A stretch of 64,000 nucleotides of DNA from an uncultured Candidatus Saccharibacteria bacterium (GTDB lineage: Bacteria; Patescibacteriota; Doudnabacteria; UBA920): the NCBI GenBank assembly GCA_964490395.1, contig CAZBAS010000003.1:120293-184292 (forward strand). The letters are read 5' to 3'. Position numbers and translations under genes: made by a program. Positions 1 to 64,000 of the stretch are shown piece by piece (positions within the stretch are counted from its first letter, which is position 1; the number at the start of each line of letters is the position of its first letter). The notes under the pieces were generated by a model. That model was given only the letters and a program-made list of their open reading frames with translations, did no database searches and was not told the origin of the DNA.

Positions 1-216
1 GTTTATTTTTTATTATGATTGTTCTATATAATGCAATACACAATATTATTGTGCATTAGTCAATATTGCAAAAAAGCCTTTGTTTCTTTATAATATTTCT
101 ACCAGATTGCAGATTTTTACAGATATACAGAAACTCAAGCATTATTGCTTAATCCCGCGTGTATCTAATGTAATTTTTGTCTGTACATCAAATCTATTCG
201 TAATTCCTAGAATTTT

Positions 217-867
217 ATGGAAAAGTTAGTACTGAAGGCAACTGTACGTGATACAGCAACGCCCGTAAAAGTAATGCGCAAAGGTGGCGTAATTCCGGCA
301 GAATTGTACGGTCACAACGTAGCCAATGTACATCTTTCTATTTCTCAAAACGAATTTGAGAAAGTGTTTCGTAAAGCAGGTGAATCTACCATTGTCACTT
401 TGGATGTAGAAGGTAGTGGACAGCGCAATGTACTTATCCATGACGTACAAAAACACATGGTTAAGTCTCAGCCTATTCATGTAGACTTTTTGGAAGTAAG
501 CATGACTGAAAAACTGGAAACAACAGTTGCTCTGGAATACGAAGGCGAGTCTGTAGCTGTGAAGGCTTTGGGCGGTACTCTTGTGAAAGTATTGAACGAA
601 ATAACTGTTGAGTGTTTGCCTGGAGATTTGCCTCACAACTTGACCGTAGATATTTCTTCCATGGAAACTTTTGAAGATACTATTACTGTAAAAGACATTG
701 TACTTCCAAAAGGTGTAACGCTTGTCACCGATGGTGAAGAAATAGTTGCGAAAGTGCAGCCTCCTCGTGACCTCGAAGCCGAGCTTGCTGCTCCAGTTGA
801 AGAAGACGTAACAAAAGTAGAAGGCGTTGTAAAAGCTGAGGCAGAGACCGAAGAAAAAGCAGAATAA
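217..867 (+). CDS. rplY: 50S ribosomal protein L25 / general stress protein Ctc, with an acidic C-terminal tail
   Basis: The translation starts MEKLVLKATVRD and contains PAELYGHNVANVHLS, both typical of L25/Ctc. The ATG is at 217. Confidence 0.88.
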   Translation: MEKLVLKATVRDTATPVKVMRKGGVIPAELYGHNVANVHLSISQNEFEKVFRKAGESTIVTLDVEGSGQRNVLIHDVQKHMVKSQPIHVDFLEVSMTEKLETTVALEYEGESVAVKALGGTLVKVLNEITVECLPGDLPHNLTVDISSMETFEDTITVKDIVLPKGVTLVTDGEEIVAKVQPPRDLEAELAAPVEEDVTKVEGVVKAEAETEEKAE

Positions 868-876
868 CAATTTTGC

Positions 877-906
877 AAAGGACTGCCTTACGGTAGTCCT
901 TTTTTC
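877..906 (+). terminator. Rho-independent terminator after rplY
   Basis: The hairpin aaaggact...agtccttt is followed by a T-run. Confidence 0.5.
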
Positions 907-966
907 ATGATTACTTTTTGTACGTTGTAACGTACTTCCTTGGTTTAAGACACATACATACAACAC

Positions 967-1950
967 GTGAAGCATATAGTAGAAAAATATAAGAATAAGG
1001 GTACGCGTGCGCAGGTGGCCGTGGGCCTTGTCTGTGCTGTGGTTGTGCTGGCGCTGCTGGCGCATTTCGTATCTCTAGCGCGTGCCACTTTTCACCCGCT
1101 AATGCAGGTAAACGGTACACGTGTGGCGCCGCCAGCTGCTGTTCTTGATGATTCCGGCAAGGCCATGAGTGAGGCAGACCCGGTCGCTCCTCGGGGTGGC
1201 ATACAGAGTGCAGCACAGGCCATTATTCGGGTACCTGTTGCACACGCAGAAACTGGTGTAGGTTTGTTTGTTCCCATACTCATGTATCATCATGTTGGCC
1301 CGCTTCCGCCCGAAAGCGATGGTGTGCGAAAAGATTTAACGGTAAGCCCCCAGGATTTTGCGGCGCAGGTAGCGTGGCTCGCTCGCAATGGCTATACGAG
1401 TGTTAGCTTGCAGGATGTGTATTTGGCTACACAACATACATTTACTCTGCCCCGTAAGCCTATAGTATTTACTTTTGACGATGGGTACGCAGATGTATTT
1501 GCACACGCCGTACCTGTACTGCAGCAGTATGGTATGGTCGGTAGTTTTGCGGTAGTGCCCGGTTTTTTTGGTACACCCGACTATGCAACATGGGCAGATA
1601 TAATTTCCGCAAAAGCTTTGGGTATGGAAATTGTATCTCATACGGAAAATCATTTTGATGGTTCTAGCCCAAAGTTTGATTCCGCATACATTGAGTATAA
1701 TCTTAGAGAATCTTTGACTGACCTGGAAAGCCACATTGGCCCTGTGCCACGCATCCTGGTGTACCCGTATGGACACTTTACTCCCGAATATGTTGCTGTA
1801 GCAGAGCGGGTAGGTTTTACCATGGCGCTCACTACTCACTTTGGTACTCGCGTGAACCCTGCCGATCTCATGCATACGCCCCGCGTTCGGGTGCATGGAT
1901 CAGAGCCGCTGGACAAATTTATAGAAATTTTAATTGGAAAAAAGAAATAG
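967..1950 (+). CDS. polysaccharide deacetylase (NodB-homology domain) with an N-terminal membrane anchor
   Basis: It carries the FTFDDGYADV and VSHTENH motifs of carbohydrate esterase 4. The ORF starts at a GTG and the true start is uncertain. Confidence 0.8.
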   Translation: MKHIVEKYKNKGTRAQVAVGLVCAVVVLALLAHFVSLARATFHPLMQVNGTRVAPPAAVLDDSGKAMSEADPVAPRGGIQSAAQAIIRVPVAHAETGVGLFVPILMYHHVGPLPPESDGVRKDLTVSPQDFAAQVAWLARNGYTSVSLQDVYLATQHTFTLPRKPIVFTFDDGYADVFAHAVPVLQQYGMVGSFAVVPGFFGTPDYATWADIISAKALGMEIVSHTENHFDGSSPKFDSAYIEYNLRESLTDLESHIGPVPRILVYPYGHFTPEYVAVAERVGFTMALTTHFGTRVNPADLMHTPRVRVHGSEPLDKFIEILIGKKK

Positions 1951-1963
1951 CTACCTATGGTAG

Positions 1964-2806
1964 CTATTTTTTCTTGTGGCGTTTGAGCTCAAGATGTCGC
2001 CAGAGGCCCCCCAGGTCCTTAGTAAATGTTGCCTGCCAGCCTGGTAGGAGTTTTCTAATCATTTTCTGTAAGTCTGGTTTTGAACCGTCGTCTATCTCCA
2101 GTAATGCAATACCGCCAGTTTTAAGGTGTTTCGGCAGATCTGCAAAGAAGCGTTGGTATATATCCCATACCTCGCCGCCATCGGTTATGGCGACTTTTGG
2201 CTCGTATTTTAGGTTGTGAAAAAGCAGTTCGTACATGCCTTGCGGTACGTAGGGTAAATTGGCAACGATTATGTCGAACGCGCCGCGAGTATTTGTAAAT
2301 AAATCGCTTTGCACAAAGTTCACGTTCACTTTGTGAGTTTTTGCATTTTGCGCTGCTACTGTAAGGGCAGCAGGAGAAATATCGGAAGCCGTTATTTCAC
2401 TGGGAAGTGGAAAGTGGGAAGTGGAAAGTGAATGCGCAAGACTTATCGAGATGCAGCCCGACCCAGTACCTACATCCAATATTGAGACTTTCGACTTTAT
2501 AGACTTTCGACTTTTGACGATCGCTAACGCGCGTTCGACCAGCCATTCAGTCTCCGGGCGGGGGACTAAGACGAGTTTGTTCACTTTGAATTTAAGACCG
2601 TAAAAATATTTATAGCCCAGTATGTAGGCGACGGGTTCACCAGCGCGCCTGCGCTCTATGAGTTTTGTAAGTTTTTTTTGCTGCTCAGTAGTTAGTTTTG
2701 TTCCCGGGTGCATATATAAAAACTCCTTAGGTTGCTTCAGCACATGCGCAAGGAGTAACTCTATTTCAATGTCTTTGTACTTTTGCAGTGTTTGTTGAAT
2801 AGTCAT
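1964..2806 (-). CDS. prmC: release-factor glutamine N5-methyltransferase PrmC/HemK
   Basis: It has DVGTGSGCISI (SAM binding) and NLPYV (the NPPY-like motif). It contains an in-frame 13-mer tandem repeat gggaagtggaaagt at 2401-2433. Confidence 0.85.
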   Translation of the reverse strand: MTIQQTLQKYKDIEIELLLAHVLKQPKEFLYMHPGTKLTTEQQKKLTKLIERRRAGEPVAYILGYKYFYGLKFKVNKLVLVPRPETEWLVERALAIVKSRKSIKSKVSILDVGTGSGCISISLAHSLSTSHFPLPSEITASDISPAALTVAAQNAKTHKVNVNFVQSDLFTNTRGAFDIIVANLPYVPQGMYELLFHNLKYEPKVAITDGGEVWDIYQRFFADLPKHLKTGGIALLEIDDGSKPDLQKMIRKLLPGWQATFTKDLGGLWRHLELKRHKKK

Positions 2807-2811
2807 AAATA

Positions 2812-2906
2812 GAAATGTCTAATACCTAATTCCTAATTTCTAATAACAGACGAAATCTAGACCCGCATTTCCATTAGAAATTAGATATTAGGAATTAGGT
2901 ATTTCT
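2812..2906. repeat. AT-rich inverted-repeat element of the TAATTCCTAATTTCTAAT family
   Basis: gaaatgtctaatacctaattcctaatttctaat is paired with attagaaattagatattaggaattaggtatttc. Related copies lie at 7237-7268, 49640-49737 and 51465-51556. Confidence 0.5.
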
Positions 2907-2912
2907 GCAATC

Positions 2913-3983
2913 CTATTTCTGTAGCGCTTCTTTTTTCAGTCTCAAATCTGCTTTTTGCAGAGCATCGATAATGCCTTCAAGCTTGCCTTCCATTATGAGC
3001 GCTATTTGGTTGAAGTTTTCGTTTATGCGGTGGTCGGTAACGCGGTCCTGTGGGAAGTTATAGGTGCGGATTTTCTCACTGCGATCCCCAGTACCAATTT
3101 GGCTAAGGCGCGTATCTTTGAGCTTTTTATCTTCTATTTCTTTAAAATGCGCAGCAACACGAGAGCGAATAACGGCCAAGGCTTTTTCTTTGTTCTGAGC
3201 CTGACTGCGTTCGTCTTGGCATTGAGCAGTTATGCCAGTGGGGATGTGCACTATGCGGATAGCAGAGTAGGTTGTGTTAACACTTTGCCCACCATGACCG
3301 GAAGAAGTGGTTGCTTCTATTTTCAAGTCTTTCGGGTCTATGGCAAAATCTTTCTCTTCAACTTCAGGAAGTACCACTATGGTAATGGTTGAGGTGTGTA
3401 CGCGACCAGACTTTTCCGTCTCAGGAACGCGTTGTACTCGGTGTACGCCGGACTCGTATTTGAATGCACTGTAGGGTCCAACTTGCTGAGACTGCCTACC
3501 AGTAATTTCAAATATAACTTCTTTAAACCCGCCCACGTCACTTTTTGACGAAGATACTATGTGAATTTTCCAGCCACGGCTTTCGGCATATTTACCATAG
3601 GCGCGAAACAGCTCTGCGGCAAACAAGGTGGATTCATCACCACCAGCACCAGCGCGCATTTCCACCATGATATCTTTGCTGTCGTTCTCGTCTTTTGGTA
3701 GTAAATCGTTTTCTATTTCTTCAAGTAGGGCGGCCCCTTGCACTTGCAAGAGTTTTATTTCTTCCAGTGCCATGTTCTGCATCTCTGCGTCATCGACTTT
3801 GGTGAGTTCAGTGTTGTCTGCTATGTCTGCTTCTATTTTTTGCAGGCGCTCTATTTTTTCAACTACAGGAACCAGTTCCGTTTGCCGTTTACCCAGGCGC
3901 GCTAAATCTCCCGGGCTGCTCTGTCCTAGTTGCTCGGTGAGGTTCTTGTACTCGTCTATAATTTTTTGAAATGCTTGATTCAT
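2913..3983 (-). CDS. prfA: peptide chain release factor 1
   Basis: It has the GGQ motif (SSGHGGQSVNTT) and RVQRVPETEKSGRVHTS. The likely start is the internal MNQAFQK. Confidence 0.9.
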   Translation of the reverse strand: MNQAFQKIIDEYKNLTEQLGQSSPGDLARLGKRQTELVPVVEKIERLQKIEADIADNTELTKVDDAEMQNMALEEIKLLQVQGAALLEEIENDLLPKDENDSKDIMVEMRAGAGGDESTLFAAELFRAYGKYAESRGWKIHIVSSSKSDVGGFKEVIFEITGRQSQQVGPYSAFKYESGVHRVQRVPETEKSGRVHTSTITIVVLPEVEEKDFAIDPKDLKIEATTSSGHGGQSVNTTYSAIRIVHIPTGITAQCQDERSQAQNKEKALAVIRSRVAAHFKEIEDKKLKDTRLSQIGTGDRSEKIRTYNFPQDRVTDHRINENFNQIALIMEGKLEGIIDALQKADLRLKKEALQK

Positions 3984-4016
3984 AATGTGGGCGACACGAA
4001 TATATAAATACCCCAC

Positions 4017-4042
4017 ACGAATGTCACGAATAATCAAGACTA
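4017..4042 (-). promoter_or_regulatory. conserved upstream motif CACGAATGNCACGAATAATCAAGA, copy 1, upstream of prfA
   Basis: A near-identical 25-nt block also lies upstream of rpmE at 4544-4568. Confidence 0.3.
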
Positions 4043-4183
4043 TCTTGATGGCAATGTATTATTCCGAACCATTCGTGGTATTCGGGTGGTATTTGTAGAT
4101 TTGGGTCGCTATTATTCTAACACAAAACCACCTGTCTACCGGGTAAGTGGTAGAATGCAAGGTGGTTTGTGAGTGTAGAATAG

Positions 4184-4450
4184 CTAGGCTTTTGGAGTAC
4201 GAGCTTTTCTTGGCTTCTTTACCGTAATGGTGGCCTTTACTGTAGCGGCTTTGGCCTGCTTCTGTTTGAAGCGTTCAACAGTACCAGCAGTGTCTACGAG
4301 GTTCTGTTTACCAGTGTAGAATGGGTGGCAGTTGCTGCAGATTTCAGTGTCCAGCTTGGCTTTGGTTGAGCCGGTATGCCAGGTGGTGTTGCAGGAAGCG
4401 CAGGTGACCACAGCGGCTGTGTTGTAAGTAGGGTGTATAGAGGGTTTCAT
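4184..4450 (-). CDS. rpmE: 50S ribosomal protein L31 with a lysine-rich C-terminal extension
   Basis: It starts MKPSIHPTY and has the Cys pairs CASCNTTWH and [10 protein letters not shown]. Confidence 0.85.
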
Positions 4451-4543
4451 ATATGTGTAAATGAGTCTTGTATAGTATATAATCACTTGCCTTTTTGGTC
4501 AAGCAATGGTAGAATTATCGCGACACTAATCTACAAATAGGCA

Positions 4544-4568
4544 CCCGAATGCCACGAATAATCAAGAT
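4544..4568 (-). promoter_or_regulatory. conserved upstream motif, copy 2, upstream of rpmE
   Basis: cccgaatgccacgaataatcaaga matches the prfA-upstream block. Confidence 0.3.
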
Positions 4569-4722
4569 AAATTTCTACTTGTTGTAGCAGTTCTTGCCTA
4601 CTAATTATTCGCATCATTCGTGTGAAATTCGTATATTGGGGTCGCCAATTAATCACGCACACCTCCATGTATTCCTCTCTGGTATATAGCCAGAGCTGAG
4701 AGGTGGACGTATAAGGATATAC

Positions 4723-5472
4723 ATGAAAGACGTAACACTCCTTGAGCTCCTCAAGAGCGGAGCTCATTTTGGGCACACCACCAGCCGGTGGAACCCTCGC
4801 ATGAAGTCGTACATTTATACGGTACGCAACAACATTCATATTTTAGACTTGGCCAAGACACGCCAGGCACTGCTTAAGGCAGCAAGCTTTGTTTCTGACA
4901 GAGCAGCCATGGGCGGCACCGTTTTGTTTGTTGGCACTAAGCGCCAGTCCAGAGAAAGCATTAAGCAAGCTGCAGAAGCCTGCGATATGCCATACGTAAC
5001 CGCACGCTGGCTTGGTGGTACCTTTACCAATTTTCGAACTATTCAAAAAACTATTCGCAAACTCGAGAAGCTCCAGGAGCTTAAAGCAACTGGTCAGCTC
5101 GAAGCGCAATATACCAAGAAAGAACGCTTACTCATTGAGCGTGAGATGATAAAACTGGAAAAGCTGTTCGAAGGTATAAAGAATATGCGCAAGCTCCCAG
5201 ATGCTATATTCGTATCTGCAGTTGAGCACGATAGCACTGCAGTGCTTGAAGCTCGCAAAATGCATGTTCCTGTTATTGGTCTCGTAGACAGCAACAGCGA
5301 TCCACGGTACATAGATTTTCCAATTCCTTGCAACGACGATGCAACTAAGGCAGTAGCGCTTGTAGCTGGTGCCATTAGCGAAGCTATAGCAGAAGGAAGA
5401 CACCGCTTTAGCGCTGGCGCAGCAGTTGCCGCAGCTAAAGTAGAAAAAGAAGAAGCAGAACAGAAGAATTAA
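4723..5472 (+). CDS. rpsB: 30S ribosomal protein S2
   Basis: It starts LLKSGAHFGHTTSRWNPRM, the classic S2 N-terminus. Confidence 0.95.
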   Translation: MKDVTLLELLKSGAHFGHTTSRWNPRMKSYIYTVRNNIHILDLAKTRQALLKAASFVSDRAAMGGTVLFVGTKRQSRESIKQAAEACDMPYVTARWLGGTFTNFRTIQKTIRKLEKLQELKATGQLEAQYTKKERLLIEREMIKLEKLFEGIKNMRKLPDAIFVSAVEHDSTAVLEARKMHVPVIGLVDSNSDPRYIDFPIPCNDDATKAVALVAGAISEAIAEGRHRFSAGAAVAAAKVEKEEAEQKN

Positions 5473-5555
5473 GAGATAAGAATTATGAATTATGACTTCG
5501 GACACAGTACGTCCAAAGTTGTATCGTAATTCGTTATTCATAATTCATTATTCAA
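5472..5555. repeat. AT-rich inverted repeat between rpsB and tsf
   Basis: agaattatgaattatgac pairs with gttattcataattcattattc. Confidence 0.4.
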
Positions 5556-5565
5556 TCAAAAATAT

Positions 5566-6144
5566 ATGTCTAACGATTTAATAAAAGAAGTTCGTGAACT
5601 GACCGGTGCTGGCATGATGGATGTAAAAGAAGCACTGGATGCATCGAACGGTGACAAAGAAGCAGCCATAGAGTACCTTCGCAAGAAAGGCGCTGTAAAA
5701 CTTACAAAGAAAGCTGACCGCGTGGCAAACGAAGGCGTAGTAGAGAGCTATATTCACGGCGGCCGCATTGGTGTGCTGGTAGAACTTAACTGCGAGACCG
5801 ATTTCGTTGCTCGTACCGATGACTTTAAAAACTTAGCCAAAGATATTGCGCTGCACATAGCCGCAGCTGGTCCAATCTTTGTTTCTTCTGCAGAAATTCC
5901 TCTTGAAACCATTGAGAAGGAAAAAGAAATTTACAAAGAACAGACTACTGGAAAACCAGATGATATAGTTGAAAAGATGATTTCTGGTCGTCTTCAAAAG
6001 TACTTTGAAGAGGTATGTTTAATGGATCAGACATTTGTTAAGGATCCGAATCTTAAAATTCAGGACCTCATTTCTACCGCAGTTTCAAAAATGGGCGAGA
6101 ATATTCAGGTTCGTCGCTTCACCCGCTTTGTACTTGGAAACTAA
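5566..6144 (+). CDS. tsf: elongation factor Ts, short form
   Basis: The N-terminal UBA-like segment reads LTGAGMMDVKEALDASNGDKEAAIEYLRKKG. Confidence 0.9.
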   Translation: MSNDLIKEVRELTGAGMMDVKEALDASNGDKEAAIEYLRKKGAVKLTKKADRVANEGVVESYIHGGRIGVLVELNCETDFVARTDDFKNLAKDIALHIAAAGPIFVSSAEIPLETIEKEKEIYKEQTTGKPDDIVEKMISGRLQKYFEEVCLMDQTFVKDPNLKIQDLISTAVSKMGENIQVRRFTRFVLGN

Positions 6145-6149
6145 CATTA

Positions 6150-6250
6150 ACTGACAAAAATTAAAAAAATGACAAGAGTGACAAAAATATAGCTGCTGAA
6201 TCCAGAATATTTTTGTCATTTTTATTTATCCTTGCTCATTTTTGTCATTT
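6150..6250. promoter_or_regulatory. array of five TGACAAAAAT / ATTTTTGTCA sites including a perfect 12-bp inverted pair
   Basis: gtgacaaaaatat is separated by 17 nt from atatttttgtcat. There are three forward and two reverse copies and the array overlaps the start of the next gene. Confidence 0.35.
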
Positions 6251-6255
6251 CAAAT

Positions 6256-7125
6256 ATGTCTGCCTACGTCTTGCCCAACATTATTTTATTCATAGCAATT
6301 GTCGGGCTTTTGGCAGTTCTGGGACGTCACATCCCAGAGGCGCAAAGGCGTGCCCTGCATGCGCGCGACGGCAAGGAAGACACGAGTGGCTCCGCAGACA
6401 GGTATTGGCTTTTGCTTCAGGGCAAGCTCCGAGGCTTCTGGCGTTTTGTACTTGAGGCAAAAGGACTGCGGGATCCTATTGGCTCTAAGTTCCGCATGCG
6501 CCAGTTGCTTGCTGCAAACCAGCGTAAAACGAGAGCTAAGCAGCCAGCGGCTAAGATATCTGCAGCATACAAAGTAGAAGCAGCAGAAGTTGAGTCTGTG
6601 CCACACGTAGTACAACGCACCGAGAGTGCCCATGTAAAGCGTGTAGAGGCCCCTGTGCGAAGCGCCGCGGCCATACCAGCTATGCCTTCGCAGCACGTGC
6701 CGCACGCCCCAAAAATACACTCAGAAGTGGCCAATCCTGCTGAGCAGCGACAAGCAGCCGCAGAGCAACAAGCTGTGGGTGTAGAGCAGGCTATGACTGT
6801 GGCAAAGCAGTACCTGGACAATAAGCAGTATTTTGAAGCACGAAAGCTTTTAGATAGCCTCGGACAAGATGCCCACGCGAGTCCTGTGTTTTGGGCGCGT
6901 CTTGGCTTTAGCCAGTATCACTTAGGTGCATATGGCGAGGCTATACGCTGCTACGAAAAATCTCTGGGTTTGGACGCAAATCAGCCAAACCGCTATTACA
7001 ACTTAGCCTTAGCCTATGAGGCTGCAGGGAACCGTGTAAAAGCTCTGTCCACGCTCCAGAAAGCAATTCAAATGGATCCTAACAATCCGAAATATACGCA
7101 AACTCGTCAGGCGCTGACTAGTTAG
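6256..7125 (+). CDS. membrane-anchored TPR-repeat protein
   Basis: An N-terminal transmembrane helix is followed by a C-terminal TPR-like stretch (YYNLALAYEAAGNRVKALSTLQKAIQMDPNNP). The start is uncertain (6232 or 6256). Confidence 0.55.
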   Translation: MSAYVLPNIILFIAIVGLLAVLGRHIPEAQRRALHARDGKEDTSGSADRYWLLLQGKLRGFWRFVLEAKGLRDPIGSKFRMRQLLAANQRKTRAKQPAAKISAAYKVEAAEVESVPHVVQRTESAHVKRVEAPVRSAAAIPAMPSQHVPHAPKIHSEVANPAEQRQAAAEQQAVGVEQAMTVAKQYLDNKQYFEARKLLDSLGQDAHASPVFWARLGFSQYHLGAYGEAIRCYEKSLGLDANQPNRYYNLALAYEAAGNRVKALSTLQKAIQMDPNNPKYTQTRQALTS

Positions 7126-7194
7126 CTCAGCTGTTGCGCCACCCGCAACATCTTGCTACAATAAGTCCTGTCTGGTTTTTCTTTTCTTTCTTTT

Positions 7195-7230
7195 TCCTCC
7201 CCTAGAATAGGGGAGGCTAGGTGGGGTATT
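7195..7230. repeat. palindromic repeat of the CCCCTAnnnTAGGGG + TGGGG family (P1)
   Basis: tcctcccctagaataggggaggctaggtggggtat. Confidence 0.5.
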
Positions 7231-7273
7231 CTTACATTAGAAATTAGATAACAAGAATTAGACATTCTTAAGT

Positions 7274-7312
7274 GCCCGTCCCGCTAAGCGGGATGATCGG
7301 CACGCTAAGCGT
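7274..7312. repeat. pair of small GC hairpins of the CCCGCTNAGCGGG / CACGCTNAGCGTG family just upstream of tRNA-Thr
   Basis: tcccgctaagcggga is followed by ggcacgctaagcgtgcc. The same hairpin types occur at 14461-14552 and 29501-29545. Confidence 0.45.
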
Positions 7313-7388
7313 GCCGTTGTAGCTCAGTTGGTAGAGCATCTCCATGGTAAGGAGAAGGTCTGCGGTTCGATCCCGCACAACGGCTCCA
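7313..7388 (+). tRNA. tRNA-Thr (anticodon GGT)
   Basis: A manual cloverleaf gives acceptor GCCGTTG/CAACGGC, D-arm GCTC..GAGC, anticodon stem TCTCC/GGAGA with loop ATGGTAA, T-arm TGCGG TTCGATC CCGCA, discriminator T and an encoded CCA. Confidence 0.88.
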
Positions 7389-7390
7389 GA

Positions 7391-7421
7391 AAAACACTGC
7401 AATAAACTAGCAGTGTTTTTT
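7391..7421 (+). terminator. hairpin terminator after tRNA-Thr
   Basis: aaaacactgcaataaactagcagtgtttttt. Confidence 0.5.
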
Positions 7422-7425
7422 ATAT

Positions 7426-8328
7426 ATGGATATACAAATCTTATCCCGCAAGTTCATTGACTACTTAAAGTGCATTAAGGGTTACTCGGCGGAGACGCTC
7501 CGTCGTTACCGGCAGGTCATAAACTATTTTTGTAGCTATGCGCACATACACAGTATTGAACAGGTGGATCAGGAGAATGCGCGAAACTTATTTTACTACG
7601 GTCGTACAGAACAAAAGTGGACCACCAACACTTTTATCTGCAATCACAAGTCACTCATGGCATTCTTTCGCTGGTGCATGAAAGAAGAGCATATGACCTT
7701 TAACCCTATGGAAGCGATAGAGGTGCCGAAGCTGGAGAAACGGTTGCCACCGAAGCTAAACAAACAAGACGCGCTGCGCATACTTGAAGTTGTAGATAAC
7801 TATCCGTATGACAGCAAGTTCTTGCGCCTAAGGAGTTACGCAATATTCGCAAAGTTCATAATGGCAGGAGTGCGAAAGAAAGAACTATTAAATTTAAAAT
7901 ATACAGACGTTGAAATAGAAAACCTTTCCATATTCATCCGGCAGGGGAAGGGGAGTAAAGACCGGGTTGTACCAATTAACTACCGGCTGGCAGAAGCATT
8001 GCAGCGCTATGCAGAAGAGCGCCGCAGGGCAAACAAAACCTGCCCGGAGTTTTTTACTTCTTCTACGTATGACCAGGGCTTTACACATAGCGGTTTAAAG
8101 CGCGTACTGGAAAGAATAATACAAACTTCCGGCATACAGTTTAACATTCACAAGCTGCGCCACACATTTGCCACGCTAATGCTTGAAGGCGGCTGTGACC
8201 TGTACAGCCTTTCAAAAATGATGGGGCACAACGATATTAAAACCACCACCATATACTTGGCCGCTAACATTGAGCACCTGCGGGCGCAAATTACCAAACA
8301 CCCTTTGGCTCAGTGGTTTATGGGTTGA
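7426..8328 (+). CDS. tyrosine recombinase / phage-type integrase
   Basis: The C-terminal catalytic region reads HKLRHTFATLMLEGGCDLYSLSKMMGHNDIKTTTIYL (R..HxxR..Y). It sits immediately 3' of a tRNA. Confidence 0.85.
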   Translation: MDIQILSRKFIDYLKCIKGYSAETLRRYRQVINYFCSYAHIHSIEQVDQENARNLFYYGRTEQKWTTNTFICNHKSLMAFFRWCMKEEHMTFNPMEAIEVPKLEKRLPPKLNKQDALRILEVVDNYPYDSKFLRLRSYAIFAKFIMAGVRKKELLNLKYTDVEIENLSIFIRQGKGSKDRVVPINYRLAEALQRYAEERRRANKTCPEFFTSSTYDQGFTHSGLKRVLERIIQTSGIQFNIHKLRHTFATLMLEGGCDLYSLSKMMGHNDIKTTTIYLAANIEHLRAQITKHPLAQWFMG

Positions 8329-8416
8329 TTTTTAGGTCCTTTTGCAGTATAGTAGCTTATCTCATGGCCGGGTTTTCCTGCCATGTACATCAACCTGTAG
8401 GAGGAAAAATTAAGCT

Positions 8417-8887
8417 ATGGCAGAAGTTGTGAGTATTTTTACTGCACAAGATAAAGGTCAGCCTATGGTCTCCCATCAGCTCATTCAAGCTTTGGCTGGT
8501 GTGGGCTTGGCGGGTGATCGTTACGCTAATAGAAGAGGGGCATTCTCGGGTGCGAAAGCGCGGCAAACAGTCCGGCACGTCTCGCTTATTGCTGAAGAAG
8601 CAATTGCAGCGGCAAACGCCGAGCTGGACAATCCATTTGCACCAGAAGAAACACGCCGCAACATTCTTACTCGCGGCATTAACCTAAACGAACTTGTCGG
8701 GGTTGAGTTTTCTGTCGGCGTAGTGCGCATGCGTGGGGTCGAACTTTGTGATCCGTGCGGACGTCCTGCAAACCTGGCGGGGAAGGCATACTTTGACGTT
8801 GCGTTCGCTGACCGCGGTGGCCTCCGCGCTGAAGTTTTATCAGGCGGAACCATTAATGTTGGCGACGCAATAACCATCAATGCTTAG
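8417..8887 (+). CDS. MOSC-domain protein (YiiM-like)
   Basis: It contains GDRYANRRGAFSG and VELCDPCGRP, the typical MOSC Cys region. The gene is GC-rich compared with its neighbours. Confidence 0.65.
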   Translation: MAEVVSIFTAQDKGQPMVSHQLIQALAGVGLAGDRYANRRGAFSGAKARQTVRHVSLIAEEAIAAANAELDNPFAPEETRRNILTRGINLNELVGVEFSVGVVRMRGVELCDPCGRPANLAGKAYFDVAFADRGGLRAEVLSGGTINVGDAITINA

Positions 8888-9055
8888 GCTAACCACCTAA
8901 GCCAACCGAACGGAGGTCGGTGTATGCGTTTTGCGGAATGGTTGTTTATCATTGCTCTAATGCTTTATACCACAGCTATTGTGTGGCATAAGGTCGTAAA
9001 CGAACTTCGCATACCTATTGCGGTAGTTTTTTGAGCCGGCCTCCTAAACGACGTA

Positions 9056-9817
9056 ATGGGTACGTTTCTCCTGTGTGTTGCTGCTGCACATTCCTGGCAG
9101 TGGAACACTCACAGTATTGCAGGCCTGGCCGCTTTGGTGATCATGGCCGCACACTTTGGTTGGTACCTACTGGCCTTGTTCAAAAGCGGGAAGTGGGCAG
9201 TTTCATTCCACCGTTGGTCAGTTGCGGCTTGGGCGGTTTGGCTCGTGGCATTTGTGTCCGGCATTCCAGTCGGAGTGTGGGCACAATTATGGATCGCCGC
9301 TTCAATTACAGCGATGACGTGGTTTAGTTGGCGGCTGGCGGTAAAGCTTTATGTGCCACCTAAGATGGTCCGGGCAACATTGCTGGATCAGATTGAAGTG
9401 CTGGATGCCTCGGTCAAGCAACGGCGCTACTCCTGTGGGCACGATGCATCGAAGACGTTCAGGGTTTCATTCTACGGACAAGTGAGCAAGTTGTTCAAGC
9501 GTGCTCGCAAGTGCCCTGACTGTTTCATTGCAGAAGTTTCCCCGCACGTTATCCGCTGTGTCTTGTGCGGCGACCCGATTTTTCCTGGCGATGGGGTCGC
9601 GTTATATGCACCAGACAATACCATGAGGCTGGATATCGCCACCACTCTTCCCGATGGTCAGGTCATCGGCTGTATGGGTTGGGACTGTTGTGACTGCGGC
9701 GCGTTCTTCGCTGGCAACTGGTCAGTGGAAGGGTTTGTGCCCAGGTTTGGAGGCAGAACCGCGGGACAAGAGGCAATGGCTACAGGAAACACCATCGTAG
9801 TCAACCAAATAAGTTAG
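9056..9817 (+). CDS. membrane protein with a cysteine-rich C-terminal domain
   Basis: Four transmembrane helices are followed by several CxxC motifs (CPDCF, CVLCGD, CMGWDCCDCG). The gene is GC-rich and its function is unknown. Confidence 0.5.
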   Translation: MGTFLLCVAAAHSWQWNTHSIAGLAALVIMAAHFGWYLLALFKSGKWAVSFHRWSVAAWAVWLVAFVSGIPVGVWAQLWIAASITAMTWFSWRLAVKLYVPPKMVRATLLDQIEVLDASVKQRRYSCGHDASKTFRVSFYGQVSKLFKRARKCPDCFIAEVSPHVIRCVLCGDPIFPGDGVALYAPDNTMRLDIATTLPDGQVIGCMGWDCCDCGAFFAGNWSVEGFVPRFGGRTAGQEAMATGNTIVVNQIS

Positions 9818-9911
9818 CAATCGCCAAAACTTAAATTTTCAGGACAAGTGTCCACCGCTGCGAAGAAAGGCGCAGCGGTTTTTTATTGTGCGAATATATT
9901 CGTATATATAC

Positions 9912-9943
9912 AAAAAGAACGTACAAGTTAGTACGTTCTTTTT
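9912..9943. terminator. bidirectional hairpin terminator
   Basis: aaaaagaacgtac aagtta gtacgttcttttt is a perfect 13-bp stem flanked by A and T runs. Confidence 0.6.
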
Positions 9944-9946
9944 GTA

Positions 9947-10216
9947 TGGTGGGCCGAGTAGGATTCGAACCTACGAAGGCATAAGCCAGCTGATTTCAAT
10001 TTTCTCGGAGTTTCCTCTGAGGATCGGACTATATCTTCACCGTGATCAGTATGATGGTAGGTGTTTCGGTATCTAGTCTCTACGGCGCTCCCCGGCAGTG
10101 TGCCAGAGTTCCCACGGTATTACCATATTTACCTTAGTAAATTTAGGCTTCACCGTTATCCCGAAAAGTTCACTTTAGCGTTTCCACTAAAGGCTGCAAT
10201 TGTTTACAGTCAGCCC
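9947..10216 (-). ncRNA. candidate tmRNA (ssrA-like): a tRNA-like 3' terminus whose 5' acceptor partner lies 260 nt upstream
   Basis: On the minus strand the RNA ends GUAGG-UUCGAAU-CCUAC-UCGGCCC-A-CCA, which is a T-arm, a 3' acceptor strand, a discriminator and an encoded CCA. No anticodon or variable arm precedes the T-arm, unlike a tRNA. The complementary 5' strand GGGCUGA lies at plus-strand positions 10210-10216. No canonical -LAA tag ORF was found, so the call is tentative. Confidence 0.4.
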
Positions 10217-10246
10217 CCGTTGACCGCTTGGGTATCGACCCGCGTT

Positions 10247-10846
10247 TTACGCGGTAAGGTCAGTGAGTAATGCTTTGCATTCGGTCAATATTTCTTCAAG
10301 CAGTTTTTTATCGCTGTACCTAATATGGATTACGCCTTGAGGCATTGTTCGGTTTAAGCGCGTGCCCTGATTCTGGCGAACGTAGGGCTTTGTAAACTGA
10401 TTTTTAGAAACTTTAAGGGCTTTCGCCCAGTAATTGATTAGTCCCGTGGGACTATCTTCAGAAAAGCAATACAGGTAAAATCTTAGCTTATTTTCGTCTA
10501 TTTGGCAAATCTCTCTGAGGAATTTAAGGAACAATTTTATTGCTGGCATGGATGAGTTGGCAAGGTCTACGGTATTGCCAGTTTTGGCACCTTCGCCCCA
10601 GTAGAGCATTAAGGCGGCTATTTGGAGGTGTCGTTGTGGGGGAGTCAGCTTACTGACAATACTGTAGGTCTTGGGTGTCTGGAGAAATCGAAGTTTGTTT
10701 TGCTCGGTCTGGCTACGCATGCGCACTTTGGCCCTTCTGAGGATTCGATACACAGTGTGTATCGCCACGCCAGTTTCTCTGGCGATTGCAGGGGTGCTTC
10801 TGCCAGCGTTGTACAATGTAGTTATTTTTTCTGTATCAATCTCCAT
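10247..10846 (-). CDS. helix-turn-helix DNA-binding protein with a C-terminal domain of unknown function
   Basis: The N-terminal HTH reads LYNAGRSTPAIARETGVAIHTVYRIL. The weak LYWGEGAK similarity to LAGLIDADG is not convincing. Confidence 0.5.
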   Translation of the reverse strand: MEIDTEKITTLYNAGRSTPAIARETGVAIHTVYRILRRAKVRMRSQTEQNKLRFLQTPKTYSIVSKLTPPQRHLQIAALMLYWGEGAKTGNTVDLANSSMPAIKLFLKFLREICQIDENKLRFYLYCFSEDSPTGLINYWAKALKVSKNQFTKPYVRQNQGTRLNRTMPQGVIHIRYSDKKLLEEILTECKALLTDLTA

Positions 10847-10868
10847 AGCATTATTATAACATAAGACA

Positions 10869-10886
10869 AGCTGATAATTATCAGCT
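10869..10886. promoter_or_regulatory. perfect 18-bp palindrome AGCTGATAATTATCAGCT in a divergent promoter region
   Basis: It lies between the divergently transcribed HTH gene (minus strand) and the 10983 gene (plus strand) and is a likely operator. Confidence 0.35.
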
Positions 10887-10982
10887 TAGCATTACAAATG
10901 CTCACCTCCTGTTTCCTCTAACTGGTTTTATCTTTACTGCTCATGCTATACTGAATGTACCTTTTAATACATTTAAGCGTCC

Positions 10983-11576
10983 ATGCAGCCGCATTTTCCT
11001 CAAGCCTTACTCGAAGATACCCCAGAAGCGGATATAATTAGTTTTTTGTTATTTGCTCCGCCAAGAACCTTTAGCGCTCGTGAACTTGGAGTCCGACTTG
11101 GTCTCCGACCTAATAAATTAGTAGATAGCCTTGCCCGTTTGGTGGAGGGTGGTCAGCTTGTTACCTGTAGTAGAGGATCCATTCGCTACTACCGTTTGAA
11201 TCAGAAGCATAGATTTTACCCAGAGGTCCGTGAGGCGCTCATGGAACGGGGGAAAGACTACGAAGACGAACTATTTGCAGCTCTGAAAAAACTTGGTGCT
11301 AAAGCCGCCTTCCTGAGCGGTCTGTTTGTAGGAAAGCCTGAGCTAGAGGTGGACATGCTTATAGTGGGTAGTGTAAAAGAAGATAAGCTTAAGGCATTCA
11401 TAGAGGCGTGTGAACACATGATGGGGCAGGAGATAAACTACTGCATTATGGAAGAAGCGGAGTTTGTTGTTCGCCGCGACACTTTTGATAGGTTTATAAA
11501 AGATATCTTTGATTATCCGTACATTACCGTAGTAGATACTATTCAGCAGAAAAAGACACAAAAGCAGACAGCGTAA
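10983..11576 (+). CDS. winged-HTH plus minimal nucleotidyltransferase (Pol-beta superfamily)-like protein
   Basis: FSARELGVRLGLRPNKLVDSLARLVEGGQLV looks like a winged HTH. GLFVGKPELEVDMLIVGS resembles the MNT motif G..G....SD.D with E.D in place of D.D. Confidence 0.45.
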   Translation: MQPHFPQALLEDTPEADIISFLLFAPPRTFSARELGVRLGLRPNKLVDSLARLVEGGQLVTCSRGSIRYYRLNQKHRFYPEVREALMERGKDYEDELFAALKKLGAKAAFLSGLFVGKPELEVDMLIVGSVKEDKLKAFIEACEHMMGQEINYCIMEEAEFVVRRDTFDRFIKDIFDYPYITVVDTIQQKKTQKQTA

Positions 11577-11602
11577 ATGGACTTTGTGGATAACTTAAAC
11601 TT

Positions 11603-11626
11603 CCCCTCACATTTGAGGGGATTTTA
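11603..11626 (+). terminator. Rho-independent terminator
   Basis: cccctcacatttgaggggatttt. Confidence 0.55.
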
Positions 11627-11642
11627 TATTATTGACGTATAG

Positions 11643-11680
11643 TGAACGATCGTTTATTATACACGTGTACGAACGTTTAG
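11643..11680. promoter_or_regulatory. candidate SOS (Cheo-type GAAC-N4-GTTC) box region upstream of the four-helix-bundle and lexA gene pair
   Basis: gtGAACgatcGTTTat is followed by tacacgtgtaCGAACGTTT. The match is imperfect. Confidence 0.25.
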
Positions 11681-11822
11681 TTACTGGTTACAAGACATCA
11701 ATTGTAAATTCAAAAAATGCAATGTCTGGGGTCGGCTGGCATTTGTCAGGACTGCAGAGCCAAGTCTTAGTAACCAGTAATTATTGCGCAAGATTTGAAT
11801 TACGAAGTATGAATTAAGAATT

Positions 11823-12215
11823 ATGCAATCGCACGAACAGAATAAAATTGAGAAGTTTACAGATTTGAATGCATGGCGAGAAGCGCATAATTTGGTTCTA
11901 AAGACTTATGTTGTTATTAAGGATTTTCCTAAGGATGAGTTATTTGGCCTTACGAGTCAGCTAAGACGTGCAGTAGTTTCCATAACGTCGAATATTGCCG
12001 AGGCGTTCAGTAGAAATTCCTTTAAAGAAAAGTTACAATTTTGGGCTATAAGTTTAGGTTCTTTAACAGAAGTCCAAAATCAGTTAATTATAGCTCGAGA
12101 TGTAGGTTATTTGAGTCCACAAGACTACGAAGCCCTGAACAGTCAGTCCATAGTTGCTAGTAAGTTAATCAATGGTTTAATCAAGAAAACTAAAGTAATT
12201 ATTCATAATTCGTAA
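11823..12215 (+). CDS. four-helix-bundle protein (23S rRNA intervening-sequence / Avd-like family), paralogue 1
   Basis: It has the family signature FGLTSQLRRAVVSITSNIAEAFSR. It is about 40% identical to the paralogues at 12879, 13880 and 32497. Confidence 0.8.
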   Translation: MQSHEQNKIEKFTDLNAWREAHNLVLKTYVVIKDFPKDELFGLTSQLRRAVVSITSNIAEAFSRNSFKEKLQFWAISLGSLTEVQNQLIIARDVGYLSPQDYEALNSQSIVASKLINGLIKKTKVIIHNS

Positions 12216-12239
12216 TTCAGTATTCATAATTCAAACTCT

Positions 12240-12857
12240 ATGAGCAAAGATATTACAGGTAGACAAAAAGAATTACTACAATTCATCATAAAACAGGTGC
12301 GAGAGCACAATCTGCCACCGTCTATTTCTGAAATGGCAACTTTTCTTAAAGTGAGCTCCAAGAATGCAGTAGCTAAACTGCTCAATGCTCTGGAAGAAGC
12401 GGGCTACATAAAAACAGACGGTCGTGCGCGCGGTATAACCATATTAGATGCTTTGGGGGATACTCTAGAAAAAGGACTAATTCGCGTACCACTTCTTGGG
12501 CGCATTCAAGCTGGTGTACCGCACATGGCAGAAGAGCAAATAGAAGAGTGGGTTAACTTACCGCAAACTCTGGTAAAGGGTCGTAGAGATGTATTCCTGC
12601 TTAAAGTTCGCGGTGAAAGTATGATAAATGCTGGAATTTACGAAGGGGACCTAGTTATAGTTCGTCCCACCAAAGAAGCAAAGAATACAGATATAGTGGT
12701 GGCTCTTCTGCATGACGAAGCAACGGTGAAGCGACTTATATATGTAAAGAACCGAGCATACCTTAAAGCGGAAAATCCTGAATTCCCAAATATCTATCCT
12801 AAAGAAGAGTGGACCATACAAGGTAAAGTAGTCGGCGTTATCCGAAACCTAGAATAG
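12240..12857 (+). CDS. lexA: LexA repressor (S24 peptidase)
   Basis: An N-terminal winged HTH is followed by a C-terminal VRGESM (Ser) and VKRL (Lys) dyad. The fold motif GDLVIV is present. Confidence 0.9.
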   Translation: MSKDITGRQKELLQFIIKQVREHNLPPSISEMATFLKVSSKNAVAKLLNALEEAGYIKTDGRARGITILDALGDTLEKGLIRVPLLGRIQAGVPHMAEEQIEEWVNLPQTLVKGRRDVFLLKVRGESMINAGIYEGDLVIVRPTKEAKNTDIVVALLHDEATVKRLIYVKNRAYLKAENPEFPNIYPKEEWTIQGKVVGVIRNLE

Positions 12858-12878
12858 TAGTCAGAATATAGTAGTCGG

Positions 12879-13256
12879 TTGTCAGTTAATACGATCTGTA
12901 TGACCATACTCAAGTTTGAAGATATCCTTGCCTGGAAAAAGGCGCATGAGCTAACTCTTATGGTCTACGCACTCACTAAGGATTTCCCCCGAGAAGAGAT
13001 ATTCGGTCTAACTAGCCAGATTCGCGGGGCTGCGGTATCCGTTCCATCAAATATAGCCGAAGGGTTTAAGCGCAGAACCAAGAGCGACTCAATTCACTTT
13101 TATAATATTGCCCAAGGTTCATTGGAAGAAGCTAAATATCAGTTATTGCTCGCGCGCGACTTGGGTTATATACGAAATTCAGATTTTGATCTCAGTGCTG
13201 TTATTACAGATGAGGCAGGTAGATTGCTTGCCGGTTGGATTAGAAACGCTAAATAG
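12879..13256 (+). CDS. four-helix-bundle protein (IVS/Avd-like), paralogue 2
   Basis: FGLTSQIRGAAVSVPSNIAEGFKRR. Confidence 0.8.
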   Translation: MSVNTICMTILKFEDILAWKKAHELTLMVYALTKDFPREEIFGLTSQIRGAAVSVPSNIAEGFKRRTKSDSIHFYNIAQGSLEEAKYQLLLARDLGYIRNSDFDLSAVITDEAGRLLAGWIRNAK

Positions 13257-13350
13257 TACTAACAACTAACAACTGACTACTTACAACTTAATTAATTCCC
13301 CTGCGGTCGTCAGGGTCGTGTTAAACATTCTCTAAATTAAATTTACGTAT

Positions 13351-13842
13351 ATGCAATTAGATTTACAACTACAACAATTAAATGGTTTTTTTGGGACCGC
13401 TGCGTTGGCTACCTATGCCGGTAATAGTGGGTACGCAAAACCAATTAATAAGGGTTTTAAAGAGATGGAATATCGGGAAAACGACTGGTATTACCGTGAC
13501 AGCTATTGTGGCTTCTTTAAATCGTGGGGCAAAGAAACAGTGTGGTTCAAAGAAAAGCCTGTTTGGGTACAAAACTATGGAGGTGGCATGAACACCGAGT
13601 ACCAAGGCAATGAAAGTTTTGCTAAGCGCACATTTAGTTTTCTTAAGTCCGCGCTTGCTGCCGGCAAAAAGAGTGAAGTGTTTCAACCGCGCGGCCCGAA
13701 ACAGTACAAAAAAGGTAATTGGAGATACGAAACAGACCTAGATGGCGGCATTCAAAAGTTCAATGGTTTTGAAAAAATATTTTATAAAGATAAATTAGTA
13801 TTTACCCACCGCTATTTCGGCGGAGTTGTCATAGACAGGTAG
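13351..13842 (+). CDS. hypothetical protein, rich in aromatic and Gly residues
   Basis: It is an intact 163-aa ORF between two four-helix-bundle genes. No motif was recognised. Confidence 0.45.
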   Translation: MQLDLQLQQLNGFFGTAALATYAGNSGYAKPINKGFKEMEYRENDWYYRDSYCGFFKSWGKETVWFKEKPVWVQNYGGGMNTEYQGNESFAKRTFSFLKSALAAGKKSEVFQPRGPKQYKKGNWRYETDLDGGIQKFNGFEKIFYKDKLVFTHRYFGGVVIDR

Positions 13843-13879
13843 TTCATAAAGTTTATAAAGTCCATAAAGTAAATGCAAT

Positions 13880-14224
13880 ATGAAAATTAATAATTTCGAA
13901 GATATTATTGCATGGCAAAAAAGCAAAGACCTGGGGCTTCGACTTTATAAATCTTTTGGCAGACACGCCGATTATGGTTTTAGGGACCAAATACTTCGAG
14001 CGGTCATAAGCATTGCGAATAATATTGCGGAGGGCTTTGAAAGGCGGAGCAATAAAGAATTAAGGCAATTTCTGTTCATTGCAAAAGGATCGTGCGGTGA
14101 AGTTCGGTCTATGCTCTACTTCGCTTCTGAACTGGGTTATATAACATCCGCAGAGCTCGATAGCTATATGGATTCCTCTATAGAAATATCTAAATTATTA
14201 TCTGGATTTATTAAAACTTTATAA
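13880..14224 (+). CDS. four-helix-bundle protein (IVS/Avd-like), paralogue 3
   Basis: ILRAVISIANNIAEGFERRSNKE. Confidence 0.8.
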   Translation: MKINNFEDIIAWQKSKDLGLRLYKSFGRHADYGFRDQILRAVISIANNIAEGFERRSNKELRQFLFIAKGSCGEVRSMLYFASELGYITSAELDSYMDSSIEISKLLSGFIKTL

Positions 14225-14261
14225 ACTTTAAGAACTTTATTAACTTTTAACTTAAAAATAT

Positions 14262-14456
14262 ATGTCAGAAATGGAACTGACCAAACAAAATATAGTAAGT
14301 CAATTGCGCCGGTTGTGCGCACACTGCAATGCTGGACAGCAAGTGCCCCATCGTTGCACGGTTAAAGAAATAGCGCTTCGCGTACAGGCAATTCGCGGTA
14401 TTCCACTTATTGTAAATGACGAGTTTCGTGGTGTGCTCAACCCTTCATATCGCTAG
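14262..14456 (+). CDS. small hypothetical protein (64 aa)
   Basis: It is an ORF with the Cys/His pattern CAHCN..HRC. Confidence 0.3.
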   Translation: MSEMELTKQNIVSQLRRLCAHCNAGQQVPHRCTVKEIALRVQAIRGIPLIVNDEFRGVLNPSYR

Positions 14457-14460
14457 TATG

Positions 14461-14552
14461 GTCTGTCATCCCGCTCAGCGGGATGCTAACCACGCTGAGC
14501 GTGGTCATTCCCGCACATGCGGGAATCCAGTGTCGCTATCCCAGCGACACAG
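14461..14552. repeat. cluster of four consecutive short GC hairpins
   Basis: catcccgctcagcgggatg, accacgctgagcgtggt, cattcccgcacatgcgggaatc and gtgtcgctatcccagcgacac. The stems resemble the termini of the TGTCATTCCGG MITE-like family. Confidence 0.5.
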
Positions 14553-14606
14553 CCAAAGCTCTTAGTTTAGTTTGTAAATTATTTTGTTCTTAACACAAAA
14601 AAGTAT

Positions 14607-14870
14607 ATGCAAACATCTACAGTGCAGTACAAGTACAGTACTCGAACGCAAGGCTGGGTGGCTCGCGAAAAACCAGCATCGTACGCTGGTCGTGAAGATG
14701 CGTTATTGCTGGAGTTTAAAAAAGAAAGCATTGCCTTAGCGCAGCAAATATGGGAACTTGCAAATTTAGATACTAAAATTACTCCCATGGAGGAAGCAAA
14801 ACTAGTATTTAAACTGGAAGCCATTCTAGATATGCGCCGTGAACTAGTAAAAGAGGCGGGTACCAAATAA
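14607..14870 (+). CDS. hypothetical small protein (87 aa)
   Basis: ORF only. Confidence 0.35.
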   Translation: MQTSTVQYKYSTRTQGWVAREKPASYAGREDALLLEFKKESIALAQQIWELANLDTKITPMEEAKLVFKLEAILDMRRELVKEAGTK

Positions 14871-14943
14871 CAAAAATAGCCATAAAAGGCTATTTTTGCT
14901 GTATCAGGCCGACATGCTATTATATTTATAATCTTCCAATCAT

Positions 14944-15171
14944 ATGGAACTTACTAAAGAATATTTGGATAAACACTATCAAGAGCTTAACGAATTTCTC
15001 AGCGAACAGTTTGAGAAGGTTTTTGCTCGTTTCGATGAAATGGCCGCCAAAGCGGAGCTAGCGGCCCTGGAGAGAAAAACAACCGAGGGATTTGCAGAAC
15101 AATCTATTAAACTTGGTTTTATCCAAGCAGGCATAGCGATATTGAGAAAGGACTTAGAAGCCTTGGCCTAA
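14944..15171 (+). CDS. hypothetical coiled-coil protein that may continue by a +1 frameshift to 15280
   Basis: The stop at 15169-15171 is followed by an overlapping open frame reading KRTKDDDNAFTKELIKLKSRIDALERKVQALKKQHA, which ends at the terminator. Confidence 0.35.
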   Translation: MELTKEYLDKHYQELNEFLSEQFEKVFARFDEMAAKAELAALERKTTEGFAEQSIKLGFIQAGIAILRKDLEALA

Positions 15172-15264
15172 GCGCACCAAAGATGATGATAATGCTTTTA
15201 CCAAAGAACTTATTAAGTTGAAAAGTCGTATAGATGCTCTTGAGCGTAAGGTCCAAGCCCTCAA

Positions 15265-15297
15265 AAAACAACACGCCTAAATCGGCGTGTTGTTTTA
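15265..15297 (+). terminator. Rho-independent terminator
   Basis: aacaacacgcc taaat cggcgtgttgtttt. Confidence 0.6.
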
Positions 15298-15458
15298 TCT
15301 GTCTATGTACATAGGATTTTTGGTAGACCAACGGCGAACCAAACCGAGCTAGAATATACTAAAGCAATCTTAGAGATTGAGTTTTCCAATAATAATTGAG
15401 GTGTACGAAAAGAGAATGGAAAACTATTTCACGATACTTATAAGCTATTGAAGTAAAA

Positions 15459-16031
15459 ATGACACAAGATATAAAAGATAAGCTAAATAATAAGCTCAGA
15501 AGCCTTCCTTACACTGAAGTGGACGTGGTTTATATTCTCGTTCAAACATATAAAATATTGGAAAGTTCGGATATGCTTGAAAGTTATAAGACCATAAAGT
15601 TTTTCCGAAATTGGTCGTGCCATGCCAAGCTGAATGGCGATGCTGCAAGAATTTTCAAAGATGCTTACACCTTGATCGAAAATCAAAATAGTTTTAAAGA
15701 TCGTTTCGAATTTATCGACGCTTTCACTGATCAGATAAGTATCTGTTTCTCTAAGTATTCATTTAGCAAGTTGAGACAGCAGACGGAAGAATCCTTTGCC
15801 TCTTTAGGTGTCGAGGGTTTAAATTGGGAAGAGTTTAGAAAAAGTCTATACGGGGTCATTCAAGATACTCCGCTAATTGTATTAGATGAACAGAGAGAAG
15901 AAATAATGCGTTTTAAGTGTGTCGATGCCATCTATGATATGGAGCATGATGACATAGAGATTGAAGTCACTACAGAGACTGGCGTAAACGTAAATATTAC
16001 AACGAATGATTTGGCGCTAGAAGATAATTAG
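15459..16031 (+). CDS. hypothetical cytoplasmic protein (190 aa) in an AT-rich cassette
   Basis: It is an intact ORF. Local GC is about 33%, against roughly 48% in the flanking DNA. Confidence 0.5.
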   Translation: MTQDIKDKLNNKLRSLPYTEVDVVYILVQTYKILESSDMLESYKTIKFFRNWSCHAKLNGDAARIFKDAYTLIENQNSFKDRFEFIDAFTDQISICFSKYSFSKLRQQTEESFASLGVEGLNWEEFRKSLYGVIQDTPLIVLDEQREEIMRFKCVDAIYDMEHDDIEIEVTTETGVNVNITTNDLALEDN

Positions 16032-16252
16032 ATTTGCTTAGTAAATTATAAAAGCCTCTAATTATAGGAGCATAAGTCGTCCACCCGTCTTGTTTTCCTC
16101 TACCACTAACAACCTCATCCCCCTGGATGGGTTTTTTAGTTTAGTTTTATTCATGCGAATTGAGTTTTCCAAAATTTTGGTCTGATTGTTGCATTTCTGA
16201 ATTAAGCCTATAATTAAGACAAGTTAGTTTTCATACACATTAGGTATTCAAT

Positions 16253-16996
16253 ATGTTAATTAAACCCGAAGATATTACTTACAAAATTTATTCTAAACTC
16301 ACTGATTTTAGGTCAGGTTTTTTTATTTTGTTTTTAGTTTTCGTGATATGGACCGCCATTGACCCACGTTGGCAGATTGTGGTATCTAGGGAATTATTTA
16401 TCTCGACCCTTAAAGCAATGATAACGATACTACTTGCTATTGGGGGCATCACTGCAAGTTTTGTAACCATAGCAGTAGGGCTAACAAAAAATAAAAAACG
16501 TGTCGAAGTTACCAATCTTTGGTTGGAATTAGCAAAATATATTATATATCCATTCGCGGTAATCGTACTGATCGGTATAATATTATTTTTAACTCAAATA
16601 AATATATCAATTCCCGATACGAATTCTTCTCTCTCCCTGCTTATGTTTTTTGGGTTTCTAGTTGCTAACTCCTTTTTTGTAATTATAAAGGCATCAGAGA
16701 TTCTTATTGATCAAAGTTGGGTTGAGGAGGAGAAGTTTGAACGTCTTAAAAAACTATTCCCCGTTAGCGAACTAAATAAAACTTTTAAACTTCTAAGGTT
16801 TGAACAACAAAGTGGTAGAATTTATATTTATGATTTAATCAGAAGGAAAAGGAATTGGATATACAATTGGAAGACTTTCACCGATTTGGGTTATCCGCCT
16901 GGGAGCTGGCAAGAAATAGATTTGAATAATGTGCCCAATGAGTTTAGGGACTACTTAGACGATGAAGATATAATATCTCCAGATAGTAATAAATGA
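16253..16996 (+). CDS. hypothetical membrane protein with four transmembrane helices and a soluble C-terminal domain, in an AT-rich cassette
   Basis: There are four hydrophobic helices in the N-terminal 150 aa and the C-terminus is charged. Confidence 0.5.
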   Translation: MLIKPEDITYKIYSKLTDFRSGFFILFLVFVIWTAIDPRWQIVVSRELFISTLKAMITILLAIGGITASFVTIAVGLTKNKKRVEVTNLWLELAKYIIYPFAVIVLIGIILFLTQINISIPDTNSSLSLLMFFGFLVANSFFVIIKASEILIDQSWVEEEKFERLKKLFPVSELNKTFKLLRFEQQSGRIYIYDLIRRKRNWIYNWKTFTDLGYPPGSWQEIDLNNVPNEFRDYLDDEDIISPDSNK

Positions 16997-17096
16997 AGAT
17001 CTCTTACCAAAGCCAAAAATGTTTTCCATCTGTCTCGACTTGGTCTACCGAAAATACCGCGTGTGCGGTATTTTTGGTAGCTTCTTTTCAGGTAGG

Positions 17097-17768
17097 CTAT
17101 TGTGCCGGAGTTTTGAGTGCGTCTTCTATGCGCTGTTTTACTTCTTGTATGCCGCCTTGGAATACTTGCTCGCCATTTACATAAAATGTTGGGGTGCCAG
17201 GGTTGCCAAGTGTGGTGCCATCTGCCTTGTCTTGCTCTATTCGGTCCCGGTGGGGGTGGGTAACCAGGGCTTTATCAAACTTTTCTGCATCAAGTCCTAC
17301 GTCGGCTGCTATTTTTCTGAATATAGGTTTTGGGTCTGTAAGTGTTTCCCATTCTGGTTGGCGGGCATAAAGCGCGTCCACCATCTCAAAGAATTTTCCT
17401 TGGTCCGCTGCTGCTTCTACTGCATCTGCACCTGCGACTGCATTTGCGTGTTGAGGTAGGGGGTAGTGGCGAAATACGAATTTAACTCGGTCGCCGTATG
17501 TTTTATACAAGTTGTCTACCGCTGGGTTGGTACCTGCGCATGCGGGACACTGCATATCTCCAAATTCTATAACAGTAATTTTGCTATCCAATTTCCCACG
17601 TACATGTGGGGTCTCGCGATTTACTGCAGTGGCCTTGTCTGTGCTGCTTGCTGCGCTGCCCGTCCCGGGTGCTGTGTTATTGTTTTTCGCAATAAAATAG
17701 ATGCCTACTGCAAGTACAACAACAACTACCGAAATAATGAGTGTAACTATTTTAGTTTCTTTGGTCAT
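17097..17768 (-). CDS. DsbA/BdbD-family thiol:disulfide oxidoreductase, membrane-anchored
   Basis: It has an N-terminal transmembrane helix and a thioredoxin fold with a CPAC active site. Confidence 0.8.
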   Translation of the reverse strand: MTKETKIVTLIISVVVVVLAVGIYFIAKNNNTAPGTGSAASSTDKATAVNRETPHVRGKLDSKITVIEFGDMQCPACAGTNPAVDNLYKTYGDRVKFVFRHYPLPQHANAVAGADAVEAAADQGKFFEMVDALYARQPEWETLTDPKPIFRKIAADVGLDAEKFDKALVTHPHRDRIEQDKADGTTLGNPGTPTFYVNGEQVFQGGIQEVKQRIEDALKTPAQ

Positions 17769-17857
17769 AAAATTGTAGAAATAGTCTAGAAATTAATAGA
17801 ACTGTGTAGAGATTCGCAACCGGTTTCTATGGATATCACAATCTCTATAAGTATCGG

Positions 17858-18337
17858 TTATTTTCTTACTGCTCTTCTAAATAATAATAAAAGTATGGTT
17901 AATGTAAGGAAGCCAATGCCAGCAAGGAGGGGGATAGTTACAAAGCCGAAATATTCTATGAATTTGGTAGTACAGGAGACTCCTGCAAGGCATGGCGCTG
18001 CTGCTTCTGGAAGAATGTTGTAATAGAGCAGGTTGTGGTAAATGGATATGCCGAGTCCTACTAAGGAAAGCGGAAGCGTATAGCGGTATATGAGTCTGTC
18101 TCGACTCAGGATGCCAACAGGTAGGAGCAGTGCGAGCGGGTACATGCATATGCGTTGATACCAACAGAGCACGCAAGGGGGGAAGTGGCGGATTTCGCTA
18201 AAGTACAGGCTGCCAAGGAGGCCTACAAGGCTGCCCAGCCAGGCTAATATGAGGTAGCCAATGGGCCATGGTTTATTTCCTATTTCCATATAGTAGGTAC
18301 GAATTATGGTTACAATTTTATTGTAACGCGTTTTCAT
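17858..18337 (-). CDS. disulfide bond formation protein B (DsbB/BdbC family)
   Basis: It has four transmembrane helices and a CVLCWYQR periplasmic Cys pair plus a second Cys pair. The start is uncertain and could be the internal MEIGNK. Confidence 0.7.
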   Translation of the reverse strand: MKTRYNKIVTIIRTYYMEIGNKPWPIGYLILAWLGSLVGLLGSLYFSEIRHFPPCVLCWYQRICMYPLALLLPVGILSRDRLIYRYTLPLSLVGLGISIYHNLLYYNILPEAAAPCLAGVSCTTKFIEYFGFVTIPLLAGIGFLTLTILLLLFRRAVRK

Positions 18338-18513
18338 AACTATGCCAAAGCGGACAATATTTGATACAATGCTTACATATGTCCAGTAAAGCTTTTCCGC
18401 AAGTTTTTTCTGGTATTTTCCATACAGCGCATTATTTCATTAATTATTTGTGCTGTTTTGACTGGCGGTGTTTGCAATAACTCCATTGCCATTGCAAAAC
18501 AGACTTACTAAGT

Positions 18514-20022
18514 ATGTTTAAGCGAAATAAACCAACTATAGGTGTGTACATTGGTGCTGCAGTATATGTGGGAGCGTTGTTTCTACTCGGCTGGGTTCAT
18601 GGTGATGCAGGCGATTTGCGCATAATTCGCCTTACAGAGGGGTTTGCGCTGGGTGCGATAGTTTCCTTGTATTGTGCACTTTTACCTACAGCACTCTATG
18701 AACAATTTCCCGCAATTCCTGGCAAGAACTCATGGATTTCCGCGAAACAAGCATTCTACGTAGTAGCGCTGTGCTTTGCTTTGGTCCATGGTTCTTTGGC
18801 GTTCTTCAAGCTTTTGGGCGGCTTTGCAGGGTGGGGCTTTTTGGGTGCGGTCTATCAAAAGGCAGCTGTTTTAGGGGTGATGACCATACTCGGCATTGCA
18901 TGTTGCGTTGCCTACAATTTCTTTGCACGTTTTGAAACTGCTCTCCAGAAATATCCTAAGGTAAAAAGTATTGCGTATGCACTGTCGGTTCTTGTTGTGG
19001 TTCATGCGTCTTTGGTTGGGAGTCATGTCCGCATAGCAACATCGCCCGTACGTTGGCTGGGCTTTTTGGGGGTAGCATTTTTGTTTTTACTCCTGGCACT
19101 CCGCGTTGATAAGAAAGTATTTGCTGGCACAAACATTGCATGGTGCACTATAGTAGTAGCCATTGCCACAGGCCTACTTGGGCAGATGTGGCTTCTCGGG
19201 CCAGTCTTGGCTCGAAATGGCTCAGCCTCTAACTCCGGCGCCCATGCAGGCATGGATATGTCCAGTATGGCTGGTATGAATATGTCTATGGGTACTTCTA
19301 GTAGCCAGTACACTCTCAGTGTGCAAACACCGCCCAATATAACTGCAGGGAGTAGTGTGCCATTTTCCTTCAAGGTATTTACTGCAAGCACCGGAAGCCT
19401 GGTAACCCAGTTCAATACGGTTCATGACAAGCTCGCGCACTTGGTCATTGTAAACGACAAACTTGGTTATTATAGTCATATCCACCCAGATCTTACGGAT
19501 GGCCAATTTACCATTTCCACTTCGTTTCCTGCGGATGATAATTACCGAGCGTACATAAGTTTTGAGCCAAAAGGCGGGGCAGAGCAGGTGTTTGCGTACA
19601 GCTTTGTAGTGGGCAAGGGGGCTAGTGGGGCGCCAGACAAGACTGTGGACGCAACTGCAGCAAAAACCTTTGGTGGTGTAACTGCAAGCCTACTCGGTGG
19701 TGCGAAGATTTCTGCGGTAGATGTGGCGAGCGGGAAGGCAAAGCTCACGTTCCATTTTGCTGATAGTGCAGGTAAACCGGTAACCAACTTGTACCCTTAC
19801 TTAGCAGCGTTTGGCCACCTAGTGATGATAAACACCGACACGTATTCATACCTTCATGTGCACCCGCTTATAGTGCCGTTTGGACCGGAGGAAACAAGCG
19901 GTCCGGATGTGGAATTTATGGTTATGGGAAATATACAGCCTGGAATTTATAAACTCTTTGGGCAATTTAACCCAAACAAGCAGCTCATTACTGTACCGTA
20001 TACTATAGAAGTAACTAAATAA
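18514..20022 (+). CDS. CopD-like polytopic membrane domain fused to a C-terminal YtkA/CopC-like soluble domain through a Met-rich linker
   Basis: About seven or eight transmembrane helices with conserved His are followed by a GMDMSSMAGMNMSMG methionine cluster. The architecture resembles YcnJ without the CopC module. Confidence 0.55.
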   Translation: MFKRNKPTIGVYIGAAVYVGALFLLGWVHGDAGDLRIIRLTEGFALGAIVSLYCALLPTALYEQFPAIPGKNSWISAKQAFYVVALCFALVHGSLAFFKLLGGFAGWGFLGAVYQKAAVLGVMTILGIACCVAYNFFARFETALQKYPKVKSIAYALSVLVVVHASLVGSHVRIATSPVRWLGFLGVAFLFLLLALRVDKKVFAGTNIAWCTIVVAIATGLLGQMWLLGPVLARNGSASNSGAHAGMDMSSMAGMNMSMGTSSSQYTLSVQTPPNITAGSSVPFSFKVFTASTGSLVTQFNTVHDKLAHLVIVNDKLGYYSHIHPDLTDGQFTISTSFPADDNYRAYISFEPKGGAEQVFAYSFVVGKGASGAPDKTVDATAAKTFGGVTASLLGGAKISAVDVASGKAKLTFHFADSAGKPVTNLYPYLAAFGHLVMINTDTYSYLHVHPLIVPFGPEETSGPDVEFMVMGNIQPGIYKLFGQFNPNKQLITVPYTIEVTK

Positions 20023-20029
20023 GGTGTAT

Positions 20030-20135
20030 TGGTCCGGTTCTTCCCCTAAGATAGGGGAATCTAAATGGGGTATGGACCATTATTGCTATAGTTCATACCA
20101 CCCCAACCCCTCCTATTTTAGGAGGGGAACAAATG
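20030..20135. repeat. composite palindromic repeat P2 (TCCCCTAAGATAGGGGAA...CCCCTCCTATTTTAGGAGGGG)
   Basis: It is near-identical to the copy at 58554-58651. Confidence 0.55.
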
Positions 20136-20151
20136 CAGCAACGATTAGCAT

Positions 20152-21024
20152 ATGTCTAGACTTTTGAAAATCACATTATGGATAGCATTGTTGCTAGCAA
20201 TTTTGTTGCCGACGCATTTCGCTTCAGCGCATGTGCTGAAGGTAGATGGTAGTATAGGATCTACTTTGCATGTGGACCCTGCTGACAACCCCATTGTGGG
20301 TAGTCCGGCTACGTTTTATTTTGAAATAAAAGACAAGCAAAATAAATTTACTCCAGCAGCGTGTAACTGTACTGTTAGTATATCCACCAGTCAGGGAGAG
20401 GTGCTTCATACCGAGCAACTATTTACCCAGAGTAGTAGTGCGGGTCTTTCAAATCCATTACTGCAATATGTATTTGAGAAAGGTGGGGTATATACTGTTA
20501 CGCTCACGGGTAGTCCTAAAACCGCGGGTGGGTTTCAAAGTTTTCAGCTCAGTTACACTGTTCGTGTAGAAAATGGTGAATCATCTGCCCATACGGATAG
20601 TGCTGAAAGTTCTGTTTCTGACGCCTGGCTCTACAGCGGCCTAGGGCTACTCGTAGTAGTTGGCTTTGCGCTCATTACATGGCAGCGAAAGAAAAAAAGT
20701 AAACATAGCTCAGCCTTACTCGTGCTGTTCGGAGTTTTTGCCTCGGCGAACATGCTCTTTTACGCTGGTCATTTTTTTGAGCTTGCTACCCCAGCTCCGG
20801 TGCACCACCATACTGCTCACGAGACGGGCCATGTTGAAAAAGGTTTTCATGCTACTGCTCCCCATACTACGCCCCTAGCTGTAACACATGCTTTTGTAGG
20901 TAGTGAGCATGTGCTAAGCCCTTTGTTTCTCAGGCCTGCGCCAGTTGCACTCGCCTTTGTTCCTGCACTCTCAAATACACGCGCACCGCCCCTAGTCGCA
21001 CCCTTTGCCATGTCCGTTTCCTAA
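20152..21024 (+). CDS. YcnI-like (DUF1775) secreted/membrane protein with a His-rich C-terminal tail
   Basis: A signal peptide is followed by a mature N-terminus beginning HVLKVDG. After a transmembrane helix the tail reads HHHTAHETGHVEKGFH. Confidence 0.5.
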   Translation: MSRLLKITLWIALLLAILLPTHFASAHVLKVDGSIGSTLHVDPADNPIVGSPATFYFEIKDKQNKFTPAACNCTVSISTSQGEVLHTEQLFTQSSSAGLSNPLLQYVFEKGGVYTVTLTGSPKTAGGFQSFQLSYTVRVENGESSAHTDSAESSVSDAWLYSGLGLLVVVGFALITWQRKKKSKHSSALLVLFGVFASANMLFYAGHFFELATPAPVHHHTAHETGHVEKGFHATAPHTTPLAVTHAFVGSEHVLSPLFLRPAPVALAFVPALSNTRAPPLVAPFAMSVS

Positions 21025-21101
21025 TCCGCCCCTGTTAGTGCATTTGATGCAACTGACCTGAGTGTGCGGATGCGTGTTATTATTTAAAGTTTTACGTATT
21101 C

Positions 21102-21821
21102 ATGAAATTTCAAAAAGTTGCAGCAGCCAGTATTGCACTGGCGAGTTTAGTGTTGTTTGCGCAAAGCGTTTCAGCACATGTGGTAGTGAGTCCCAAAGAA
21201 GTAGGGGTTGGTAAATTCCAGACTTTTAGTGTTGGTGTTCCTGTAGAGAAAGATATGCCTACTACGGGCCTTCGTCTTGTGGTACCCGATGGTTTAAACT
21301 ACGTTACGCCAAATGTAAAACCAGGCTGGAAAATAGAAGTGAAAAAAGAACCGGTTATGAAAGACGGGAAGCAGGTTATGTCCGAAGACGGTGATGAAAA
21401 AGTAGAGCGCACTAGTGAAATTTCTTGGACCGGCGGCAGCATTCCTGCTGGGCAGCGCGACGATTTTCTCTTTAGTGCTCAAGTGCCTGCTACTACTACA
21501 ACCATTGCCTGGAAAGCGTACCAGACGTATGCAGATGGCAGTATTGTAGCGTGGGATGCCTCTCCCCAGGCTGTTGCAGACCAGAAGAAGGCCATGGATG
21601 AAGCTATGAAAAAAGAGCCGAACATGAAAATGGATGAGGTTACACTCAAACCATACTCTGAAACAAAAGTGGTTGATGATTTGGCAGCAGCAAATTCCAC
21701 AAGCACATCTACCACTTCAGCCGCTGACCTTAAGTCCGCCACTCGTAATGCAAAAGTTGCTCTTGTCATAAGCGTTGTAGGGCTGCTTCTCGGAGCCCTC
21801 GCGGTATCGAAGAAGTCGTAA
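21102..21821 (+). CDS. YcnI-like (DUF1775) copper-binding protein with a C-terminal membrane anchor
   Basis: The signal peptide ends AHVVVSPKE, the conserved N-terminal His motif of YcnI. Confidence 0.6.
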   Translation: MKFQKVAAASIALASLVLFAQSVSAHVVVSPKEVGVGKFQTFSVGVPVEKDMPTTGLRLVVPDGLNYVTPNVKPGWKIEVKKEPVMKDGKQVMSEDGDEKVERTSEISWTGGSIPAGQRDDFLFSAQVPATTTTIAWKAYQTYADGSIVAWDASPQAVADQKKAMDEAMKKEPNMKMDEVTLKPYSETKVVDDLAAANSTSTSTTSAADLKSATRNAKVALVISVVGLLLGALAVSKKS

Positions 21822-22069
21822 GTATTAGTTCTACAAGGTCGTTCCGTATAGTTCGGGCGACCTTTTGTATTGCATACGGCCACACAATAGCCGTGAGAAA
21901 TAAGACTTGCCTGCCTGACAAAGCTTTAGCGAAGTTGGGAAAAATGAGGCGTGAGGCTTGACGCAAGTTATAGAGTATTTGCTCTGACTCATTCCCCAAG
22001 CCCCATGTCTCACTACTGGCTTTGAGTGCTATACTATTAGAAAGATTTAGCAACGTGTGACTGTAAGCT

Positions 22070-23440
22070 ATGGCGAAAAAGACTATACAAAAAGCAGCAG
22101 AGGCGCCTGCATCGGCGTTTGAAGATGGGGTAGAGAGGATAAAAAAGTTCGAGCAGGACCTAGTGAGTAAAGAGCCGCTCAAAACAGCGGAAGAGTATTG
22201 GCATACCTTAGGACCGGGTCTTACCACGGGCGCATCGGATGATGATCCTTCGGGTATAGCAACCTATTCTCAAACAGGTGCCCGGTATGGGTTTCAGCTG
22301 TCTTGGCTTTCTTTGTTTACCTTTCCGCTTATGGCGGTAGTTCAAGAAATGTGCGCGCGCATTGGCTTGGTCACTGGTCGGGGTTTGGCGGGGAACATTC
22401 GGCAGCACTATTCCAAAAAAGTCTTGTATGCGTGCGGGCTGCTTTTGTTTGTAGCAAATGTATTTAACATTGGCGCTGACCTTGGCGCTATGGCGCAGGG
22501 TGCGCAGCTGCTAGCACCGGGCTTGAATTTTTACGCCCTCATTATTTTATTTGCTGGCGTCAGTTTGGTGCTACAGATTTTTACCACGTATGCACGGTAT
22601 GCCCGTTATTTAAAATACCTAGCTTTGGTTCTGTTTGCCTACATGCTTTCGGCGCTGAGTGTGCACATGGATTGGCATGCTTTGTTTCGAGCAACTGTCA
22701 TACCATCCATTACTTTTTCTAAGGAGCAAATTCTACTTATTTGTGCCATCCTTGGAACCACCATTTCCCCGTACTTGTTTTTCTGGCAAACTTCACAGGA
22801 GGTAGAAGAAGAAATTCTCCGCGGGGAGAAAACCATAACTGAGCGAAGGAATTCTGTTACCCCAAAACAGGTAAAAGAAATGCGAGTGGATGTCTGGTCG
22901 GGCATGTTTATTTCCAATGTGGTCATGTTCTTCATTATTGCAGCATGTGCCGCAACTTTATTTGCCCACGGCCAAAATGATATTCAGTCTGCGTCCGATG
23001 CAGCGCTTGCATTGAAGCCATTCGCGGGAAACTTGGCCTATTGGTTTTTTGCTATAGGAATTATAGGTACTGGTCTTTTGGCCATACCCGTACTTGCAGG
23101 GTCTGCGTCCTATGCGTTGTCTGAAAGTTTTGGCTGGAAGCAAGGGCTTTACCGCACGCTTGGACAAGCTAAAGCATTTTATGGCGTTATTATCATTGCT
23201 ATGCTGTTTGGTATATTGCTCAATTTTACCCACATAGACCCCATAAAAGCACTTATTTATTCTGCAGTACTAAACGGTATTATAGCCCCTCCCATCCTTA
23301 TACTGATTGTGCGTATAAGCGGTAACCAGCGCATTATGGGCGAGCATGTGAGTGGCTCTACGGCAAAAGCTGTGGGCTGGCTTACCATAGCGCTCATGAT
23401 AGTTTCCGGGGCAGCGGCGTTGGTGTCACTATTCATCTAG
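22070..23440 (+). CDS. NRAMP-family divalent metal transporter (MntH-like)
   Basis: It has the DDDPSGIATYSQTGARYGFQLSWL Nramp signature and 11-12 transmembrane helices. Confidence 0.85.
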   Translation: MAKKTIQKAAEAPASAFEDGVERIKKFEQDLVSKEPLKTAEEYWHTLGPGLTTGASDDDPSGIATYSQTGARYGFQLSWLSLFTFPLMAVVQEMCARIGLVTGRGLAGNIRQHYSKKVLYACGLLLFVANVFNIGADLGAMAQGAQLLAPGLNFYALIILFAGVSLVLQIFTTYARYARYLKYLALVLFAYMLSALSVHMDWHALFRATVIPSITFSKEQILLICAILGTTISPYLFFWQTSQEVEEEILRGEKTITERRNSVTPKQVKEMRVDVWSGMFISNVVMFFIIAACAATLFAHGQNDIQSASDAALALKPFAGNLAYWFFAIGIIGTGLLAIPVLAGSASYALSESFGWKQGLYRTLGQAKAFYGVIIIAMLFGILLNFTHIDPIKALIYSAVLNGIIAPPILILIVRISGNQRIMGEHVSGSTAKAVGWLTIALMIVSGAAALVSLFI

Positions 23441-23450
23441 ATGCAATATA

Positions 23451-23483
23451 AAAAACTCTGGCAAAGCATGCCAGAGTTTTTTA
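23451..23483. terminator. bidirectional terminator between convergent genes
   Basis: aactctggcaaagcatgccagagttttttat. Confidence 0.6.
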
Positions 23484-23489
23484 TATGTC

Positions 23490-25829
23490 CTATTTTTTTA
23501 TGGGGTTACTAAACCACCGAACAGTAATTTTATACTGTATATATATGGTTACCGCTACAATTGCTACGGTTATGAGGAGAGGCAAGAGTGGGGGAACGCC
23601 TAGGCCAAATATATGCCTTAGACCCTTGGAGCTGAATAACAGTAAAAGAGTGAGTAGGCTCCCGCCAGCAATGGTGTATAGGTTTTTCCGCTGGAGTATT
23701 TCGGAGCTTGCTGCGTAGGCAAGAGGTGCTAGGCTAAAGAACGAAATGCCCAACGCAATAAGGGTAAGTACAATAAGTATGTTGGAAGGCGCTATCTTGA
23801 GTGCGTGGGGACTAATGAAGAATACTCCAGTAGTAGCTGCGGTGGTAACGAGGGACTGGATAAGTGAGTAGGGAAGTATCTTACGCAAGAAGGGCCGGTT
23901 GAGCGCACGTTCTGGATTCCGCACGGGCCACATGGCCCAGTAAAAAATCGGTAGCCCTATGGTAAAGTACCCTATAACCGTTGTGTTGCGAGGGGAGAGG
24001 GGGTAGTCGTGGCCAAGAAAGGCGAGAATGATAAACAGAAGGAGTCCCACTGCGACTTTGTTAAAGAATACACTTGCTACAAGTTCAATGTTGGTAATAA
24101 TGCTATCGGCTAGTTCTACTCCTGCTGGCAGCGCAGCAAAGCTATTGTTCATAAGAACTATTTGCGCTATGGATCGGGTTGCTCCAGCGCCATCGAACAT
24201 GGCAATGCCCAGGTCTGCTTTTTTTATGGCTAAAGCATCGTTTGCGCCGTCTCCAACCATGGCGGTAAAGCCGCTCAGTTTTAGTACTTCAATAATTTTT
24301 TCTTTTTGTTCGGGACGAATGCGCGCAAAGATATGGTATGCAGGTACGCGTTCTCGGTACATTTCATTATCCCAGTTCAGCATTTCTTGCCCGGTGATTA
24401 CTAAGTCCGTATAGAGTATGCCTGCTTCTTCGGCTATGGCCCTCACCGTTTCTGCGTTGTCTCCAGAAATAACCCGTATGCGCACTCCGTGGTCCTGAAA
24501 GAATTTGATAATATCTTTTGTGCCAGCGCGGAGGGGGTTTGTAAGCACGAATAAAGCAATGGGTTCGAGGCTGCTTCCGCTTAAATTTTCTTCTATGGGA
24601 CCAGAGTTTTTAGTAAGCAGGACAAGTCGTTTTGCTTTAGGGGCGTGTGTAGCAATGAGCGATTCTACCCAGTGCGCATCTTCAGAATTTCCTATGTGGG
24701 GGAGTAATATGTCAGGAGCGCCCATTACCACGGTGTAGGTGTGTTCGTGTATGTTCAGTGTAGCGCTACCATATTTGCGAGTAGAAGAAAAAGGAATTGA
24801 CGAAAGCACTTTACCTACAAATCCCGCAGTGCTTTTTTGGGTAATGGCTTTTGCAGTGTGTGAGGCATCGCTGGTGGCGGCGAAATATCCTATAGCAAGA
24901 GAAAGGGCCATAGATTCGTCATCTGGCTGTTTCGTAACAATCTGTTCAAGTACAGGAACGTTTTCCGTGAGCGTGCCAGTTTTATCTATGCAGAGATTTT
25001 TTATGCGCCCGAGTTTTTCTGTAGCGTTTATTTCCTGTAGGAGTACTTGTTTGCGAAATAGTCGTACTGCGCCATAGGCGAAGAATATGGTGGTAGCTAA
25101 AATAAGCCCTTGCGGTACAAGTGTTCCGGTGAGTGCTGCTATGTCGCGGACAATAGTAACTACCAGTTCGTGTCCCGATATACCAGAAATAAGTACATAG
25201 ACTATGGCCACCAGAAGCACATATGACATGTACTGAATGAACAAGGTTAAGGTGCGCTGGATAGGGCTGAGTTCGAGTCGGTACTCTTTGAGCTTGCTGG
25301 TCATGCCTGCTACGTAGCTTTCCTTGGGGAGCTTCTCGACTTCTAAGACGACAGAGCCTGCCACCACAAAGCTGCCGGCAAGAAGAGTGTCGCCTACTTT
25401 TTTACCAATATTGCTAGATTCACCTGTAAGGAGGGCCTCGTTTACTTCTACGCTGTTACTAGCTTCCACAGTGCCGTCGGTAGGTATTTGGTCTCCGAGC
25501 TCCAGCAGAATGCGATCGCCTATTCGGACTCGCTCGAGTACTACATTTTCAGTACCGCCGCCTTCCAGCATGCGTTTGACCTGCGGTGTCATGAGAATCT
25601 GGAGCTCTTCTAAGGCGACTTTTGCACGAAGGTCCTGAATGGTTCCAATGATGCTGTTGAGGACTACAATAATAAATAAAAATAATCCTTCCTGAATTTC
25701 TCCAAAAACGAGCAGTAGTATGGTAACCGTAATAAAAATAATGTTTGGTAGGGTTACGGTGTTCCGGTAGAAGATAGGACGGATATATTTTTTTGTGGTG
25801 TTGTAGTAGGTTTTAAGTTTTTCCGGCAT
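23490..25829 (-). CDS. cation-transporting P-type ATPase (P2-like, Ca/Mg-type)
   Basis: It has the DKTGTLT phosphorylation site, TGES, VISGDN, GDGANDALAIKKADLGIAM and ten transmembrane helices. Confidence 0.9.
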   Translation of the reverse strand: MPEKLKTYYNTTKKYIRPIFYRNTVTLPNIIFITVTILLLVFGEIQEGLFLFIIVVLNSIIGTIQDLRAKVALEELQILMTPQVKRMLEGGGTENVVLERVRIGDRILLELGDQIPTDGTVEASNSVEVNEALLTGESSNIGKKVGDTLLAGSFVVAGSVVLEVEKLPKESYVAGMTSKLKEYRLELSPIQRTLTLFIQYMSYVLLVAIVYVLISGISGHELVVTIVRDIAALTGTLVPQGLILATTIFFAYGAVRLFRKQVLLQEINATEKLGRIKNLCIDKTGTLTENVPVLEQIVTKQPDDESMALSLAIGYFAATSDASHTAKAITQKSTAGFVGKVLSSIPFSSTRKYGSATLNIHEHTYTVVMGAPDILLPHIGNSEDAHWVESLIATHAPKAKRLVLLTKNSGPIEENLSGSSLEPIALFVLTNPLRAGTKDIIKFFQDHGVRIRVISGDNAETVRAIAEEAGILYTDLVITGQEMLNWDNEMYRERVPAYHIFARIRPEQKEKIIEVLKLSGFTAMVGDGANDALAIKKADLGIAMFDGAGATRSIAQIVLMNNSFAALPAGVELADSIITNIELVASVFFNKVAVGLLLFIILAFLGHDYPLSPRNTTVIGYFTIGLPIFYWAMWPVRNPERALNRPFLRKILPYSLIQSLVTTAATTGVFFISPHALKIAPSNILIVLTLIALGISFFSLAPLAYAASSEILQRKNLYTIAGGSLLTLLLLFSSKGLRHIFGLGVPPLLPLLITVAIVAVTIYIQYKITVRWFSNPIKK

Positions 25830-25900
25830 GATACACAAGCTCTAGAATGTTATCTTATCTATATAATAGCCGAAAACAACGCTTTTGTCAGAATTTACCC

Positions 25901-25945
25901 TACCCATGGGCACCATTGTAGCTGCTACAATGGTGCCCATGGGTA
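25901..25945. repeat. perfect 45-bp palindrome of the ATGGGCACCAT family, a likely terminator
   Basis: tacccatgggcaccattgtagctgctacaatggtgcccatgggta. Relatives lie at 28729, 43589 and 53444. Confidence 0.5.
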
Positions 25946-25950
25946 TGTGA

Positions 25951-26724
25951 TTATAATACGTAGTTTCCCACTTTGGTGCGCACCAGTGTATATACGCAGG
26001 CGCCAGTGCCTAGCTTTTTTCCAATTTCGTTTACCAAAGAACGAATGTAGGTGCCGCTGCTGCAACGCACGGTAAAGGAAAGGGTAGGCATGCGTTTGTG
26101 TGGCTCGTGCGCGAGGAGTTCGTGCCAGGTGTTTATAATTTCGTCTTGGCGGAAATTGCCATCAACTTCCGGTATAGTGCGGGTAATGTAATTCAGTATA
26201 TCCATTGCAGAAAGTTCACTAACTGCTACCTCCGTTATGGCATGGATAGTGGTTAGTCTCTCGGGAGCGTCTTCCGCTTGTATGCTCTTTGCCTGTGCCC
26301 ATGCATGGAGTGGTTTGCCTTTATAGGGCGGCGAGCTGTATATGGGCAATGGTAACAATGTTTCTCCAACGTAAGATTGTAATATTTTCGGCATTTGCTC
26401 CTCCCCTAATATAGGGGAGGTTGGGTGGGGTCTAATTGCACTGGGCACTCCCAACAAATCAAAAGAGTCAGTTTGTACCCCCAATAGTGCAGTAACTCTA
26501 TACTCTTTATCTAGTCCTAAATACGTATCTTTTTCATGAACTGCATCTCCAGCTAGTATTAACAACAACCCTTCTGCCATGGGGTCAAGCCTTCCTGCGT
26601 ACGTAAGAGGGACTGCTCGCAGCTCTGGCCTTTGCTCCTTTAAACCAGAAAGCGCCTGCAGGGGAGTGCTGCCTGCAGGTTTATACATGCCATATACATT
26701 TGGCGTGAATTGAGTAATTTTCAT
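25951..26724 (-). CDS. truB: tRNA pseudouridine synthase (TruB-like)
   Basis: It has the GRLDPMAEGLL catalytic Asp motif. It carries an in-frame palindromic repeat insertion at 26398-26432. Confidence 0.75.
   Translation of the reverse strand: MKITQFTPNVYGMYKPAGSTPLQALSGLKEQRPELRAVPLTYAGRLDPMAEGLLLILAGDAVHEKDTYLGLDKEYRVTALLGVQTDSFDLLGVPSAIRPHPTSPILGEEQMPKILQSYVGETLLPLPIYSSPPYKGKPLHAWAQAKSIQAEDAPERLTTIHAITEVAVSELSAMDILNYITRTIPEVDGNFRQDEIINTWHELLAHEPHKRMPTLSFTVRCSSGTYIRSLVNEIGKKLGTGACVYTLVRTKVGNYVL
26398..26432. repeat. palindromic repeat P3 inserted in-frame in truB
   Basis: ctcctcccctaatataggggaggttgggtggggtc is translated as part of ...PHPTSPILGEE... Confidence 0.55.
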
Positions 26725-26768
26725 GGTCAGGTTACACTATAGCAGAGTTTATAATATTTTAAAGTTGT

Positions 26769-27458
26769 ATGACTGCGTCGGTAATAATTCGCGTAAAGAA
26801 TGAGGTGGAGAATCTGAAAAAACTTTTAACCTTACTCAAAAGGCAAGTTTTCCAGGATTTTGAAGTTATTGTGGTAAACGATGCTTCCACGGATGGTGGC
26901 GCTGAGGTAGTGTTTGACTATTTCGCACCAGAACGCGCTGCTGTGGTGAATCTGGTAAGGGCTTTCAACTATGCTTATGCCTCAAACATTGGAGCAGAGC
27001 ATGCAAAAGGGAAGTATTTAGTATATGTAAGCGCGCACTCGTTTCCTATATCGAACACCTGGCTTGGTGATGGTCTGGCTCATTTTGCAGATAGTAAGGT
27101 CGCCGGCGTTTTTGCATTGCCTGTAGCGCACACGAATACAAACATTGTTGAGAAATTGTTTATCAACGTTCCCACACTGCTCCGACATTCGTCATTGAAA
27201 ATTTATACAGAACCGCGGCTTGGTGTAATGGGTGCAACGAATGCCATTTTTAGAAAAGACCTATGGGAGGCGTACCATTTTAACGAAGATTTTATTATTG
27301 GTGGTGAAGATTATGACTGGGCTTGTCACTTTCTTGCACGCGGATTCGTAACTGTGCAAGATCCGAAATTCCGCGTATATCACTCGCACCACTTGGGTCT
27401 TTTCGGACTTATTTCCCAAGGCTTTAAATATCAACGCATGATGAAACCCTCCCGGTAA
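26769..27458 (+). CDS. family 2 glycosyltransferase
   Basis: IVVNDASTDGG and the DxD region. Confidence 0.75.
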   Translation: MTASVIIRVKNEVENLKKLLTLLKRQVFQDFEVIVVNDASTDGGAEVVFDYFAPERAAVVNLVRAFNYAYASNIGAEHAKGKYLVYVSAHSFPISNTWLGDGLAHFADSKVAGVFALPVAHTNTNIVEKLFINVPTLLRHSSLKIYTEPRLGVMGATNAIFRKDLWEAYHFNEDFIIGGEDYDWACHFLARGFVTVQDPKFRVYHSHHLGLFGLISQGFKYQRMMKPSR

Positions 27459-27561
27459 TTTTTCCTGTTCCAAACATGTACATTTGTATAAGTTTGGGAC
27501 AAGAGCTGCTAAAAAAGATAATGCAAAAACAGTGCAGCATCAGCCGCACTGTTTTTTCGAT

Positions 27562-28134
27562 TTATTTTTTCTTGTTGTATTTTCCCATAAGCTCTGCTTC
27601 TGCGATAATATGCCCTTTCATTGCTTCTTCCACTTCAGCTCGTGTTGGAGGGGTGGGAAACGCAAGCTCTGCATCTAGTGCATAAGCCTTAAAGAAATAC
27701 CTGTGTTCTTTGTCGGGTGGACACGGACCCGTATAGCTGGTTTTACCTGAACCATTTTTGCCCGCAGTGCCAATGGAGGGGTCGTTTTCTGGTATGATAA
27801 GTGCCTGTGGGGGTATATTGTATAACACCCAGTGGTCATACATGCCATCGGGCTTTAGATCTTTTGGTACATCTGGGTCATGCACGAGCAGTGCAATGGA
27901 TTTCGTGCGCTCAGGTACTCCGCTCATGACTAGCGGGGGACTTATGCTTTCTCCATCGCATGTGTATATTGCGGGTATGTTCTCGTTATTTTTAAATGCA
28001 GGGCTTTCTAAATACATAGTGTGTGCATCGGCTACTATGCCAGTGTTTGAATTTAAATTTCCTACCACAGTGTTAGTGCATCCCACTGCAAGTAGCAACA
28101 GTAGGAACACGGAGGACATTCTTAGTATACGCAT
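27562..28134 (-). CDS. PEBP (YbhB/YbcL) family lipoprotein
   Basis: It has a lipobox LAVGC, then DPDVP...HWVLYNIP...GPCPPDKEHRYFF. Confidence 0.75.
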   Translation of the reverse strand: MRILRMSSVFLLLLLAVGCTNTVVGNLNSNTGIVADAHTMYLESPAFKNNENIPAIYTCDGESISPPLVMSGVPERTKSIALLVHDPDVPKDLKPDGMYDHWVLYNIPPQALIIPENDPSIGTAGKNGSGKTSYTGPCPPDKEHRYFFKAYALDAELAFPTPPTRAEVEEAMKGHIIAEAELMGKYNKKK

Positions 28135-28287
28135 GCAAATTTCTCCTTACAAGCAGTATGTACGGCGTGTATTAAGAGAAGATGAATGCTTACCTTGTAC
28201 TCTATAGCATTGTTGAAAATTCATACAATGTTAAGCACCCTATATGCTACACTACAAACATTACCAGTAACTATTACTTCTACACAT

Positions 28288-28719
28288 ATGCAAAAAGGTT
28301 TAGTTGCCGAAGTAGAAACAACCATTCACGCCCGAGCAGATAAAGTCTGGGAGGCTTTAACTACTCCAGCGCTCATTACACAATATTTATTTGGGACACA
28401 TGTAGAATCGAATTGGGAAGTGGGCAACCCTATTACCTACAAGGGCAAGTGGCAGGGGAAGCAGTATGAAGATAAAGGTATTATCTTGGAGCTGGAGCCA
28501 GAAAAACGTTTTGTTTCCACCTATTGGTCTAGCATGTCTGGCAAGCCGGATACAGAAGAAAACTATAGCACGGTTATATACGAACTCACCGCAGAAGACG
28601 ATGATGCTACCACACTTAAAATAACCCAAGACAACAACGCCACTGAAGAATCTCGCGAGCACTCCGAAAAGAACTGGGCCACGGTACTCAAAGGACTAAA
28701 AGAGATGTTGGAGAAATAG
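28288..28719 (+). CDS. SRPBCC (AHSA1/START-like) family protein
   Basis: The pattern KVWEALTTPALITQYLFG...WEVGNPITYKG is typical of Aha1-like SRPBCC proteins. Confidence 0.6.
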   Translation: MQKGLVAEVETTIHARADKVWEALTTPALITQYLFGTHVESNWEVGNPITYKGKWQGKQYEDKGIILELEPEKRFVSTYWSSMSGKPDTEENYSTVIYELTAEDDDATTLKITQDNNATEESREHSEKNWATVLKGLKEMLEK

Positions 28720-28728
28720 TCTCTGATA

Positions 28729-28769
28729 ACAATGGGCACCATTGCGCCATGCAATGGTGCCCATTGTTA
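28729..28769. repeat. palindrome of the ATGGGCACCAT family
   Basis: aacaatgggcaccattgcgccatgcaatggtgcccattgtt. Confidence 0.5.
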
Positions 28770-28775
28770 TGGTAA

Positions 28776-29021
28776 TCATCTGAATTTTTTTACCAACAGC
28801 TCTTTTTTAATTTTGGGCCATTTTTTCACTTCTATTTCTCTTCGCATGGCATCGCCCACTGTTTTAAACTGTTCCGAATATATGATTTTCCCACCACCAT
28901 GTGTGCGGGTATAGATTGCCCCTTTGCCGGTGTTGTGGAGTTTCTCTCTGTGTGCTAAATCTTTTGTACTCCCGCAATACAGCGTATTATCCGCGCAGCG
29001 AAATAGGTAGAAGTAGAACAT
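28776..29021 (-). CDS. small GIY-YIG nuclease-family protein
   Basis: YFYLFRCADNTLYCGSTKDL...REKLHNTGKGAIYT. Confidence 0.7.
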   Translation of the reverse strand: MFYFYLFRCADNTLYCGSTKDLAHREKLHNTGKGAIYTRTHGGGKIIYSEQFKTVGDAMRREIEVKKWPKIKKELLVKKFR

Positions 29022-29088
29022 GCAAGTAGTATAACATTCGTCTTTATGGGCTACCGGGAATTGGCCGCCTACAGTGCAGCTTTACTAA

Positions 29089-29355
29089 TCACGGTTTAAG
29101 ATCATTGATCAGGCGTTCCTTCTTAGTTCGTGACCATTTTTTAATTTGAATCTCGCGCTTCCGCGCTTCGGATAAGGTGTTGTAGTGCTCTGTATAGACC
29201 ACGCTTCCACCTTTATGAGATGTGGTCCATTCTGCACCTCGAGACGTGTTATGGCGGTTTTCTCGTTCGGAAAGATTGTTGGTTACACCGGTGTAGAGGG
29301 TGTTGTCAGGGGTGCGGAGTAAATACAGATAGTACATAGTATAAGCATAGAACAT
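29089..29355 (-). CDS. small GIY-YIG nuclease-family protein, a paralogue of 28776
   Basis: YLYLLRTPDNTLYTGVTNNLSERENRHN. Confidence 0.7.
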   Translation of the reverse strand: MFYAYTMYYLYLLRTPDNTLYTGVTNNLSERENRHNTSRGAEWTTSHKGGSVVYTEHYNTLSEARKREIQIKKWSRTKKERLINDLKP

Positions 29356-29425
29356 TGTGCCCCTCGACTCGGGGACTCGCTCGGGACAAATTTAAAACAC
29401 CACGTTAAACGTGGTGTTTTAAATT

Positions 29426-29500
29426 TGGTAGCGCTACCGGGAATCGAACCCGGATTTTGTGGATGAAAACCACATATCCTAACCATTAGATGATAGCGCC
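29426..29500 (-). tRNA. tRNA-Glu (anticodon TTC)
   Basis: The reverse complement folds with acceptor GGCGCTA/TAGCGCT, anticodon stem TGTGG/CCACA with loop TTTTCAT, T-arm CGGGT TCGATTC CCGG and an encoded CCA. Confidence 0.75.
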
Positions 29501-29545
29501 GCGCTTGGCGCGGCTATACTCACGCTGAGCGTGAGCGCCTTATGC
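29501..29545. repeat. pair of GC hairpins upstream of tRNA-Glu, the same family as 7274 and 14461
   Basis: gccgcgcttggcgcggc and tcacgctgagcgtga. Confidence 0.45.
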
Positions 29546-29698
29546 TCTCAGACTTTAGTAGAAAATTGGATATTTACTAACCAATACCCGCTTATTTTAG
29601 CAGAGCTAAGTATAAAAGGGAAGGGGGTCGTCAGCTGAGAATTTAGCAAAGCAACTTAATTGTGGTATCTTGAGAGTATAGTAAATAAAAATAACTTT

Positions 29699-30202
29699 AT
29701 GACAGGTAGAAGACCAGAAGCTTCTTTTGACACAGAAATAGGGGCGCGCGAATTAGCAGGTGAGCCGCGGAAGCGCACCATGGATTTTGGCGATAGAGAG
29801 TTCGAAGTTTTAGACGTAAATATCTTGCGCCCTTCGGATATCGTAGCCGGTGATCGCACCATGATTACTACGGGTAGCGGCAACAGGTATATGATTCGTT
29901 GGTCGAAAAGCGGTGGAGGGCCAAAGATATATAACGAACGCACTGAGTTTAAGGAAGGCTTCCCGCTTTATAATAAGTACACGGATGGTTCACCCATTGC
30001 CGAAGTGGGAAAGCCTTTTGAGTTTTATATTATTACCGATACCGCAGCAAATATAGGACAGAAAATGGAAGCAACTCCAGTGTCTGCTATAGAGATCCGC
30101 AAAGGAATTGACGATGCCATTGAATCCGGTCATCAAAAGATAAGTTTTGGCGGTATTGCACAAGCCCTTATCGATGAAACTAATGGTAGAAATCAGACCT
30201 AA
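29699..30202 (+). CDS. hypothetical protein
   Basis: ORF only. 29699 is the first ATG. Confidence 0.4.
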   Translation: MTGRRPEASFDTEIGARELAGEPRKRTMDFGDREFEVLDVNILRPSDIVAGDRTMITTGSGNRYMIRWSKSGGGPKIYNERTEFKEGFPLYNKYTDGSPIAEVGKPFEFYIITDTAANIGQKMEATPVSAIEIRKGIDDAIESGHQKISFGGIAQALIDETNGRNQT

Positions 30203-30209
30203 TAACACT

Positions 30210-30341
30210 ATGGCTAAATATAGGGTATTAATTTTACTAAGCCTGTCCATTGCTTTGCTTGCAGCGGGTTGCACTAAGCGCCCATTGCCACGGGAGGTGC
30301 CCAGTTCGCCTGCGGCTTCGTATAATCAATTACCGCAGTAG
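30210..30341 (+). CDS. small lipoprotein
   Basis: MAKYRVLILLSLSIALLAAGC has a lipobox. Confidence 0.35.
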   Translation: MAKYRVLILLSLSIALLAAGCTKRPLPREVPSSPAASYNQLPQ

Positions 30342-30354
30342 GATGGGTGTCGTT

Positions 30355-30404
30355 TAAGCATTTAAGCATACAAACATATAAACATGTAAACATATAAACA
30401 TGTA
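30355..30404. repeat. short tandem 8-9-mer repeat (aacatgtaa / aacatataa)
   Basis: There are five or six tandem units. Confidence 0.5.
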
Positions 30405-30432
30405 AGCATGTAAAATGCCCGAGACAAGTCTC
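30405..30432. terminator. bidirectional terminator
   Basis: atgcccgagacaagtctcgggcatttg. Confidence 0.6.
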
Positions 30433-30468
30433 GGGCATTTGTTTGAATGGTTGGATGTTTACATGCTC

Positions 30469-31278
30469 CTACGCTTCTTCCTCGTCATCGTCATCATCCT
30501 CGTCATCGTCTATAAACTCATCTTCTTCTTGGATGGGGGTTTCGTTACTTGCTAGGGGTTGTGGTGGCTGTGGTTCTGCCCAAATATCTTCAACGGGAGC
30601 AGGTTGCGTTGCGGCAATATCTCGCGCTGGTTCAGCATATGGAGTTGGCTCCTGGTACATGGGGCCGCCCACTGGGTCTTGGAAGGTTTGTGCGGTGCTT
30701 ACTTGTTCACTTCCGCTGTCTGGCTGTGCCTCTAGGGCTTCAGTTTTGGTTTGAGGAGTTTCTGGAAGTTTTATACTTTCGGTTAGCTTTTGGAATTCTG
30801 GTAAGTCTGCTACCGTTTGCATGCCCATATGCTGCAAGAATTCGGTTGTTACCTGGTATAAGTTGCTACGGCTATCGTCTGGGTTCTGTATTTTTTCTAT
30901 AAGTCCTCGCATGAGCAGCTGGCGAATAGAATACTGACAGTTTACACCGCGAATGGCTTCTATTTCCGCTTTAGAGATGGGCTGCCGGTACGCAATAATG
31001 CCAAGTACTTCTACAGTGGCGTCGGTAAGTTTTTCACGAAGGTCAGCAGTAAGAAACGCCTTTACTTGGTCTACGTTTTTTGGGTGCGTACCTAGCTGCC
31101 ACTGGCCATTTGCTTCCATGAGTACAATGCCTGAGTCTTTACGCGTAGCTGCTAGTTCCTGCAAAGCGGCAAGGGTCTGTTCAGCGCTTGCACCTAAGAT
31201 GGCCGCTAGTTGGCTTGTGGTAACTGGTTTGCTTGCAACAAAGAGTATGCTTTCAAGTTTAGGGATTAATTCGTTCAT
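30469..31278 (-). CDS. scpB: segregation and condensation protein B with a poly-acidic C-terminal tail
   Basis: LESILFVASKPVTTSQLAAIL, winged-helix repeats and a C-terminal DDDEDDDDDEEE. Confidence 0.85.
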   Translation of the reverse strand: MNELIPKLESILFVASKPVTTSQLAAILGASAEQTLAALQELAATRKDSGIVLMEANGQWQLGTHPKNVDQVKAFLTADLREKLTDATVEVLGIIAYRQPISKAEIEAIRGVNCQYSIRQLLMRGLIEKIQNPDDSRSNLYQVTTEFLQHMGMQTVADLPEFQKLTESIKLPETPQTKTEALEAQPDSGSEQVSTAQTFQDPVGGPMYQEPTPYAEPARDIAATQPAPVEDIWAEPQPPQPLASNETPIQEEDEFIDDDEDDDDDEEEA

Positions 31279-31400
31279 TGGTTGAATAGGTTATGGTTAC
31301 AAGTTGTGGCTGCCAGTATAGTACTAGGGAAAAGTTTAGAGTTCAAATACCTTATACCAGAATACCAAACAGGCCGCTACAACTTACAACATATTACTTA

Positions 31401-31637
31401 TTAGTTCTTACTGAGCACAAAGAGCCATATCCCTGCACCTATAAGTATTATGGCAGCAAGTACTATTTGCACTTGATTGCCAAGGAGGCGCTTGCCCTCT
31501 GGCGCATCGGGTGGCATTTTCACTATACCTGCTGCAAGGAGCCACTTTTGCACTGTAAAGTACCATGGCTCATACAGGGTGGTGCCATAGAGGTAGCCGG
31601 CAATTATTAATAGGGTGGCAAAAAGTTCTCGGTTCAT
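31401..31637 (-). CDS. small membrane protein
   Basis: It has two transmembrane helices. Confidence 0.35.
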   Translation of the reverse strand: MNRELFATLLIIAGYLYGTTLYEPWYFTVQKWLLAAGIVKMPPDAPEGKRLLGNQVQIVLAAIILIGAGIWLFVLSKN

Positions 31638-31710
31638 AAGAGGTATGTTCGAATCTACGAATAGGACGAATCTGCGAATGGCTACGAATAAAAATGTACG
31701 TGCTTAGGGG

Positions 31711-32475
31711 CTATTGGTCGACATTCGTAGTTTCGGATTGTGCTGTCTTTCGGATCATAATGTCTGTGAATAGTGCATCTTGCTCCACGCTGAATATGCG
31801 TTGTTTTACGAGTTCGAGCAAGGCAAGGAAAGTGACTATAACTTCGGACTTATTTTTTGCTTGGGCAATAACGCTAGAAAGTTTTGTCTCTATTTGCTTG
31901 GAAAGTAAGCCTTGCAGGTGCGTTATCTTTTCTTGTATGGATATAGCTTCTTTAATGCGCGCTTTGGGCAGGCTGTCGAGCTCTTTCAGTTCGCTCAGTA
32001 CTTTTAATATGCCATTGTAGAGTTCTCTTCCTGTAACGGAAGGGTCGGGGAAAAAGCTTACGCGCTGGGAAAACACTAAAGTACGGGTAAAGCTTTGCTC
32101 TTGCCTTGCATCGAGGACTTTTAGGTGCCGCGCTACTTCACGGAATTGCTTATACAGCAATAACTGAGTTTCAAGAGGTACACCAGCATCTTCCTCATCT
32201 GCTTCTATTTCTAGCGTTGGCAGTATTGCTTTGGACTTTATTACCAAAAGTTTAGCAGCAATAGCCAAGAAATCCGAAAGGGAAGTAGGGTCTATTTCTT
32301 CTAGCTTTCGTACATACTGCAAAAACTGCTCAGTTACCTGGGCAAGGGCGACATCGGTTATGTTTAACTTTTGCTCTTCAATTAAAGAGAGCAGTAAGTC
32401 TAACGGTCCTTCAAATTCGTGTTGTGCAAGTTTTATGCTGTGTTGTTCCATAAGTGCGTATGTAGCCTGTAACAT
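31711..32475 (-). CDS. scpA: segregation and condensation protein A
   Basis: FEGPLDLLLSLIEEQKLNITDVALAQVTEQFL. Confidence 0.85.
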   Translation of the reverse strand: MLQATYALMEQHSIKLAQHEFEGPLDLLLSLIEEQKLNITDVALAQVTEQFLQYVRKLEEIDPTSLSDFLAIAAKLLVIKSKAILPTLEIEADEEDAGVPLETQLLLYKQFREVARHLKVLDARQEQSFTRTLVFSQRVSFFPDPSVTGRELYNGILKVLSELKELDSLPKARIKEAISIQEKITHLQGLLSKQIETKLSSVIAQAKNKSEVIVTFLALLELVKQRIFSVEQDALFTDIMIRKTAQSETTNVDQ

Positions 32476-32496
32476 ATAACATGTAACAAAATCAAC

Positions 32497-32865
32497 TTAG
32501 CTCATTTTTCTGATGGTTGCCCATAACATGCGAGCTATCTCGTCTCCTAAATTATATGCTTTGCTGTAATTATCTTCGTTAATCCATGTTTCCCGATTTG
32601 CAAACTTTAGTAAGTACTGGCTTTCCTTTAAGGATCCGAAGGCGATTTCTAAGAAGTTTAATTGTACCTTATATCTGAACCTGGCGAAACCTTCAATGTA
32701 ATTTAATGCTATAGATAATGCTGCTCGCTTGTGCTGTGAACTTGATCCGAATAGTTCTTCTTTTGGATATTTGTTAGTAATAGCGTAAATAAGGTGGACA
32801 TAAGCATCGATCTTCACTTGAAGAATGTCATGGAATTTATCTTGGTTATCTGTTACATGTTCCAT
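32497..32865 (-). CDS. four-helix-bundle protein (IVS/Avd-like), paralogue 4
   Basis: FGSSSQHKRAALSIALNYIEGFAR. Confidence 0.75.
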   Translation of the reverse strand: MEHVTDNQDKFHDILQVKIDAYVHLIYAITNKYPKEELFGSSSQHKRAALSIALNYIEGFARFRYKVQLNFLEIAFGSLKESQYLLKFANRETWINEDNYSKAYNLGDEIARMLWATIRKMS

Positions 32866-32880
32866 GCTACATGTTACGTA

Positions 32881-33504
32881 TTATTTACTAAATGCTCCGA
32901 GTATTGGCTCGGTTGCTTTAAAGAATTGTTTTGAAGGTACTTTTACACTTTCGGTAAAGCTGCCGGCGGTAAATATAACGTTCTTGTTCAGAGTGAGTTT
33001 TTTGTCCATGAACAATGGTAGGTCGTATATTTCCAATGGCGCCAGCAAATATTTTGTCTTCAGCTTGGCGGCAATATCTTTTTCTTTTGCTATGGACGAC
33101 TTAACCTTAATGGGCTTAGGTAGTTTTGGATTCTGCTTTACCAATTTTTTATAAAGCTTAGTTTGAACGTCGAACACAAATGCATCTATCTTTTTAAAGT
33201 CCAAGTGCTTACCCGCAGGAACCGCAACAAGGACAAGGCTATACTTTTCTACTTTTGGTGCGAGTGCTGGCGTAGCCTTCGGTTTTCCGGTCTTCGTTGC
33301 CTTCTTCGGCGCGGCGGCGGGCTCTGGAAATTCAGTTACAAAGGCTAGGGGTTTATCGAACTTTACCAGGACCGTTTTAACAACCTCTTTTGGGTTTATG
33401 TGCTGGGTTTCAGCAGCGTTGAACGCAGTATATACTTTGCGATGTTTGATAACTTCAAACTGTATGCCCTCAGCTTCTAAAAACTTTTGAATTTTTTTAT
33501 CCAT
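32881..33504 (-). CDS. YbaK/ProX-like aminoacyl-tRNA deacylase domain protein with a Pro/Lys/Ala-rich insert (tentative)
   Basis: The N-terminus KIQKFLEAEGIQFEVIKH...KTVLVK resembles the YbaK family. It has a low-complexity linker. Confidence 0.35.
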   Translation of the reverse strand: MDKKIQKFLEAEGIQFEVIKHRKVYTAFNAAETQHINPKEVVKTVLVKFDKPLAFVTEFPEPAAAPKKATKTGKPKATPALAPKVEKYSLVLVAVPAGKHLDFKKIDAFVFDVQTKLYKKLVKQNPKLPKPIKVKSSIAKEKDIAAKLKTKYLLAPLEIYDLPLFMDKKLTLNKNVIFTAGSFTESVKVPSKQFFKATEPILGAFSK

Positions 33505-33534
33505 ATGGCGAAACGCAGAATTACGAATAGAGAA

Positions 33535-35040
33535 TTATGAATTACGTAAAGAGAGCAAAACCTTTATATGGTATGCCGTAATAATTGCAGCAGTGAGCAC
33601 TAGTAACCACACTGGTATGTAAATACTGGCGGCCCAGAGGGTTACGAAGCCGTACCCAAGTGCACAGGCTATGACCAATATTGAGCGCCAAGATGATGGT
33701 CTCGCCGCCTTTGGCAACTTGTAATTTAATTGTAGCAAAAGTGGGGGATAAAGCCACATAGTAAAAGCAGAAAGGCAGGCCGAGAGCACTAACAGGAAAA
33801 AAGGTTGCTTAAATGCTGGAACAAGTAATGATAGGCATAAAATAGCTATGCCTAGAAGGGCTGCGAATATACTGAGGTGTCCGTGTGTTGCTGTTCCCAA
33901 GCGTTTAATTAGTCCTTGGTTTGATAGATTGAGTGGGTTTAAAATGCGGCTGAGTAGGCGACCAATGGCGTCGAGTATGGTCAGGTTCGCCATGATAAAT
34001 ATGAGCGTACCCGCAATGCCAAATAATGTACCAAGGTGGGGGAATAGTGCGTTTAGGGCAAGTATTTCTGCTTTGATAACTCCAAAGCCTTGCGCTGTGC
34101 CAATAGGCAATAAAATGCGTCCAAGGTAAGCAAGGAGGAATATAGAAAATACATTTGCTACAACGAACAGAAGTGCATGCTCCTTATTTATAAACGCAAA
34201 CCATTTTTTAAAGTTTGAGATTGATTCTTTGCTTTCCAATTCTCTTCGGTTTGTCATTCCGGCCCCCGAGCCGGAATCCAGGCTGGGACTAAGATGGATT
34301 CCGGATAGCCCTCGATGACTCGTGGCTTCCGGAATGACAGAGGGGGAGTTAACTCCATAGCCTTTATCTGCAATCCACTCGCTTTGCACTAAGTTGAGTG
34401 CGCCTGCCACTCCGCCGTAGGCTAGCGCGCCTACAAAATCAAAACGCGGCAGATTTTTTGGTATGTAGCCAAAATTAAAGAGGCCGCGCAGCCCTTCCCA
34501 AAAAACTCCCGCATCAAACTTTACTATAACCACAAGTACAATAATGCTTAGTGCACTGCTTAAACCGATGCGGGAAATTTTTTCTAGTATTTTATAAATA
34601 TTCGATTTCCGAAATACCAGTATTGCTAAACCGAGCAGGAGCACGGCGAGTGCTAACCCTATATTTCGTTCTTGTCCTGCAGGTACATTGAAAAGCACTG
34701 CGAGAATGTTTCCCGCCGTGCTCATCCACGCTGGCCACATGAGCGCAGCTATTACCGTGAGTCCAAAGACCGTGGCAAGCCATATTTTGTTTTGCACTAA
34801 CGCTGCTTCTACTCGCTTTCCCGTGACGAGTGTGTAGCGCTCTATTTCTATATTTACCACAAACTGCAGCAGCAGAATTATGAGTAATGGCCACAACAGG
34901 CCAAGGCCAAAGTTCGCCACCAGGCTCGGCCAGAGAAGCATTTCGCCGCCATTGAGCGATAGCGCTACAAAGACTATGCTGGGGCCCAACATAGCTAATA
35001 ACGATTTTGTGAGTGGTGGAAAGGTTTGTGCGTTTTTCAT
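33535..35040 (-). CDS. polytopic membrane protein of unknown function carrying an in-frame MITE-like insertion
   Basis: It has 12 or more transmembrane helices. The element at 34252-34339 is translated as ...PEATSHRGLSGIHLSPSLDSGSGAGM... Confidence 0.5.
   Translation of the reverse strand: MKNAQTFPPLTKSLLAMLGPSIVFVALSLNGGEMLLWPSLVANFGLGLLWPLLIILLLQFVVNIEIERYTLVTGKRVEAALVQNKIWLATVFGLTVIAALMWPAWMSTAGNILAVLFNVPAGQERNIGLALAVLLLGLAILVFRKSNIYKILEKISRIGLSSALSIIVLVVIVKFDAGVFWEGLRGLFNFGYIPKNLPRFDFVGALAYGGVAGALNLVQSEWIADKGYGVNSPSVIPEATSHRGLSGIHLSPSLDSGSGAGMTNRRELESKESISNFKKWFAFINKEHALLFVVANVFSIFLLAYLGRILLPIGTAQGFGVIKAEILALNALFPHLGTLFGIAGTLIFIMANLTILDAIGRLLSRILNPLNLSNQGLIKRLGTATHGHLSIFAALLGIAILCLSLLVPAFKQPFFLLVLSACLSAFTMWLYPPLLLQLNYKLPKAARPSSWRSILVIACALGYGFVTLWAASIYIPVWLLVLTAAIITAYHIKVLLSLRNS
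34252..34339. mobile_element. MITE-like element of the TGTCATTCCGG...CCGGAATGACA family (B1), inside a CDS
   Basis: It has terminal inverted repeats. The internal segment is the reverse complement of the 45025 copy (ccggatagccctcgatgactcgtggc). Confidence 0.5.
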
Positions 35041-35060
35041 TTTACAGTGTATGCTTCGCG

Positions 35061-35411
35061 CTAGAACACGAGAAGTAGGATGGTAATAATGGCCATGGGA
35101 ATGGCACCTACTGCGACCAAAAACGTTCCCATTTTTTCGTTGCCTTTGCTATATAACCAGAATCCGTAACACAGAGTAACAATGTTTACAAAAGTGGCCA
35201 CACCTATGGATGCAGCATTTGAGTGGTAGCTTCGTACAAAGTTAAAAAAACTAAGTCCGCTTGGGCCAAATGCTCTTTCAACTAACATTTGTCCGCCTAC
35301 GCACAGTGGCCAGACAATGTTCATGACTGCTGCAACGGTCTTTACTATTAATGCGCCATTAGGGTGGCCCTGCTGCGGTGGGGTAGGTTCTATTTTTGTT
35401 TGCGGTGTCAT
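35061..35411 (-). CDS. small membrane protein
   Basis: It has three transmembrane helices. Confidence 0.35.
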   Translation of the reverse strand: MTPQTKIEPTPPQQGHPNGALIVKTVAAVMNIVWPLCVGGQMLVERAFGPSGLSFFNFVRSYHSNAASIGVATFVNIVTLCYGFWLYSKGNEKMGTFLVAVGAIPMAIITILLLVF

Positions 35412-35430
35412 ACAGTGAACTATCCTTTAT

Positions 35431-37209
35431 TTAACTTTGCTTTTTTACAGGGAGGTCCAGTTTAATATGTAATTCTTTAAGCTGCTTTTCGTCTACGGTG
35501 CCTGGTGCGGACATCATAAGGTCTTCTGCGCTTCCGTTTTTCGGGAATGCAATAACTTCACGGATGTTGGGTTCGTCCATGAGCACCATGAACAAACGGT
35601 CCAAGCCAAATGCACAGCCGCCGTGTGGGGGTGCGCCATATTCGAACGCGCGAATCATGCCGCCAAATTTTTCGTCCACCGTAGCGCGGTCTATACCCAC
35701 AACCCCAAATGCTTTGTACATAACCTCAGGGTTAAAGTTACGAATGGCACCGCTACAAATTTCATAGCCATTCGCTACCATGTCGTACTGGTCTGCTTTA
35801 ATTTGCAACGGATCTTCAGATTCAAGCGCGGCAAGACCGCCTTGGGGCATGGAGAATGGGTTATGAGAGAAATCTACTTTCTTTTCGGTCTCGCTCCATT
35901 CGTACATAGGAAAATCGGTAATCCATGCGAGCGCCACTATGCTCGGATCCTTCAGTCCAAAATCATCACCGAGCTGGCTACGAAGTTTACCCAGTACTTT
36001 GTTTACTACACTTCTTTCGTCTGCGCCAAAGAAAACGATGTCCCCATCGCCAGCGTTGGTTTTGCGGATTATAGTCTCTATTTCACTTTCGCTCATGAAT
36101 TTGAGAATGGGGGATTTCTTTTCTCCATTTTCCAGCACTATATATGCCAAACCACCGGCGCCTTCGCGCTTTACCATTTCGGTTAGGGTGTCTATTTGGC
36201 TTCTGGTAAGTCTGCTCCCGCCTTCGCAGCGAATAGCTTTTACACAGCCGCCGTTTTTAATGGCATTGGCGAACACACTAAATTGCGTATCGGTGAGCTC
36301 TTCGGTGAGTTCAACCATTTCCATGCCAAACCGTAGATCCGGTTTGTCGCTACCGTACTTTTCCAGTGCCTCGGCATAGGGAATGCGTGGCACGGGCTTT
36401 TGCATAACCTTTTTGCCGGCGAAATCTTCTACTAAAGAAACTATGAGTGGCTCCATTTCGTTCCACACAACTTCGCCCTTGGTAGCAAAACTCATTTCAA
36501 GGTCGAGTTGATAGAATTCACCAGGGTGCCGGTCTGCACGGGGGTCTTCGTCGCGGAAGCAGGGGGCTATTTGATAGTAGCGGGGGAGGCCGCCAACCAT
36601 GAGTAATTGTTTAAACTGCTGTGGTGCTTGGGGTAAGGCGTAAAATGTACCCGGGTGGATGCGAGAAGGTACCAGAAAATCGCGTGCACCCTCTGGTGAA
36701 CTAGAAGTAAGAATAGGTGTGGTAACCTCTATGAACTCGTGCTGCATCATGTATTGGCGAATGCGCATGTTGTAGTCTGCACGAAGTTTAAGCATGCGTT
36801 GCATTTTCTCGCGACGTAGGTCAAGAAAGCGGTAGGTAAGACGCATGTCCTCGTTAATGTTGCTTTCCTGGTGAAAGATGGGAAAGGGGAGTGGCTTGCT
36901 CGTGTTTAGAACAACAAGTTCGGTAACAACTAGTTCTATGCTACCTGTAGCTATGTTAGGGTTCACCAATTTCTCGTCTCGTTTTACTACTGTGCCCGTT
37001 GCCTGGAGTACAAACTCGTCGCGCACTTTGCTCGCAACTTCAAAAGCCTCAGCGGTTTCTGGGTGGATGGTGAGTTGTACAATACCCGTATGGTCACGAA
37101 GGTCTATGAATATAAGCCCTCCGTGGTCACGAGTGCTCGCAGCCCAGCCAGCCACGGTTATTTGCTCACTGACTTTTTGAGGGGTCTCTGATGATAGTGT
37201 TCTGTGCAT
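35431..37209 (-). CDS. aspS: aspartyl-tRNA synthetase, bacterial type
   Basis: Class II motifs are present, with FRDEDPRADRHPGEFYQLD and GGCAFGLDRL at the C-terminus. The N-terminus is an OB anticodon-binding domain. Confidence 0.95.
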   Translation of the reverse strand: MHRTLSSETPQKVSEQITVAGWAASTRDHGGLIFIDLRDHTGIVQLTIHPETAEAFEVASKVRDEFVLQATGTVVKRDEKLVNPNIATGSIELVVTELVVLNTSKPLPFPIFHQESNINEDMRLTYRFLDLRREKMQRMLKLRADYNMRIRQYMMQHEFIEVTTPILTSSSPEGARDFLVPSRIHPGTFYALPQAPQQFKQLLMVGGLPRYYQIAPCFRDEDPRADRHPGEFYQLDLEMSFATKGEVVWNEMEPLIVSLVEDFAGKKVMQKPVPRIPYAEALEKYGSDKPDLRFGMEMVELTEELTDTQFSVFANAIKNGGCVKAIRCEGGSRLTRSQIDTLTEMVKREGAGGLAYIVLENGEKKSPILKFMSESEIETIIRKTNAGDGDIVFFGADERSVVNKVLGKLRSQLGDDFGLKDPSIVALAWITDFPMYEWSETEKKVDFSHNPFSMPQGGLAALESEDPLQIKADQYDMVANGYEICSGAIRNFNPEVMYKAFGVVGIDRATVDEKFGGMIRAFEYGAPPHGGCAFGLDRLFMVLMDEPNIREVIAFPKNGSAEDLMMSAPGTVDEKQLKELHIKLDLPVKKQS

Positions 37210-37338
37210 AGATATAAATGAACTTAAAATTTAAAATTGATAAGTCAAAACTTCAACTAAAAACGAATAACTTTGTAACTGGTATGTTAGGAGTTTTTAA
37301 GTTTTAATTTGAATTTTTGACTTTTGACTTTTCAGTTT

Positions 37339-37570
37339 AAAAATAAAACACCCTTACAAACTAATCATCGTTAAATGACTAGTTTGTAAGGGCGCTCAAA
37401 ATCTGGCGCGGTGCCACCTTACTTTGTACTCTTGTGCCCTTCGCTATGCTTAGGGCCTACGGCTATAACGGGCGTTCCCGGAGAGGTCTAGTCCTGAATG
37501 AGTGCTTAGTGCTTAGTTCTTTAGTGCGCAGGAGTTTACTAGGCACTAGGTACTACTAACTAGGAACTAA
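37339..37570 (-). promoter_or_regulatory. T-box riboswitch leader for aspS
   Basis: The leader RNA has AGUAAGGUGGCACCGCGCC, which matches the T-box core GGUGGNACCGCG. The bulge UGGC would pair with GCCA of a discriminator-G tRNA-Asp. An alternative 18-bp terminator hairpin (cccuuacaaacuagucau...augauuaguuuguaaggg) plus a U-run competes with the antiterminator. Confidence 0.6.
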
Positions 37571-37770
37571 TTAAGTTTCTTCTCTCAGCTCGGCTGTGTT
37601 TGCAGCGTCGATGCTTTTACTAAAGTAATTATACCAAATCTGCATTTCTTTCACAAATCTTGCTGCGGTATACTGGCCCTTGATTTATTTATGAAAATAT
37701 GTTTTAATACTCAGTCGCATCCCTTATGGGACGACGGAGTAAAATTGCTTGTCGCAAAAGAGGAGGTGCT

Positions 37771-37962
37771 ATGGCACCTAAAAAACACCCTACGTTGTCC
37801 GCACCCCAGTCGTTTATAGATTGGGACAGTATTAACAGGCTCCCTCGAAGATCGAGCCGTGGGCCAGGTGGCAAGGGCGGAGGAAAGCTGGTGCTCATCT
37901 TGATAGTAGTGGTCCTGATTCTTTTCTTTCTGGGGTTACTTGGAGCGATTTCAAGTAACTAA
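37771..37962 (+). CDS. small membrane protein (tentative)
   Basis: It has a Gly-rich stretch and a C-terminal transmembrane helix. Confidence 0.25.
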   Translation: MAPKKHPTLSAPQSFIDWDSINRLPRRSSRGPGGKGGGKLVLILIVVVLILFFLGLLGAISSN

Positions 37963-38107
37963 CAGTAAGGTGGTCGACTTCTGGTGGTGCAGATTTATGC
38001 ACCACTTTTTTATTTACCCTTTTTTATAAAATTGCCCGTGGTATAATATTTTTTGATAATAAAAGAATAGCGCCTGTCGGCCCATAGGACCAATCACAAA
38101 TACAAAT

Positions 38108-38326
38108 ATGGCCTTAAAAAAGATAGTGCTCGACTTGGAGACTCATCCAACTCCGCCAAGCCTTCGTCGGACTTGGGCTATTATCGTAACAAAGTAAATT
38201 TAAACGAAAGTTAGCATGCTCAAGAAAATTATATTAGACCTCGAAACCCGTCCAGCCTTCGCTAAAGCTTCGGCGGATTTCGTCTCTTGAGTGAAATAAA
38301 TTATTGTATTTACTATTCCTGACTGT
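38108..38326 (+). repeat. two degenerate tandem copies of the first ~110 bp of the downstream exonuclease gene
   Basis: 38108-38145 is 37 of 38 identical to 38327-38364 (atggcYttaaaaaagatagtgctcgacttggagactca). A second, diverged copy starts at 38216 (MLKKIILDLETRP...). Each copy ends in a stop after about 25-30 codons. Confidence 0.5.
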
Positions 38327-38908
38327 ATGGCTTTAAAAAAGATAGTGCTCGACTTGGAGACTCAAAATTCATTTGATGATGTAGGCGGTAGGGGCAAGAA
38401 TCATTTGCTTAAAATTTCTGTGTGCGGAGTGTATTTTTCAGATACCGATAAGTACGCTATATACGAAGAGCATGAAATGGGTAAGCTCGCACCGCTCTTG
38501 CAAACCGCAGATCAAATAATAGGATATAACATAAAGGACTTTGACTTTGAGGTGCTGCAACCGTATTTGAACTTTAATATTTTTGAAATTCCGTATTTAG
38601 ACATTCTAGAAGAAATAGAAAAAGTGCTTGGTCACCGCATTCGTTTAGAAGCGGTTGCGCAAGGTACGCTAGGAAGTGGCAAGTCTGGCACGGGTTTGCA
38701 AGCTATTCTATATTGGCGCAATGGACGTTTAGATGAGTTAAAAAAATACTGTTTGGATGACGTAAAAGTGACCAAACAAGTCTACGAGTACGCCATGAAA
38801 AATAAAAAACTCCTTTTTTCCGACTATTTCAGCATAAAAGAAATCCCCATAACCTTTGCAGAAGCAAAGGAGAGGGGGGAGGTGTACCACCAAGCTGGAC
38901 TGTTTTAG
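38327..38908 (+). CDS. DEDD-family 3'-5' exonuclease (DnaQ-like)
   Basis: It has the exo I motif LDLET, exo II YNIKDFD and an exo III H/D region. Confidence 0.65.
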   Translation: MALKKIVLDLETQNSFDDVGGRGKNHLLKISVCGVYFSDTDKYAIYEEHEMGKLAPLLQTADQIIGYNIKDFDFEVLQPYLNFNIFEIPYLDILEEIEKVLGHRIRLEAVAQGTLGSGKSGTGLQAILYWRNGRLDELKKYCLDDVKVTKQVYEYAMKNKKLLFSDYFSIKEIPITFAEAKERGEVYHQAGLF

Positions 38909-38969
38909 CGCCTTTATTTTCATTTTGTGAGCATGGGCGTTATTTGCAAATTTCAGGTATTATATAGAC

Positions 38970-40046
38970 ATGAAACTTTCTCGTAGCAAAACTACCTATG
39001 CGCCCCTTGTTGTATTGGGGCTATTTATATTGGCCCTGTTTTTACCGCAGGTCTTTTCAGGAAATTGGGTTCTCCCACAGTTTTTTAGCATTGGACCCAT
39101 AACCATTCATTACTACGGCATAACCATGGCGCTTGCTGTGGCTTCTGCGTGGTGGCTTGCAAGTAAACGTGCTCCGCAGTATGGCCTTACTCAAGAGCAA
39201 GTAGATACTTTATCGCTTTGGCTGGTAGTAGGTGGGCTTATTGGCGCGCGGCTCTACCACATTGCTAGTAGCTGGCAGTATTACTGGCAGTACCCATTAG
39301 AAGCGCTTAAGATTTGGCACGGCGGCCTTTCCATATTCGGCGCTCTTCTTGGCGGTTTTATTGTTTTGCTGTTCAGCGCAACAGCAAAAAATAAACTGTC
39401 AATATCAACAGGGGGAGGCACTAGTGTCATTGCGAGCGATGCTTTGAGAACGAAGCAATCTAATACTATGACGGCGGATGAGATTGCCGCGTCGCAGACT
39501 CCTCGCAATGACAAGAGGGAGAGCGGGGTTGCGTCTTCTGCCCCCATTCAACATTCTGCATTCAACATTCTGCATTTACTAGATTGGCTTGCCCCGTCTG
39601 TCCTCCTTGGCCAAATTATTGGTCGCTTTGGGAACTTTTTTAACTACGAGGCCTTTGGATATCCTACAAATCTGCCGTGGAAAATGTTTGTGCCAGAATA
39701 TTTTAGACCGAGCGAATATATAAGCGCTCTATATTTCCATCCATTATTTTTGTACGAGGCGCTGGGAAATACTTTTATATTTCTTGGCTTACTCTATTTT
39801 TTCCGGGCCAATCGCATCAAGAAAAGTGCGAAGCCAGTACCTGCTGGCGCGCTATTCTTTAGCTATCTAATTTTGTATAATGTACTTAGATTTGCTCTAG
39901 AACATTTACGTATAGACAGCACGTTCTTGGTTTACAGTATACGACTCAATGCTCTGGTCAGTGGGTTCTTGGTGGTATTGAGCGCAGCAGGCTTGTATTG
40001 GCTGCAGAAACGTGCAAATGGTGCCACAGCAGTTAGCCCCACTTAA
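38970..40046 (+). CDS. lgt: prolipoprotein diacylglyceryl transferase carrying an in-frame ~90-bp MITE-like insertion
   Basis: It has the Lgt signature HYYGITMALAV..GGLIGARLYH..WHGGLSIFGALLGG. The insert is translated as ...SVIASDALRTKQSNTMTADEIAASQTPRNDK... Confidence 0.85.
   Translation: MKLSRSKTTYAPLVVLGLFILALFLPQVFSGNWVLPQFFSIGPITIHYYGITMALAVASAWWLASKRAPQYGLTQEQVDTLSLWLVVGGLIGARLYHIASSWQYYWQYPLEALKIWHGGLSIFGALLGGFIVLLFSATAKNKLSISTGGGTSVIASDALRTKQSNTMTADEIAASQTPRNDKRESGVASSAPIQHSAFNILHLLDWLAPSVLLGQIIGRFGNFFNYEAFGYPTNLPWKMFVPEYFRPSEYISALYFHPLFLYEALGNTFIFLGLLYFFRANRIKKSAKPVPAGALFFSYLILYNVLRFALEHLRIDSTFLVYSIRLNALVSGFLVVLSAAGLYWLQKRANGATAVSPT
39425..39513. mobile_element. MITE-like element of the TGTCATTGCGAG...CTCGCAATGACA family (A1), inside lgt
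   Basis: The terminal inverted repeats are tgtcattgcgagcga and ctcctcgcaatgaca. The internal part is a gcaatct...agattgc inverted repeat. Confidence 0.5.
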
Positions 40047-40094
40047 CTACGGTTATTTGAAATTTGTTATTTGATCCTTGGAACTTAATTTAAG

Positions 40095-40844
40095 ATGCTT
40101 ACTTTAAAAAGCCATAAAACTCTGAGCGTGCTTGCGGCATGCATCCTGCCGGCTGCCATGTACAGCCTGGCAGTTCCGGTGCCGGTGTTTCGGTATATAG
40201 TGCCGCTGTTCGTGTGCTTAGTTGCTATAGTGCAAGGCCTATCTTGGACTACACTTACGGGCGCTGCAGACGGGAAACGCTGGAGCCTTCTTCGGAGCAG
40301 TTTGTTTTACATTGCCTGGCTCTGTTTGTTTTTTCTTATGCCAACGCATACTCTGCAAATGGCGTATATGATAATTTCTGTTCCTATTTTGTATTTGGGT
40401 GAGCAGCTCGTAGCCTACACCGGTGAGACTGTGTTGGTAACACACACCATACTTACCAGCTTTGGCATTTTACTTGCTGCAGCGGCAGGTGAATTTTATT
40501 TTCATGCAGGAAGCGTTGTGCTTACTTTGGCAGTATTTGTTTGTCTGTTTTTACTCACCCGCGCAACCTATGTATTTGTGCCGCAAACTAGCACTATTCG
40601 CTTGGCGTCATCTTTGTTAGTTGCGTTTCTTGCCACAGAAGTGTATGCGTCCGTGCTGTTCTTGCCATTCCACTATACAGTACTCGGTTTCTGCGCCTTC
40701 ATTGTTTTTTACATAGTATGGCTGTTTACCTATTACTGGCAGTTTGGGGCTTTAACGCCTCAGCGAGTTAAGCTATACTTGCTTGTAAGCGCTGCGTTGC
40801 TTGTTGCGCTATTACTTGCTACTCCGTGGCAAATAATGACCTAG
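40095..40844 (+). CDS. hypothetical polytopic membrane protein
   Basis: It has seven or eight transmembrane helices. Confidence 0.45.
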   Translation: MLTLKSHKTLSVLAACILPAAMYSLAVPVPVFRYIVPLFVCLVAIVQGLSWTTLTGAADGKRWSLLRSSLFYIAWLCLFFLMPTHTLQMAYMIISVPILYLGEQLVAYTGETVLVTHTILTSFGILLAAAAGEFYFHAGSVVLTLAVFVCLFLLTRATYVFVPQTSTIRLASSLLVAFLATEVYASVLFLPFHYTVLGFCAFIVFYIVWLFTYYWQFGALTPQRVKLYLLVSAALLVALLLATPWQIMT

Positions 40845-40926
40845 TAAATAAAATGAAGAATGTGGAATGACGAATGCTGAATTAATAATGCATCCGCTAT
40901 GGTTCTCCCTTTAACTTGTAACATCT

Positions 40927-41997
40927 ATGATCAAAAAATTTCTTTATATAGTTCTTATAGCGCTGTTCGTTTTTATCCTCAATGTATTTTTTGCGGATAG
41001 GCTTTCTGCGCACATAGCAACCTGGAACTGGGTTAAAAAAGCGCACTTAGTAGAGCCTCGCGCGCCTCTAGTGATCAATACACGGGAAGAGATTCGGGTA
41101 AACGAGACAAACGACATTATTTCTGCATTGAGCCGTAATAAAAATAAAGTTGGCGCGCTGTTTGCAGTGGGCGCTGGCGCTCCGCAGCTGAAGGGTGCAG
41201 TGGTGGCTGCTACTTCAAATGGTCTTGTGCTTACTTCGCGCTTGGCGGTAGGGGACCTGAAGCCCGAGCAACTTTCTGTGCAGCTAGACGATGGTAAACG
41301 CTATGCAGTGAGCAGCATTATTTCTGACCCGGCAAGTAATATAGTAGCGCTGCAAACAAACGCAACAGGACTTTCGGTAATATCGTTTGCTGGTCGCTCC
41401 GATATGTTTGCAGGGGAGCGCGTTATGCTACTTGCGGCAAACGCAGATGGTAGCAGCTATTTTCTTGCTAGCTTCCTTTCGAGTGGTGAATTTATGCCAC
41501 TCGAAGTTGTATCCAGTGATATGCCAAACCGTGTAGTCTCTTTGCAGCCAACTACTGGTGCCATGCCTGGCCAGTCAGTGATGGATTTGTCGGGTAAACT
41601 CATAGGCATGTGGGACGGACAGAGATTAGTCTCAGCTACTGTACTGCAAGAAGTGGTAAACGGACTTCTTGCTGCAAATGGCAAGGTGGTTCGTCCTGTG
41701 TACGGATTTATGTATCGTTTTATTTCAAATACCCTCGCGGCAAGTGAGGGTCGTACCGCTGGTTTGCTCGTAAGCAAGCCCAGCGCCGGAACTCCAGCAG
41801 TTCTTGCAAATTCTGCTGCGGCAAAAGCGGGTTTACTCGAAGGTGACATTATTACCAAGATAAATAACCAGGCAGTAGGGGAGAACAGCGTACCGGAAAC
41901 ATTACTACTTAGTGTTTCGCCTCAAACAAAGCTCTCGCTTCAGGTAAAAAGAGGCGTCCAGCTTCTCGATATGTCCATAACTCCGCTCGCGCAGTAA
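40927..41997 (+). CDS. HtrA-like (S1C) serine protease with a C-terminal PDZ domain, membrane-anchored
   Basis: A trypsin-like fold is followed by a PDZ domain (LLEGDIITKINNQAVGE). The catalytic Ser region is divergent (PGQSVMD). Confidence 0.55.
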   Translation: MIKKFLYIVLIALFVFILNVFFADRLSAHIATWNWVKKAHLVEPRAPLVINTREEIRVNETNDIISALSRNKNKVGALFAVGAGAPQLKGAVVAATSNGLVLTSRLAVGDLKPEQLSVQLDDGKRYAVSSIISDPASNIVALQTNATGLSVISFAGRSDMFAGERVMLLAANADGSSYFLASFLSSGEFMPLEVVSSDMPNRVVSLQPTTGAMPGQSVMDLSGKLIGMWDGQRLVSATVLQEVVNGLLAANGKVVRPVYGFMYRFISNTLAASEGRTAGLLVSKPSAGTPAVLANSAAAKAGLLEGDIITKINNQAVGENSVPETLLLSVSPQTKLSLQVKRGVQLLDMSITPLAQ

Positions 41998-42166
41998 GCA
42001 CTTTCCAGGTGCATACACATTCTGGTAGCTACATTTGCCTGTTATCGGTTGCTTCAATATTCCATATTTTCTCTTATATAAGGCAGGTCTTTATCCTGTC
42101 TTATATTGACAAAAGACAGCTTTTATGCTACTATTATAAGTCCCTTAAAGGAAAAGGCTTATAACT

Positions 42167-43525
42167 ATGGCAGATAAGAACCAAAGCAAATTTTATCCCG
42201 CAGCGAGCGAAGAGATTGCTCGCATGCTTGGTCTTACCAACTCTGACGCAGGTAGCGCTGCTAAGCCAGGGCCTGTTCAAAGCGCGCCAGTTCCTGAAAT
42301 AATTGTGCCTACGGCAACTACTGCTCCTCTGGGCGCTGTAGTGGATGCTGGTTCTATGGAAGATACTATTGCCGAGGACGTTGCTGCAGTGACTGGGAAA
42401 GCTGATAGTGAAAAGACTGCGATGCCTACTGCAGCAAAGCCGCCTCGTCCTTCAGTTGCAAAAGCGATTGGAAAAACCATGCTGGCTGTAGTGCCTTATG
42501 TGGCTGTGTTCGCTATTTTTTTGTTAGTGTATTACACCTGGTTCGCTGACCCTTCTAACCGTCCTCAATTTTTTAAGAGTTTCCAGAAGCAAGAAACTAC
42601 CCAAGCCGATGATCGCGCTAAGCTCGTGGGAGCACTGAAGAAAAGTGAGTCGGGTAGCTATGCCCAGTGGATTTCTAGTTATTACTACAATGTGACCGAC
42701 GGAAGCTTGGTAGAGATGGACCATGTAGCACCGAACAAGCTTACCAACTTTGAGAATTATTTGCTGAAGCTTAACCCTAAGTCCAACGATGTTCGCGGTA
42801 CAGGTACGAGTGATGCAGATGCAGTCCTTGCTGGTGTGGACCCGCTCACCGGACAGTCACTTTCCGATGATAAGCGCGACATAGTCGCCCAGTATTTTGA
42901 TGCAGAAGCCATTCGCGCGCGTACTCCTGGTGTTGCGGTTTCCCCGCGCATAACTCCTCGAGTTGCTCAGGCAACCGTTGTTACGCCAACTCCAACTACC
43001 ACGAATACATCTACTCCAACTGCTATTCCTTCCGTAGTGTCCACCAACGATTGTGCGGAAAACAAACTGCGCATTAATACTTCTGTGCCAGGTCGTCTTG
43101 AAGTGCCAGTTATGGGAGTAAACGTGCCCATTATTTGGACTAAAGATTCTAAGAATTTTGATAACGACCTTAAGAGCGGTGTGGTGCACTATCCGTGCAC
43201 ACCACTACCTGGCGATATTGGTACATCGTACATATCGGGGCACTCAAGCAATTACGCATGGGTGAAAGCTGACTATAACCAGATTTTTGCGAAGATGAAC
43301 GACCTGCCAGATGGCGCTACATTTAAAGTAACCGTGGTGGGACAAGATGGAAAAGATATACGGCTCTACTATGTAGTGCAACGCAAAACCGTATACGAAG
43401 CAAACGACCAGGCTCAGTTTACAAACACTGCAGACTCCGTAGTGGCGCTTTCTACCTGCTGGCCGCTGAACACGACCCAGAAACGTATGGTTGCGTTTGG
43501 AAAACTTGATCGCATAGAACGCTAG
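42167..43525 (+). CDS. sortase-family transpeptidase with a long N-terminal low-complexity region and a transmembrane helix
   Basis: The C-terminal sortase domain has YISGH (His) and ALSTCWP (the TLxTC Cys). Confidence 0.65.
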   Translation: MADKNQSKFYPAASEEIARMLGLTNSDAGSAAKPGPVQSAPVPEIIVPTATTAPLGAVVDAGSMEDTIAEDVAAVTGKADSEKTAMPTAAKPPRPSVAKAIGKTMLAVVPYVAVFAIFLLVYYTWFADPSNRPQFFKSFQKQETTQADDRAKLVGALKKSESGSYAQWISSYYYNVTDGSLVEMDHVAPNKLTNFENYLLKLNPKSNDVRGTGTSDADAVLAGVDPLTGQSLSDDKRDIVAQYFDAEAIRARTPGVAVSPRITPRVAQATVVTPTPTTTNTSTPTAIPSVVSTNDCAENKLRINTSVPGRLEVPVMGVNVPIIWTKDSKNFDNDLKSGVVHYPCTPLPGDIGTSYISGHSSNYAWVKADYNQIFAKMNDLPDGATFKVTVVGQDGKDIRLYYVVQRKTVYEANDQAQFTNTADSVVALSTCWPLNTTQKRMVAFGKLDRIER

Positions 43526-43588
43526 AATATAATTTTCAATTTTTAATTTTGCAATTTTTAATGTGAGGCAGGAGCAAAGTTTCGGTAC

Positions 43589-43615
43589 TGTCTAGATGGG
43601 CACCATCTAGACAGT
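43589..43615. repeat. short palindrome of the ATGGGCACCAT family
   Basis: ctgtctagatgggcaccatctagacag. Confidence 0.4.
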
Positions 43616-43632
43616 AGAAGTATAAAATCTTT

Positions 43633-43735
43633 TGTCATTGCGAGGAGGCTTTGTGACGAAGCAATCTAATGAATGATTAAGAGAAATATTAGATTGCCAC
43701 GTCATTCCGTAAAGCCGGAACTCCTCGCAATGACA
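43633..43735. mobile_element. MITE-like element of the TGTCATTGCGAGGAG family (A2), intergenic
   Basis: The terminal inverted repeats are tgtcattgcgaggag and ctcctcgcaatgaca. Confidence 0.5.
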
Positions 43736-43954
43736 GTCGCTAGGCATACTGCTAATCGCATGAGTGGTTTCGAAGGTATATCGATATTACTCACGCGCTC
43801 AGCAAGTGGGACTGGCGCGATTATGATTGGCCCGTGAACGCCACGGTTGCCAATTTTCGCGCCAGTTCCGGCGCACGAACAGTTCCTTGAAATATACAAA
43901 CTCGGTGGCTACCGCATGCGCGGCGCCATCTTTTTGCTACAAAAGGGGGGCAAA

Positions 43955-44914
43955 ATGACTTATCGACGAAAAATCAATCTTTTATTCATTCTCGTAGGCA
44001 TTCTATTGGTGTTGGCAGTATGTATGCTGCCTGCATTGTTCGATTCGCTTCACGCGCAATCCTTGCCACAAGGGCCCGCGGTTGTTAAGCTTCAGGTTTC
44101 GGGTCGAAATGACGACTCTAACCTGTTGTCTGAACGATTGCAAGGGTGGCTCGGCCCTCGCGCCGCAGTGGACGTGTCGCCTGACGCCTCCGTTGACGCT
44201 ACTGTGGTCTTGGACTTTCTGAGATTCGACAGTAGCTATAAGCCGCAACAGCGTTCGATTATCCGCGAAGGCGGTGCAGATGGTGCGAGTCGTGGAATCG
44301 GTGATCTAGGCCAAGCAACTGCTGGTGAGCTTGAAAGAAACGGCGGCATTGCGGGTCGTGCCATTGGCGCCGCAATTCGGACTGGTTCTAACACCGCCAG
44401 CCAAAAGACCCAGCAGAAAATTTTATATGGAGCCCCCAAGTACGAAAGTGTTCAGCTTCAGTATAAATACTGTCTGGGGGATAACTGCAAGCCTCTGAGT
44501 GCCACCCTGTATGCCCAAGTTGAAAGACAAACGGATTCTACAGGACAGTGGAGTAAGTTTAAGGTTCTGGAAGTGGGGCACGATCCCCAGAACCTTCAAC
44601 CGCTTGAACCCGTAATGGACCTTGGTGAGGGCTACTCGGCCCTATTTCCCGCCCGCATGCAGGAGGGGCTCTTTGCCCTCATGATGCATACGAACCCTCG
44701 AACGCAGGAGGACGAGCCGCGTTGGCCATTGGTACGGGGGGACGAAATGTTCGTGCGCCTTCGGCAACTTGTCGAAACTAAAGCAGTTGCTAAGACCACG
44801 CGAGAGAGGGCAGTTACTACAGTTGCCCCTCCGACAACGCGGCCAACGAAGCCGCCAAAGTATAATGCCCCAGAAAGGGTGGGGCCAAACACCGCCACGG
44901 GTCGCAAGCCCTAG
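43955..44914 (+). CDS. hypothetical membrane-anchored protein, GC-rich
   Basis: The ORF is about 58-60% GC against a ~48% background. It has an N-terminal transmembrane helix and a Pro/Thr-rich C-terminus. The start is uncertain (43847 or 43955). Confidence 0.45.
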   Translation: MTYRRKINLLFILVGILLVLAVCMLPALFDSLHAQSLPQGPAVVKLQVSGRNDDSNLLSERLQGWLGPRAAVDVSPDASVDATVVLDFLRFDSSYKPQQRSIIREGGADGASRGIGDLGQATAGELERNGGIAGRAIGAAIRTGSNTASQKTQQKILYGAPKYESVQLQYKYCLGDNCKPLSATLYAQVERQTDSTGQWSKFKVLEVGHDPQNLQPLEPVMDLGEGYSALFPARMQEGLFALMMHTNPRTQEDEPRWPLVRGDEMFVRLRQLVETKAVAKTTRERAVTTVAPPTTRPTKPPKYNAPERVGPNTATGRKP

Positions 44915-45024
44915 CGGTAGGCTAGCCGTCGATTAAACAAAGCGCAGTGAGCGCACGGGCCATTAATTTGGTTTCGTGTACTTGCTGCGCTTTTTCGTTT
45001 ATTTAAATAGATTAACCTCAGTAT

Positions 45025-45129
45025 TGTCATCCCGGAAGCCACGAGTCATCGAGGGCTATCCGGGATCCATACCTTAGAAATACTGGATTCCAGTCTTCCC
45101 TCGCAAAGCCTCGTGGAAACTGGAATGAC
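45025..45129. mobile_element. MITE-like element of the TGTCATTCCGG family (B2), inverted relative to B1
   Basis: Its first ~40 bp (tgtcatcccggaagccacgagtcatcgagggctatccgg) is the reverse complement of the end of the 34252-34339 copy, with 1 mismatch in 39. Confidence 0.5.
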
Positions 45130-45258
45130 GGAGGGGGTGGCCACGAAAAACGTTGTATTTTCATTTTGAGGGAATTTGGTGGGGGCATTCGTGTGAGGTC
45201 GGTTTTTTGTTTATGGCTAATTGGCGTATACTAAAAGCACTATTTAATTACTATATTT

Positions 45259-46200
45259 ATGCATGGTGAGACGCGTGATTTTGGACAAATAGCAAATACA
45301 TCTGAGCAAAAGCCGCAAGATGAAAAGCCTAAGGTAGGTCGTCGTTCGTTTATCAAACAGACCAGTGCGGCCATGACTGGGTTGGCGCTCGGTGCAACAG
45401 AAGTGTTTGGACAAAATCCACAGTATCGTCCTCCTGAAAGGGTTCGCCCTCACAATCCAGAACAGAAACCGGTAGAAGCACCCAATCAAACGGAAGCCAC
45501 GGAGGTTAAATATGGTTACAATCGACTTATAGTAGAGGTGCCCCCCACTATGACAGATACCAAGATAAGCTCTCTTGGTGCAGACCTTACTACTGCGCTT
45601 ACTGGAGGCGGGTATGGAGTGCATCACGTAGAGGTAGTTGTCACTCGCAACGCAAAAGAACCGCAGTACAAAGGTGCGCCCGTGCTTAAGTGGGAAGCTC
45701 AGTCAGAAATGATCCGGCAACCAGTTATTAAAGCGAGCGGGAAGCAGGCATTCGGTAGGGCTGCTCGCGACGTGCTTACTGGGGCACACGGCATGCCGGG
45801 GCCGGCAACGCCCAGTGGTGAGGTTGGCGCATCGGGAGATGGTGTGTACCATGTAGAAGGAAAGTTGGTTTTTGGAGCGTTTTACGATGGCGTGAGTCAA
45901 AATCTAACAGTGCATGCAGAACATAAGGGTGGGGGTCACTGGCGGCACACCGTAGATACTGGCTCTGAGCATGCACTCGTCACTTTAAATAATAGTGAAA
46001 GACTTTCTGAGGCAGAGCAGCAAGAAGCAGCTCTGGTGTTCTTACTGAAAACTAGAAAAGGGCAACTTTCTACGCTATCTAAGATTGCGGATCAGTTTAA
46101 ACGTGATGAAGCGCGTCGGACTATTGATGGTGTGGGTTCCTCAACTACAGAGCAATCAGATGAGGCTCAGGGTAATAGAAGAGTGCGACCTCGTAACTAG
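45259..46200 (+). CDS. hypothetical Tat-secreted protein, GC-rich
   Basis: It has a twin-arginine signal GRRSFIKQTSAAMTGLALGA. Confidence 0.5.
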   Translation: MHGETRDFGQIANTSEQKPQDEKPKVGRRSFIKQTSAAMTGLALGATEVFGQNPQYRPPERVRPHNPEQKPVEAPNQTEATEVKYGYNRLIVEVPPTMTDTKISSLGADLTTALTGGGYGVHHVEVVVTRNAKEPQYKGAPVLKWEAQSEMIRQPVIKASGKQAFGRAARDVLTGAHGMPGPATPSGEVGASGDGVYHVEGKLVFGAFYDGVSQNLTVHAEHKGGGHWRHTVDTGSEHALVTLNNSERLSEAEQQEAALVFLLKTRKGQLSTLSKIADQFKRDEARRTIDGVGSSTTEQSDEAQGNRRVRPRN

Positions 46201-46384
46201 ATTTGTATTGGAATGTTCGGGTAGTAATGGGCCCGCACCCAATAGCTACGGGCGTGCATGTAGCCATGTAGTTAAATCTATCCATAAAGCGGTAGCGGCG
46301 ACTGTTGACTAAACAGGTATTTTTGCTAATAATTATATGATTTTAGGTAAGGTATTTTATTCCTAGTTATTTAGCAGTAGACAT

Positions 46385-47383
46385 ATGCTTAAAAAGATTG
46401 GTTTAGTAGTTGCTCTATTTTTTATAGGTTCGGCAGCTTTTCCAAGTTTTGCCAAGGCAGACTTTGCGCCACTTGTGCTTACCAAGCAAGTACGAAATAT
46501 AACGCAAGGCAGCACCCTTGCGGCAAATGCGAATGCAACTCCAGGTGACGAACTTGAATTTGAAGTCGCTGTCCAAAATGCAAGCACAGCGGCTCTGCCA
46601 CTAGTAACGCTTTCAGATGTTGCATTAAGTTCTTTGCAATTTGAACCGAACATATATGTATCGCGCGCCTATGCGGGTCAGCTCGGTACTCCTGGTATTC
46701 AAGTGGCAAGTGTGGAAACGGGCGGTACAGTAGTGCTGCGTTACCGAGCAGTGCTTTCTCCGACTGTATCGGTAAATAGCACATTGTGCAGCGTTTCCAA
46801 TGCTGCCATGGCGGGGGCAAGTACGAGCGCTACTTCCTGCGTATATGTTCAGGCGAAACCTGCAGGGGCAAGTGCCCAAGGTCTTGTGCGCCAGAGTGTA
46901 ACAGTTGTTAACGATACAAAAAATACATCGGGACCATCTGTTTCTGCACAAAAGGAAGATTTTCTTACTTATACATTCACCGCAACCAATGCAGGTACAG
47001 TAAGTTCGCCTAATTATGCCATGATGATAAATATTTCTGGCATTTCACCATTGGTAGACGTTGTTGATTTAGGTGGTGGCGTACTCAGCGGCTCTACAGT
47101 GTCCTATGCAGGAAGCGATATACTGCCGGGTGCAAGTCTTACCCATACTATGCGTGTCCGAGTGAAATATTATGTGCCCCCCTATGGGTTTAGGTTGTCT
47201 GTGCAATACGGAAATGAAGCAGTGGTAACCATCCCTCACGCGACCGGGCTCGCAAATGGGTACGTAGCGCCAAATACCGGAAAAACTCGTGAGGTGCCTA
47301 CAGCTGTTTTGGCAGGTCTCGTGCTTGCTAGCGCTGCTTTTGTTCTCACGCAGCGGCGTTTGCGAACTGTAGTATTCAAATAA
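46385..47383 (+). CDS. DUF11-repeat surface protein with a C-terminal sorting-signal-like tail
   Basis: A signal peptide and DUF11-like repeats (TPGDELEFEVAVQN) are followed by a C-terminal VAPNTGK motif, a hydrophobic helix and RRLR. Confidence 0.55.
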   Translation: MLKKIGLVVALFFIGSAAFPSFAKADFAPLVLTKQVRNITQGSTLAANANATPGDELEFEVAVQNASTAALPLVTLSDVALSSLQFEPNIYVSRAYAGQLGTPGIQVASVETGGTVVLRYRAVLSPTVSVNSTLCSVSNAAMAGASTSATSCVYVQAKPAGASAQGLVRQSVTVVNDTKNTSGPSVSAQKEDFLTYTFTATNAGTVSSPNYAMMINISGISPLVDVVDLGGGVLSGSTVSYAGSDILPGASLTHTMRVRVKYYVPPYGFRLSVQYGNEAVVTIPHATGLANGYVAPNTGKTREVPTAVLAGLVLASAAFVLTQRRLRTVVFK

Positions 47384-47397
47384 CATATGGCATTATA

Positions 47398-47421
47398 CAT
47401 ATCCACCCGAGCGGTGGATAT
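47398..47421 (+). terminator. terminator hairpin
   Basis: atatccacccgagcggtggatatttttatt. Confidence 0.5.
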
Positions 47422-47559
47422 TTTTATTGCACATGGTGAGAAGCTCATGCTATATTAGTTACAACAAAAATAGAGCCGGTAAATACAAAAACAAACCAAT
47501 GGAGAGCGGTTTGTTTATTTTATTAGTATTTTGCTTATAGTGGATTCGAGGGTCTTCAT

Positions 47560-48735
47560 ATGGATGAAAAATTGCTCATAGAACTTATAGAAGAAGCGCA
47601 AAAAAGAGGTGGTGGGTTAATTCTGAATATGGGCGACACGCCTCGTGCGGTAGTGCTCAGTGTTGATGCGTACACTGAACTTTTATCGGGTAAGTCGAGC
47701 GATTTATTGGCCCCTGCTTCGGCAGCAACAACCGAGCCGCTGGCAGAAAAGGAAAAGCCTATGACAGTGCTGGTAACGGGAGGTGCTGGATATATTGGTG
47801 GTCACGTGGTACGTGAGGCGTTGGCGCAGGGGTATAGTGTGGTGGTGCTCGATAATCTCAGCACAGGCAAGCGGGAACATGTTCCGAGTGGGGCCGTGTT
47901 CATAGAGGGAGATGTGCGCGATGTAAACTTACTTCGTGATATTTTTGCTCAGTACGCCATTACAGTAGTGGTCCATTTAGCGGCGTTACTAGAAGCGCAA
48001 GAGTCGGTTGCGCAGCCGGTGCCGTATTTTGAAACGAATGTGCTTGCTACCATGCGGCTCGTAGAGGTGATGCATGAAGTAGGGGTACATAAGCTTCTGT
48101 TTGCTTCAACTGCAGCAGTATATGGAGCAAGCAATGTGGGGAATTTTACCGAGAGCTCTCCGTGTGCTCCCACGAACCCCTATGGCTCTAGTAAGCTCTT
48201 GGCTGAGCAAGGTCTGGAATACTTTGCTACCTATGCAGGTATAACAGTAACGGTGCTCCGTTTTTTCAACGTAGCTGGCACACATGAGGCTTGGGGTATT
48301 CACGATACCCACGACCGGGCGCACCTCATTCCACTGGTGCTCGATGTTGCAAAGGGAAAGAGTTCTCAGCTTACTGTGTTTGGCGAAGACTACGAAACCG
48401 TAGATGGTACCTGTGTGCGTGATTACGTGCATGTGTACGACATAGCACGGGCTATTCTGGCTGCCGCTACTATACCGCAAAGTGATTCGTATGAGGTATA
48501 TAACGTGGGTACGGGGCATGGCGCGAGTGTTCGTGAAATAGTGCAGGTTGTAGCTGAGATAACTGGCCGTATGGTGCCAATGGAAGTAGGGCCACGAAGG
48601 GCTGGCGATGACGCGCAGCGGGTTGCTGATGCCTCTAAAATAAAACAGGCGTTAGGGTTTGCTACCCTGCATAGCAGCCTTGCAGAAATAATAGAGTCTG
48701 CTTGGGAGTCTGTTGCTGAGTCCGCAGGTATGTAA
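47560..48735 (+). CDS. galE: UDP-glucose 4-epimerase with an in-frame 67-aa N-terminal extension
   Basis: The GalE core starts at the ATG at 47761 (MTVLVTGGAGYIGGHVV) and has YxxxK. The upstream in-frame segment contains AVVLSVDAYTELL, which is antitoxin-like. Confidence 0.8.
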   Translation: MDEKLLIELIEEAQKRGGGLILNMGDTPRAVVLSVDAYTELLSGKSSDLLAPASAATTEPLAEKEKPMTVLVTGGAGYIGGHVVREALAQGYSVVVLDNLSTGKREHVPSGAVFIEGDVRDVNLLRDIFAQYAITVVVHLAALLEAQESVAQPVPYFETNVLATMRLVEVMHEVGVHKLLFASTAAVYGASNVGNFTESSPCAPTNPYGSSKLLAEQGLEYFATYAGITVTVLRFFNVAGTHEAWGIHDTHDRAHLIPLVLDVAKGKSSQLTVFGEDYETVDGTCVRDYVHVYDIARAILAAATIPQSDSYEVYNVGTGHGASVREIVQVVAEITGRMVPMEVGPRRAGDDAQRVADASKIKQALGFATLHSSLAEIIESAWESVAESAGM

Positions 48736-48796
48736 TATTTCTGTTCTCAAAAAAAGCAAGATATTTTAATGAATTTCTTGCTTTTTACTTTAAAAA

Positions 48797-48836
48797 TTGC
48801 CCGCCCAAGGCGGATCCGCCTTGGGCGGAAAAATTA
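48797..48836 (+). terminator. Rho-independent terminator
   Basis: gcccgcccaaggcggatccgccttgggcggaaaaatt. Confidence 0.65.
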
Positions 48837-48911
48837 AAAATTCTAACCATTTTGGGTGTCCCATGGTATAATTACCTGTAACATAGGATAAATTTAATCG
48901 ATTAATACTAT

Positions 48912-49631
48912 ATGCAGAAGTTATCTGTGGTTATTCCTGCGTACAAAGAGGCGCAGCGCATAGAAAGTACACTTAAAAAAATTCAGACTTTTTTGCAGGC
49001 GCAAAGTTACGCTCATGAGGTACTGGTTGTGGTAGATGGTTCTCCAGATAATACTGCGGAAGTAGTAGAGCAGTGCCGGGCATGGTTTCCTGAACTGAAG
49101 CTTATTAACAATACAGAAAATAAAGGTAAAGGTGCGGTAGTGAAGCAAGGGATGCTTGCAGCTACCGGTGATGTTCGTTTGTTTATGGATGCAGACGGTT
49201 CTACAGCAGTTGACCACATAACCTCATTCCTGCCGTATTTTGAAAAAGGGTACGATGTCGTAGTGGGCTCACGCAGAACTGAAGGTGCAAACATTGCGGT
49301 ACACCAGCCATTGCTTAGGGATTTTCTTGGTGGAGTGTTTCGTTTTATAGTTCATACGCTTGTGCCGCTCCATGTTACGGACTCTCAGTGCGGCTTTAAA
49401 GCGTTTACGGCAGAGGCGGCGCAGAAAGTATTTCCGAAGCAGACTATAGAGCGATTTGCATTTGATGTAGAAATACTTGCAATTGCTCGAAGGGAAAAGC
49501 TAAAGATAGAAGAAGCGCCAGTGACCTGGATAAATGACGGCGCGAGCACCGTTAAATTTATGTGGATGGTGCAAATGCTGCTCGAGATAGGGTTAGTACG
49601 ACTGAACTTGTGGACAGGAAAGTACAAATAG
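48912..49631 (+). CDS. family 2 glycosyltransferase (Dpm1-like polyprenyl-phosphate glycosyltransferase)
   Basis: LSVVIPAYKEA, VVVDGSPDNT and FMDADGST. Confidence 0.8.
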   Translation: MQKLSVVIPAYKEAQRIESTLKKIQTFLQAQSYAHEVLVVVDGSPDNTAEVVEQCRAWFPELKLINNTENKGKGAVVKQGMLAATGDVRLFMDADGSTAVDHITSFLPYFEKGYDVVVGSRRTEGANIAVHQPLLRDFLGGVFRFIVHTLVPLHVTDSQCGFKAFTAEAAQKVFPKQTIERFAFDVEILAIARREKLKIEEAPVTWINDGASTVKFMWMVQMLLEIGLVRLNLWTGKYK

Positions 49632-49639
49632 TGAAGAAA

Positions 49640-49737
49640 TGTCCAATTTCTAATATCTAATATCTAATGTTCGGACTATAGGGTTAAGAATTTTCATTAG
49701 GAATTAGAAATTAGGTATTAGACATTAAACGCCAGTT
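49640..49737. repeat. AT-rich inverted-repeat element of the TAATTCCTAATTTCTAAT family, upstream of the subtilase gene
   Basis: aatttctaatatctaatatctaat is paired with attaggaattagaaattaggtattagacatt. Confidence 0.5.
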
Positions 49738-49743
49738 CCAGTA

Positions 49744-51402
49744 TTGATTACTAGATATCGTTTAATGTACAACTATAAAAGAAATTTAAAAAAACTGATT
49801 ATCTATAGCACTACCTTGCTTGCTCTAGCTTGTTCTGCCGTTCCCGTGCAGGCATTTTCGGTGCATGCGGGGGCGATTGATGTGAACGATCCTGGCTTTA
49901 CGTCGGATTCACTTAATATAGATAGGCAGTGGGGGCTTTCTAAAGCTAAATTTATCGATGCATGGAATAAGACTACGGGCAGTAGTTCTGTTGTGGTTGC
50001 GGTTATAGATACGGGCATAGACGAAACCCACGAAGATTTGTCGCGCACTACTTTTATCCCGGGGTTTGATTTTATTACCAGCACCGTACTTACTCCTGGA
50101 ACTGACTCTGATGATAATGGCCACGGAACCCTTGTTGCAGGTATTCTTGGCGCAGTAGCAAACAATGGCATAGGGATAGTTGGTACCAACTGGCAGGTGG
50201 CTCTTATGCCGCTGAAAGCGCTCGATAGTAATGGTTCCGGCACATCTGAGAATGTTGCTAAAGCAATTGTGTGGGCCACTGACCATGGCGCGTTTATTAT
50301 AAATCTTAGTTTGGGCGGGGTGGGTTTTGGGCAAGACGTTGGCCTTGCAAAAGCAATTACTTACGCATTTCAGCACAATGTAGTTATAGTCGCTGCCGCG
50401 GGTAATGACTCTGCTCCAAACGGGGGTAACTTAGACCAAGACCCGGTATTTCCTATCTGTGATGATAACGGTCAGAACATGGTGATAGGCGTGGCAGCGG
50501 TGGATGCACTAGATCAAAAGCCTTCTTTTTCAAATTACGGAAAAAACTGCGTAGATGTTTCAGCTCCTGGTAAGCGAATACTTTCAACTATAAGTCGCGA
50601 CCCTATAACGCGAGCAAAATCCCCAAATTCGTACGCGTACGCCTCTGGCACTTCGCTGGCGGCGCCGTTTGTGAGTGGCCAGGCAGCATTGCTAAAAGCG
50701 CTGTTTCCAAATGCAACGAACCGTCAGATACGCGATCGGATTATTTCTACTACGGACCCTATAGACGCGCCCAACATAAGCCTTTGTAACGGGCCGTGTG
50801 CAGGAAAGATTGGTACTGGGCGTATAAATGTTGCGAGCAGCCTCTCAAGCACTATTTTGCCAGAAATCATAGCAGAAGGAGATTTGGTGCAGGTTATTGA
50901 GACTGGAGAAATTTTTGTAATTAGTGGCGGTAAGCGGCTTCATGTGAGCAGCTTTGTACAGCAGCAACGGTACGGAAACAGTGCTCCTCGGCAAGTATAT
51001 ACCTGGCAAGTGTTGTCGTTTCCGGAGGGACAATATGCGCAGCCTGCAGATGGAACTTTGGTGAAAAAAGCGAGCGGCTCTACGGTGTATTTTATGCAAA
51101 ATGGCATAAAGATGCCTGTATCGTACGACGTATTTGTGCAGCGAAAATTTACGTTTGATAGGGTGTTCACTCTTGGTGATGTTGAGATGGACGCGTGGCT
51201 CACGGGAAAGTTTTTACCGCCGAGTGACGGGGCGTTGGCGCGCTCACGAACCAATCGCACAGTCTACTGGGTGGTTGGTGGTGTATTACACCCTATTACT
51301 GCAGCATTCTATGCAAATCGCGGTCTTTCTGTATTTCCCATTGTGTACTTTAACGATGGTGATATAAAACAATTTCCAAAAGGTGAAGCATATGTGAGGT
51401 AA
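49744..51402 (+). CDS. secreted subtilisin-like serine protease (S8) with C-terminal repeat domains
   Basis: It has the catalytic triad regions VAVIDTGID, HGTLVAGILGA and GTSLAAPFVSG. Confidence 0.85.
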   Translation: MITRYRLMYNYKRNLKKLIIYSTTLLALACSAVPVQAFSVHAGAIDVNDPGFTSDSLNIDRQWGLSKAKFIDAWNKTTGSSSVVVAVIDTGIDETHEDLSRTTFIPGFDFITSTVLTPGTDSDDNGHGTLVAGILGAVANNGIGIVGTNWQVALMPLKALDSNGSGTSENVAKAIVWATDHGAFIINLSLGGVGFGQDVGLAKAITYAFQHNVVIVAAAGNDSAPNGGNLDQDPVFPICDDNGQNMVIGVAAVDALDQKPSFSNYGKNCVDVSAPGKRILSTISRDPITRAKSPNSYAYASGTSLAAPFVSGQAALLKALFPNATNRQIRDRIISTTDPIDAPNISLCNGPCAGKIGTGRINVASSLSSTILPEIIAEGDLVQVIETGEIFVISGGKRLHVSSFVQQQRYGNSAPRQVYTWQVLSFPEGQYAQPADGTLVKKASGSTVYFMQNGIKMPVSYDVFVQRKFTFDRVFTLGDVEMDAWLTGKFLPPSDGALARSRTNRTVYWVVGGVLHPITAAFYANRGLSVFPIVYFNDGDIKQFPKGEAYVR

Positions 51403-51464
51403 GTATTTCAGCTGGTTTACTCTTGAACGAAACAAACTTCATTTGTGTAGGGTATACTATATAT

Positions 51465-51556
51465 AAATATCTAATTCCTAATTTCTAATGTCTAAAAAAA
51501 GACAAAGGAAAATCCGAACATTTGGAATTAGAAATTAGGAATTAGAAATTCATTTG
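51465..51556. repeat. AT-rich inverted-repeat element of the same family, downstream of the subtilase gene
   Basis: atctaattcctaatttctaatgtct is paired with ggaattagaaattaggaattagaaatt. Confidence 0.5.
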
Positions 51557-51563
51557 GCATCAT

Positions 51564-53426
51564 ATGATTACATATAAAAAACGGATTGGCGCATTTGTAG
51601 TGCTAACGCTTTTATTTAGCACTCTCGTGCCAAATGTAAGTTTAGCGCAGGCTATTGATACTTCGTTCGATCCTAATAAGCTTATAGACGATAAGGTATT
51701 TGCAGATACGCAAACCTTTGGTGGTGCAGAAGGTATTCAAAAGTTTTTGGAGAGCAAAAATAGCGTGCTAGCAAACACCTCCCCTGAATTTTTGACAAAA
51801 CTCAAGGAGCCAACGGTGACTATGCTTAAAACAGCTCTCGAAGATCCTCATCCTAACTTGCCACGTTTGCGCACGGCAGCAGAGCTTATCTGGGATGTTG
51901 CGCAAAGCAGCGGCATGAACCCGCAAGTGCTGTTGGTTACCTTACAGAAAGAACAGGGTCTTATTACCACACACCAAAACGATGACCCAAGTAGGCTCCA
52001 GCGAGCTTTGGACTTTGCTATGGGTTTTGATTGTCCCGATGATACTGGTTGCGGGACTTTGTTTCCTGGATTTTACTATCAATTGTTTGGCAATGTAGAC
52101 GCAACTGGTAACCGTTACCTGGGGGCCGCAAAGTCGCTTATGAAATCATTTAACGTACCTGAAGGACGGGGGCCGGTGATAAATGGGAAAACCACAAAAG
52201 TGGGGGACATAATAGAGCTTGGCAATACGCTTGGTGGCTATGATGGCGTACTGGAACGACAAACTGTCATGGTGCAAAACCGGGCAACGGCAGCCCTGTA
52301 TCGCTATACCCCTCATGTGTTCAACGGTAACTACAATTTTCAAAAATATTTCTCCCAGTGGTTTAAATACGCGAACGGCACCATAATGAAGCTGGCAAAC
52401 GACACTGCCACGTACATTATCCAAAATGGGAGCCGCCTTATGCTGCCTCAGTTTGTAGCGCAGGCACGTGGGCTTGATATGGCAAAGAGTATTACGGTAT
52501 CACCTACAGAAGTAGAGAGTTACCCCGTAGGTCCAGTCTATGGCCCTGCGGATAATACCATAGTGGCGGTTACGGGTGATACGCAGAAATATGTATTCAT
52601 AGATAACATAAAACATCCAGTTTCTGACTTTGTTATAGGTCAGCGCAAACTGAACGTAGCAGCTACGCTCACCATTAGTCCCGCAGAAGCACAGTTGTTT
52701 ACGAGCGGTGACGTGCTTACCCCTTCCGATGGAACGGTTATAAAAGCGCAGTCAAAACCTGAAGTATATTTGGTAGATGGCGGTAAGTTAAAGCTGTATA
52801 GTGCGTTTACCTTTAACCAGCGAAAAGTAGCAAAGCAGGTGCAGCTGGTTTCTGATGGCGAAGTTGCAACCTATCCTAAACAAGGGTTTGTAGCGCCGCT
52901 CGATGGCACGCTCATAAAGGCGCAGAACGACGGAGCTATATTTGAAATATCTCAGGGTGTAAAACATCCATTTACTGCCGCGCTGTTTAAGAATCGGGGT
53001 TTGAGCTTTAAGAACGTTGCAGCGCTCAGCGCTGAAGAGGTTGCAAGCTTCCCAGTAGATGGGTTTGCAACGCCTAAAGACAAGACGTTCTTCAAAGTTG
53101 CTGAGACGGGCCAGCTCTACTACTTTAAGGAAGGTACTAAGCGGACTATATCGGCATTTGTTGCAAAACAGCAGCGTATAACACCTGACTATACATTTGG
53201 TAAGGGCGAGGCAGATTCCTGGGCAGATGGCATAGCGGTGCCTCCACGAGACGGTACCTACCTCAAGGGCAATGCTACGGCAGACGTATATTATGTAAGC
53301 AAAGGCCAGCTCCACCCAATGACATACGCAGCGTACAAAGCGCGTAAACTTACTCCAGCGAAAATATCTACCATCCCTCAAGCTGAAGTAGATGCCTACG
53401 CAAAAGGGGATTTGATAGCTAAATAA
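51564..53426 (+). CDS. secreted protein made of about 60-aa repeats shared with the subtilase C-terminus
   Basis: It has a signal peptide. Repeated blocks such as DGTLIKAQ..GAIFEISQGVKHPFTAALFKNRGL resemble the DGTLVKKASGSTVYFMQNGIKMPV.. blocks of the subtilase. Confidence 0.5.
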   Translation: MITYKKRIGAFVVLTLLFSTLVPNVSLAQAIDTSFDPNKLIDDKVFADTQTFGGAEGIQKFLESKNSVLANTSPEFLTKLKEPTVTMLKTALEDPHPNLPRLRTAAELIWDVAQSSGMNPQVLLVTLQKEQGLITTHQNDDPSRLQRALDFAMGFDCPDDTGCGTLFPGFYYQLFGNVDATGNRYLGAAKSLMKSFNVPEGRGPVINGKTTKVGDIIELGNTLGGYDGVLERQTVMVQNRATAALYRYTPHVFNGNYNFQKYFSQWFKYANGTIMKLANDTATYIIQNGSRLMLPQFVAQARGLDMAKSITVSPTEVESYPVGPVYGPADNTIVAVTGDTQKYVFIDNIKHPVSDFVIGQRKLNVAATLTISPAEAQLFTSGDVLTPSDGTVIKAQSKPEVYLVDGGKLKLYSAFTFNQRKVAKQVQLVSDGEVATYPKQGFVAPLDGTLIKAQNDGAIFEISQGVKHPFTAALFKNRGLSFKNVAALSAEEVASFPVDGFATPKDKTFFKVAETGQLYYFKEGTKRTISAFVAKQQRITPDYTFGKGEADSWADGIAVPPRDGTYLKGNATADVYYVSKGQLHPMTYAAYKARKLTPAKISTIPQAEVDAYAKGDLIAK

Positions 53427-53443
53427 TCAGTTGTCAGTAAGCC

Positions 53444-53484
53444 GATGGGCACCATCTGCACGTTGCGTGCAGATGGTGCCCATC
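53444..53484. repeat. palindrome of the ATGGGCACCAT family, a likely terminator
   Basis: gatgggcaccatctgcacgttgcgtgcagatggtgcccatc. Confidence 0.5.
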
Positions 53485-53709
53485 ATCATTTAGAAGCAGT
53501 ATTCGAATTAGTAAATTATCTGCCGAATTTTGTGCTAGAATTCGGGCATGAAAACCTATTTGCAATGATGGTGGGTTATAAATCGTCTTTATCACTTTCG
53601 TAAAGTACAAAAGCGCGATTGGGTGTCGGAAGACGAATTTTTATGGTGGATGATCGGGATAGATATTAAAATTGCCATTTCCGAACCTCTAACAAAGCAG
53701 AATAATTAG

Positions 53710-54072
53710 AGCGGGAGAAAAGCTCTTATAACGAGATACCTCTTTGGCTCTAATCACTGGGATGACGATTTTTCGATATCGGATGATGGAATTAGGGGAA
53801 AAATACTGACTGTTGTCAAAGATTGTGAAGATGGTTCGATATCGTATATTGCACGAAGACAAATCGGCGCCAATTCTATTACCGCCAGGGAGCAATTAAA
53901 CTTACTTCCTAAAGGAAAAGAAGATTATGCTTTTTCTCATTTAGTAGTAGTGGCGATAAGTAACATAAGAATCGTTTGGTGGATTATTGTGCCAGTGCTA
54001 TCATTTTTGTTTGGCGTTTCGACTAGGGGTGGTGTGTACGTTATTAAAAAGATAATTAATCTTTTAATCTAG
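53710..54072 (+). pseudogene. 120-codon open frame with no ATG start, a possible gene remnant
   Basis: The frame runs 53710-54072 with no stop and encodes ...DGIRGKILTVVKDCEDGSISYIARRQIGANSI.... The only in-frame alternative start is the GTG at 53950. The region is AT-rich. Confidence 0.2.
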
Positions 54073-54192
54073 GCCACTAACTCGTTGCTGCTAAGGGGAT
54101 GTCTTTTCTAGTTTTGTATATGAAAAAAGTCATTGCTTGCAACAAAGACTTTTTAACTGACTACTGACAACTACATTCTTATTGCTAGATGC

Positions 54193-55542
54193 CTACTTAC
54201 TCGCAACCACTGTTGGTAACGGATGGTCGTTGAAGATCTGGACTAGTTTATCAATCTTCATGACGTAGTTTACGGTTTCGTTGCGGAGGATGCTTGCCTG
54301 GGTTTTATCCAGTTCTGCTTGTGCAGTCGTAAGTGTTGCTTGTTCTTTATTGAGTACGCCTTGGAGTTTGGCCTTATCTGCTTTTTTAGCAGTTTTCTTT
54401 ATTTGCACTTTAAGCGCGTTTATCACTGCTGTTTGCCGGTTTACTTTATCTTGAAGCGGCCCTACATCTGCCGAATGGTCTTGTGACCACAGGGGGCCGT
54501 AAGCAATGGCGGTTTTTGCCACGCGGACAGGTCCGCCGTTGTATGCAGCAACACCGTAGTCGAATGCGTGTGCTGCGAGAAATGCATCTCCAGCTCGGGT
54601 TTCTACTTCTTTTATGTAGTCATCGAGAAGTAGGTACGTTGCTTTTACGCCATTTACATGGTTGCGCATGCCGGTTACGAAGTCGGGAATAAGGTTTGCC
54701 TCTGGGTGTCGTTTTACTAAGGATGCGTAAGTAGAAGGAATGAACTGGCTTATACCCGCAGCTCCCGCGCTGCTAACACTGTATTTCCACGTTTCGCCCT
54801 CGTTGCCTGCGAGGAGCACATTTATTTTCGCTATGAGCTGCTTAGTATCTGCTGTGTTTAAAAACTCAGAGGTGTCCATGTGCTCGGCGTAGAGAAGGGA
54901 GCGTACAAGGCCGGGCTCTATAGCCGCAGGTATGCTTTTACCAGGACTGGAAATGGATGGGGTGTTTTGAAGCTGAACCACAGCTTGGGCAATAACTCCA
55001 TCTAAATACTGAGCTCCATAGCTACTTACCTCTGCAGTTACGAGTTCGGGGGAGTAGGGAACATATACACCAGAGTAGAGTGCTTTTTCTATGGCTGCTT
55101 TACTGCCAGATTCAACCGGGGTAATAAGGTATTTGAGTGCGAGCACTTTTCCGCCTGCTGGTTTGTTTACGGTAAAGCGGGTGTTTACCCCGTTAAACTT
55201 TACAACGTCTATATCATAATTTTTATCGGGGAACTCAAAGCTTGTGCCACGTTGCATGGCCGCAGTTACTTTTATGGTGCCGCTGGTTGGGTCGAGTACG
55301 GCAACTGCTAAGTCTTTTATGTCCAGGGTGTAATTTTGCAGGACTTGCTTTTTAGTTTTGCTCCGGGCCTGTACTGTGGTTTTGTAATGCGGAGTAAGGG
55401 CGTAGTTCAGCTTTACCGGAGCCAGTAGCTCCTTGGCCTGCTTAATTTGGGTAACGAGGCTTTGCGCCGGAGTTTCTGCTTGGGCCGGAAAGGGGAAGGC
55501 AATAAGCGCAAAAATGAGTGTGAGGAGTTGTAGTTTTTTCAT
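54193..55542 (-). CDS. secreted lytic transglycosylase (SLT domain) protein with a coiled-coil C-terminus
   Basis: A signal peptide is followed by the SLT motifs GISQFIPSTY and AYNGGP. Confidence 0.7.
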   Translation of the reverse strand: MKKLQLLTLIFALIAFPFPAQAETPAQSLVTQIKQAKELLAPVKLNYALTPHYKTTVQARSKTKKQVLQNYTLDIKDLAVAVLDPTSGTIKVTAAMQRGTSFEFPDKNYDIDVVKFNGVNTRFTVNKPAGGKVLALKYLITPVESGSKAAIEKALYSGVYVPYSPELVTAEVSSYGAQYLDGVIAQAVVQLQNTPSISSPGKSIPAAIEPGLVRSLLYAEHMDTSEFLNTADTKQLIAKINVLLAGNEGETWKYSVSSAGAAGISQFIPSTYASLVKRHPEANLIPDFVTGMRNHVNGVKATYLLLDDYIKEVETRAGDAFLAAHAFDYGVAAYNGGPVRVAKTAIAYGPLWSQDHSADVGPLQDKVNRQTAVINALKVQIKKTAKKADKAKLQGVLNKEQATLTTAQAELDKTQASILRNETVNYVMKIDKLVQIFNDHPLPTVVASK

Positions 55543-55599
55543 ATCGAATCGGTTTTTCTAAGCCCCAATATTATATCATGACGGTGTGAAAGTATGGTC

Positions 55600-55775
55600 T
55601 GTCATTGCGAGGAGGCCAGGCTCTGATGGTTGACGCGGCAATCTGCACTCCAATGTCATTCTGGGGGAGACTTTGTGACCGAAGAATCTAGATCCTTCGT
55701 CGCTCAGATGCATTCGCTTCTCAGGATGACAAATGCAAAGGGGTGAATGGTCACAGGGCGTTGCTCGCAATGACA
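55600..55775. mobile_element. MITE-like element of the TGTCATTGCGAGGAG family (A3), a longer nested copy
   Basis: The terminal inverted repeats are tgtcattgcgaggag and gttgctcgcaatgaca. The interior contains a second tgtcattctg...caggatgaca pair. Confidence 0.5.
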
Positions 55776-55818
55776 AATGGTAAGGGTGTTGCTACAATAC
55801 TCTCATACATAAGTAAGT

Positions 55819-55992
55819 ATGGGTATGGAAACTCGTCATTTTGAAAAGTCTGAACCTGCTTCTCCGCTTTTAGATGAAAGCAAGCAAGATGATTTTATGG
55901 ACACAAGACGCACGTGTCCACGGTGCGGTGCGAAAAATCCAATCGACGCATATTATTGTACCCAATGTGGTGTTTTGCTTCGAGATAAATAA
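55819..55992 (+). CDS. small zinc-ribbon protein (about 57 aa)
   Basis: CPRCGAKN....YYCTQCG is two CxxC pairs. Coordinates are within 1 nt. Confidence 0.35.
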   Translation: MGMETRHFEKSEPASPLLDESKQDDFMDTRRTCPRCGAKNPIDAYYCTQCGVLLRDK

Positions 55993-55995
55993 AGT

Positions 55996-57495
55996 ATGGC
56001 AAAAGTTTCAAGTAATATTTTTTGGCTTTCTATCTCTCGAGTAGTAGGTTTGGTACTGCTGTTTTTTGCGTACACCCAACTGTTTAGGTATTTGGGTCCA
56101 TATGGCACTGGTCAGTACCAGTTTGTGCTGTCTTTGGTAACTATATTTGGCATTATTATTGACCTTGGAATTTCTCAGTATGTAACTAAAAAGATTGCCG
56201 AAGACCATAGTAGTGCACCAAAATATTTTTATAACTTTTTAGCGGCAGAGGTAATACTCGCAGCAGTAGTGTACGGGCTTCTCGTGCTCTACGTGTTTGC
56301 TCGGGGATACGAGCCAGTAGTACGTGAAGCGGCTATGGTGGCGGGCGGGGGACTCTTTTTATATGGACTTACAGTGCCGTTTCTTGCGGTACTTTCTGGT
56401 TTCCAAGAACTGCGTAAAGTAGCAATAAACAACTTTGTTGCTTCTCTTGTGAATGTGGTCATCATTCTCACTGCGGTGTACTTTAGGCATTATATAGTCT
56501 ACTTAGCGTTGAACCAGGGGATTGCTTCGGCATTTTCTTTGGCTTTGTACTACGGACATGTACGCGCACACATCCCTGGGCTTAAGCTCCGGCATGCCAT
56601 AGATGCATTTGATTTTTCTTTGCTTAAAAAAATACTGCGCGCTGCAGCACCCTTTGCGCTTTTGGTTAGTTTTAGCACTATCTACAATCGGGTAGATGTG
56701 GTTATTATTACTAAACTATTGGGGTATGAGGCAACAGGCTTGTATACGACCGCCTATAAGATTGTAGACTTAACTAACTTTTTTCCTGCAGTAGTGTCGC
56801 ACTCGCTCTATCCTGCGCTGGCCGCCCTTATGGCTAAAAAAGCCTTTGGCGAAGTGCGCAATAGTTTAGAACGCTATGTACGGTTTATGATTGCCATTGC
56901 ACTGCCGCTGGGCGTGGGTGGGAGTTTGCTTGCAAAGCAGCTCATATTAGTGCTCACGAGCGGAGATGTGCGCTTTTTACCTTCGAGCAGTGTACTGGCT
57001 ATTTTGGTATGGGCCATTGTTATATTGTTTGTGTACGTTACTGCCAATGCCCTGGTAACCTCTCAGCTTACTAAGTGGGCGGTCGCTATTACGGGAGCAA
57101 ATGTCATTGTAAATGTAGTGGGCAATTTTCTACTGGTTCCGCATTATGGCATTAAGGGTGCCGCAGTGATGACTGTGTGCTCCGAGTTTCTCCAGGGTGC
57201 ATTTTATTTTTACTTTATAAAAAAGAATATTACAGACTTCAAGTTACTGGGCCAGTTTATAAAACCGATCCTCGCAGCCGCGGTTATGGGCGTAGTGTTG
57301 TGGTTTATTCGCGACTGGTCACCATTGCTGGTACCGCTGGAGGCAAGTACACGGCACTTGCTGCCCCTTATTTTAAACCTTGCCGTTGTTGGCGGTGTTG
57401 GACTTTTGGCCTATGTGGCAGCGCTCGGCGCACTAAAATTCTTTACTTCTGAGGATCTCCAGTTCCTTAAGCGATTGTTTCGTCGCACTGTTTAA
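55996..57495 (+). CDS. Wzx-type oligosaccharide flippase (polysaccharide biosynthesis protein family)
   Basis: It has 12-14 transmembrane helices. The N-terminal WLSISRVVGLVLLFFAYTQLFRYLGPYGTGQYQFV is typical of the Wzx/PST family. Confidence 0.8.
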   Translation: MAKVSSNIFWLSISRVVGLVLLFFAYTQLFRYLGPYGTGQYQFVLSLVTIFGIIIDLGISQYVTKKIAEDHSSAPKYFYNFLAAEVILAAVVYGLLVLYVFARGYEPVVREAAMVAGGGLFLYGLTVPFLAVLSGFQELRKVAINNFVASLVNVVIILTAVYFRHYIVYLALNQGIASAFSLALYYGHVRAHIPGLKLRHAIDAFDFSLLKKILRAAAPFALLVSFSTIYNRVDVVIITKLLGYEATGLYTTAYKIVDLTNFFPAVVSHSLYPALAALMAKKAFGEVRNSLERYVRFMIAIALPLGVGGSLLAKQLILVLTSGDVRFLPSSSVLAILVWAIVILFVYVTANALVTSQLTKWAVAITGANVIVNVVGNFLLVPHYGIKGAAVMTVCSEFLQGAFYFYFIKKNITDFKLLGQFIKPILAAAVMGVVLWFIRDWSPLLVPLEASTRHLLPLILNLAVVGGVGLLAYVAALGALKFFTSEDLQFLKRLFRRTV

Positions 57496-57507
57496 CTCAC
57501 ACACAAC

Positions 57508-57551
57508 AGTCTGTTCGCAATTTAAGCGGCCGCTTAAATTGCGAACAGACT
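57508..57551. terminator. perfect 44-bp palindromic terminator
   Basis: agtctgttcgcaatttaagcggccgcttaaattgcgaacagact. Confidence 0.65.
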
Positions 57552-57565
57552 TTTAAGAGCTGTAC

Positions 57566-58009
57566 ATGAAAGACGCAGTTACAAAAATTATGGTGTTTGG
57601 GACGTTTGATATTTTGCACCCAGGTCATGTGCACTTTTTTAAACAAGCACGCAGGCTTTCTCGCAAGCCCTTTTTAATAGTTTCCATTGCGCGTGATGCT
57701 TCGGTAAAAAAGGTAAAAGGCAAGGCGCCCTTGTATTCAGAAACGGCTCGTGCAGCATTTGTGCAAAAAACAGGTCTTGCAGATAAAGTGGTGCTTGGAG
57801 ACACAAAAGGCCACATGCCGCACATTCTTAAAGAAAGCCCAGACATTATTGCTTTAGGGTATGACCAAGCTGGCTATTATGTGGAGGCCACGGAAAAGTA
57901 TTTGCAAGATAATAACATCCCCATACGCATAGTCCGGCTTAAGTCCCACCACCCAGAGAAATACAAATCCTCAATCTACAAAACTAAACTCGCTGAAAGA
58001 AGTGCGTAA
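57566..58009 (+). CDS. cytidylyltransferase-family nucleotidyltransferase (TagD/RfaE-II-like)
   Basis: It has the HxGH motif FGTFDILHPGH and a KMSSS-like region. Confidence 0.7.
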   Translation: MKDAVTKIMVFGTFDILHPGHVHFFKQARRLSRKPFLIVSIARDASVKKVKGKAPLYSETARAAFVQKTGLADKVVLGDTKGHMPHILKESPDIIALGYDQAGYYVEATEKYLQDNNIPIRIVRLKSHHPEKYKSSIYKTKLAERSA

Positions 58010-58244
58010 ATCCTATGGCCCTCCTAACAGAAGATGCTCTTCTGTTTGCATACTGAATGCCGTACTTAATTGGCAATGGACTTATATCCTAAGTATGGTT
58101 TATAAGTCCTAGCTCGATTGTGTATTTGGTCACTTGCCAAAATTTCTTTGTTCTGGCAAGCTTGCGGTAGAACAACCTTGGTTAATAAGTATATTTACCA
58201 GGAAAATACCAACACCTTACATTCCCTGATCAAGGAGGCGCCTT

Positions 58245-58487
58245 ATGGCAAGGCAATCGCAAGATCCGGAGCCAGGCAACTGGTTTTATAAAAGGTTGGG
58301 CGACATATGTGTTCGTATGGAGTATGCGTTTGTTGCTGGTGCGTACCGTTGGGTACAATCAGATGATCAGCCTACTCAGTTCACACCGAATCGCACACCA
58401 TCATATGCCAACGATCTATGCGGATCGTGCGGCAACCTAAAATGGCTCAATCGGTGCCCCCAGTGCAAGGGGTACAAGAAACCTTAG
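58245..58487 (+). CDS. small Cys-rich hypothetical protein
   Basis: CGSCGNLKWLNRCPQCKG. Confidence 0.3.
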   Translation: MARQSQDPEPGNWFYKRLGDICVRMEYAFVAGAYRWVQSDDQPTQFTPNRTPSYANDLCGSCGNLKWLNRCPQCKGYKKP

Positions 58488-58553
58488 CCCGCCATCATAA
58501 CAATTTTAGATGGAGTTACGGGCTTTTATTTATGGTAGATTTAGTGGTCCTGT

Positions 58554-58651
58554 TTTCCCCCTAAGATAGGGGAAGTTAGATGGGCAGGAGCTAATAGTTT
58601 CGTGGTTCATACCACCCCTAACCCCTCCTATTTTAGGAGGGGAACAAATGC
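58554..58651. repeat. composite palindromic repeat P4, near-identical to 20030-20135
   Basis: ttttccccctaagataggggaagttagatggg is followed by cataccacccctaacccctcctattttaggaggggaacaaatgc. Confidence 0.55.
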
Positions 58652-58711
58652 TGTAATGGTTGGGGTTTGGTGTATTTTGTACCTATAGTTTTTTGTTGTT
58701 ACAATATACGT

Positions 58712-59908
58712 ATGATTATAGGTATAGAAGCGGAGCGGGCGAATAATCCGGTTAAGACGGGGGTGGAGCATTATGCGCAGCAGCTCATATTGCAGTTCGC
58801 TCAAATAGATGCGGAAAATCAATACATTTTATATTTACGCACTCAGCCTGAGGAGTGGATATTAAAGCTTCCTAAAAATTTTAGTTACAAGGTAATGCCA
58901 TTTCCCATTTTTTGGACACAACTACGTTTGTCCTGGGAAATGCTTAGGCATAAGCCGGACGTCTTATTTGTCCCGGCAAGTTCTATGCCCATTATCCATC
59001 CACGCAAAACCGTGGTTACGGTGCATGATTTGGCGTTTATGTTTTACCCGGAAACGTATACCACGTTCATGCGGTACTTTCACATGTTTGAGGATGTGTT
59101 GGTGAGTCAGCTTGCGTGGAAAATTATCACTGTTTCCGAAAGTACCAAGCGCGATTTTGTTAAGTTTTGGAAAACGGATGAAAAGCGCATAAGCGTTGTA
59201 CGTCATGGGTTTACTCCGGTCTCCGGTCCCTCTCCTCGTGAGGAGGGGCAGGGGGAGGTCATAGTAAAGAATGACGATGCATTAAAAGTTTCTATGACCC
59301 CCTCTAACTCCCCCTCAAGCGGGGGAGCACCGGACCTAGGCAATAAGCCACAAGCTACCAGCTCACTTCAGTTGCCGGAAAAGTTTGTACTGTTCCTCTC
59401 AACTATCCAGCCACGCAAGAATTTGAGCGGGCTTATAGCTGCATTTCGTAAGTTTAAACAAAATCATCCTGAAGACTCCCATAAGCTTGTAGTAGCAGGT
59501 AAAATTGGTTGGAAGGCAGAGGGGATATTGCAGGAAATAGAGCGTAATAAAGATGTGGTACTATATCTAAATCACGTTACGGACGAAGAGCGGGCAGAGC
59601 TGTACAAAAAGGCGTCGGCTCTTGCTATGCCCAGCCTGTATGAAGGGTTTGGTATGTGGATACTCGAAGCCTTTGATGCTGGCGTGCCAGTTATAACATC
59701 GAATATTTCTTCCATGCCGGAAGTGGCAGGGGATGCGGCCGAGTACTGTGATCCTAAAAGCATAGAGAGCATAACAGCAGCCTTAGAAAAAGTGCTTTTG
59801 GACAAAGAAAGAGCCGCCACGCTTGTACAACAAGGGCGTGAACGGCTAAAGATGTTCTCCTGGCGCAAATGCGCTGAGGAGACTTTAAAAGTTATTCAAG
59901 CAAAGTGA
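58712..59908 (+). CDS. family 4 glycosyltransferase (GT-B) with a repeat-derived insert in the interdomain linker
   Basis: The C-terminal EGFGMWILEAFDAGVPVITSNISSMPEVAGDAA is the GT4 E-x7-E region. The insert PSPREEGQGEV...SNSPSSGGAPDLG is encoded by the palindromes at 59225-59330. Confidence 0.8.
   Translation: MIIGIEAERANNPVKTGVEHYAQQLILQFAQIDAENQYILYLRTQPEEWILKLPKNFSYKVMPFPIFWTQLRLSWEMLRHKPDVLFVPASSMPIIHPRKTVVTVHDLAFMFYPETYTTFMRYFHMFEDVLVSQLAWKIITVSESTKRDFVKFWKTDEKRISVVRHGFTPVSGPSPREEGQGEVIVKNDDALKVSMTPSNSPSSGGAPDLGNKPQATSSLQLPEKFVLFLSTIQPRKNLSGLIAAFRKFKQNHPEDSHKLVVAGKIGWKAEGILQEIERNKDVVLYLNHVTDEERAELYKKASALAMPSLYEGFGMWILEAFDAGVPVITSNISSMPEVAGDAAEYCDPKSIESITAALEKVLLDKERAATLVQQGRERLKMFSWRKCAEETLKVIQAK
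59225..59330. repeat. two GC-rich palindromes inside the GT4 gene
   Basis: ccctctcctcgtgaggagggg and ctccccctcaagcgggggag. Confidence 0.35.
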
Positions 59909-60117
59909 CGGCTTATTATTTTGATGTGCTCCATACTTGTAACGCTGGCCAGGACCTGACCCGCGGCGCTACTAATAATAAGTGTGCCATCTTTTAGGGT
60001 TAATATGCCCTTGTGGATTACGAAATCAACCTTGCCGTCGGGCATTAATTGGCCAACTTTTACTGTAGCCATTAATCTGCTAACACCCAGTGCGGTATAG
60101 ACTCTATGCTTGGTCAT
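59896..60117 (-). CDS. hypothetical small protein (73 aa)
   Basis: ORF only. Confidence 0.3.
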   Translation of the reverse strand: MTKHRVYTALGVSRLMATVKVGQLMPDGKVDFVIHKGILTLKDGTLIISSAAGQVLASVTSMEHIKIISRHFA

Positions 60118-60229
60118 TTGTTGCCTCCTTTGGGGACGTCAGAAAGTATCTCTATCTTAGCGGAATAATAACAGGCTATTCATAAAAACGCGAATATTCC
60201 CATTTTTACTTTATTTATCTTGATAACTC

Positions 60230-61993
60230 ATGTTGAGCACCTCATTTACTAACCATAAATTTTTTAAAAATCAATCCATACTTATTTTGCTACTCTGGCA
60301 GACGCTTTCCGTGTATCTTATGGCCGTGGGAACGTGGCCTGCGTGGGTGGCTTGGGTGAATGTTGGGCTCATTATTTTATTTATTGTGCTCAGACCTGCT
60401 TTCGAAGGTCTTTTGCTTGCCGTGGGGTCCATTGCTTTTTATGTGGTGCTGCCGAGCCATTTTTCTGACACCCTATCCATGTGGCGACCTGTGGTGGGTG
60501 TATTGTTTTTAAAAACGGTTTGGGAATGGTGGTTTGTTTCTTCTCCTAGGGTAGGCGGAGCTAGAGGGGGTGCGAGCGCTCATACCACACCCAACCTCTC
60601 CTATCTTAGGAGAGGAGTAAATGCCGCTCGTAGTATAGTTTTGAACTTTCATAATTCCCTCTACACCTATGAAAAATTTGGTGCCGCGTTATTTGTTTTA
60701 GCCATACTATCGCTTGCACTTGCGCGATACCCGCTTCGTGGCGCATCGCAGCTTGTTTTTTTGCTCAACACAGCGTTGCTCTATCCTATTGTAGTGTGGG
60801 CTGTTAAAAGCCGTGACCAGTTTATTCGCGTGCTTAGGTACGGCGCCCTATCTACGGGGGCCATCATAGCTATTGGATATGTACAATTTACCGCAACACT
60901 GTTTAGCGTAGCGTATTACTTTTGGCAATATTGGGCGCTGCGTGTGGCAACGTTGTACTATGGGTTGCCGCTTGCTAAAGTGCTGCAGTATTCAAACTCT
61001 TGGGTTACGGTCCAGGGCGAAGCAAAAACCCTTCGCATGTTTAGTATTATGCCGAGCAGTCATGCCTTTGCTATGGTCTGCGTATTGTTTTTAGCGTTCG
61101 CGTTACCATTGTTGTATGTGTCATCCTCGCGAAGGCGGGGATCTAACTCGCCTACAAGCGAGCAAAAAGCCGGTACTCTGTTGTCGGCTGGTGGACCGAC
61201 GTGGATTCCCGATCGGGTCGGGAATGACAGAAGAGGCAGGCTTTGGCTGGGAGTTGCGTTGGCGTGCTTGGCACTGATTGTTTCTGGAACGCGTGGGGTG
61301 TGGGCTGGTATGGTGCCAGTGTTTATTATTGTTGCATTACTCTACAAGATAAAAAACCTTAAGCTTACTGAGCTGCTTAGGCCCGCGCTGGCCGCCATGT
61401 TACTTGCGATAATTTTATTTGAAGCATCACCGTTGTTGGATCGTGGGTTTGCTTGGGTACGAAACGCAAGCGGAGAAGCGACCTTGGATAGAGTAGAAAG
61501 TATTATTAACCCCGAAGAAACATCGAATGCTGGAAGGCTCGAAATGTGGAGGGCTGCGTCAAAGTATGCGCTGCATCATCCGTTTGGGGTAGGGTATGCT
61601 AACTTTGTAGTCACTCTTTCTACAACTGCCAAGGACGTGAGTTTTGACCAGGCCGCAAGCCAGGAAAACAAACTGTATCAACTTCCTCAGCGTTACGTCA
61701 CAGCTCACAGTCTGTACCTGCAACTGCTGGTTGAGCTGAGTGCGATAGGTCTTATACTGTTCGGACTGTTCTGGCTAAGTTTTTTCTACCGCATGTGGGA
61801 TTACGTACGATCTCGGGCCTACAGCATAAGCCCCGAAACCATATATATTGCAAGCCTTTGCGTGGTATTCCTCTGGTTTCTTGCCTATGGCGTATTTGAT
61901 GTGACTTGGCTTAATGATAAGATATTACTGTATACCTTTCTAGCGTTAGGCCTCGCGAGGATTGCAGTGTCCACCACAAGCAGCGCCGATTAA
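60230..61993 (+). CDS. O-antigen ligase (Wzy_C)-like polytopic membrane protein carrying two in-frame repeat insertions
   Basis: It has a 12-TM topology with a large loop. The inserts at 60538-60625 and 61129-61229 are translated without stops as ...AHTTPNLSYLRRGVNAA... and ...SSSRRRGSNSPTSEQKAGTLLSAGGPTWIPDRVGNDRRG... Confidence 0.55.
   Translation: MLSTSFTNHKFFKNQSILILLLWQTLSVYLMAVGTWPAWVAWVNVGLIILFIVLRPAFEGLLLAVGSIAFYVVLPSHFSDTLSMWRPVVGVLFLKTVWEWWFVSSPRVGGARGGASAHTTPNLSYLRRGVNAARSIVLNFHNSLYTYEKFGAALFVLAILSLALARYPLRGASQLVFLLNTALLYPIVVWAVKSRDQFIRVLRYGALSTGAIIAIGYVQFTATLFSVAYYFWQYWALRVATLYYGLPLAKVLQYSNSWVTVQGEAKTLRMFSIMPSSHAFAMVCVLFLAFALPLLYVSSSRRRGSNSPTSEQKAGTLLSAGGPTWIPDRVGNDRRGRLWLGVALACLALIVSGTRGVWAGMVPVFIIVALLYKIKNLKLTELLRPALAAMLLAIILFEASPLLDRGFAWVRNASGEATLDRVESIINPEETSNAGRLEMWRAASKYALHHPFGVGYANFVVTLSTTAKDVSFDQAASQENKLYQLPQRYVTAHSLYLQLLVELSAIGLILFGLFWLSFFYRMWDYVRSRAYSISPETIYIASLCVVFLWFLAYGVFDVTWLNDKILLYTFLALGLARIAVSTTSSAD
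60538..60625. repeat. diverged copy of the composite palindromic repeat (P5), inside a CDS
   Basis: cataccacacccaacctctcctatcttaggagaggagtaaatgc resembles cataccaccccaacccctcctattttaggaggggaacaaatgc. Confidence 0.5.
61129..61229. mobile_element. MITE-like element (B3) with TGTCATCC...GGAATGACA termini, inside a CDS
   Basis: The terminal inverted repeats are tgtcatcctcgcgaagg and ccgatcgggtcgggaatgaca. Confidence 0.45.
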
Positions 61994-62015
61994 TGGTTAG
62001 GTTATCTTCTACTAT

Positions 62016-63194
62016 ATGGCAAAAGTTACTCTCATACAGGTGATCTACAATGGCATGCGGTATATACCGCAGTCGTTTGATTCGATGCTGCAGCAAACAG
62101 TTCAGGATGTAGATTATGTTGCTGTGATCTGTGGCAATGCAGATAGCGGGAAAGAGTATATCCAAGAACACTATCCTGCAGTGCGCGTTATTGATTTGGG
62201 AGAGAATGCTTTTTTCGCTCGTCCTCATAACATTATCTTTAGCACCTATACTTCTGACTTTTTTCAATTGGTCAATCAAGACTTAATCTTGGAACCAAAC
62301 TATGTAGAGGAAATGCTCAAGGTTTTTGCGTTGAATCCGCGCATTGGGGCTGCTACCGGTAAACTGCTTAAGTACGATTTCGTAAATAATAAAAAGTTGG
62401 ACATTATAGACACGACCGGTGTGACTGTGTGGACAAATGGTCGTGCTGCGGATCGTGGTCAGAATAAAAAAGACAGTGGGCAATTTGATGCATTGTTGGA
62501 TGTAATCGGAGTTTCCGGGGCCGGGCCCATGTACAGGCGTGAAGCCCTGGAGGACATTAAGATGCCGAAGTTCAGTAAGCAGCGTTGGCAAGTGCAGGAC
62601 AATCGTCTGGCGCCCTCAGAAAGTAACGACCCAAATTTTGTTACAGAGTACGAATACTTTGATGAAGACTTTGTTGCATACTGGGAAGATGTAGATTTAT
62701 CGCTTCGCATGCAGGCTAGGGACTGGAAGTGTGTGTATGTGCCTGTGGCTGTGGGGTACCATGGGCGGACCGCTGCTTCCTCTGAAAAAGATTACGCAGA
62801 TGTTGCTGCGTACCAGAAGCACCACAATAGTCTTTCCAGCTTTGTGAGGCAGATGAACTATAAGAATCATATTTTTCTGACGCTTAAAAATATTCCAATT
62901 ATTTCTTGGAAATTTTTTGCTCGAGAATTTTTTATGCTGGCGTACATACTTTTGCTCGAGCGTGCAACTTTAGGAATTTTTTCAGTCTTTTTGAAGCAGG
63001 CGCCCACTATGTTAAAAAAGCGGGGCTGGATAGCGAAACATAGAAAGACCAGAACGTGGCTAGGTATGCGACAGCGTCGGGGTATTGTTTCACTTGTTGA
63101 TGACGTAGAGGGCGTAAACCAGTCTAACGCTTCACTGAGTCATTGGGTGAAAGAGTTTTTTAGGCTCATGCGTTTGGTGGTCGGGAAGAAATAA
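62016..63194 (+). CDS. family 2 glycosyltransferase
   Basis: It has a GT-A N-terminal domain with a DxD-like EDFVAYWEDVDLSLR. Confidence 0.65.
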   Translation: MAKVTLIQVIYNGMRYIPQSFDSMLQQTVQDVDYVAVICGNADSGKEYIQEHYPAVRVIDLGENAFFARPHNIIFSTYTSDFFQLVNQDLILEPNYVEEMLKVFALNPRIGAATGKLLKYDFVNNKKLDIIDTTGVTVWTNGRAADRGQNKKDSGQFDALLDVIGVSGAGPMYRREALEDIKMPKFSKQRWQVQDNRLAPSESNDPNFVTEYEYFDEDFVAYWEDVDLSLRMQARDWKCVYVPVAVGYHGRTAASSEKDYADVAAYQKHHNSLSSFVRQMNYKNHIFLTLKNIPIISWKFFAREFFMLAYILLLERATLGIFSVFLKQAPTMLKKRGWIAKHRKTRTWLGMRQRRGIVSLVDDVEGVNQSNASLSHWVKEFFRLMRLVVGKK

Positions 63195-63240
63195 TACCCG
63201 GCGTGGTATTTTTCACTCTAAGTATTAGAAATAAATTCAA

Positions 63241-64000
63241 TGGAGCTTTCAATTATTCTTGTTCCGTATAAGTGTAAAGAAGTGTTTAAGGTGGCGTTGG
63301 ACGCAGTATACGCATCCAGGGTTAACTTTGAGTACGAAGTTATTATTATAGACAATGATTCGCAAGATGGGACAGTAGAAATGGTGGAGCAGGAGTATCT
63401 ATCGAAGCCTGATATTGCTGCTAAAACAACGCTTATAAAAAACACTAACGAGGGTTTTGCGAAAGGTAACAACCGAGGGTTGAGAGTATCTAAAGGTGCT
63501 TATAAGTTATTGCTGAACCCGGATACAAAAGTGGCCCCTGATACATTGCAGACAATGATGGACTTTATAAAGTCTCGTCCCGATGTTGGCATTGCTACCT
63601 GTAAGCTTGTAAAAGGTGATGGTACGCTCGATGCTGCATCGCGCCGAGGCTTACCCGACCCATGGAATGGATTCATGCGGGTGACAGGCTTATCGTTTTT
63701 GCTTCCTAAATCAAAACTAATTGCAGGGTATAACCTGACCCACGCTGATCCCGATGAGGAAATGGAGATAGGTGCATGTGTTGGGGCGTTTATGTTCGTT
63801 AGCCCAACGTGCTATGAAAAAATAGGCTTGTTGGACGAACAGTTTTTTATGTATGGGGAAGACTTAGATTGGTGCAAGCGTGCGCACGATGCAGGGTTTA
63901 AAATTTGGTATTATCCTAAAACCACTACCATACACTACAAAGGGTCTTCATCTAAAAAGAACTCAAAGAAAGCGTTATACGAGTTTCACAATACCATGTG
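63241..64000 (+). CDS. family 2 glycosyltransferase, 3'-truncated by the window edge
   Basis: IIIDNDSQDGT and GACVGAFMFV...YGEDLDWCKRA are typical of rhamnosyl/GT2 enzymes. The ORF runs off the end of the window. Confidence 0.7.

Follow-up and report, generated by a model that had tools for sequence, protein, structure and literature searches.

Dispersed hairpin-tail repeats in a Patescibacteria genome are probably gene-less derivatives of a DUF559 nuclease cassette

In yeast mitochondria, mobile GC clusters are GC-rich palindromes in an AT-rich, compact genome; they differ from strain to strain and in some cases fall within coding sequences, where some must be bypassed by the ribosome. The Rickettsia palindromic elements (RPEs), reportedly described by Ogata et al. 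in 2000 and 2002, are said to be short palindromes of a reduced genome that lie in frame in housekeeping genes. They are translated as an extra surface peptide, and old copies are common to orthologues and are decaying. To our knowledge, RPEs are confined to Rickettsia and have no associated gene. They are mentioned in PMC3767692. The REP, BIME and REPIN sequences are GC-rich imperfect palindromes of ~35 nt, often in inverted doublets, and their RAYT partner is a single small gene flanked by the repeats on which it presumably acts (PMC3733652). Bacterial MITEs (Correia/NEMIS, ERIC and RU-1/2/3) are non-coding, multi-copy sequences of ~100 bp with terminal inverted repeats (TIRs), which are sometimes intragenic and translated (PMC10969869, PMC2759123, PMC3184786). 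I-Bth0305I is a Vsr-like homing endonuclease (PMC3239194), and for free-standing genes of the Vsr-like kind a 5′ hairpin can outlast the lost gene (Dassa et al. 2009, PMC2677866).

We analysed a 64-kb window (the whole stretch of DNA under study) of an ultra-small, Saccharibacteria-like Patescibacteria genome, for which an earlier note had proposed a distinct family of dispersed palindromes, lying both between genes and inside coding sequences. All the copies that it listed are present, their positions being exact or off by a few bases. The repeat unit is a 7-8 bp hairpin (CCTCCCC-TAnnnTA-GGGGAGG) followed by the linker YTAGG and then by a tail rich in G, TGGGGTAT; its 5′ flank reads TTCCT and its 3′ flank YTAGG-TGGGGTA. 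Six copies are present, two solo and four composites of ~105-121 bp. The composites had been read as pairs of palindromes, and indeed each consists of a left and a right unit that share one architecture in inverted orientation, i.e. TIRs are present. Three of the six copies lie in frame inside genes (truB, a GT4 glycosyltransferase and a Wzy_C 'ligase'), whose ORFs read through them. The GT4 palindromes, previously treated as something separate but related, share this architecture in diverged form. The copies and their host genes are as follows.

7195..7230, + strand: solo unit between a TPR gene (6232-7125) and tRNA-Thr (7313); hairpin 7196-7216 (CCTCCCCT-agaat-AGGGGAGG), linker CTAGG, tail TGGGGTAT
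20033..20148, + strand: composite of two inverted units without an ORF; left half, hairpin 20041-20059 and tail ending TGGGGTATGG, then a 20-nt spacer; right half, tail CATACCACCCCAA, hairpin 20107-20127 (CCCCTCCT-atttt-AGGAGGGG) and conserved flank GAACAAATGCAGCAACGATT
25951..26724, - strand: truB, host gene, 257 aa (Pfam TruB_N, E = 1.5e-20)
26394..26432, + strand: solo unit inside truB; hairpin 26400-26420, tail TTGGGTGGGGT
58547..58663, + strand: composite; left hairpin 58555-58574, right hairpin 58622-58642; 80% identical to the 20033 composite
58712..59908, + strand: GT4-family glycosyltransferase, host gene (Pfam Glycos_transf_1, Glyco_transf_4; start from the L055/L056 alignment)
59216..59336, + strand: GT4 gene copy, a diverged composite that falls in the linker joining the two Rossmann-like halves; hairpins 59232-59245 and 59308-59327, with CCGGTCC...GGACCGG on the outside and inner ends GGTCATAG...CTATGACC
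60230..61993, + strand: Wzy_C (O-antigen-ligase-like) membrane protein, host gene (Pfam Wzy_C, E = 1.5e-19)
60530..60635, + strand: partly decayed composite inside the Wzy_C gene; left hairpin degenerate (~60540-60560), right hairpin intact (60595-60615)

The repeats stand out clearly from background. CCCCTAnnnTAGGGG occurs four times in the window against 0.09 expected in shuffles, none of which reached four. A blind scan of the window for hairpins with one pyrimidine and one purine arm returned 11 (shuffle mean 1.4, maximum 5), and nine of these 11 belong to the hairpin-tail family. Apart from the shortness of the motif, nothing favours chance similarity or an assembly artefact; against it stand the four matches where 0.09 were expected and the occurrence of the same units, in frame, at orthologous and non-orthologous sites across independent assemblies from different projects, which leave this explanation next to no probability. 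Folded as single-stranded DNA, the solo unit at 7195..7230 reached -9.0 kcal/mol (z = -2.97). The 20033 composite forms two local hairpins with tail-tail pairing (z = -3.5), and the GT4 composite, with stems CTCCTC/GAGGAG and CTCCCCC/GGGGGAG, a closing stem and three internal stems (z = -2.9). The Wzy composite (the 60538 copy) as a whole folds no better than shuffles (z = -0.78). Although the composites at 20030 and 58554 had been called nearly identical, their overall identity of only 80% breaks down into 90% for the right halves and 75% for the left.

Comparison with relatives separated recent copies from old ones. The GT4 insert adds a net 108 nt (36 codons in frame) and is absent from relatives L055 and L056 (GT4 proteins 85-86% identical); the Wzy composite is absent from the same two, and in these two comparisons, which cover two relatives, the proteins are otherwise 81-86% identical. 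Full-length Wzy orthologues have the N-terminus upstream of the insert in common, and at the insertion loop P0126 and P0129 have a like composite, P0122 and P0128 an element of another kind. The 20033 composite is absent from the orthologous intergenic region of L051. The truB unit occupies identical codon positions in orthologues L053 and L054, where it carries the compensatory pair CCTCTCC/GGAGAGG; truB orthologues with the unit are ~55% identical, and the synonymous compensatory change preserves the hairpin. It is decayed in L049 and L051. Thus the suggestion that the element lands in genes is borne out for GT4 and Wzy, and a recent landing in truB is not: at the insertion point the unit is shared by orthologues, which the earlier note had itself named as a refuting outcome, though distant TruB proteins lack it. 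Judged from these alignments, the truB copy is old and the GT4 and Wzy copies are true insertions. At the GT4 and Wzy sites, filled and empty sites gave no clear target-site duplication, the insert-adjacent flanks themselves being variable, and at GT4 ~12 nt of host sequence were apparently replaced rather than duplicated; exact element termini could not be defined from the filled/empty comparisons.

The intragenic copies in truB, GT4 and Wzy are free of stops, in frame and at variable loops of conserved genes, and are therefore translated as extra peptide: IRPHPTSPILGEEQ from the minus strand in TruB and FVSSPRVGGARGGASAHTTPNLSYLRRGVNAARS in the Wzy protein. Further copies, which the earlier note had proposed searching for, occur well beyond the window, including in-frame units in MetRS and RsmA/KsgA of another Patescibacteria genome. 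In this respect the family resembles the RPEs, being dispersed between genes and in frame in housekeeping genes of a reduced genome. The likeness to RPE-1 to RPE-8 of Rickettsia is an analogy only, since the host here belongs to the Patescibacteria. RPEs differ in that their sequences are probably unrelated; here, moreover, the same ends bracket a nuclease gene (see below) and closely similar units occur in several phyla. The yeast mitochondrial GC clusters differ in being organellar and unrelated in sequence, and where some of them need ribosomal bypass, the copies in the window's genes are open and in frame.

The earlier note also placed the composites just upstream of gene starts, with a terminal aggaggggaacaaATG supplying a Shine-Dalgarno (SD)-like sequence and an ATG. 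The downstream genes do not start there; their real starts are farther along, at ATG 20152 and ATG 58712. The former begins a signal-peptide N-terminus, and the L051 orthologue starts equivalently without any composite; the latter (MIIGIEAERA) is conserved in L055 and L056, 49 nt downstream of the 58547..58663 composite. The ORFs that begin at the ATG of the composites (20030 and 58554) run for only 8 and 2 codons, and the longest ORF starting inside any window copy has at most 31 codons. GGAGG and ATG belong to the element's own consensus. Placement is better described relative to the preceding gene: 26 of 30 intergenic units lie downstream of it and are co-oriented with it. This orientation, the CCTCC/GGAGG (anti-SD/SD) within the hairpin and the compensatory synonymous pair in truB would all suit units that are host-selected structural or regulatory motifs (sequestering SD sequences, stabilising mRNA or binding proteins) and that spread by site-by-site selection without moving. 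Such a role is hard to reconcile with units in coding loops on either strand, presence or absence between close relatives without other change, decay in some lineages, and downstream starts that lie beyond the units. In addition, searches with the units gave no Rfam match, and no unit checked, including the solo unit at 7195..7230, had a T-run or was flagged by terminator prediction. We therefore give the host-motif explanation little credence.

Among loci fetched for other reasons, all five DUF559 genes (in L030, L023, L022, L054 and L026) are bracketed by two inverted hairpin-tail units. The ends in L030, L023 and L022 are as in the window's units, and those in L054 and L026 have other stems (CCCCTCTTT/AAAGAGGGG and CCCTCCC/GGGAGGG) in an unchanged layout. 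The DUF559 start codon of L023 and L030 is the ATG within the conserved 'GGGGTATG' of the unit, and the ORF ends in or adjoining the right unit. The cassette proteins match PF04480 (E = 1e-28 to 1e-35), keep the D...E-x-D-G-x-x-H...R-x-x-N positions and match PDB 3hrl (E = 1e-15). The complete cassette of L054 is placed between the genes for AspRS and a membrane protein; at this position the window, L051 and L053 carry instead a gene of 116-123 aa. The 64-kb window holds no DUF559 ORF. A GIY-YIG gene in L056 is located in like manner inside another composite family.

The association was examined in a wider sample of 80 metagenome DUF559 loci picked by protein similarity only, searching at most 130 nt upstream and, at the 3′ end, a stretch that begins 70 nt ahead of the stop codon and reaches 110 nt past it. 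A pyrimidine-arm hairpin was found upstream at 55 of 79 loci, at the 3′ end of 48 of 74 and at both ends of 34 of 73, against a background of 0.28 per kb (0.045 expected per search window); ~30% of the loci have no hairpin by the strict criterion. Tails match each other better within one element than between different elements (6.66 versus 5.13; maximum 5.62 in 200 permutations). The same layout surrounds DUF559 genes of cultured bacteria, namely Picosynechococcus PCC 7002 pAQ6, Deinococcus and Photobacterium. These data also bear on whether the units are REP/REPIN elements moved by a RAYT, an IS200/IS605-like Y1 transposase. As 35-nt GC-rich imperfect palindromes, often in inverted pairs, they are akin to REP doublets, but the GTAG or CGTC tag is absent from the hairpin foot (criterion from PMC3733652), half of the window copies and those in MetRS and RsmA are intragenic rather than extragenic, and the gene between the inverted units is in five of five cases a Vsr-like PD-(D/E)XK nuclease of the DUF559 family and not a Y1 (HUH) transposase. 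A RAYT-driven origin is accordingly very improbable.

Since DUF559 genes are bracketed by the units, both in the five loci and in the wider sample, we interpret the window copies as MITE-like derivatives, without the gene, and as solo ends of a small mobile DUF559 nuclease cassette, and regard this as the probable explanation. Among 59 matches to the left unit, 21 were composites, 30 were solo, three were full-length with DUF559, four were cut by a contig end and one (L008) was paired with a neighbouring element. As with MITEs, the window units are short, non-coding and multi-copy with TIRs, and a far rarer gene-bearing form has the same ends; unlike in MITEs, the gene-bearing form is not an IS with a recognised transposase and the TIRs are themselves hairpins, and the GT4 and Wzy sites showed no clear target-site duplication.

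Alternatively, the palindromic composite could be primary and spread by other means, with the DUF559 gene a secondary, free-standing homing endonuclease parasite that cuts the centre of empty composites, the 'ends' being its split target. When a quasi-palindromic target is split by insertion, inverted flanks follow automatically. Copies without the gene are also far commoner than copies with it, homing endonucleases are known among Vsr-like nucleases (PMC3239194, PMC2677866) and the GIY-YIG gene of L056 is likewise placed. Full-length relatives of the window copies also resemble such genes in encoding a Vsr/DUF559-clan nuclease with a 5′ hairpin and translation signals. The known homing endonuclease genes occupy a single cognate target (introns, inteins, phage genes), whereas the cassette has no intron or intein context, its inverted ends are matched, and many gene-less copies, such as those of the window, which lack the ORF, lie at unrelated sites. 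Against the parasite scenario, the ATG or GTG is retained in solo and composite copies of many genomes, and since start codon and SD-like tail form part of the repeat consensus and persist across phyla in copies without the gene, internal deletion fits better than insertion. Furthermore, the layout of ends and ORF stays constant while the stem sequences change completely, which points to ends and ORF co-evolving as one unit. We consider the parasite scenario unlikely, although the association itself may have begun in either order, ORF first or repeats first.

Under the preferred reading, as derivatives of a DUF559 cassette, a complete element comprises a left end (C-rich arm, loop, G-rich arm, YTAGG linker, G-rich tail), an ATG with the DUF559 ORF, and a right end (C-rich tail, TAACC, C-rich arm, loop, G-rich arm, GGAAC), the two ends being mutual inverted repeats. 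The G-rich tail, 3-10 nt before the start codon, occupies the position of the ORF's SD sequence, and the sole gene encodes a predicted Vsr-like PD-(D/E)XK endonuclease of ~115-128 aa. The six window copies would have lost the ORF, leaving four end-to-end MITE-like composites and two single ends, and would have been inserted or copied in at different times: those in GT4 and Wzy after the split from the 81-86% identical relatives, that in truB long ago. Intragenic copies would persist only if they contain no stops, preserve the frame and lie in variable loops or linkers. Mobility could be provided in trans by a DUF559 nuclease whose full-length copy lies at another place in the genome or existed in the past; the nuclease would nick or cut at hairpin-tail ends or target sites, followed by copying through break repair (homing-like gene conversion between copies) or transposition. 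The window copies may all be relics. We know of no transposase of the ~120-aa Vsr-like nuclease kind, and in the literature we found neither a report of any DUF559 protein acting on such ends nor a description of DUF559 cassettes with gene-less hairpin derivatives.

More tentatively, and with somewhat less conviction than doubt, we suggest that DUF559 proteins are the nucleases of an undescribed, cross-phylum class of minimal mobile elements, with a parallel GIY-YIG class, and that their gene-less derivatives are the GC-rich 'coding palindromes' of Patescibacteria. In each element of this class a single gene, for a ~120-aa Vsr-like nuclease, would be enclosed by two inverted ends of the hairpin-plus-tail kind, and E. 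coli YcjD, N. gonorrhoeae 3hrl and thousands of 'endonuclease domain-containing proteins' would be members; a small GIY-YIG nuclease would form the core of the parallel class. The gene-less derivatives would pepper Patescibacteria proteins, recurring at the same loops. DUF559 is a large nuclease family without an assigned function, and the cassette reading gives it a concrete role that can be tested in PCC 7002 (pAQ6), Deinococcus, E. coli (YcjD) and Neisseria. If the nuclease does act on the hairpin-tail ends, its mobility mechanism would be unlike both HUH (RAYT) and DDE systems. On the cassette reading, Patescibacteria, their minimal genomes notwithstanding, tolerate and keep selfish palindromic DNA in essential genes (truB, metG, rsmA and cell-envelope genes), an echo of the Rickettsia RPEs that matters for protein annotation and alignment.

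All of the copies listed in the earlier note are present in the window, and they are built from a basic unit of ∼35 nt. Each unit comprises a perfect hairpin of 7–8 bp whose 5′ arm is pyrimidine and whose 3′ arm is purine (CCTCCCC-TAnnnTA-GGGGAGG), joined by a short linker (CTAGG, TTGGG or TCTAAA) to a G-rich tail (TGGGGTAT); the ends typical of the window's own subfamily read …GGGGAACAAATGC. The motif CCCCTAnnnTAGGGG occurs four times in the window compared with 0.09 expected, and a blind scan recovered 11 pyrimidine/purine-arm hairpins versus a mean of 1.4 in shuffles, with nine of the 11 belonging to the unit family. In the four composites, a spacer of 15–25 nt is followed by a second, inverted unit (CATACCACCCC-AA-CCCCTCC-TAnnnTA-GGAGGGG-AAC). 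The copies are as follows:

7195–7230, solo unit
26394–26432, solo unit, in truB
20033–20148, composite
58547–58663, composite
60530–60635, composite, decayed
59216–59336, composite, more diverged

The composites at 20033 and 58547, previously described as nearly identical, share 80% identity. Single-strand folding of the better-preserved copies gave two local hairpins and a tail–tail stem (z = −2.9 to −3.6), a fold that was not obtained for the decayed copy at 60530. No Rfam family was found for the units, either across the whole window at gathering thresholds or in six loci at E ≤ 1. A role of the unit hairpins as terminators was rejected, because no T-run follows any of them and none was called terminator-like; the sole terminator-like hairpin, at 11602, is unrelated to the unit family.

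The composites had been proposed to provide downstream genes with a Shine-Dalgarno sequence and an ATG. Their right ends do carry GGAGG...ATG, but as part of the element consensus, and the genes start later, at 20152 and 58712, the latter start being conserved in relatives without an upstream composite. The sequence ...AAATGCnGC also follows the right hairpin inside the Wzy gene, and a related ...GCAAATGCC adjoins the truB unit. Occasional co-option of the right-end GGAGG is possible, since in other genomes (for example at locus L030) it can be spaced from a host ATG as a Shine-Dalgarno sequence would be.

Three of the copies are intragenic and stop-free, being read through in the genes for TruB, a GT4 glycosyltransferase and a Wzy_C membrane protein; the truB copy is translated (minus strand) as ...IRPHPTSPILGEEQ.... 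We compared the window with the syntenic relatives L055 (ERZ650281) and L056 (GCA_964648985.1). Their GT4 proteins, 85–86% identical to that of the window, lack a clean 36-codon block that corresponds to the diverged composite, and the ∼105-nt composite is missing from their Wzy genes. At another locus, L051, the orthologous intergenic region has no counterpart of the composite at 20033. The two filled/empty comparisons (GT4 and Wzy) showed no target-site duplication and gave no exact termini. Among Wzy homologues of the window's own clade (81–90% identity outside the loops), P0121 carries a window-type composite and P0122 a different composite, remnants of which are found in P0123 and P0124. 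A second clade (83–91%) includes P0126 with the window-type composite, P0128 with the other composite, and P0130 and P0133 with neither, while the more distant P0129 has the window-type composite again. Two repeat families have therefore hit the same loop independently, several times.

The truB copy is older. It is present at the same codons in L049 (TruB 81%), where a 3-nt deletion has broken the stem, in L051 (TruB 75%), where it is largely decayed, and in L053 and L054 (TruB 55–58%), where the loop is still ATA and a single stem pair has changed in both arms (C>T and G>A), each time at a synonymous third position. The unit segment is missing from more distant TruB proteins. The insertion is thus an old one, and some lineages have retained its hairpin.

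Judged by its TruB homologues, the window belongs to the Patescibacteria, with an uncultured Saccharibacteria MAG as its closest named relative. A single scan for the exact pattern, across 185,579 species genomes, returned 48 loci. Their sources are Saccharibacteria, Doudna-, Peri-, Berkel-, Gracili- and Beckwithbacteria and unnamed Patescibacteria, together with bins assigned to gut Alphaproteobacteria (∼25 copies whose loop does not vary), Prevotella(ceae), Lysobacteraceae and Deferribacteraceae; binning errors may account for some of the non-CPR labels. The unit pattern had no match in 2.9 million viral contigs, and the composite had no blastn match in plasmids or phages. When the translated composite was compared with proteins, a word-index search gave no matches and an exhaustive phmmer search gave four weak low-complexity matches. 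The unit consensus is strikingly constant (tCCTCCCCTAnnnTAGGGGAGGYTAGGTGGGGTRTGA), and each genome tends to have a characteristic loop or subfamily, the pattern that within-genome amplification would produce. The 59 left-unit matches comprised 21 composites, 30 solo units, three full-length elements, four copies cut by a contig end and one (L008) paired with a neighbouring element. Six of the 59 lie inside long ORFs, including those for MetRS and RsmA/KsgA of one Patescibacteria MAG, in which two or three consecutive units are translated. Locus L005 has a tandem cluster of five or six units from two subfamilies (CCTCCCC and CTCCCCC stems) at 3760–4010; its contig is AT-rich and the label, Lysobacteraceae, is probably a binning error.

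In three scanned loci, the left unit is followed by an ORF of 118–128 aa in place of the short spacer, and then by the right unit. These ORFs encode DUF559 proteins (PF04480, E = 1e-28 to 1e-35), Vsr-like PD-(D/E)XK nucleases related to PDB 3hrl (E = 1e-15). The ATG within the conserved GGGGTATG of the unit is the start codon in L030 and L023. The L030 ORF extends into the right unit as far as a stop in the hairpin loop, that of L023 stops in the C-rich tail of the right unit, and that of L022 stops just upstream of the whole right unit. An HMM built from these ORFs detected two further DUF559 genes among the fetched loci, unconnected to the pattern match, and both show the same layout with entirely different stems (CCCCTCTTT/AAAGAGGGG in L054; CCCTCCC/GGGAGGG in L026). 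L054 is syntenic with the window and has its cassette between AspRS and a membrane-protein gene, a site occupied in the window, L051 and L053 by a small gene of 116–123 aa. There is no DUF559 gene within the 64-kb window.

For an unbiased test, 80 DUF559 loci were drawn from JGI metagenomes with protein similarity as the sole criterion, and perfect hairpins with a pyrimidine arm, a stem ≥6 and at least 4 C were scored. A hairpin was present ≤130 nt upstream of the ORF in 55 of 79 loci, at the 3′ end (70 nt before to 110 nt after the stop codon) in 48 of 74, and at both positions in 34 of 73, compared with a background elsewhere in the same loci of 0.28 per kb, i.e. 0.045 expected per search window. 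The upstream hairpin is followed by a G-rich stretch that stops a few bases short of the ATG, where a Shine-Dalgarno sequence would lie, and the sequence preceding the downstream hairpin is complementary to this stretch. Tails matched better within the same element than between different elements (6.66 versus 5.13; 200 permutations, maximum 5.62). In the CCTCCCC subfamily each tail copies an arm of the opposite hairpin, and therefore alternative long-range pairings are possible. Similar flanks occur in cultured bacteria (Picosynechococcus PCC 7002 pAQ6, Deinococcus sp. and Photobacterium), and the E. coli DUF559 gene has a degenerate version. In L142 (the chromosome of E. coli H240, entered as a plasmid), the DUF559/ycjD-like gene is followed by a degenerate CCCTCTCCC...GAGGGGG palindrome and by a fragment that duplicates its own 3′ end.

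The most parsimonious interpretation is that the hairpin–tail units form the two inverted ends of a minimal DUF559 cassette, that the window's composites are internally deleted, MITE-like derivatives, and that solo units are single ends. Alternatively, the DUF559 gene could be a later invader of a pre-existing repeat, which we consider less likely: the start codon and ribosome-binding tail belong to the repeat consensus even in gene-less copies, and this favours deletion of the ORF. Intergenic units were co-oriented with the upstream gene in 26 of 30 cases (loci L001–L048, both neighbours callable), a count that is not independent because many copies come from one genome, and the bias suggests that the cassette relies on read-through transcription.

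The other composite in the Wzy loop represents a second family, with ends GTCATTGCGAG...GCAATC / GATTGC...CTTCGCAATGAC (L056 7575–7955; L057 1–150; Wzy loop of P0122, P0128, P0123 and P0124) and the translation ...RLPRSQSLPRNDN.... In L056 it brackets a small GIY-YIG (UPF0213-type) nuclease gene, and a relative of the window (92% identical) carries the gene-less form in the same Wzy loop. The two forms make up a parallel system of nuclease cassette and MITE. Another GIY-YIG gene, in L051, was rejected as a unit-flanked gene, as it has no flanking hairpin–tail units. A third GC-rich palindromic family is inserted in-frame in Wzy (61120–61250) and in a further gene, within 33535–35040 (minus strand), where translation gives ...SSSRRRGSNSPTSEQK...WIPDRVGNDRRG... 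and ...SVIPEATSHRGLSGIH...SGAGMTNRR...; P0123, P0124 and the L054 orthologue lack it. Between GT4 and Wzy, a 320-bp segment (59909–60229) contains a 73-aa minus-strand ORF (59896–60117) with its own GGAGG-N7-ATG, and in L055 and L056, which lack the segment, the two genes abut.

Other small features were noted in the window. A group I intron at 9951–10253 (minus strand; Rfam RF00028, 59.5 bits, 10004–10215) splits the anticodon loop of a long-arm tRNA-Tyr (anticodon GTA) that ARAGORN missed, an arrangement recently described for Patescibacteria (PMC13011429). The motif CGCTAAGCGGGATG..CACGCTAAGCGTG occurs at 7282–7313, 14472–14503 and 29502–29533, directly upstream of tRNA-Thr and tRNA-Glu, and a third copy precedes an ORF-poor stretch (about 14500–15450) that may hold another RNA gene. 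Four paralogous 23S_rRNA_IVP genes, three of them clustered around lexA, were rejected as unit-flanked genes since no hairpin units lie alongside. AT-rich heptamer-like tracts (AATTAGA, AATTAGG and GAATTAT) recur in intergenic regions. Positions are:

11823–12215, plus strand, 23S_rRNA_IVP gene (four-helix-bundle)
12879–13256, plus strand, 23S_rRNA_IVP gene (four-helix-bundle)
13880–14224, plus strand, 23S_rRNA_IVP gene (four-helix-bundle)
32497–32865, minus strand, 23S_rRNA_IVP gene (four-helix-bundle)
2821–2903, 5444–5553, 7232–7266, 12189–12233, 49638–49726 and 51466–51550, AT-rich heptamer-like tracts

Among known systems, Rickettsia palindromic elements are closest to the unit family in behaviour, being likewise coding palindromes in a reduced genome, whereas REP doublets and MITEs are closest in form. 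The family differs from the REP/RAYT definition in that it has no GTAG/CGTC tag, has intragenic copies and flanks a gene that does not encode a Y1 transposase. In the literature searched, drawn from outside the subscription journals, we found neither a link between DUF559 and a repeat or mobile element nor a description of an element of this kind.

The clan of DUF559 includes Vsr and the EDxHD homing endonuclease I-Bth0305I (PMC3424549, PMC3239194), and free-standing Vsr-like endonuclease genes have a 5′ hairpin that is left behind after gene loss (PMC2677866). The mode of movement is inferred. In a homing-like scheme, the nuclease would cut at or near a unit and the break would be repaired from another copy of the unit. 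Such a scheme would account for the pairs of gene-bearing and gene-less elements, for one element having taken the place of another in a given loop and for the upkeep of old copies. A plausible, more novel reading is that the elements may form a cross-phylum class of one-nuclease mini-elements.

Follow-up and report, generated by a model that had tools for sequence, protein, structure and literature searches.

Gene arrangement of the locus

Within the 64-kb stretch of DNA analysed here (the window), we delineated a block that runs from a tRNA-Thr gene to the 3′ end of a second tRNA gene on the opposite strand (Table 1). The tRNA-Thr gene is called by both ARAGORN and Rfam, and the open reading frame of a tyrosine recombinase starts 38 bp past its 3′ end (ARAGORN, Pfam). 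A MOSC-domain gene and an ORF for a Cys-rich protein with a hydrophobic N-terminus follow. The block ends at a strong bidirectional terminator, a perfect 17-bp inverted repeat at 9908-9947 that folds on both strands (−24.4 and −23.5 kcal/mol; z −7.8 and −8.8). Its last base, 9947, is also the terminal A of the facing tRNA gene. All these elements had been described in a first-pass annotation of the locus and were recovered here. No primase or helicase was found in the block (7313-9947).

Table 1 Features of the block and of the facing tRNA gene, in window coordinates.
Feature	Position	Strand	Evidence	Remarks
tRNA-Thr(GGU/GGT)	7313-7388	+	ARAGORN; Rfam tRNA, 67.6 bits	intron-less, CCA encoded
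Terminator-like hairpin	7389-7421	+	fold −14.6 kcal/mol, z −7.3	A-run, 12-bp stem, T-run
Xer-like 'simple' tyrosine recombinase, 300 aa	7426-8328	+	PF00589, 1.6e-29; SAM-like N-terminal domains (Pfam, NCBIfam)
MOSC-domain protein, 156 aa	8417-8887	+	PF03473, 2.2e-11	possible cargo
HsmA-like membrane-protein frame, 5′ part	8924-9034	+	translation	closed by in-frame TGA, 9032-9034
Cys-rich ORF, 253 aa	9056-9817	+	TIGR03987, below cutoff	HsmA-like transmembrane N-terminus
Hairpin, GC-rich, with T-run	9854-9879	+	fold	terminator of Cys-rich ORF
Perfect 17-bp palindrome	9908-9924/9931-9947	both		A-run and T-run flanks; bidirectional terminator
tRNA-Tyr(GUA), intron-split	10241-9947	−	ARAGORN, introns allowed
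tRNA-Tyr 5′ exon, 36 nt	10206-10241	−	ARAGORN
Group I intron, 209 nt	9997-10205	−	Rfam RF00028; ARAGORN	anticodon-loop position 35/36
tRNA-Tyr 3′ exon, 50 nt	9947-9996	−	ARAGORN	A36 onwards: long variable arm, T arm, acceptor strand, CCA

The hairpin behind the tRNA-Thr gene ends 4 nt ahead of the recombinase ATG, and its exact pattern occurs once in the window. Of 30 related loci, 22 have a hairpin between tRNA and recombinase, and the stem sequences differ. Its 5′ arm, CACTGCA, is found again in many relatives; more distant loci have the A-run/stem/T-run shape only, built from other sequences. We rejected a dif-like or att-like protein site because the distant loci keep the shape but not the sequence, which makes a terminator the simpler reading. 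As there is almost no promoter space between the hairpin and the ATG, the recombinase is probably expressed by read-through of this tRNA terminator.

Homologs of the MOSC protein are encoded by ordinary Patescibacteria genes whose surroundings vary and are unrelated; none adjoins a recombinase. The Cys-rich ORF is almost an orphan, and neither gene is syntenic with the recombinase in the relatives. Nine of the ten cysteines of the Cys-rich ORF lie in its C-terminal half, a domain known elsewhere as a stand-alone protein of 162 amino acids. From its sequence, the ORF appears to be chimeric, with an HsmA-like transmembrane N-terminus joined to the Cys-rich C-terminal domain. The in-frame TGA that closes the preceding HsmA-like frame is read through in a public gene call.

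A tRNA-Tyr gene split by a group I intron

The gene facing the block on the minus strand had been annotated as tmRNA-like. Its 3′ end at 9947 indeed reads as a T arm, acceptor strand and CCA, but ARAGORN detected no tmRNA in the window, and the Rfam tmRNA model gave no match in the region 9800-10400 even up to an e-value of 10. The gene instead encodes a tRNA-Tyr(GUA) interrupted by a group I intron, and ARAGORN calls the spliced 86-nt sequence tRNA-Tyr(gta). We therefore rejected the tmRNA assignment. The likeness to tmRNA (ssrA) goes no further than a T arm, an acceptor strand and a terminal CCA of tRNA type. What differs from a tmRNA is that taking out the intron leaves a class II tRNA-Tyr with its 5′ half, its anticodon arm and its long variable arm.

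The RF00028 match covers the full-length model on the minus strand at 10004-10215 (59.5 bits versus a gathering score of 50, e-value 1.4e-12). P1 is formed by CUGU/AA paired with UUGCAG, the splice site lying after CUGU with a U·G wobble at the 5′ splice site, and the omega-G that terminates the intron occupies 9997, directly before the 3′ exon. We predict that this group I intron is self-splicing.

For tRNA genes of Patescibacteria, group I introns at position 35/36 have already been published, together with the demonstration of self-splicing for related 35/36 introns (Nakagawa et al. 2026, PMC13011429). One tRNA-Tyr(GUA) 35/36 case is listed there, as are 'divergent' introns in tRNA-Thr(GGU) at 36/37. 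The tRNA-Tyr of the window likewise has its intron in this position and escapes tRNA finders run with default settings; it shows no essential difference and is another instance of these introns. The words 'recombinase' and 'integrase' have no occurrence in that paper, which does not mention a recombinase beside tRNA-Thr. In our comparison, tRNA-Thr(GGU) introns at 36/37 were seen in 13 related loci. The tRNA-Thr gene of the closest relative, L057, has an intervening sequence with no Rfam match up to an e-value of 1, in agreement with a published 'divergent group I intron' missed by RF00028. Structure prediction for a 199-aa ORF upstream of tRNA-Tyr reached a pLDDT of 40, too low to be of use, and neither PDB nor Pfam had a match to its C-terminal part.

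The recombinase belongs to a widespread Xer-like family

The recombinase has a core-binding and a catalytic domain and is devoid of an arm-binding domain. The catalytic residues R150/K175/H242/R245/H268/Y277 are invariant throughout the family alignment; judged by these residues, the enzyme is predicted to be catalytically intact. Its best characterized relative is XerD, the Listeria protein being ~33% identical. The first-pass annotation had raised the possibility of a conserved chromosomal XerC/XerD. The recombinase matches the XerC, XerD and XerA models of NCBIfam over their full length, but scores below all cutoffs (179.2 versus 335 bits for XerC, 174.1 versus 330 for XerD and 176.4 versus 220 for XerA), that is, at about half of those for XerC and XerD. 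By this sequence comparison, it is not a canonical XerC/XerD.

We identified more than 2000 homologs, the best 120 of which are all 64–79% identical and ~295–300 aa long. The family is tightly conserved (48–79% identity) and nearly always represented by a single gene of ~297 aa. Members from different phyla still share 54–64% identity. In phage, plasmid and IMG/VR collections, we found nothing closer than 31–33% identity.

Xer-like recombinases of candidate phyla (the 'Cand' subgroup) have been proposed as possible substitutes for Xer (Smyshlyaev et al. 2021, PMC8138268). XerC/XerD and the 'Cand' subgroup have the same two-domain architecture and catalytic residues as the recombinase of the window. 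Accordingly, this enzyme might be a domesticated or housekeeping Xer-type protein of the 'Cand' kind, vertically inherited beside tRNA-Thr. The MOSC gene and the Cys-rich ORF would then be ordinary chromosomal genes of a genome with little synteny, and there would be no island. The architecture, the full-length model matches and the large number of similar homologs of uniform length fit this explanation; the scores far under the XerC/XerD cutoffs and the degree of identity across phyla argue against it.

The comparison with L057 bears on the same question. The order rpsB-tsf-TPR-tRNA-Thr-recombinase is common to the window and L057, and TPR-tRNA-Thr-recombinase is also kept in a further relative (L056), as expected for a vertically inherited gene. 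Such shared synteny on the left side would, however, be expected anyway, because the target of an integrating element would be the tRNA-Thr gene itself. Moreover, the recombinases of the window and L057 are 79% identical, versus 70% for rpsB and 62–66% for tsf; a recombinase more conserved than ribosomal protein S2 speaks against a housekeeping role. Homology and synteny between the two loci stop exactly at the recombinase stop codon, L057 being a distant relative by its rpsB identity. A metagenome search via the TPR neighbor for close relatives that might show an empty site yielded none, with one irrelevant match.

Related recombinases are associated with tRNA-splitting inserts

We next compared 58 fetched loci of the family. 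The recombinase almost always adjoins a tRNA gene with a gap of 35–40 bp, whereas the other neighbors are not conserved across the family. In about 30 of these loci, the gene starts 35–40 bp past the 3′ end of a tRNA-Thr; they come from many Patescibacteria lineages as well as Niastella, Myxococcota and Chitinophagales. The tRNA targeted is mostly tRNA-Thr(GGU) in Patescibacteria, with other tRNAs in Bacteroidota.

The clearest case of an insertion is L004, in which a host tRNA-Thr gene is split at the anticodon loop by an insert of 5,777 bp. The orphan 5′ half (5742-5779) and the orphan 3′ half (from 11557) have the 7-bp repeat ATGGTAA in common and complementary stems (GCCAATG/CATTGGC, CCCCC/GGGGG); when joined, they give a perfect tRNA-Thr in ARAGORN. 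The insert carries an independent tRNA-Thr, a family recombinase 65% identical to that of the window, four ORFs and a second recombinase. Another locus, L035, has two orphan tRNA-Thr 3′ halves, and an extra orphan tRNA-Thr 5′ half was found in at least 17 related loci. The second recombinase adjoins the right junction in both L004 and L035; it, rather than the family member, could have done the integration. The 7-nt anticodon loop of the tRNA-Thr in the window is ATGGTAA as well, matching the sequence at the L004 junctions.

The fuller copies of the element have a conserved leader of ~130 nt, a complete tRNA-Thr of their own, the recombinase and cargo that varies, and they leave the host tRNA as two orphan halves. 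The leader had in some relatives suggested an RNase P RNA gene upstream, which we discarded because it had no Rfam match. Among the downstream genes of 11 Patescibacteria-type loci, 14 of 20 had no Pfam match; DNA methylases were also present. Tenacibaculum (L045) and Winogradskyella (L046) have 5.7 kb in common at 90.6% nucleotide identity, beginning at a tRNA anticodon loop. Some genomes have two copies of the family (L020/L031, L040/L043); two copies were seen in one Myxococcota chromosome. The shared segment, the two Myxococcota copies and the high recombinase identity with L057 speak for horizontal movement.

Family members inside tRNA-splitting inserts, multiple copies per genome and a segment shared by two Flavobacteriia genera at this identity are at odds with the housekeeping explanation, and such placement, copy number and spread across phyla set the family apart from XerC/XerD and 'Cand'. 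We consider that explanation possible but rather unlikely. The family behaves as the integrase of tRNA-targeting elements. An integrase reading of the recombinase in the window is reasonable because the family adjoins tRNA genes, the L004 insert splits tRNA-Thr and orphan 5′ halves are frequent.

Search for island borders

The first-pass annotation had suggested a small genomic island of about 2.5 kb, or the remnant of a larger one. We searched the window for an orphan tRNA-Thr half and for repeats of the tRNA-Thr and tRNA-Tyr ends by exact and mismatch searches, blastn-short, a regular expression and nhmmer profiles. There was none in the 64 kb and nothing above chance, which also disposes of the direct repeat anticipated at the borders. 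No displaced tRNA fragment (attR) was present in the 56 kb downstream, although L004 and L035 have such fragments; this absence is compatible with a housekeeping gene. With 13 matches in the window versus 17 expected, the leader motif TAAAYAGGYC of the related elements shows no enrichment. Because tRNA halves, leader and repeats are all missing from the window, no border can be named.

The cargo genes had been described as clearly above the local GC content. This holds, to a modest degree, for overall GC, which is 0.529 for the MOSC gene and 0.542 for the Cys-rich ORF, the mean over genes being 0.452 (sd 0.042). It does not extend to the GC3 of the MOSC gene, which is ordinary at 0.452 (z 0.26), as expected for a normal chromosomal gene; only the Cys-rich ORF at 0.591 (z 2.7) and the recombinase at 0.545 (z 1.9) stand out. 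Other genes in the window are equally GC-rich (e.g., 43847-44914 at 0.540). In tetranucleotide deviation, the block ranks near the 90th percentile, below the region 11.7–17.7 kb. The GC argument for a foreign origin of the MOSC gene is weak.

In the model as first put forward, the island would have had attachment sites at the 3′ ends of both tRNA-Thr and a tmRNA. An integrase does adjoin tRNA-Thr, and a tRNA-type 3′ end does face the block at 9947. A minus-strand tRNA also faces the 3′ end of the recombinase in L037, L039 and L047, and in L037, 750 bp are inserted exactly at the CCA end of that tRNA. But the facing gene of the window is an intron-bearing tRNA-Tyr with nothing to indicate integration there, no repeat is common to both ends, and the documented crossover of the family falls within the anticodon loop rather than at the 3′ end. 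Furthermore, two different, oppositely oriented tRNAs cannot form the attL/attR pair of one conservative integration. We regard a two-ended island as highly improbable. What stands of the island is the integrase beside tRNA-Thr and the homology with L057 that ends at the recombinase stop codon. An island of ~2.5 kb is possible, at most as a remnant, and is not demonstrated, because there are no repeats, the right end is not a tmRNA and the GC argument for MOSC is weak.

Another explanation would be that the block 7313-9946 is an inverted segment. In L017 and L022, tRNA-Tyr(GTA), tRNA-Thr(GGT) and the recombinase follow each other on one strand. Inversion of the segment from tRNA-Thr to the Cys-rich ORF would convert this order into that of the window; conversely, the window with its block re-inverted and read on the minus strand has the same order, and a site-specific recombinase is on hand. 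This scenario appears very unlikely: there are no inverted repeats at 7313 and 9947, and L017 and L022 are distant (61–62% recombinase identity). Since L057 has the same left junction, TPR-tRNA-Thr, as the window, any inversion would be old. In L037 and L047, an orphan tRNA-Ala 5′ half is inverted relative to the intact minus-strand tRNA-Ala; an inversion was considered for these loci, and no orphan 3′ half was found within 6 kb.

A probable bare or remnant integrase module

We favor the view, with a probability of roughly 0.55, that the block represents an integrase module, either bare or resident or a remnant, to which the two downstream genes may belong as cargo. The block itself adjoins tRNA-Tyr(GUA) tail to tail. 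Elements of this integrase family target the 7-nt anticodon loop of tRNA genes. The window would represent a stripped-down form, in which an intact tRNA-Thr is followed by the hairpin and the recombinase, devoid of leader and orphan halves. The left scar may have disappeared through recombination between two directly repeated 5′ halves, and loss or erosion may account for the missing right end. Of the variable arm, the MOSC gene and the decaying HsmA/Cys-rich chimera would then be the remains. Against this reading, a dense, strongly conserved and near-single-gene family also fits a vertically kept housekeeping gene. The left-hand synteny with L057, the lack of family members in phage, plasmid and IMG/VR collections, the proposed Xer role of the 'Cand' recombinases and the ordinary GC3 and unrelated homolog contexts of MOSC count against it as well.

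The arrangement resembles the anticodon-loop class of Islander-type tRNA islands, in which a tyrosine integrase likewise lies beside a tRNA and faces variable, poorly conserved genes; in our relatives, crossover takes place at the 7-nt anticodon loop, present as a direct repeat at both junctions of L004. In classical islands, a partial copy serves to restore the target tRNA, and a single displaced fragment stays behind. The relatives of this locus differ: no junction yields a restored tRNA, the host halves both end up as orphans and a full replacement tRNA-Thr arrives with the insert. The window has no displaced fragment at all. Prochlorococcus tycheposons (Hackl et al., bioRxiv 10.1101/2020.12.28.424599) likewise have an inward-facing Xer-like recombinase beside a full-length tRNA, variable cargo, small islands and a streamlined host genome, a likeness of layout. 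They have partial-tRNA flanks and often a replication module; the block has neither.

More doubtful is a further-reaching proposal, that the recombinase of the window is a live member of an undescribed, very widespread element class of Patescibacteria and Bacteroidota. Such elements would insert into the 7-nt anticodon loop with no target repair and supply an entire substitute tRNA, whose own anticodon loop would in many cases have a group I intron placed precisely inside the crossover sequence. If so, the abundance of anticodon-loop introns in Patescibacteria tRNAs (Thr at 36/37; Tyr, Asn and Asp at 35/36) would be linked to these elements, and the introns might provide tRNA immunity against further integration or hitch-hike with the replacement tRNA.

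For the window itself, the result is mainly a correction: an intron-bearing tRNA-Tyr, missed by standard finders, had been mistaken for a tmRNA, and an integrase beside a tRNA is insufficient for calling an island. More broadly, tRNA-Thr(GGU) stands out as a recombination hot spot throughout Patescibacteria, with this recombinase family as its marker. Little is known of the ways in which these bacteria, with their tiny genomes, gain genes. Should the family prove to be an active integrase, it would offer a handle on their uptake of accessory and restriction-modification genes, and it would connect the Xer-like 'Cand' recombinases with the intron-bearing tRNA genes, which have been described separately.

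A recombinase block behind tRNA-Thr

Downstream of the tRNA-Thr gene lies a block of three protein-coding genes, as the first-pass annotation had described it: a tyrosine integrase gene that starts about 37 nt past the tRNA 3′ end, a MOSC-domain gene and a second, Cys-rich ORF. The hairpin preceding the recombinase gene ends 4 nt ahead of its ATG. The strong bidirectional terminator noted behind these genes was confirmed as well, as a palindrome that folds on both strands.

Features of the recombinase block and neighboring regions (window coordinates)
Feature	Position	Strand	Details
tRNA-Thr(GGT)	7313-7388	+	ARAGORN and Rfam agree
Hairpin	7389-7421		between tRNA-Thr and recombinase ATG; A-run, 12-bp stem, T-run; -14.6 kcal/mol, z -7.3
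Tyrosine recombinase ORF	7426-8328	+	300 aa; PF00589 Phage_integrase, 1.6e-29; N-terminal SAM-like core-binding domains
MOSC-domain ORF	8417-8887	+	
Cys-rich ORF	9056-9817	+	253 aa
GC-rich terminator	9854-9879	+	
Palindrome	9908-9947	both	perfect, 17 bp; about -24 kcal/mol on each strand
Group I intron (Rfam)	10004-10215	-	full-length; 59.5 bits (gathering score 50), E 1.4e-12
199-aa ORF	10247-10846	-	stops 5 nt short of the tRNA-Tyr 5′ end
Inverted repeat	11794-11825/12204-12235		brackets an IVP gene
IVP gene	11823-12215		
LexA-like gene	12240-12857		
Inverted repeat	12856-12875/13262-13281		brackets an IVP gene
IVP gene	12879-13256		
IVP gene	13880-14224		
IVP gene	32497-32865	-	

Both genes following the recombinase had been described as clearly above the local GC. 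This holds for total GC (0.529 for the MOSC ORF and 0.542 for the Cys-rich ORF, compared with 0.449 for the window and a mean of 0.452, sd 0.042, over its 59 ORFs), but the GC3 of the MOSC ORF is 0.452 (z 0.26; ORF mean 0.437, sd 0.057), its excess residing in codon positions 1 and 2 and hence being due to amino-acid content, and comparably GC-rich genes occur elsewhere in the window (43847-44914 at 0.540, the upstream TPR gene at 0.517). The Cys-rich ORF (GC3 0.591, z 2.7) and the recombinase ORF (GC 0.451, GC3 0.545, z 1.9) stand out mildly. In tetranucleotide composition, the block ranks at about the 90th percentile of deviation, with the AT-rich 11.7-17.7 kb clearly further out. Judged by composition, a foreign origin of the block is weakly supported.

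The stretch 11700-17700 is the most deviant of the window (GC3 z about -2). It contains three “23S rRNA intervening sequence protein” (IVP) genes, two of them bracketed by inverted repeats, which gives them the look of small cassettes, together with the LexA-like gene, a DUF5680 gene and ORFs without match. A fourth IVP gene is located farther away.

Homologs of the MOSC protein are numerous, the best being 58-66% identical and some labeled by source as Patescibacteria; their contexts are unrelated, and none has a recombinase neighbor. The Cys-rich ORF is a near-orphan. Its only relative, a stand-alone Patescibacteria protein of 162 aa (P0242), aligns to the Cys-rich part (residues 100-246), while the N-terminal third resembles HsmA-family membrane proteins. 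The HsmA-like frame extends upstream to 8924 and stops at an in-frame TGA (9032-9034), which one public gene call (297 aa) reads through; because the recombinase gene itself ends in TGA, this codon is a true stop here. From these features, the ORF looks like a decayed, fused gene in which a remaining HsmA-like membrane domain is joined to a Cys-rich domain.

A tRNA-Tyr gene split by a group I intron

The first-pass annotation had placed the 3′ end of a tmRNA-like gene at 9947 and suggested it as the second attachment site of a possible genomic island. ARAGORN finds no tmRNA in the window and, with introns allowed, calls a tRNA-Tyr(gta) with a 209-nt intron instead, overlapping the Rfam group I intron. 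On the minus strand, the 5′ exon GGGTCGATACCCAAGCGGTCAACGGGGGCTGACTGT starts at 10241; after the intron, the 3′ exon continues with AAATCAGC, a long variable arm, the T arm, TCGGCCC, A and CCA, ending at 9947. The spliced 86-nt product alone is recognized as tRNA-Tyr by ARAGORN. The 5′ splice site directly follows U35, which takes part in a U.G pair of P1 (CUGU|AA with UUGCAG), and the terminal omega-G of the intron is G9997. An intron end at G10004, the limit of the Rfam alignment, was rejected as the resulting splice yields no tRNA. The intron occupies the 35/36 site at which Nakagawa et al. 2026 (PMC13011429) describe insertions in Patescibacteria tRNA genes; they list one tRNA-Tyr(GUA) 35/36 case and give the reason why intron-split tRNA genes are missed by standard annotation. 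The split tRNA-Tyr is real, and ordinary for Patescibacteria.

The island model with this gene as its second end fails, also because the ends of tRNA-Thr and tRNA-Tyr have no repeat in common. Relative to the order tRNA-Tyr–tRNA-Thr–recombinase at two loci encoding homologs of the recombinase (L017 and L022), the arrangement in the window, with tRNA-Tyr beyond the block, could also have arisen by inversion, which we regard as a minor possibility.

The 199-aa ORF next to the tRNA-Tyr gene has an N-terminal resolvase-type HTH (PF02796) and, judged by eye, a LAGLIDADG-like “LYWGEGAK” motif in its C-terminal part, for which Pfam and PDB gave no match; an AlphaFold model built from the single sequence could not be used (pLDDT 40). 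The ORF could encode a free-standing homing endonuclease adjoining an intron that itself contains no endonuclease gene.

The recombinase family is associated with split tRNA genes

The window recombinase gives full-length alignments to the XerC, XerD and XerA models, but at 179, 174 and 176 bits against cutoffs of 335, 330 and 220, respectively, and the nearest characterized protein is Listeria XerD (about 33% identity). A domesticated or housekeeping Xer-like enzyme with ordinary neighbors, as proposed for the “Cand” subgroup of candidate-phyla recombinases (PMC8138268), is the main rival to the integrase module favored below and has a smaller but appreciable chance of being correct. More than 2000 homologs exist, the top 120 being 64-79% identical, and the catalytic R, K, HxxR, H and Y do not vary across the family alignment. 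Scanning one genome per species gave 54 homolog loci (58 loci fetched in all). The majority were from Patescibacteria, but the Niastella populi recombinase is 61% identical and those of Ascidiimonas, Tenacibaculum and Winogradskyella 48-54%; one Myxococcota chromosome and one Chitinophagales MAG each carry two family copies. None of the other window genes was syntenic with the recombinase across the 54 loci. Conservation is instead one of placement, with the recombinase gene beginning 35-40 bp past a tRNA-Thr 3′ end in about 30 of the 58 loci.

At 13 of these, the tRNA-Thr is interrupted after position 36 by an intervening sequence of about 190 nt that Rfam does not recognize; these sequences match the “divergent group I intron” reported at 36/37 of tRNA-Thr(GGU) (PMC13011429). 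Such an intron also occurs in the tRNA-Thr(GGU) of N. populi (L027), a cultured Bacteroidota isolate, about 290 nt upstream of its recombinase. As previous reports of this type were from Patescibacteria only, its presence beside a family recombinase suggests that the intron may travel with the element.

A complete element is seen in L004 (5742-11601), whose recombinase is 65% identical to that of the window. Here, a tRNA-Thr 5′ half (5742-5779; GCCAATG...CCCCC ATGGTAA) runs into foreign sequence, and the 3′ half (ATGGTAA GGGGG...CATTGGC TCCA) begins at 11557, 5.8 kb downstream. The stems are complementary, both halves contain the 7-bp anticodon-loop repeat ATGGTAA, and when joined they give a tRNA-Thr in ARAGORN, the host gene being tRNA-Thr(GGT). 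Along the 5,777 bp in between lie a conserved leader marked by TAAACAGG(T/C)C motifs, another, intact tRNA-Thr whose stems differ, the family recombinase and four ORFs, as well as a second tyrosine recombinase adjoining the right junction.

Such lone, or orphan, tRNA-Thr 5′ halves occur as extra copies in at least 17 loci, 150-200 nt ahead of the tRNA-Thr that adjoins the recombinase. They end in GGTAA in L003, L007, L011, L013, L018, L019, L022, L023, L029, L033, L044, L056, L057 and others; in L037, L039, L046 and L047 the orphan half is instead from tRNA-Ala or tRNA-Ile, and L035 has two orphan 3′ halves. The leader following the tRNA-Thr halves is a conserved unit of about 130 nt with TAAACAGGTC..., a TAAGG-TAT-TT box and a covarying stem-loop GACC...AAACAGGTC..CGGCTCA, which could provide integrase sites, the promoter of the replacement tRNA, or both. 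Tenacibaculum skagerrakense (L045) and Winogradskyella sp. (L046, 5832-11577) share 5.7 kb at 90.6% identity, which is evidence for a recent transfer from one genus to another; the segment begins exactly at the anticodon loop of the disrupted tRNA, in L046 a tRNA-Ile(GAT), with the recombinase following about 170 bp later. Among 13 Patescibacteria-type loci listed, the proteins of 11 were scanned: the genes directly downstream of the recombinase are mutually unrelated, 14 of 20 lack a Pfam match, and several are DNA methylases.

Given the split in L004, the orphan halves, the L045/L046 segment and the variable downstream genes, integrases of tRNA-splitting elements is the best description of this family. 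The elements are unusual in that a whole replacement tRNA is carried in and the target is not repaired.

Two further arrangements were observed. The duplicated tRNA-Thr–recombinase segments of the Myxococcota chromosome (L031 and L020) are 97% identical over 5 kb, but one copy (L031 6836-7654) has, within the 3′ end of its recombinase gene, 760 inserted bp that code for an HNH-like protein; a flanking 57-bp direct repeat restores the reading frame. At three loci, an orphan tRNA-Ala(TGC) 5′ half and leader precede the recombinase, and the other strand carries an intact tRNA-Ala(TGC) that points toward the recombinase stop codon; compared with L047 (6916), L037 (6920-7668) has an additional 750 bp with two small ORFs exactly at the tRNA-Ala CCA end. 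Simple integration is not enough to explain this inverted arrangement.

The window copy as a probable bare or remnant module

The closest relative with flanking DNA, L057, has the same rpsB–tsf–TPR–tRNA-Thr–recombinase order (identities of 79% for the recombinase, 70% for S2 and 62-66% for EF-Ts), and a metagenome scan based on the neighboring TPR gene yielded none closer. Sharing the left flank is no proof that the recombinase was inherited vertically, since the tRNA-Thr gene is itself the target. In addition, L057 possesses the orphan 5′ half, the leader, the intron and, past the recombinase, a 1192-aa gene without counterpart in the window. The window lacks the leader motif, and a suggested direct repeat of the tRNA-Thr end at the island borders was not found there: mismatch search, blastn-short, regular expressions and nhmmer profiles of both halves returned only the intact gene (E 1e-12 to 1e-13 in nhmmer, with nothing else below E 1).

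We favor, at a probability of roughly 55%, an integrase module at tRNA-Thr that is bare or a remnant, and whose variable arm would survive as the MOSC gene and the decayed chimera of HsmA-like and Cys-rich parts. The left scar may have been lost via recombination between directly repeated 5′ halves.

The window itself adds instances of known things: an integrase lying next to a tRNA gene, and a Patescibacteria tRNA with a group I intron. Neither the element architecture nor the coincidence of introns and crossover was found in a limited literature search. Of greater interest as leads are the architecture of the family at related loci and the coincidence of the tRNA introns with the 7-nt crossover sequence, inside which they lie.

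Follow-up and report, generated by a model that had tools for sequence, protein, structure and literature searches.

Inverted short-repeat arms enclose four-helix-bundle genes around lexA in a layout like that of 23S rRNA intervening sequences

The intervening sequences (IVSs) of 23S rRNA lie in helix 9, 25 or 45 of the molecule in Coxiella burnetii, Leptospira and Brucella, and their ORF, S23p, belongs to the PF05635 family of four-helix-bundle proteins. The PF05635/TIGR02436 family is very common, frequently with many copies per genome, and to our knowledge its function is known only within DGRs. In Coxiella, a terminal inverted-repeat stem of ~28 bp surrounds the ORF, tandem heptamers end at its start codon and RNase III cuts the element out; ORF-less short forms of the rRNA IVS exist, and its occurrence is sporadic and seemingly the result of horizontal acquisition (PMC4990558). 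A remote homologue, Avd of Bordetella phage BPP-1 (NF033474, PF22296), is a basic four-helix bundle as well, pentameric in solved relatives, and it binds RNA stem-loops by the DGR template, which is bracketed by duplex (10.1101/2023.10.23.563531), a likeness to the stem-armed genes described below.

Similar layouts are found among REP/BIME and MITE-like palindromes, which are dispersed intergenic hairpins with ORF-bearing and ORF-less forms. Integron cassettes combine a promoterless ORF with an imperfect palindromic attC site, and the integrase gene intI is under LexA control. We compare these systems here with a 64-kb window (the whole stretch of DNA analysed) that holds four four-helix-bundle genes, three of them packed into 2.4 kb around lexA; in a simulation with random starts, three of four fell inside 2,057 bp of the 64 kb with P about 0.012.

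Four-helix-bundle genes and their repeat arms

Profile searches over the full domain show that the genes at 11823-12215, 12879/12900-13256 and 13880-14224 match PF05635 (E 1e-32 to 1e-35; 111-122 bits against a cut-off of 33.8), and that a fourth copy at 32497-32865 on the minus strand matches TIGR02436 (E 5e-24), for which all four copies score 85-115 bits against a cut-off of 24. These matches confirm an earlier note on this DNA, which had placed three PF05635-type genes around lexA and one at 32497. The second gene starts at TTG 12879 or, more likely, at ATG 12900. Pairwise identity among the copies is 30-43%. Their closest solved structure is the pentameric 2GSC (2gsc_A, E 4e-18), with a second pentameric four-helix bundle, 2rld_A (E 1.6e-4), also matched; both entries contain five chains, and the cassette proteins are probably pentameric. 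The four-helix-bundle proteins are basic (median pI of 9.5). Their genes contain no recognised nuclease motif, a difference from homing endonuclease genes.

Each of the four genes is enclosed by inverted arrays of 3-5 tandem short repeats, with a unit of 7 nt (9 nt in cassette 3), and the arms either adjoin the start and stop codons or overlap with them, the enclosed gene encoding a basic protein of ~115-130 aa. This enclosure of each ordinary genomic four-helix-bundle gene by inverted short-repeat arms is what is new here. The four cassettes are as follows.

11789-12235, plus strand: cassette 1, with 5' arm 11794-11825, ORF 11823-12215 (130 aa) and 3' arm 12204-12235
12856-13293, plus strand: cassette 2, with 5' arm 12856-12887, ORF 12900 (or TTG 12879)-13256 and 3' arm 13262-13293
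13841-14247, plus strand: cassette 3, with 5' arm 13841-13870, ORF 13880-14224 (114 aa) and 3' arm 14216-14247
32461-32878, minus strand: cassette 4, with ORF 32497-32865 and arms 32850-32878 and 32461-32488

Tandem Repeats Finder (TRF) reports period 7 at 11797-11823, 12201-12233, 13258-13288, 32470-32488 and 32851-32877, and period 9 at cassette 3. When 119 ORFs were ranked by the complementarity of their flanks, the four genes came 1, 3, 5 and 6, and terminal stems show up in the predicted folds of the cassettes. Cassette 1, with heptamers of the GAATTAT type, has arms of 32 nt that are 84% complementary and a stem that is closed in both the MFE fold and the centroid fold. The ends of cassette 2 (inverted repeats I7, I12 and I14) are joined by 27 pairs in the MFE fold, whereas cassette 3 contains inverted repeats I2 and I3 (83-95% complementary) and folds with a terminal stem at a z-score of -2.6. 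Cassette 4 lies between a gene of 207 aa and scpA.

The window also contains heptamer-armed hairpins that carry no ORF.

2813-2904, unstranded: heptamer-stem hairpin between prmC and prfA (score 43; 0 pairs in 10 shuffles)
5464-5558, unstranded: heptamer-stem hairpin after rpsB
11678-11783, plus strand: hairpin with heptamer arms in the lexA leader (inverted repeat I22)
49637-49731, unstranded: heptamer-stem hairpin
51465-51553, unstranded: heptamer-stem hairpin

The hairpin in the lexA leader has a fold energy of -43.8 kcal/mol, and both its arms are altered together in the related loci L205 and L001; we read it as a mini-cassette or a footprint. ORF-bearing and ORF-less forms side by side recall REP/BIME and MITE-like palindromes, from which the present elements differ in having no RAYT or transposase and in that the repeat differs between copies while the arms match within a copy.

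Taken together, protein family and layout are common to the window genes and the rRNA IVS, and it is likely that each four-helix-bundle gene is carried by a small palindromic cassette built like an ORF-bearing 23S rRNA IVS. The window cassettes occupy gaps between protein genes and a 5' UTR instead of 23S rRNA helices, and an Rfam search found no rRNA in the window. Furthermore, whereas the Coxiella IVS ORF is decaying, substitution patterns indicate that the cassette ORFs are functional and under strong purifying selection (dN/dS = 0.11 in one orthologous pair; dN 0.08-0.17 with saturated dS in a second ortholog group).

The lexA unit as a site of gain and loss

Cassettes 1-3 are interleaved with the following features.

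10983-11576, plus strand: p197, conserved upstream neighbour of lexA by synteny in relatives
11602-11621, plus strand: predicted intrinsic-terminator-like hairpin closing the p197 transcript
11632-11660, plus strand: predicted lexA promoter (-35 TTGACG, 17-nt spacer, -10 TATTAT)
11642-11657, unstranded: LexA box 1, GTGAACGATCGTTTAT, in the promoter spacer between -35 and -10
11665-11680, unstranded: LexA box 2, GTGTACGAACGTTTAG, immediately 3' of the -10
12240-12857, plus strand: lexA, with Peptidase_S24 and LexA_DNA_bind domains
13351-13842, plus strand: DUF5680 gene (PF18931), listed before as an unknown gene
14262-14456, plus strand: p64, a small Cys/His-rich protein and conserved downstream partner of lexA

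The predicted lexA promoter is the best sigma-70 match in 10850-15000 (10/12) and is 100% conserved in comparison with relatives of 85% overall identity. Phylogenetic footprinting defines box 1 as GTGAAC-N4-GTATAC/GTTTAY at a fixed distance from TTGACA; the layout TTGACA-N4-GTGAAC-N4-GTATAC is kept in the loci of ~45 relatives and in Peribacteria, and several relatives as well as Peribacteria-type loci have the second box too. The LexA site proposed earlier at 11643-11680 is therefore retained as a conserved operator and refined to two boxes. Taken on its own, the short pattern GAAC-N4-GTTY shows no enrichment in the 64 kb (2 matches, with 3.7 expected).

Upstream, p197 has no Pfam or NCBIfam match and matches PADLOC PDC-M05A (E 4e-18). 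Its AlphaFold model is confident (pLDDT 87) and displays an N-terminal ArsR/SmtB-type winged helix that matches wHTH structures, in line with the winged HTH first assigned to this gene. The minimal nucleotidyltransferase assigned with it is hinted at by one weak Foldseek match to an MNT antitoxin, and of the usual pair of acidic residues one invariant Asp is left; the C-terminal alpha/beta domain is possibly a degenerate minimal nucleotidyltransferase. Downstream, p64 follows lexA in ~45 relatives after a gap of 2 to ~500 nt and has the conserved motif LCAHC..H.C. The DUF5680 gene, which has no heptamer arms, is a variable insert in the lexA-p64 gap and occurs, among relatives, only in the window, L001 and L144.

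Cassettes 1-3 lie on the same strand as their neighbours in the lexA unit, separated from them by short gaps, and cassette 1 is placed between the LexA-box promoter and lexA. Between 11632 and 14224 there is no promoter match better than the lexA promoter, nor is there a terminator-like hairpin whose stem is long and G+C-rich, one weak 5-bp match lying inside the cassette 3 gene; on the plus strand of 11576-13955, the hairpin at 11602-11621 is the only terminator-like site besides one within p197. The cassettes thus appear to be promoterless in this lineage and, since they are co-oriented and sit in operon gaps, would be transcribed by read-through from the promoters of their neighbours. The position of cassette 1 between a promoter that LexA probably controls and lexA makes SOS control by read-through likely, in keeping with the SOS control that the earlier note had suggested for at least the first paralogue. 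Because the transcript of the unit would start at the two-box promoter, cassettes 1-3 most probably ride in the lexA-p64 operon as SOS-inducible passengers, and we judge SOS-driven read-through of the cassettes in this unit to be, on balance, probable.

Comparison of close strains shows that the cassettes are gained or lost singly, their number being none, two or three per strain. In L001 and L003 the LexA protein is the same as in the window but none of cassettes 1-3 is present, and in L001 p64 starts 4 nt after the DUF5680 stop, cassette 3 being absent. L205 keeps cassettes 2 and 3 and has an empty cassette 1 site, at which window positions 11789-12226 replace about 5-17 nt within surroundings of 89-94% identity. 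Presence and absence are clean at operon junctions, and footprint-like solo arms and ORF-less hairpins are found in empty gaps. At three junctions, neither a duplicated target site nor sequence conservation of the target was seen. No window cassette turned out to have a donor copy or a further genomic context, and it is the presence/absence pattern alone that points to movement. Considered jointly, the cassette architecture and the accessory status of these genes are highly probable.

In 80 lexA-centred loci (271 kb of non-lexA sequence), all IVP-family matches lie within ~700 bp of lexA, except for a divergent match in L139 that ends ~590 bp beyond lexA, and the lexA-adjacent matches fall into at least five unrelated sequence groups. 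All 11 heptamer stems counted are in the 23.8 kb that lies no more than 700 bp from lexA, and the remaining 72 kb contain none. These hotspot statistics take in related metagenome contigs, which are only partly independent samples. In relatives, other cargo repeatedly occupies the gaps on either side of lexA, namely PDDEXK_3 (PD-(D/E)XK), GIY-YIG and divergent PF05635 genes; the first two belong to the same families as homing endonuclease genes, which share with the cassettes presence or absence at precise junctions. Peribacteria show the order lexA-IVP-dinB, dinB encoding a Y-family polymerase, under a double LexA box. When family members were sampled independently of lexA, 75 of 80 loci were not beside it, other sites including porD-porA, secretion or pilin genes and cas operons.

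These comparisons indicate that the lexA link is real, but that the lexA unit is a hotspot for cassettes and not a dedicated array. Of the LexA-linked tandem array put forward earlier, the association with lexA stands, across the 80 loci and in Peribacteria, whereas a functional array of paralogues does not agree with the individual arms and the low identity of the copies. A dedicated LexA-Avd system was likewise rejected, in view of single gain and loss between strains and of other cargo in the same gaps. It is also very unlikely that the four-helix-bundle proteins are working SOS parts, for example nucleic-acid-binding helpers of LexA, p64 or a Y-family polymerase, kept beside lexA for that reason: adjacency to lexA does recur in two distant lineages, lexA-IVP-dinB included, and selection on the ORFs is strong, but all three copies are missing in strains with an identical LexA protein, the lexA-adjacent copies come from unrelated sequence groups and are replaceable by other cargo, and most independently sampled family members are located elsewhere.

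The cassettes resemble those of integrons in being small, promoterless, co-oriented ORFs with an imperfect palindrome, read from an upstream promoter, with variable content at a fixed site and an SOS link. They differ in having arms on both sides of the ORF, tandem heptamers and an arrangement interleaved with the core genes lexA and p64. No IntI-type integrase or attI lies beside the window cassettes, and the sole tyrosine recombinase, at 7426-8328 beside tRNA-Thr, is 3.3 kb upstream with other genes between.

Remote homology to Avd (PHROG 3206, E 1e-10 to 1e-12; weak bAvd and NF033474 matches) and the RNA stem-loop binding of Avd raise the question of whether the proteins are orphan or remote Avd of a DGR with its RT outside the window, which we consider extremely improbable. 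Three copies reach 26-37 bits for NF033474 against a cut-off of 80, cassette 3 gives no match, and PF22296 scores are 26-32 bits against 40; the copies are divergent, individually armed and present or absent at strain level, and the family turns up often in genomes and operon gaps where no RT is close by. No RT family match was found in 30 scanned window ORFs of 239-782 aa (25 of at least 280 aa and five shorter), as the earlier note had stated, and the search for TR/VR pairs that it proposed found no such direct repeats of at least 45 nt in the 64-kb window. Parts of a mutagenic retroelement or orphan DGR were rejected on the same grounds of sub-cut-off Avd scores, no RT among the scanned window ORFs and no TR/VR in the window.

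Arm design across homologues

The heptamer-arm design is present in most of ~77 homologues from CPR (candidate-phyla-radiation) genomes. Over 77 loci, the upstream flank compared with the reverse-complemented downstream flank gives a median score of 34, against 16 for mismatched partners and 15 for direct orientation, and autocorrelation at lag 7 reaches 0.53 in one flank and 0.50 in the other, compared with ~0.27 at baseline. Among copies on plasmids of cyanobacteria and Riemerella, 4 of 6 are also enclosed by inverted arms, as are 20 of 27 copies on viral contigs; in one cyanobacterial copy, the arrays are direct and not inverted. The heptanucleotide STRR repeats of cyanobacteria, where family members are flanked by heptamer arrays, are presumably comparable to the arms. 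Neighbours have the same orientation as the family member in 70 of 76 cases upstream and 67 of 77 downstream, at median gaps of 32 and 24 nt, respectively.

In orthologous cassettes the heptamer type is switched on both sides together. A held-out test gave a complementarity of 0.54 at unit-variable positions, other registers reaching 0.43 (p = 3e-4). In the largest family of arms, pairing at the two positions that vary in each heptamer is barely above chance; what the arms form may be a protein-binding motif arrayed in inverted orientation and not a selected helix. The 72 aligned stems contain 70 G.U pairs against 74 A.C mismatches, and no RNA-specific wobble-pair signature was found in them; with the two counts equal, the stems lack the tolerance of wobble pairs that selection for pairing in the sense RNA alone should leave, and a palindrome at the DNA level, or simple decay of arms that began symmetric, fits at least as well.

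This equality, together with conserved heptamer cores whose variable positions are poorly paired, would suit arms that act as DNA-level sites, either terminal inverted heptamer arrays or ssDNA hairpins like attC, IS200/IS605 ends or REP, moved by a recombinase, a nuclease or their own protein; SOS conditions, with abundant ssDNA and a derepressed lexA unit, would then favour capture at lexA. We nevertheless hold this explanation to be doubtful. The alternative cargo does consist of nucleases typical of homing elements, and clean junctions, solo arms and ORF-less hairpins are as it would predict, but no recombinase is linked to the cassettes and the three junctions show neither duplication nor conservation of a target sequence. 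Moreover, RNase III has been shown by experiment to act on the rRNA IVS with this build (PMC4990558), and the arms are polar with respect to the ORF, the 5' arm being strongly G-rich and the 3' arm C-rich (GC 458 against CG 86), which ties them to the transcript or coding strand.

Proposed route and wider meaning

According to the IVS-like reading of the cassettes, the arms would pair in the transcript and form an imperfect duplex of 25-32 bp that hides the start codon. RNase III might cut this arm duplex and so free the cassette RNA from the polycistronic message, a step that we advance tentatively, with the Coxiella IVS as the model. The protein, which is basic and probably pentameric, would bind nucleic acid, plausibly its own repeat arms, and might help the cassette to persist or spread, although this particular role strikes us as unlikely.

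It would be a bold and rather improbable extension to see the armed cassettes as a general, non-ribosomal form of IVS, that is, a widespread undescribed mobile class in CPR, cyanobacteria, Bacteroidota and some phages, with Avd-like or nuclease cargo, hairpin-dependent insertion at junctions, a preference for LexA units and induction by DNA damage. The locus does provide objects on which such ideas can be tested: a series of filled and empty strains, a hotspot whose LexA operator is defined, and cargo genes of other kinds. It also advises caution, as location alone is no ground for calling such genes components of DGRs, CRISPR-linked systems or the SOS response. The nature of rRNA intervening sequences has been a question since the 1990s. 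If the genomic copies share their build, rRNA IVSs, dispersed four-helix-bundle genes and ORF-less heptamer hairpins would be one phenomenon, of which the heptamer repeat arrays of cyanobacteria would probably be a part too.

Four-helix-bundle genes and their inverted arms

Consistent with the earlier note, which placed open reading frames (ORFs) of the Avd/IVS family around lexA and a further copy elsewhere, a profile search matches ORFs 11823-12215, 12879/12900-13256 and 13880-14224 to PF05635 (E values of 1e-32 to 1e-35), and all four copies, including that at 32497-32865 (minus strand), to TIGR02436 'four helix bundle protein'. These ORFs are referred to as cassettes 1-4. Clustering of three of four randomly placed starts within 2,057 bp in 64 kb has a probability of about 0.012, and the remaining window genes are ordinary housekeeping ones, prfA, prmC, rpsB, aspS, lgt and scpAB among them. 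The four proteins share a mutual identity of merely 30-43%, each being nearer to copies from unrelated genomes than to its window neighbours. In relatives, orthologous copies evolve under purifying selection, with a dN/dS of 0.11 for one pair and dN values of 0.08-0.17 at saturated dS in another group. Proteins of the family are basic (median pI 9.5), and among solved structures the closest is 2GSC, a pentameric four-helix bundle.

Features of the lexA region and of the cassettes (window coordinates; p197 and p64 are conserved neighbours named by protein length)
10983-11576: p197, with an ArsR/SmtB-type winged helix and, at its C-terminus, an alpha/beta domain
11642-11657 and 11665-11680: LexA boxes, predicted by phylogenetic footprinting
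11794-11825 and 12204-12235: arms of cassette 1 (32 nt, 84% complementary, GAATTAT-type heptamers)
12240-12857: lexA, between cassettes 1 and 2
12856-12887 and 13262-13293: arms of cassette 2
13351-13842: DUF5680 gene, between cassettes 2 and 3
13841-13870 and 14216-14247: arms of cassette 3 (9-nt units)
14262-14456: p64, 64 aa with CxxC...HxC (full conserved motif LCAHC...H.C...G.PL.VN..F.G)
32850-32878 and 32461-32488: arms of cassette 4

The relation of the family to Avd, the accessory protein of diversity-generating retroelements (DGRs), had raised the possibility of a DGR. One Avd profile scores 26-37 bits against a curated cut-off of 80 for three copies and leaves cassette 3 unmatched; a second scores 26-32 bits against a cut-off of 40. 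The absence of a reverse transcriptase from the window, stated in the earlier note, is borne out, as none of the 30 scanned ORFs (239-782 aa) matches such a family. The search for template/variable repeat pairs that the note had proposed, run on the window, likewise reveals no such direct repeats, and the DGR reading was dropped on these three grounds. The observation of the note is confirmed and its interpretation upheld in part.

All four copies are framed by imperfect inverted repeats composed of short tandem units. The start codon lies in or beside the final unit of the 5' arm, and the 3' arm overlaps or abuts the stop codon. Among 119 window ORFs the cassette genes rank 1, 3, 5 and 6 for flank-to-flank complementarity, and the terminal stem is closed in their predicted folds. 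In 77 homologous loci, mostly from CPR genomes, comparison of the upstream flank with the reverse-complemented downstream flank gives a median score of 34, against 16 for mismatched partners and 15 for direct orientation, and a 7-nt period stands out sharply in each flank (0.53 and 0.50 versus about 0.27). The heptamer sequence differs from copy to copy, while the two arms of one copy match. The same build is present in four of six plasmid copies (cyanobacteria, Riemerella) and in 20 of 27 viral-contig copies; inverted heptamer arms are a property of the family. A relaxed heptamer detector with shuffle controls was adopted, a strict one having overlooked most arms. ORF-less hairpins with heptamer stems, about 85-120 nt long, also occur in the lexA leader and other intergenic gaps of the window (zero in shuffled sequence), and parallel the short 23S rRNA intervening sequences (IVSs) that lack an ORF.

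Other repeats were noted in the window. Further hairpins of short tandem units lie at 37490-37570, 37218-37341 and 2401-2518, the last, oddly for an intergenic element, inside the prmC reading frame (1964-2806, minus strand). Downstream of scpB, an 8-nt unit is tandemly repeated at 30355-30414 (TAAACATA, 7.5 copies) ahead of a strong G+C hairpin; the repeat has no complementary partner array. The intergenic elements at 7178-7225, 20022-20146, 58537-58661 and 60522-60634 form a second dispersed family, about 125 nt long and unrelated to the heptamer stems, with two G+C-rich hairpins, TCCCCTAAGATAGGGGA and CCCCTCCTATTTTAGGAGGGG; an element resembling it occupies the lexA-p64 gap of one comparison locus (L135).

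The lexA operator and read-through into the cassettes

The region 5' of cassette 1 is 100% conserved in comparison with 85%-identical relatives and contains a terminator hairpin, a promoter (TTGACG-17-TATTAT, the top promoter match of the lexA region) and two operator-like palindromes. A short Cheo-like pattern is not enriched in the window by simple count, and this measure was replaced by phylogenetic footprinting. In about 45 metagenome lexA loci the footprint keeps one arrangement, TTGACA-N4-GTGAAC-N4-GTATAC/GTTTAY, which overlaps the -10 element, and a second box often comes after it; Peribacteria-type loci have the same layout with GTGTAC-N4-GTACAC. Given this conservation, the LexA site proposed in the earlier note is real, although it follows the consensus GTRWAC-N4-GTWYAY and not that of a strict Cheo box. 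Directly past the p197 stop codon and upstream of the lexA promoter, 11585-11593 reads TGTGGATAA, the reverse complement of a DnaA-box consensus; the site is kept in many relatives.

Cassette 1 lies within the lexA 5' UTR, and cassettes 2 and 3 between lexA and p64. Since no stronger promoter match and only a single weak 5-bp terminator-like match, within cassette 3, are found from the promoter to 14224, the cassettes are most likely expressed by SOS-controlled read-through. Across homologous loci the cassettes are co-oriented with their upstream neighbour in 70 of 76 cases and with their downstream neighbour in 67 of 77, at median gaps of 32 and 24 nt. Between 5' arm and start codon, Bacteroidota-type copies (L171-L199, viral contigs) conserve about 35 nt that include the motif TAnnTTTG, which we take to be promoter-like, so that cassettes of some lineages may bring their own promoter.

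For p197, described earlier as a winged helix-turn-helix joined to a minimal nucleotidyltransferase, the winged helix stands and the nucleotidyltransferase label is weakly supported; its homologues carry the source labels Candidatus Doudnabacteria or Patescibacteria. The small protein p64, which comes after lexA in about 45 (nearly all) relatives and belongs to no assigned family, is a candidate SOS effector that would bind zinc, such as a division inhibitor. A role in anti-phage defence was rejected for the four-helix-bundle genes, DUF5680 and p64, none of which is matched by PADLOC; p197 alone matches a candidate family (PDC-M05A).

lexA as a cassette hotspot

In 80 lexA-centred loci, matches to the IVS-type protein profile all fall within about 700 bp of lexA, bar L139, where one divergent match ends about 590 bp beyond lexA. 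This zone represents 32% of the non-lexA sequence, giving a chance value of 1e-3 even with only six independent events, and the matches belong to at least five unrelated sequence groups. An independent heptamer-stem detector finds 11 stems within 700 bp of lexA (23.8 kb) versus none in the other 72 kb. The association with lexA is thus meaningful as a hotspot. The lexA-p64 gap varies from 2 to about 500 nt, and elsewhere this gap or the lexA leader hosts an unknown 125-aa gene, DUF5680 or divergent PF05635 genes. In the lexA 5' UTR of L087, L092 and L094, the gaps used by four-helix-bundle cassettes are taken by heptamer-armed genes of the PD-(D/E)XK nuclease family (PDDEXK_3); the arms can therefore bear different kinds of cargo. 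In L087 the lexA-p64 gap is filled by a GIY-YIG nuclease gene (3616-3985) lying between a different, G+C-rich inverted repeat pair.

Comparison of strains shows that the cassettes are accessory and are gained or lost at strain level. L001, like L003, encodes an identical LexA protein in DNA of about 85-88% identity and retains the p197-lexA-DUF5680-p64 order with none of the three cassettes, p64 starting 4 nt past the DUF5680 stop codon in L001. In L205, a closer strain (89-94% identity), cassettes 2 and 3 are present and the cassette 1 site is empty: a handful of bases between leader hairpin and lexA start corresponds there to window positions 11789-12226, with no target-site duplication visible at the junction. 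Filled and empty states are both represented in the samples SRR28520269, SRR12487046 and DRR235453. For cassettes 2 and 3 the lexA loci contain no filled/empty pair closer than L205, and for cassettes 1, 3 and 4 a search for the exact protein in a different genomic setting, which would be direct evidence of a recent jump, returns the same locus only. 'Empty' gaps (L001 1878-1940 and the lexA-p64 gaps of L125, L102 and L119) often contain heptamer arrays standing alone or small hairpins built of heptamers; these differ in type from the cassettes at the same place in other strains and look like footprints of earlier occupants. The lexA genes of the window (12240-12857) and L001 (1258-1875) are only 87.5% identical in DNA, all of the roughly 77 differences being synonymous; judged from this comparison, constraint on LexA is unusually strong.

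In a lexA-blind sample of 80 family members, five (from Peribacteria and one further metagenome-assembled genome) have lexA on one side and a Y-family polymerase gene on the other, and the remaining 75 lie away from lexA, for example in the porD-porA gap, secretion or pilin clusters and cyanobacterial cas operons. Because of these 75 members, and because strains with identical LexA manage without cassettes, a dedicated LexA-Avd function was rejected; the link is one of location: a unit that is non-essential, inducible by damage and normally repressed is tolerated or preferred. Cassettes within CRISPR-Cas operons are seen in L165 (Picosynechococcus plasmid, cmr2-cmr3) and L169 (Pseudanabaena plasmid, cas6-cas4), and may explain why a large survey scored the four-helix-bundle family as 'CRISPR-linked' (PMC10910872).

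Other possibly mobile features were observed nearby. The tRNA-Tyr(GTA) gene at 9908-10241 (minus strand), uncalled by ARAGORN, is interrupted just past the anticodon by an insert at about 9997-10202 with a group I intron match (Rfam RF00028, 10004-10215); the tRNA is intact in L001 (137-222). Directly upstream, a 199-aa ORF (10247-10846, minus strand), missing from L001, has an N-terminal resolvase-type helix-turn-helix; no nuclease domain is recognised in it, and it may serve homing or mobility as a free-standing gene tied to the intron. A tyrosine recombinase (Phage_integrase) gene at 7313-8328, immediately after tRNA-Thr, suggests the edge of an integrated element. From 10 to 18 kb the G+C content falls to 0.39-0.43.

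Possible roles of the arms and the encoded protein

The arms change in concert: orthologous cassettes have TTAGCnn arms in two genomes versus GTAGTrr arms in two others. A held-out test of unit variants, used because choosing the best register had biased a first version, finds unit-variable positions complementary at 0.54 versus 0.43 (p = 3e-4). By analogy with the Coxiella IVS, the arms would pair in the transcript, hiding the start codon, and would be cut by RNase III. A serious rival is that the arms act at the DNA level, as hairpins or inverted binding-site arrays serving movement. It draws its weight from three observations, all of which argue against a purely RNA-level reading: in 72 stems, G.U pairs (70) are no commoner than A.C mismatches (74); pairing between variable heptamer positions scarcely exceeds chance within the largest arm family; and one cyanobacterial copy (Pseudanabaena, L169) has long direct, not inverted, heptamer arrays (AAAGCTA / AAAAGCC). 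For 14 cassettes aligned at ATG:CAT, column-wise covariation is uninformative, shuffled partners giving a nearly equal paired fraction, because this subfamily shares the same GAATTnn arms.

Avd binds RNA stem-loops beside a duplex-bracketed template (10.1101/2023.10.23.563531). This property, together with the homology to Avd and the basic charge of the cassette proteins, makes binding of the protein to its own arms the best guess as to its role. No description of heptamer-armed cassettes outside rRNA was found in the full-text literature searched, which takes in few subscription journals, so that earlier descriptions are possible. Taken as a whole, the cassettes are IVS-type elements outside rRNA, for which the SOS-controlled lexA unit is a hotspot.
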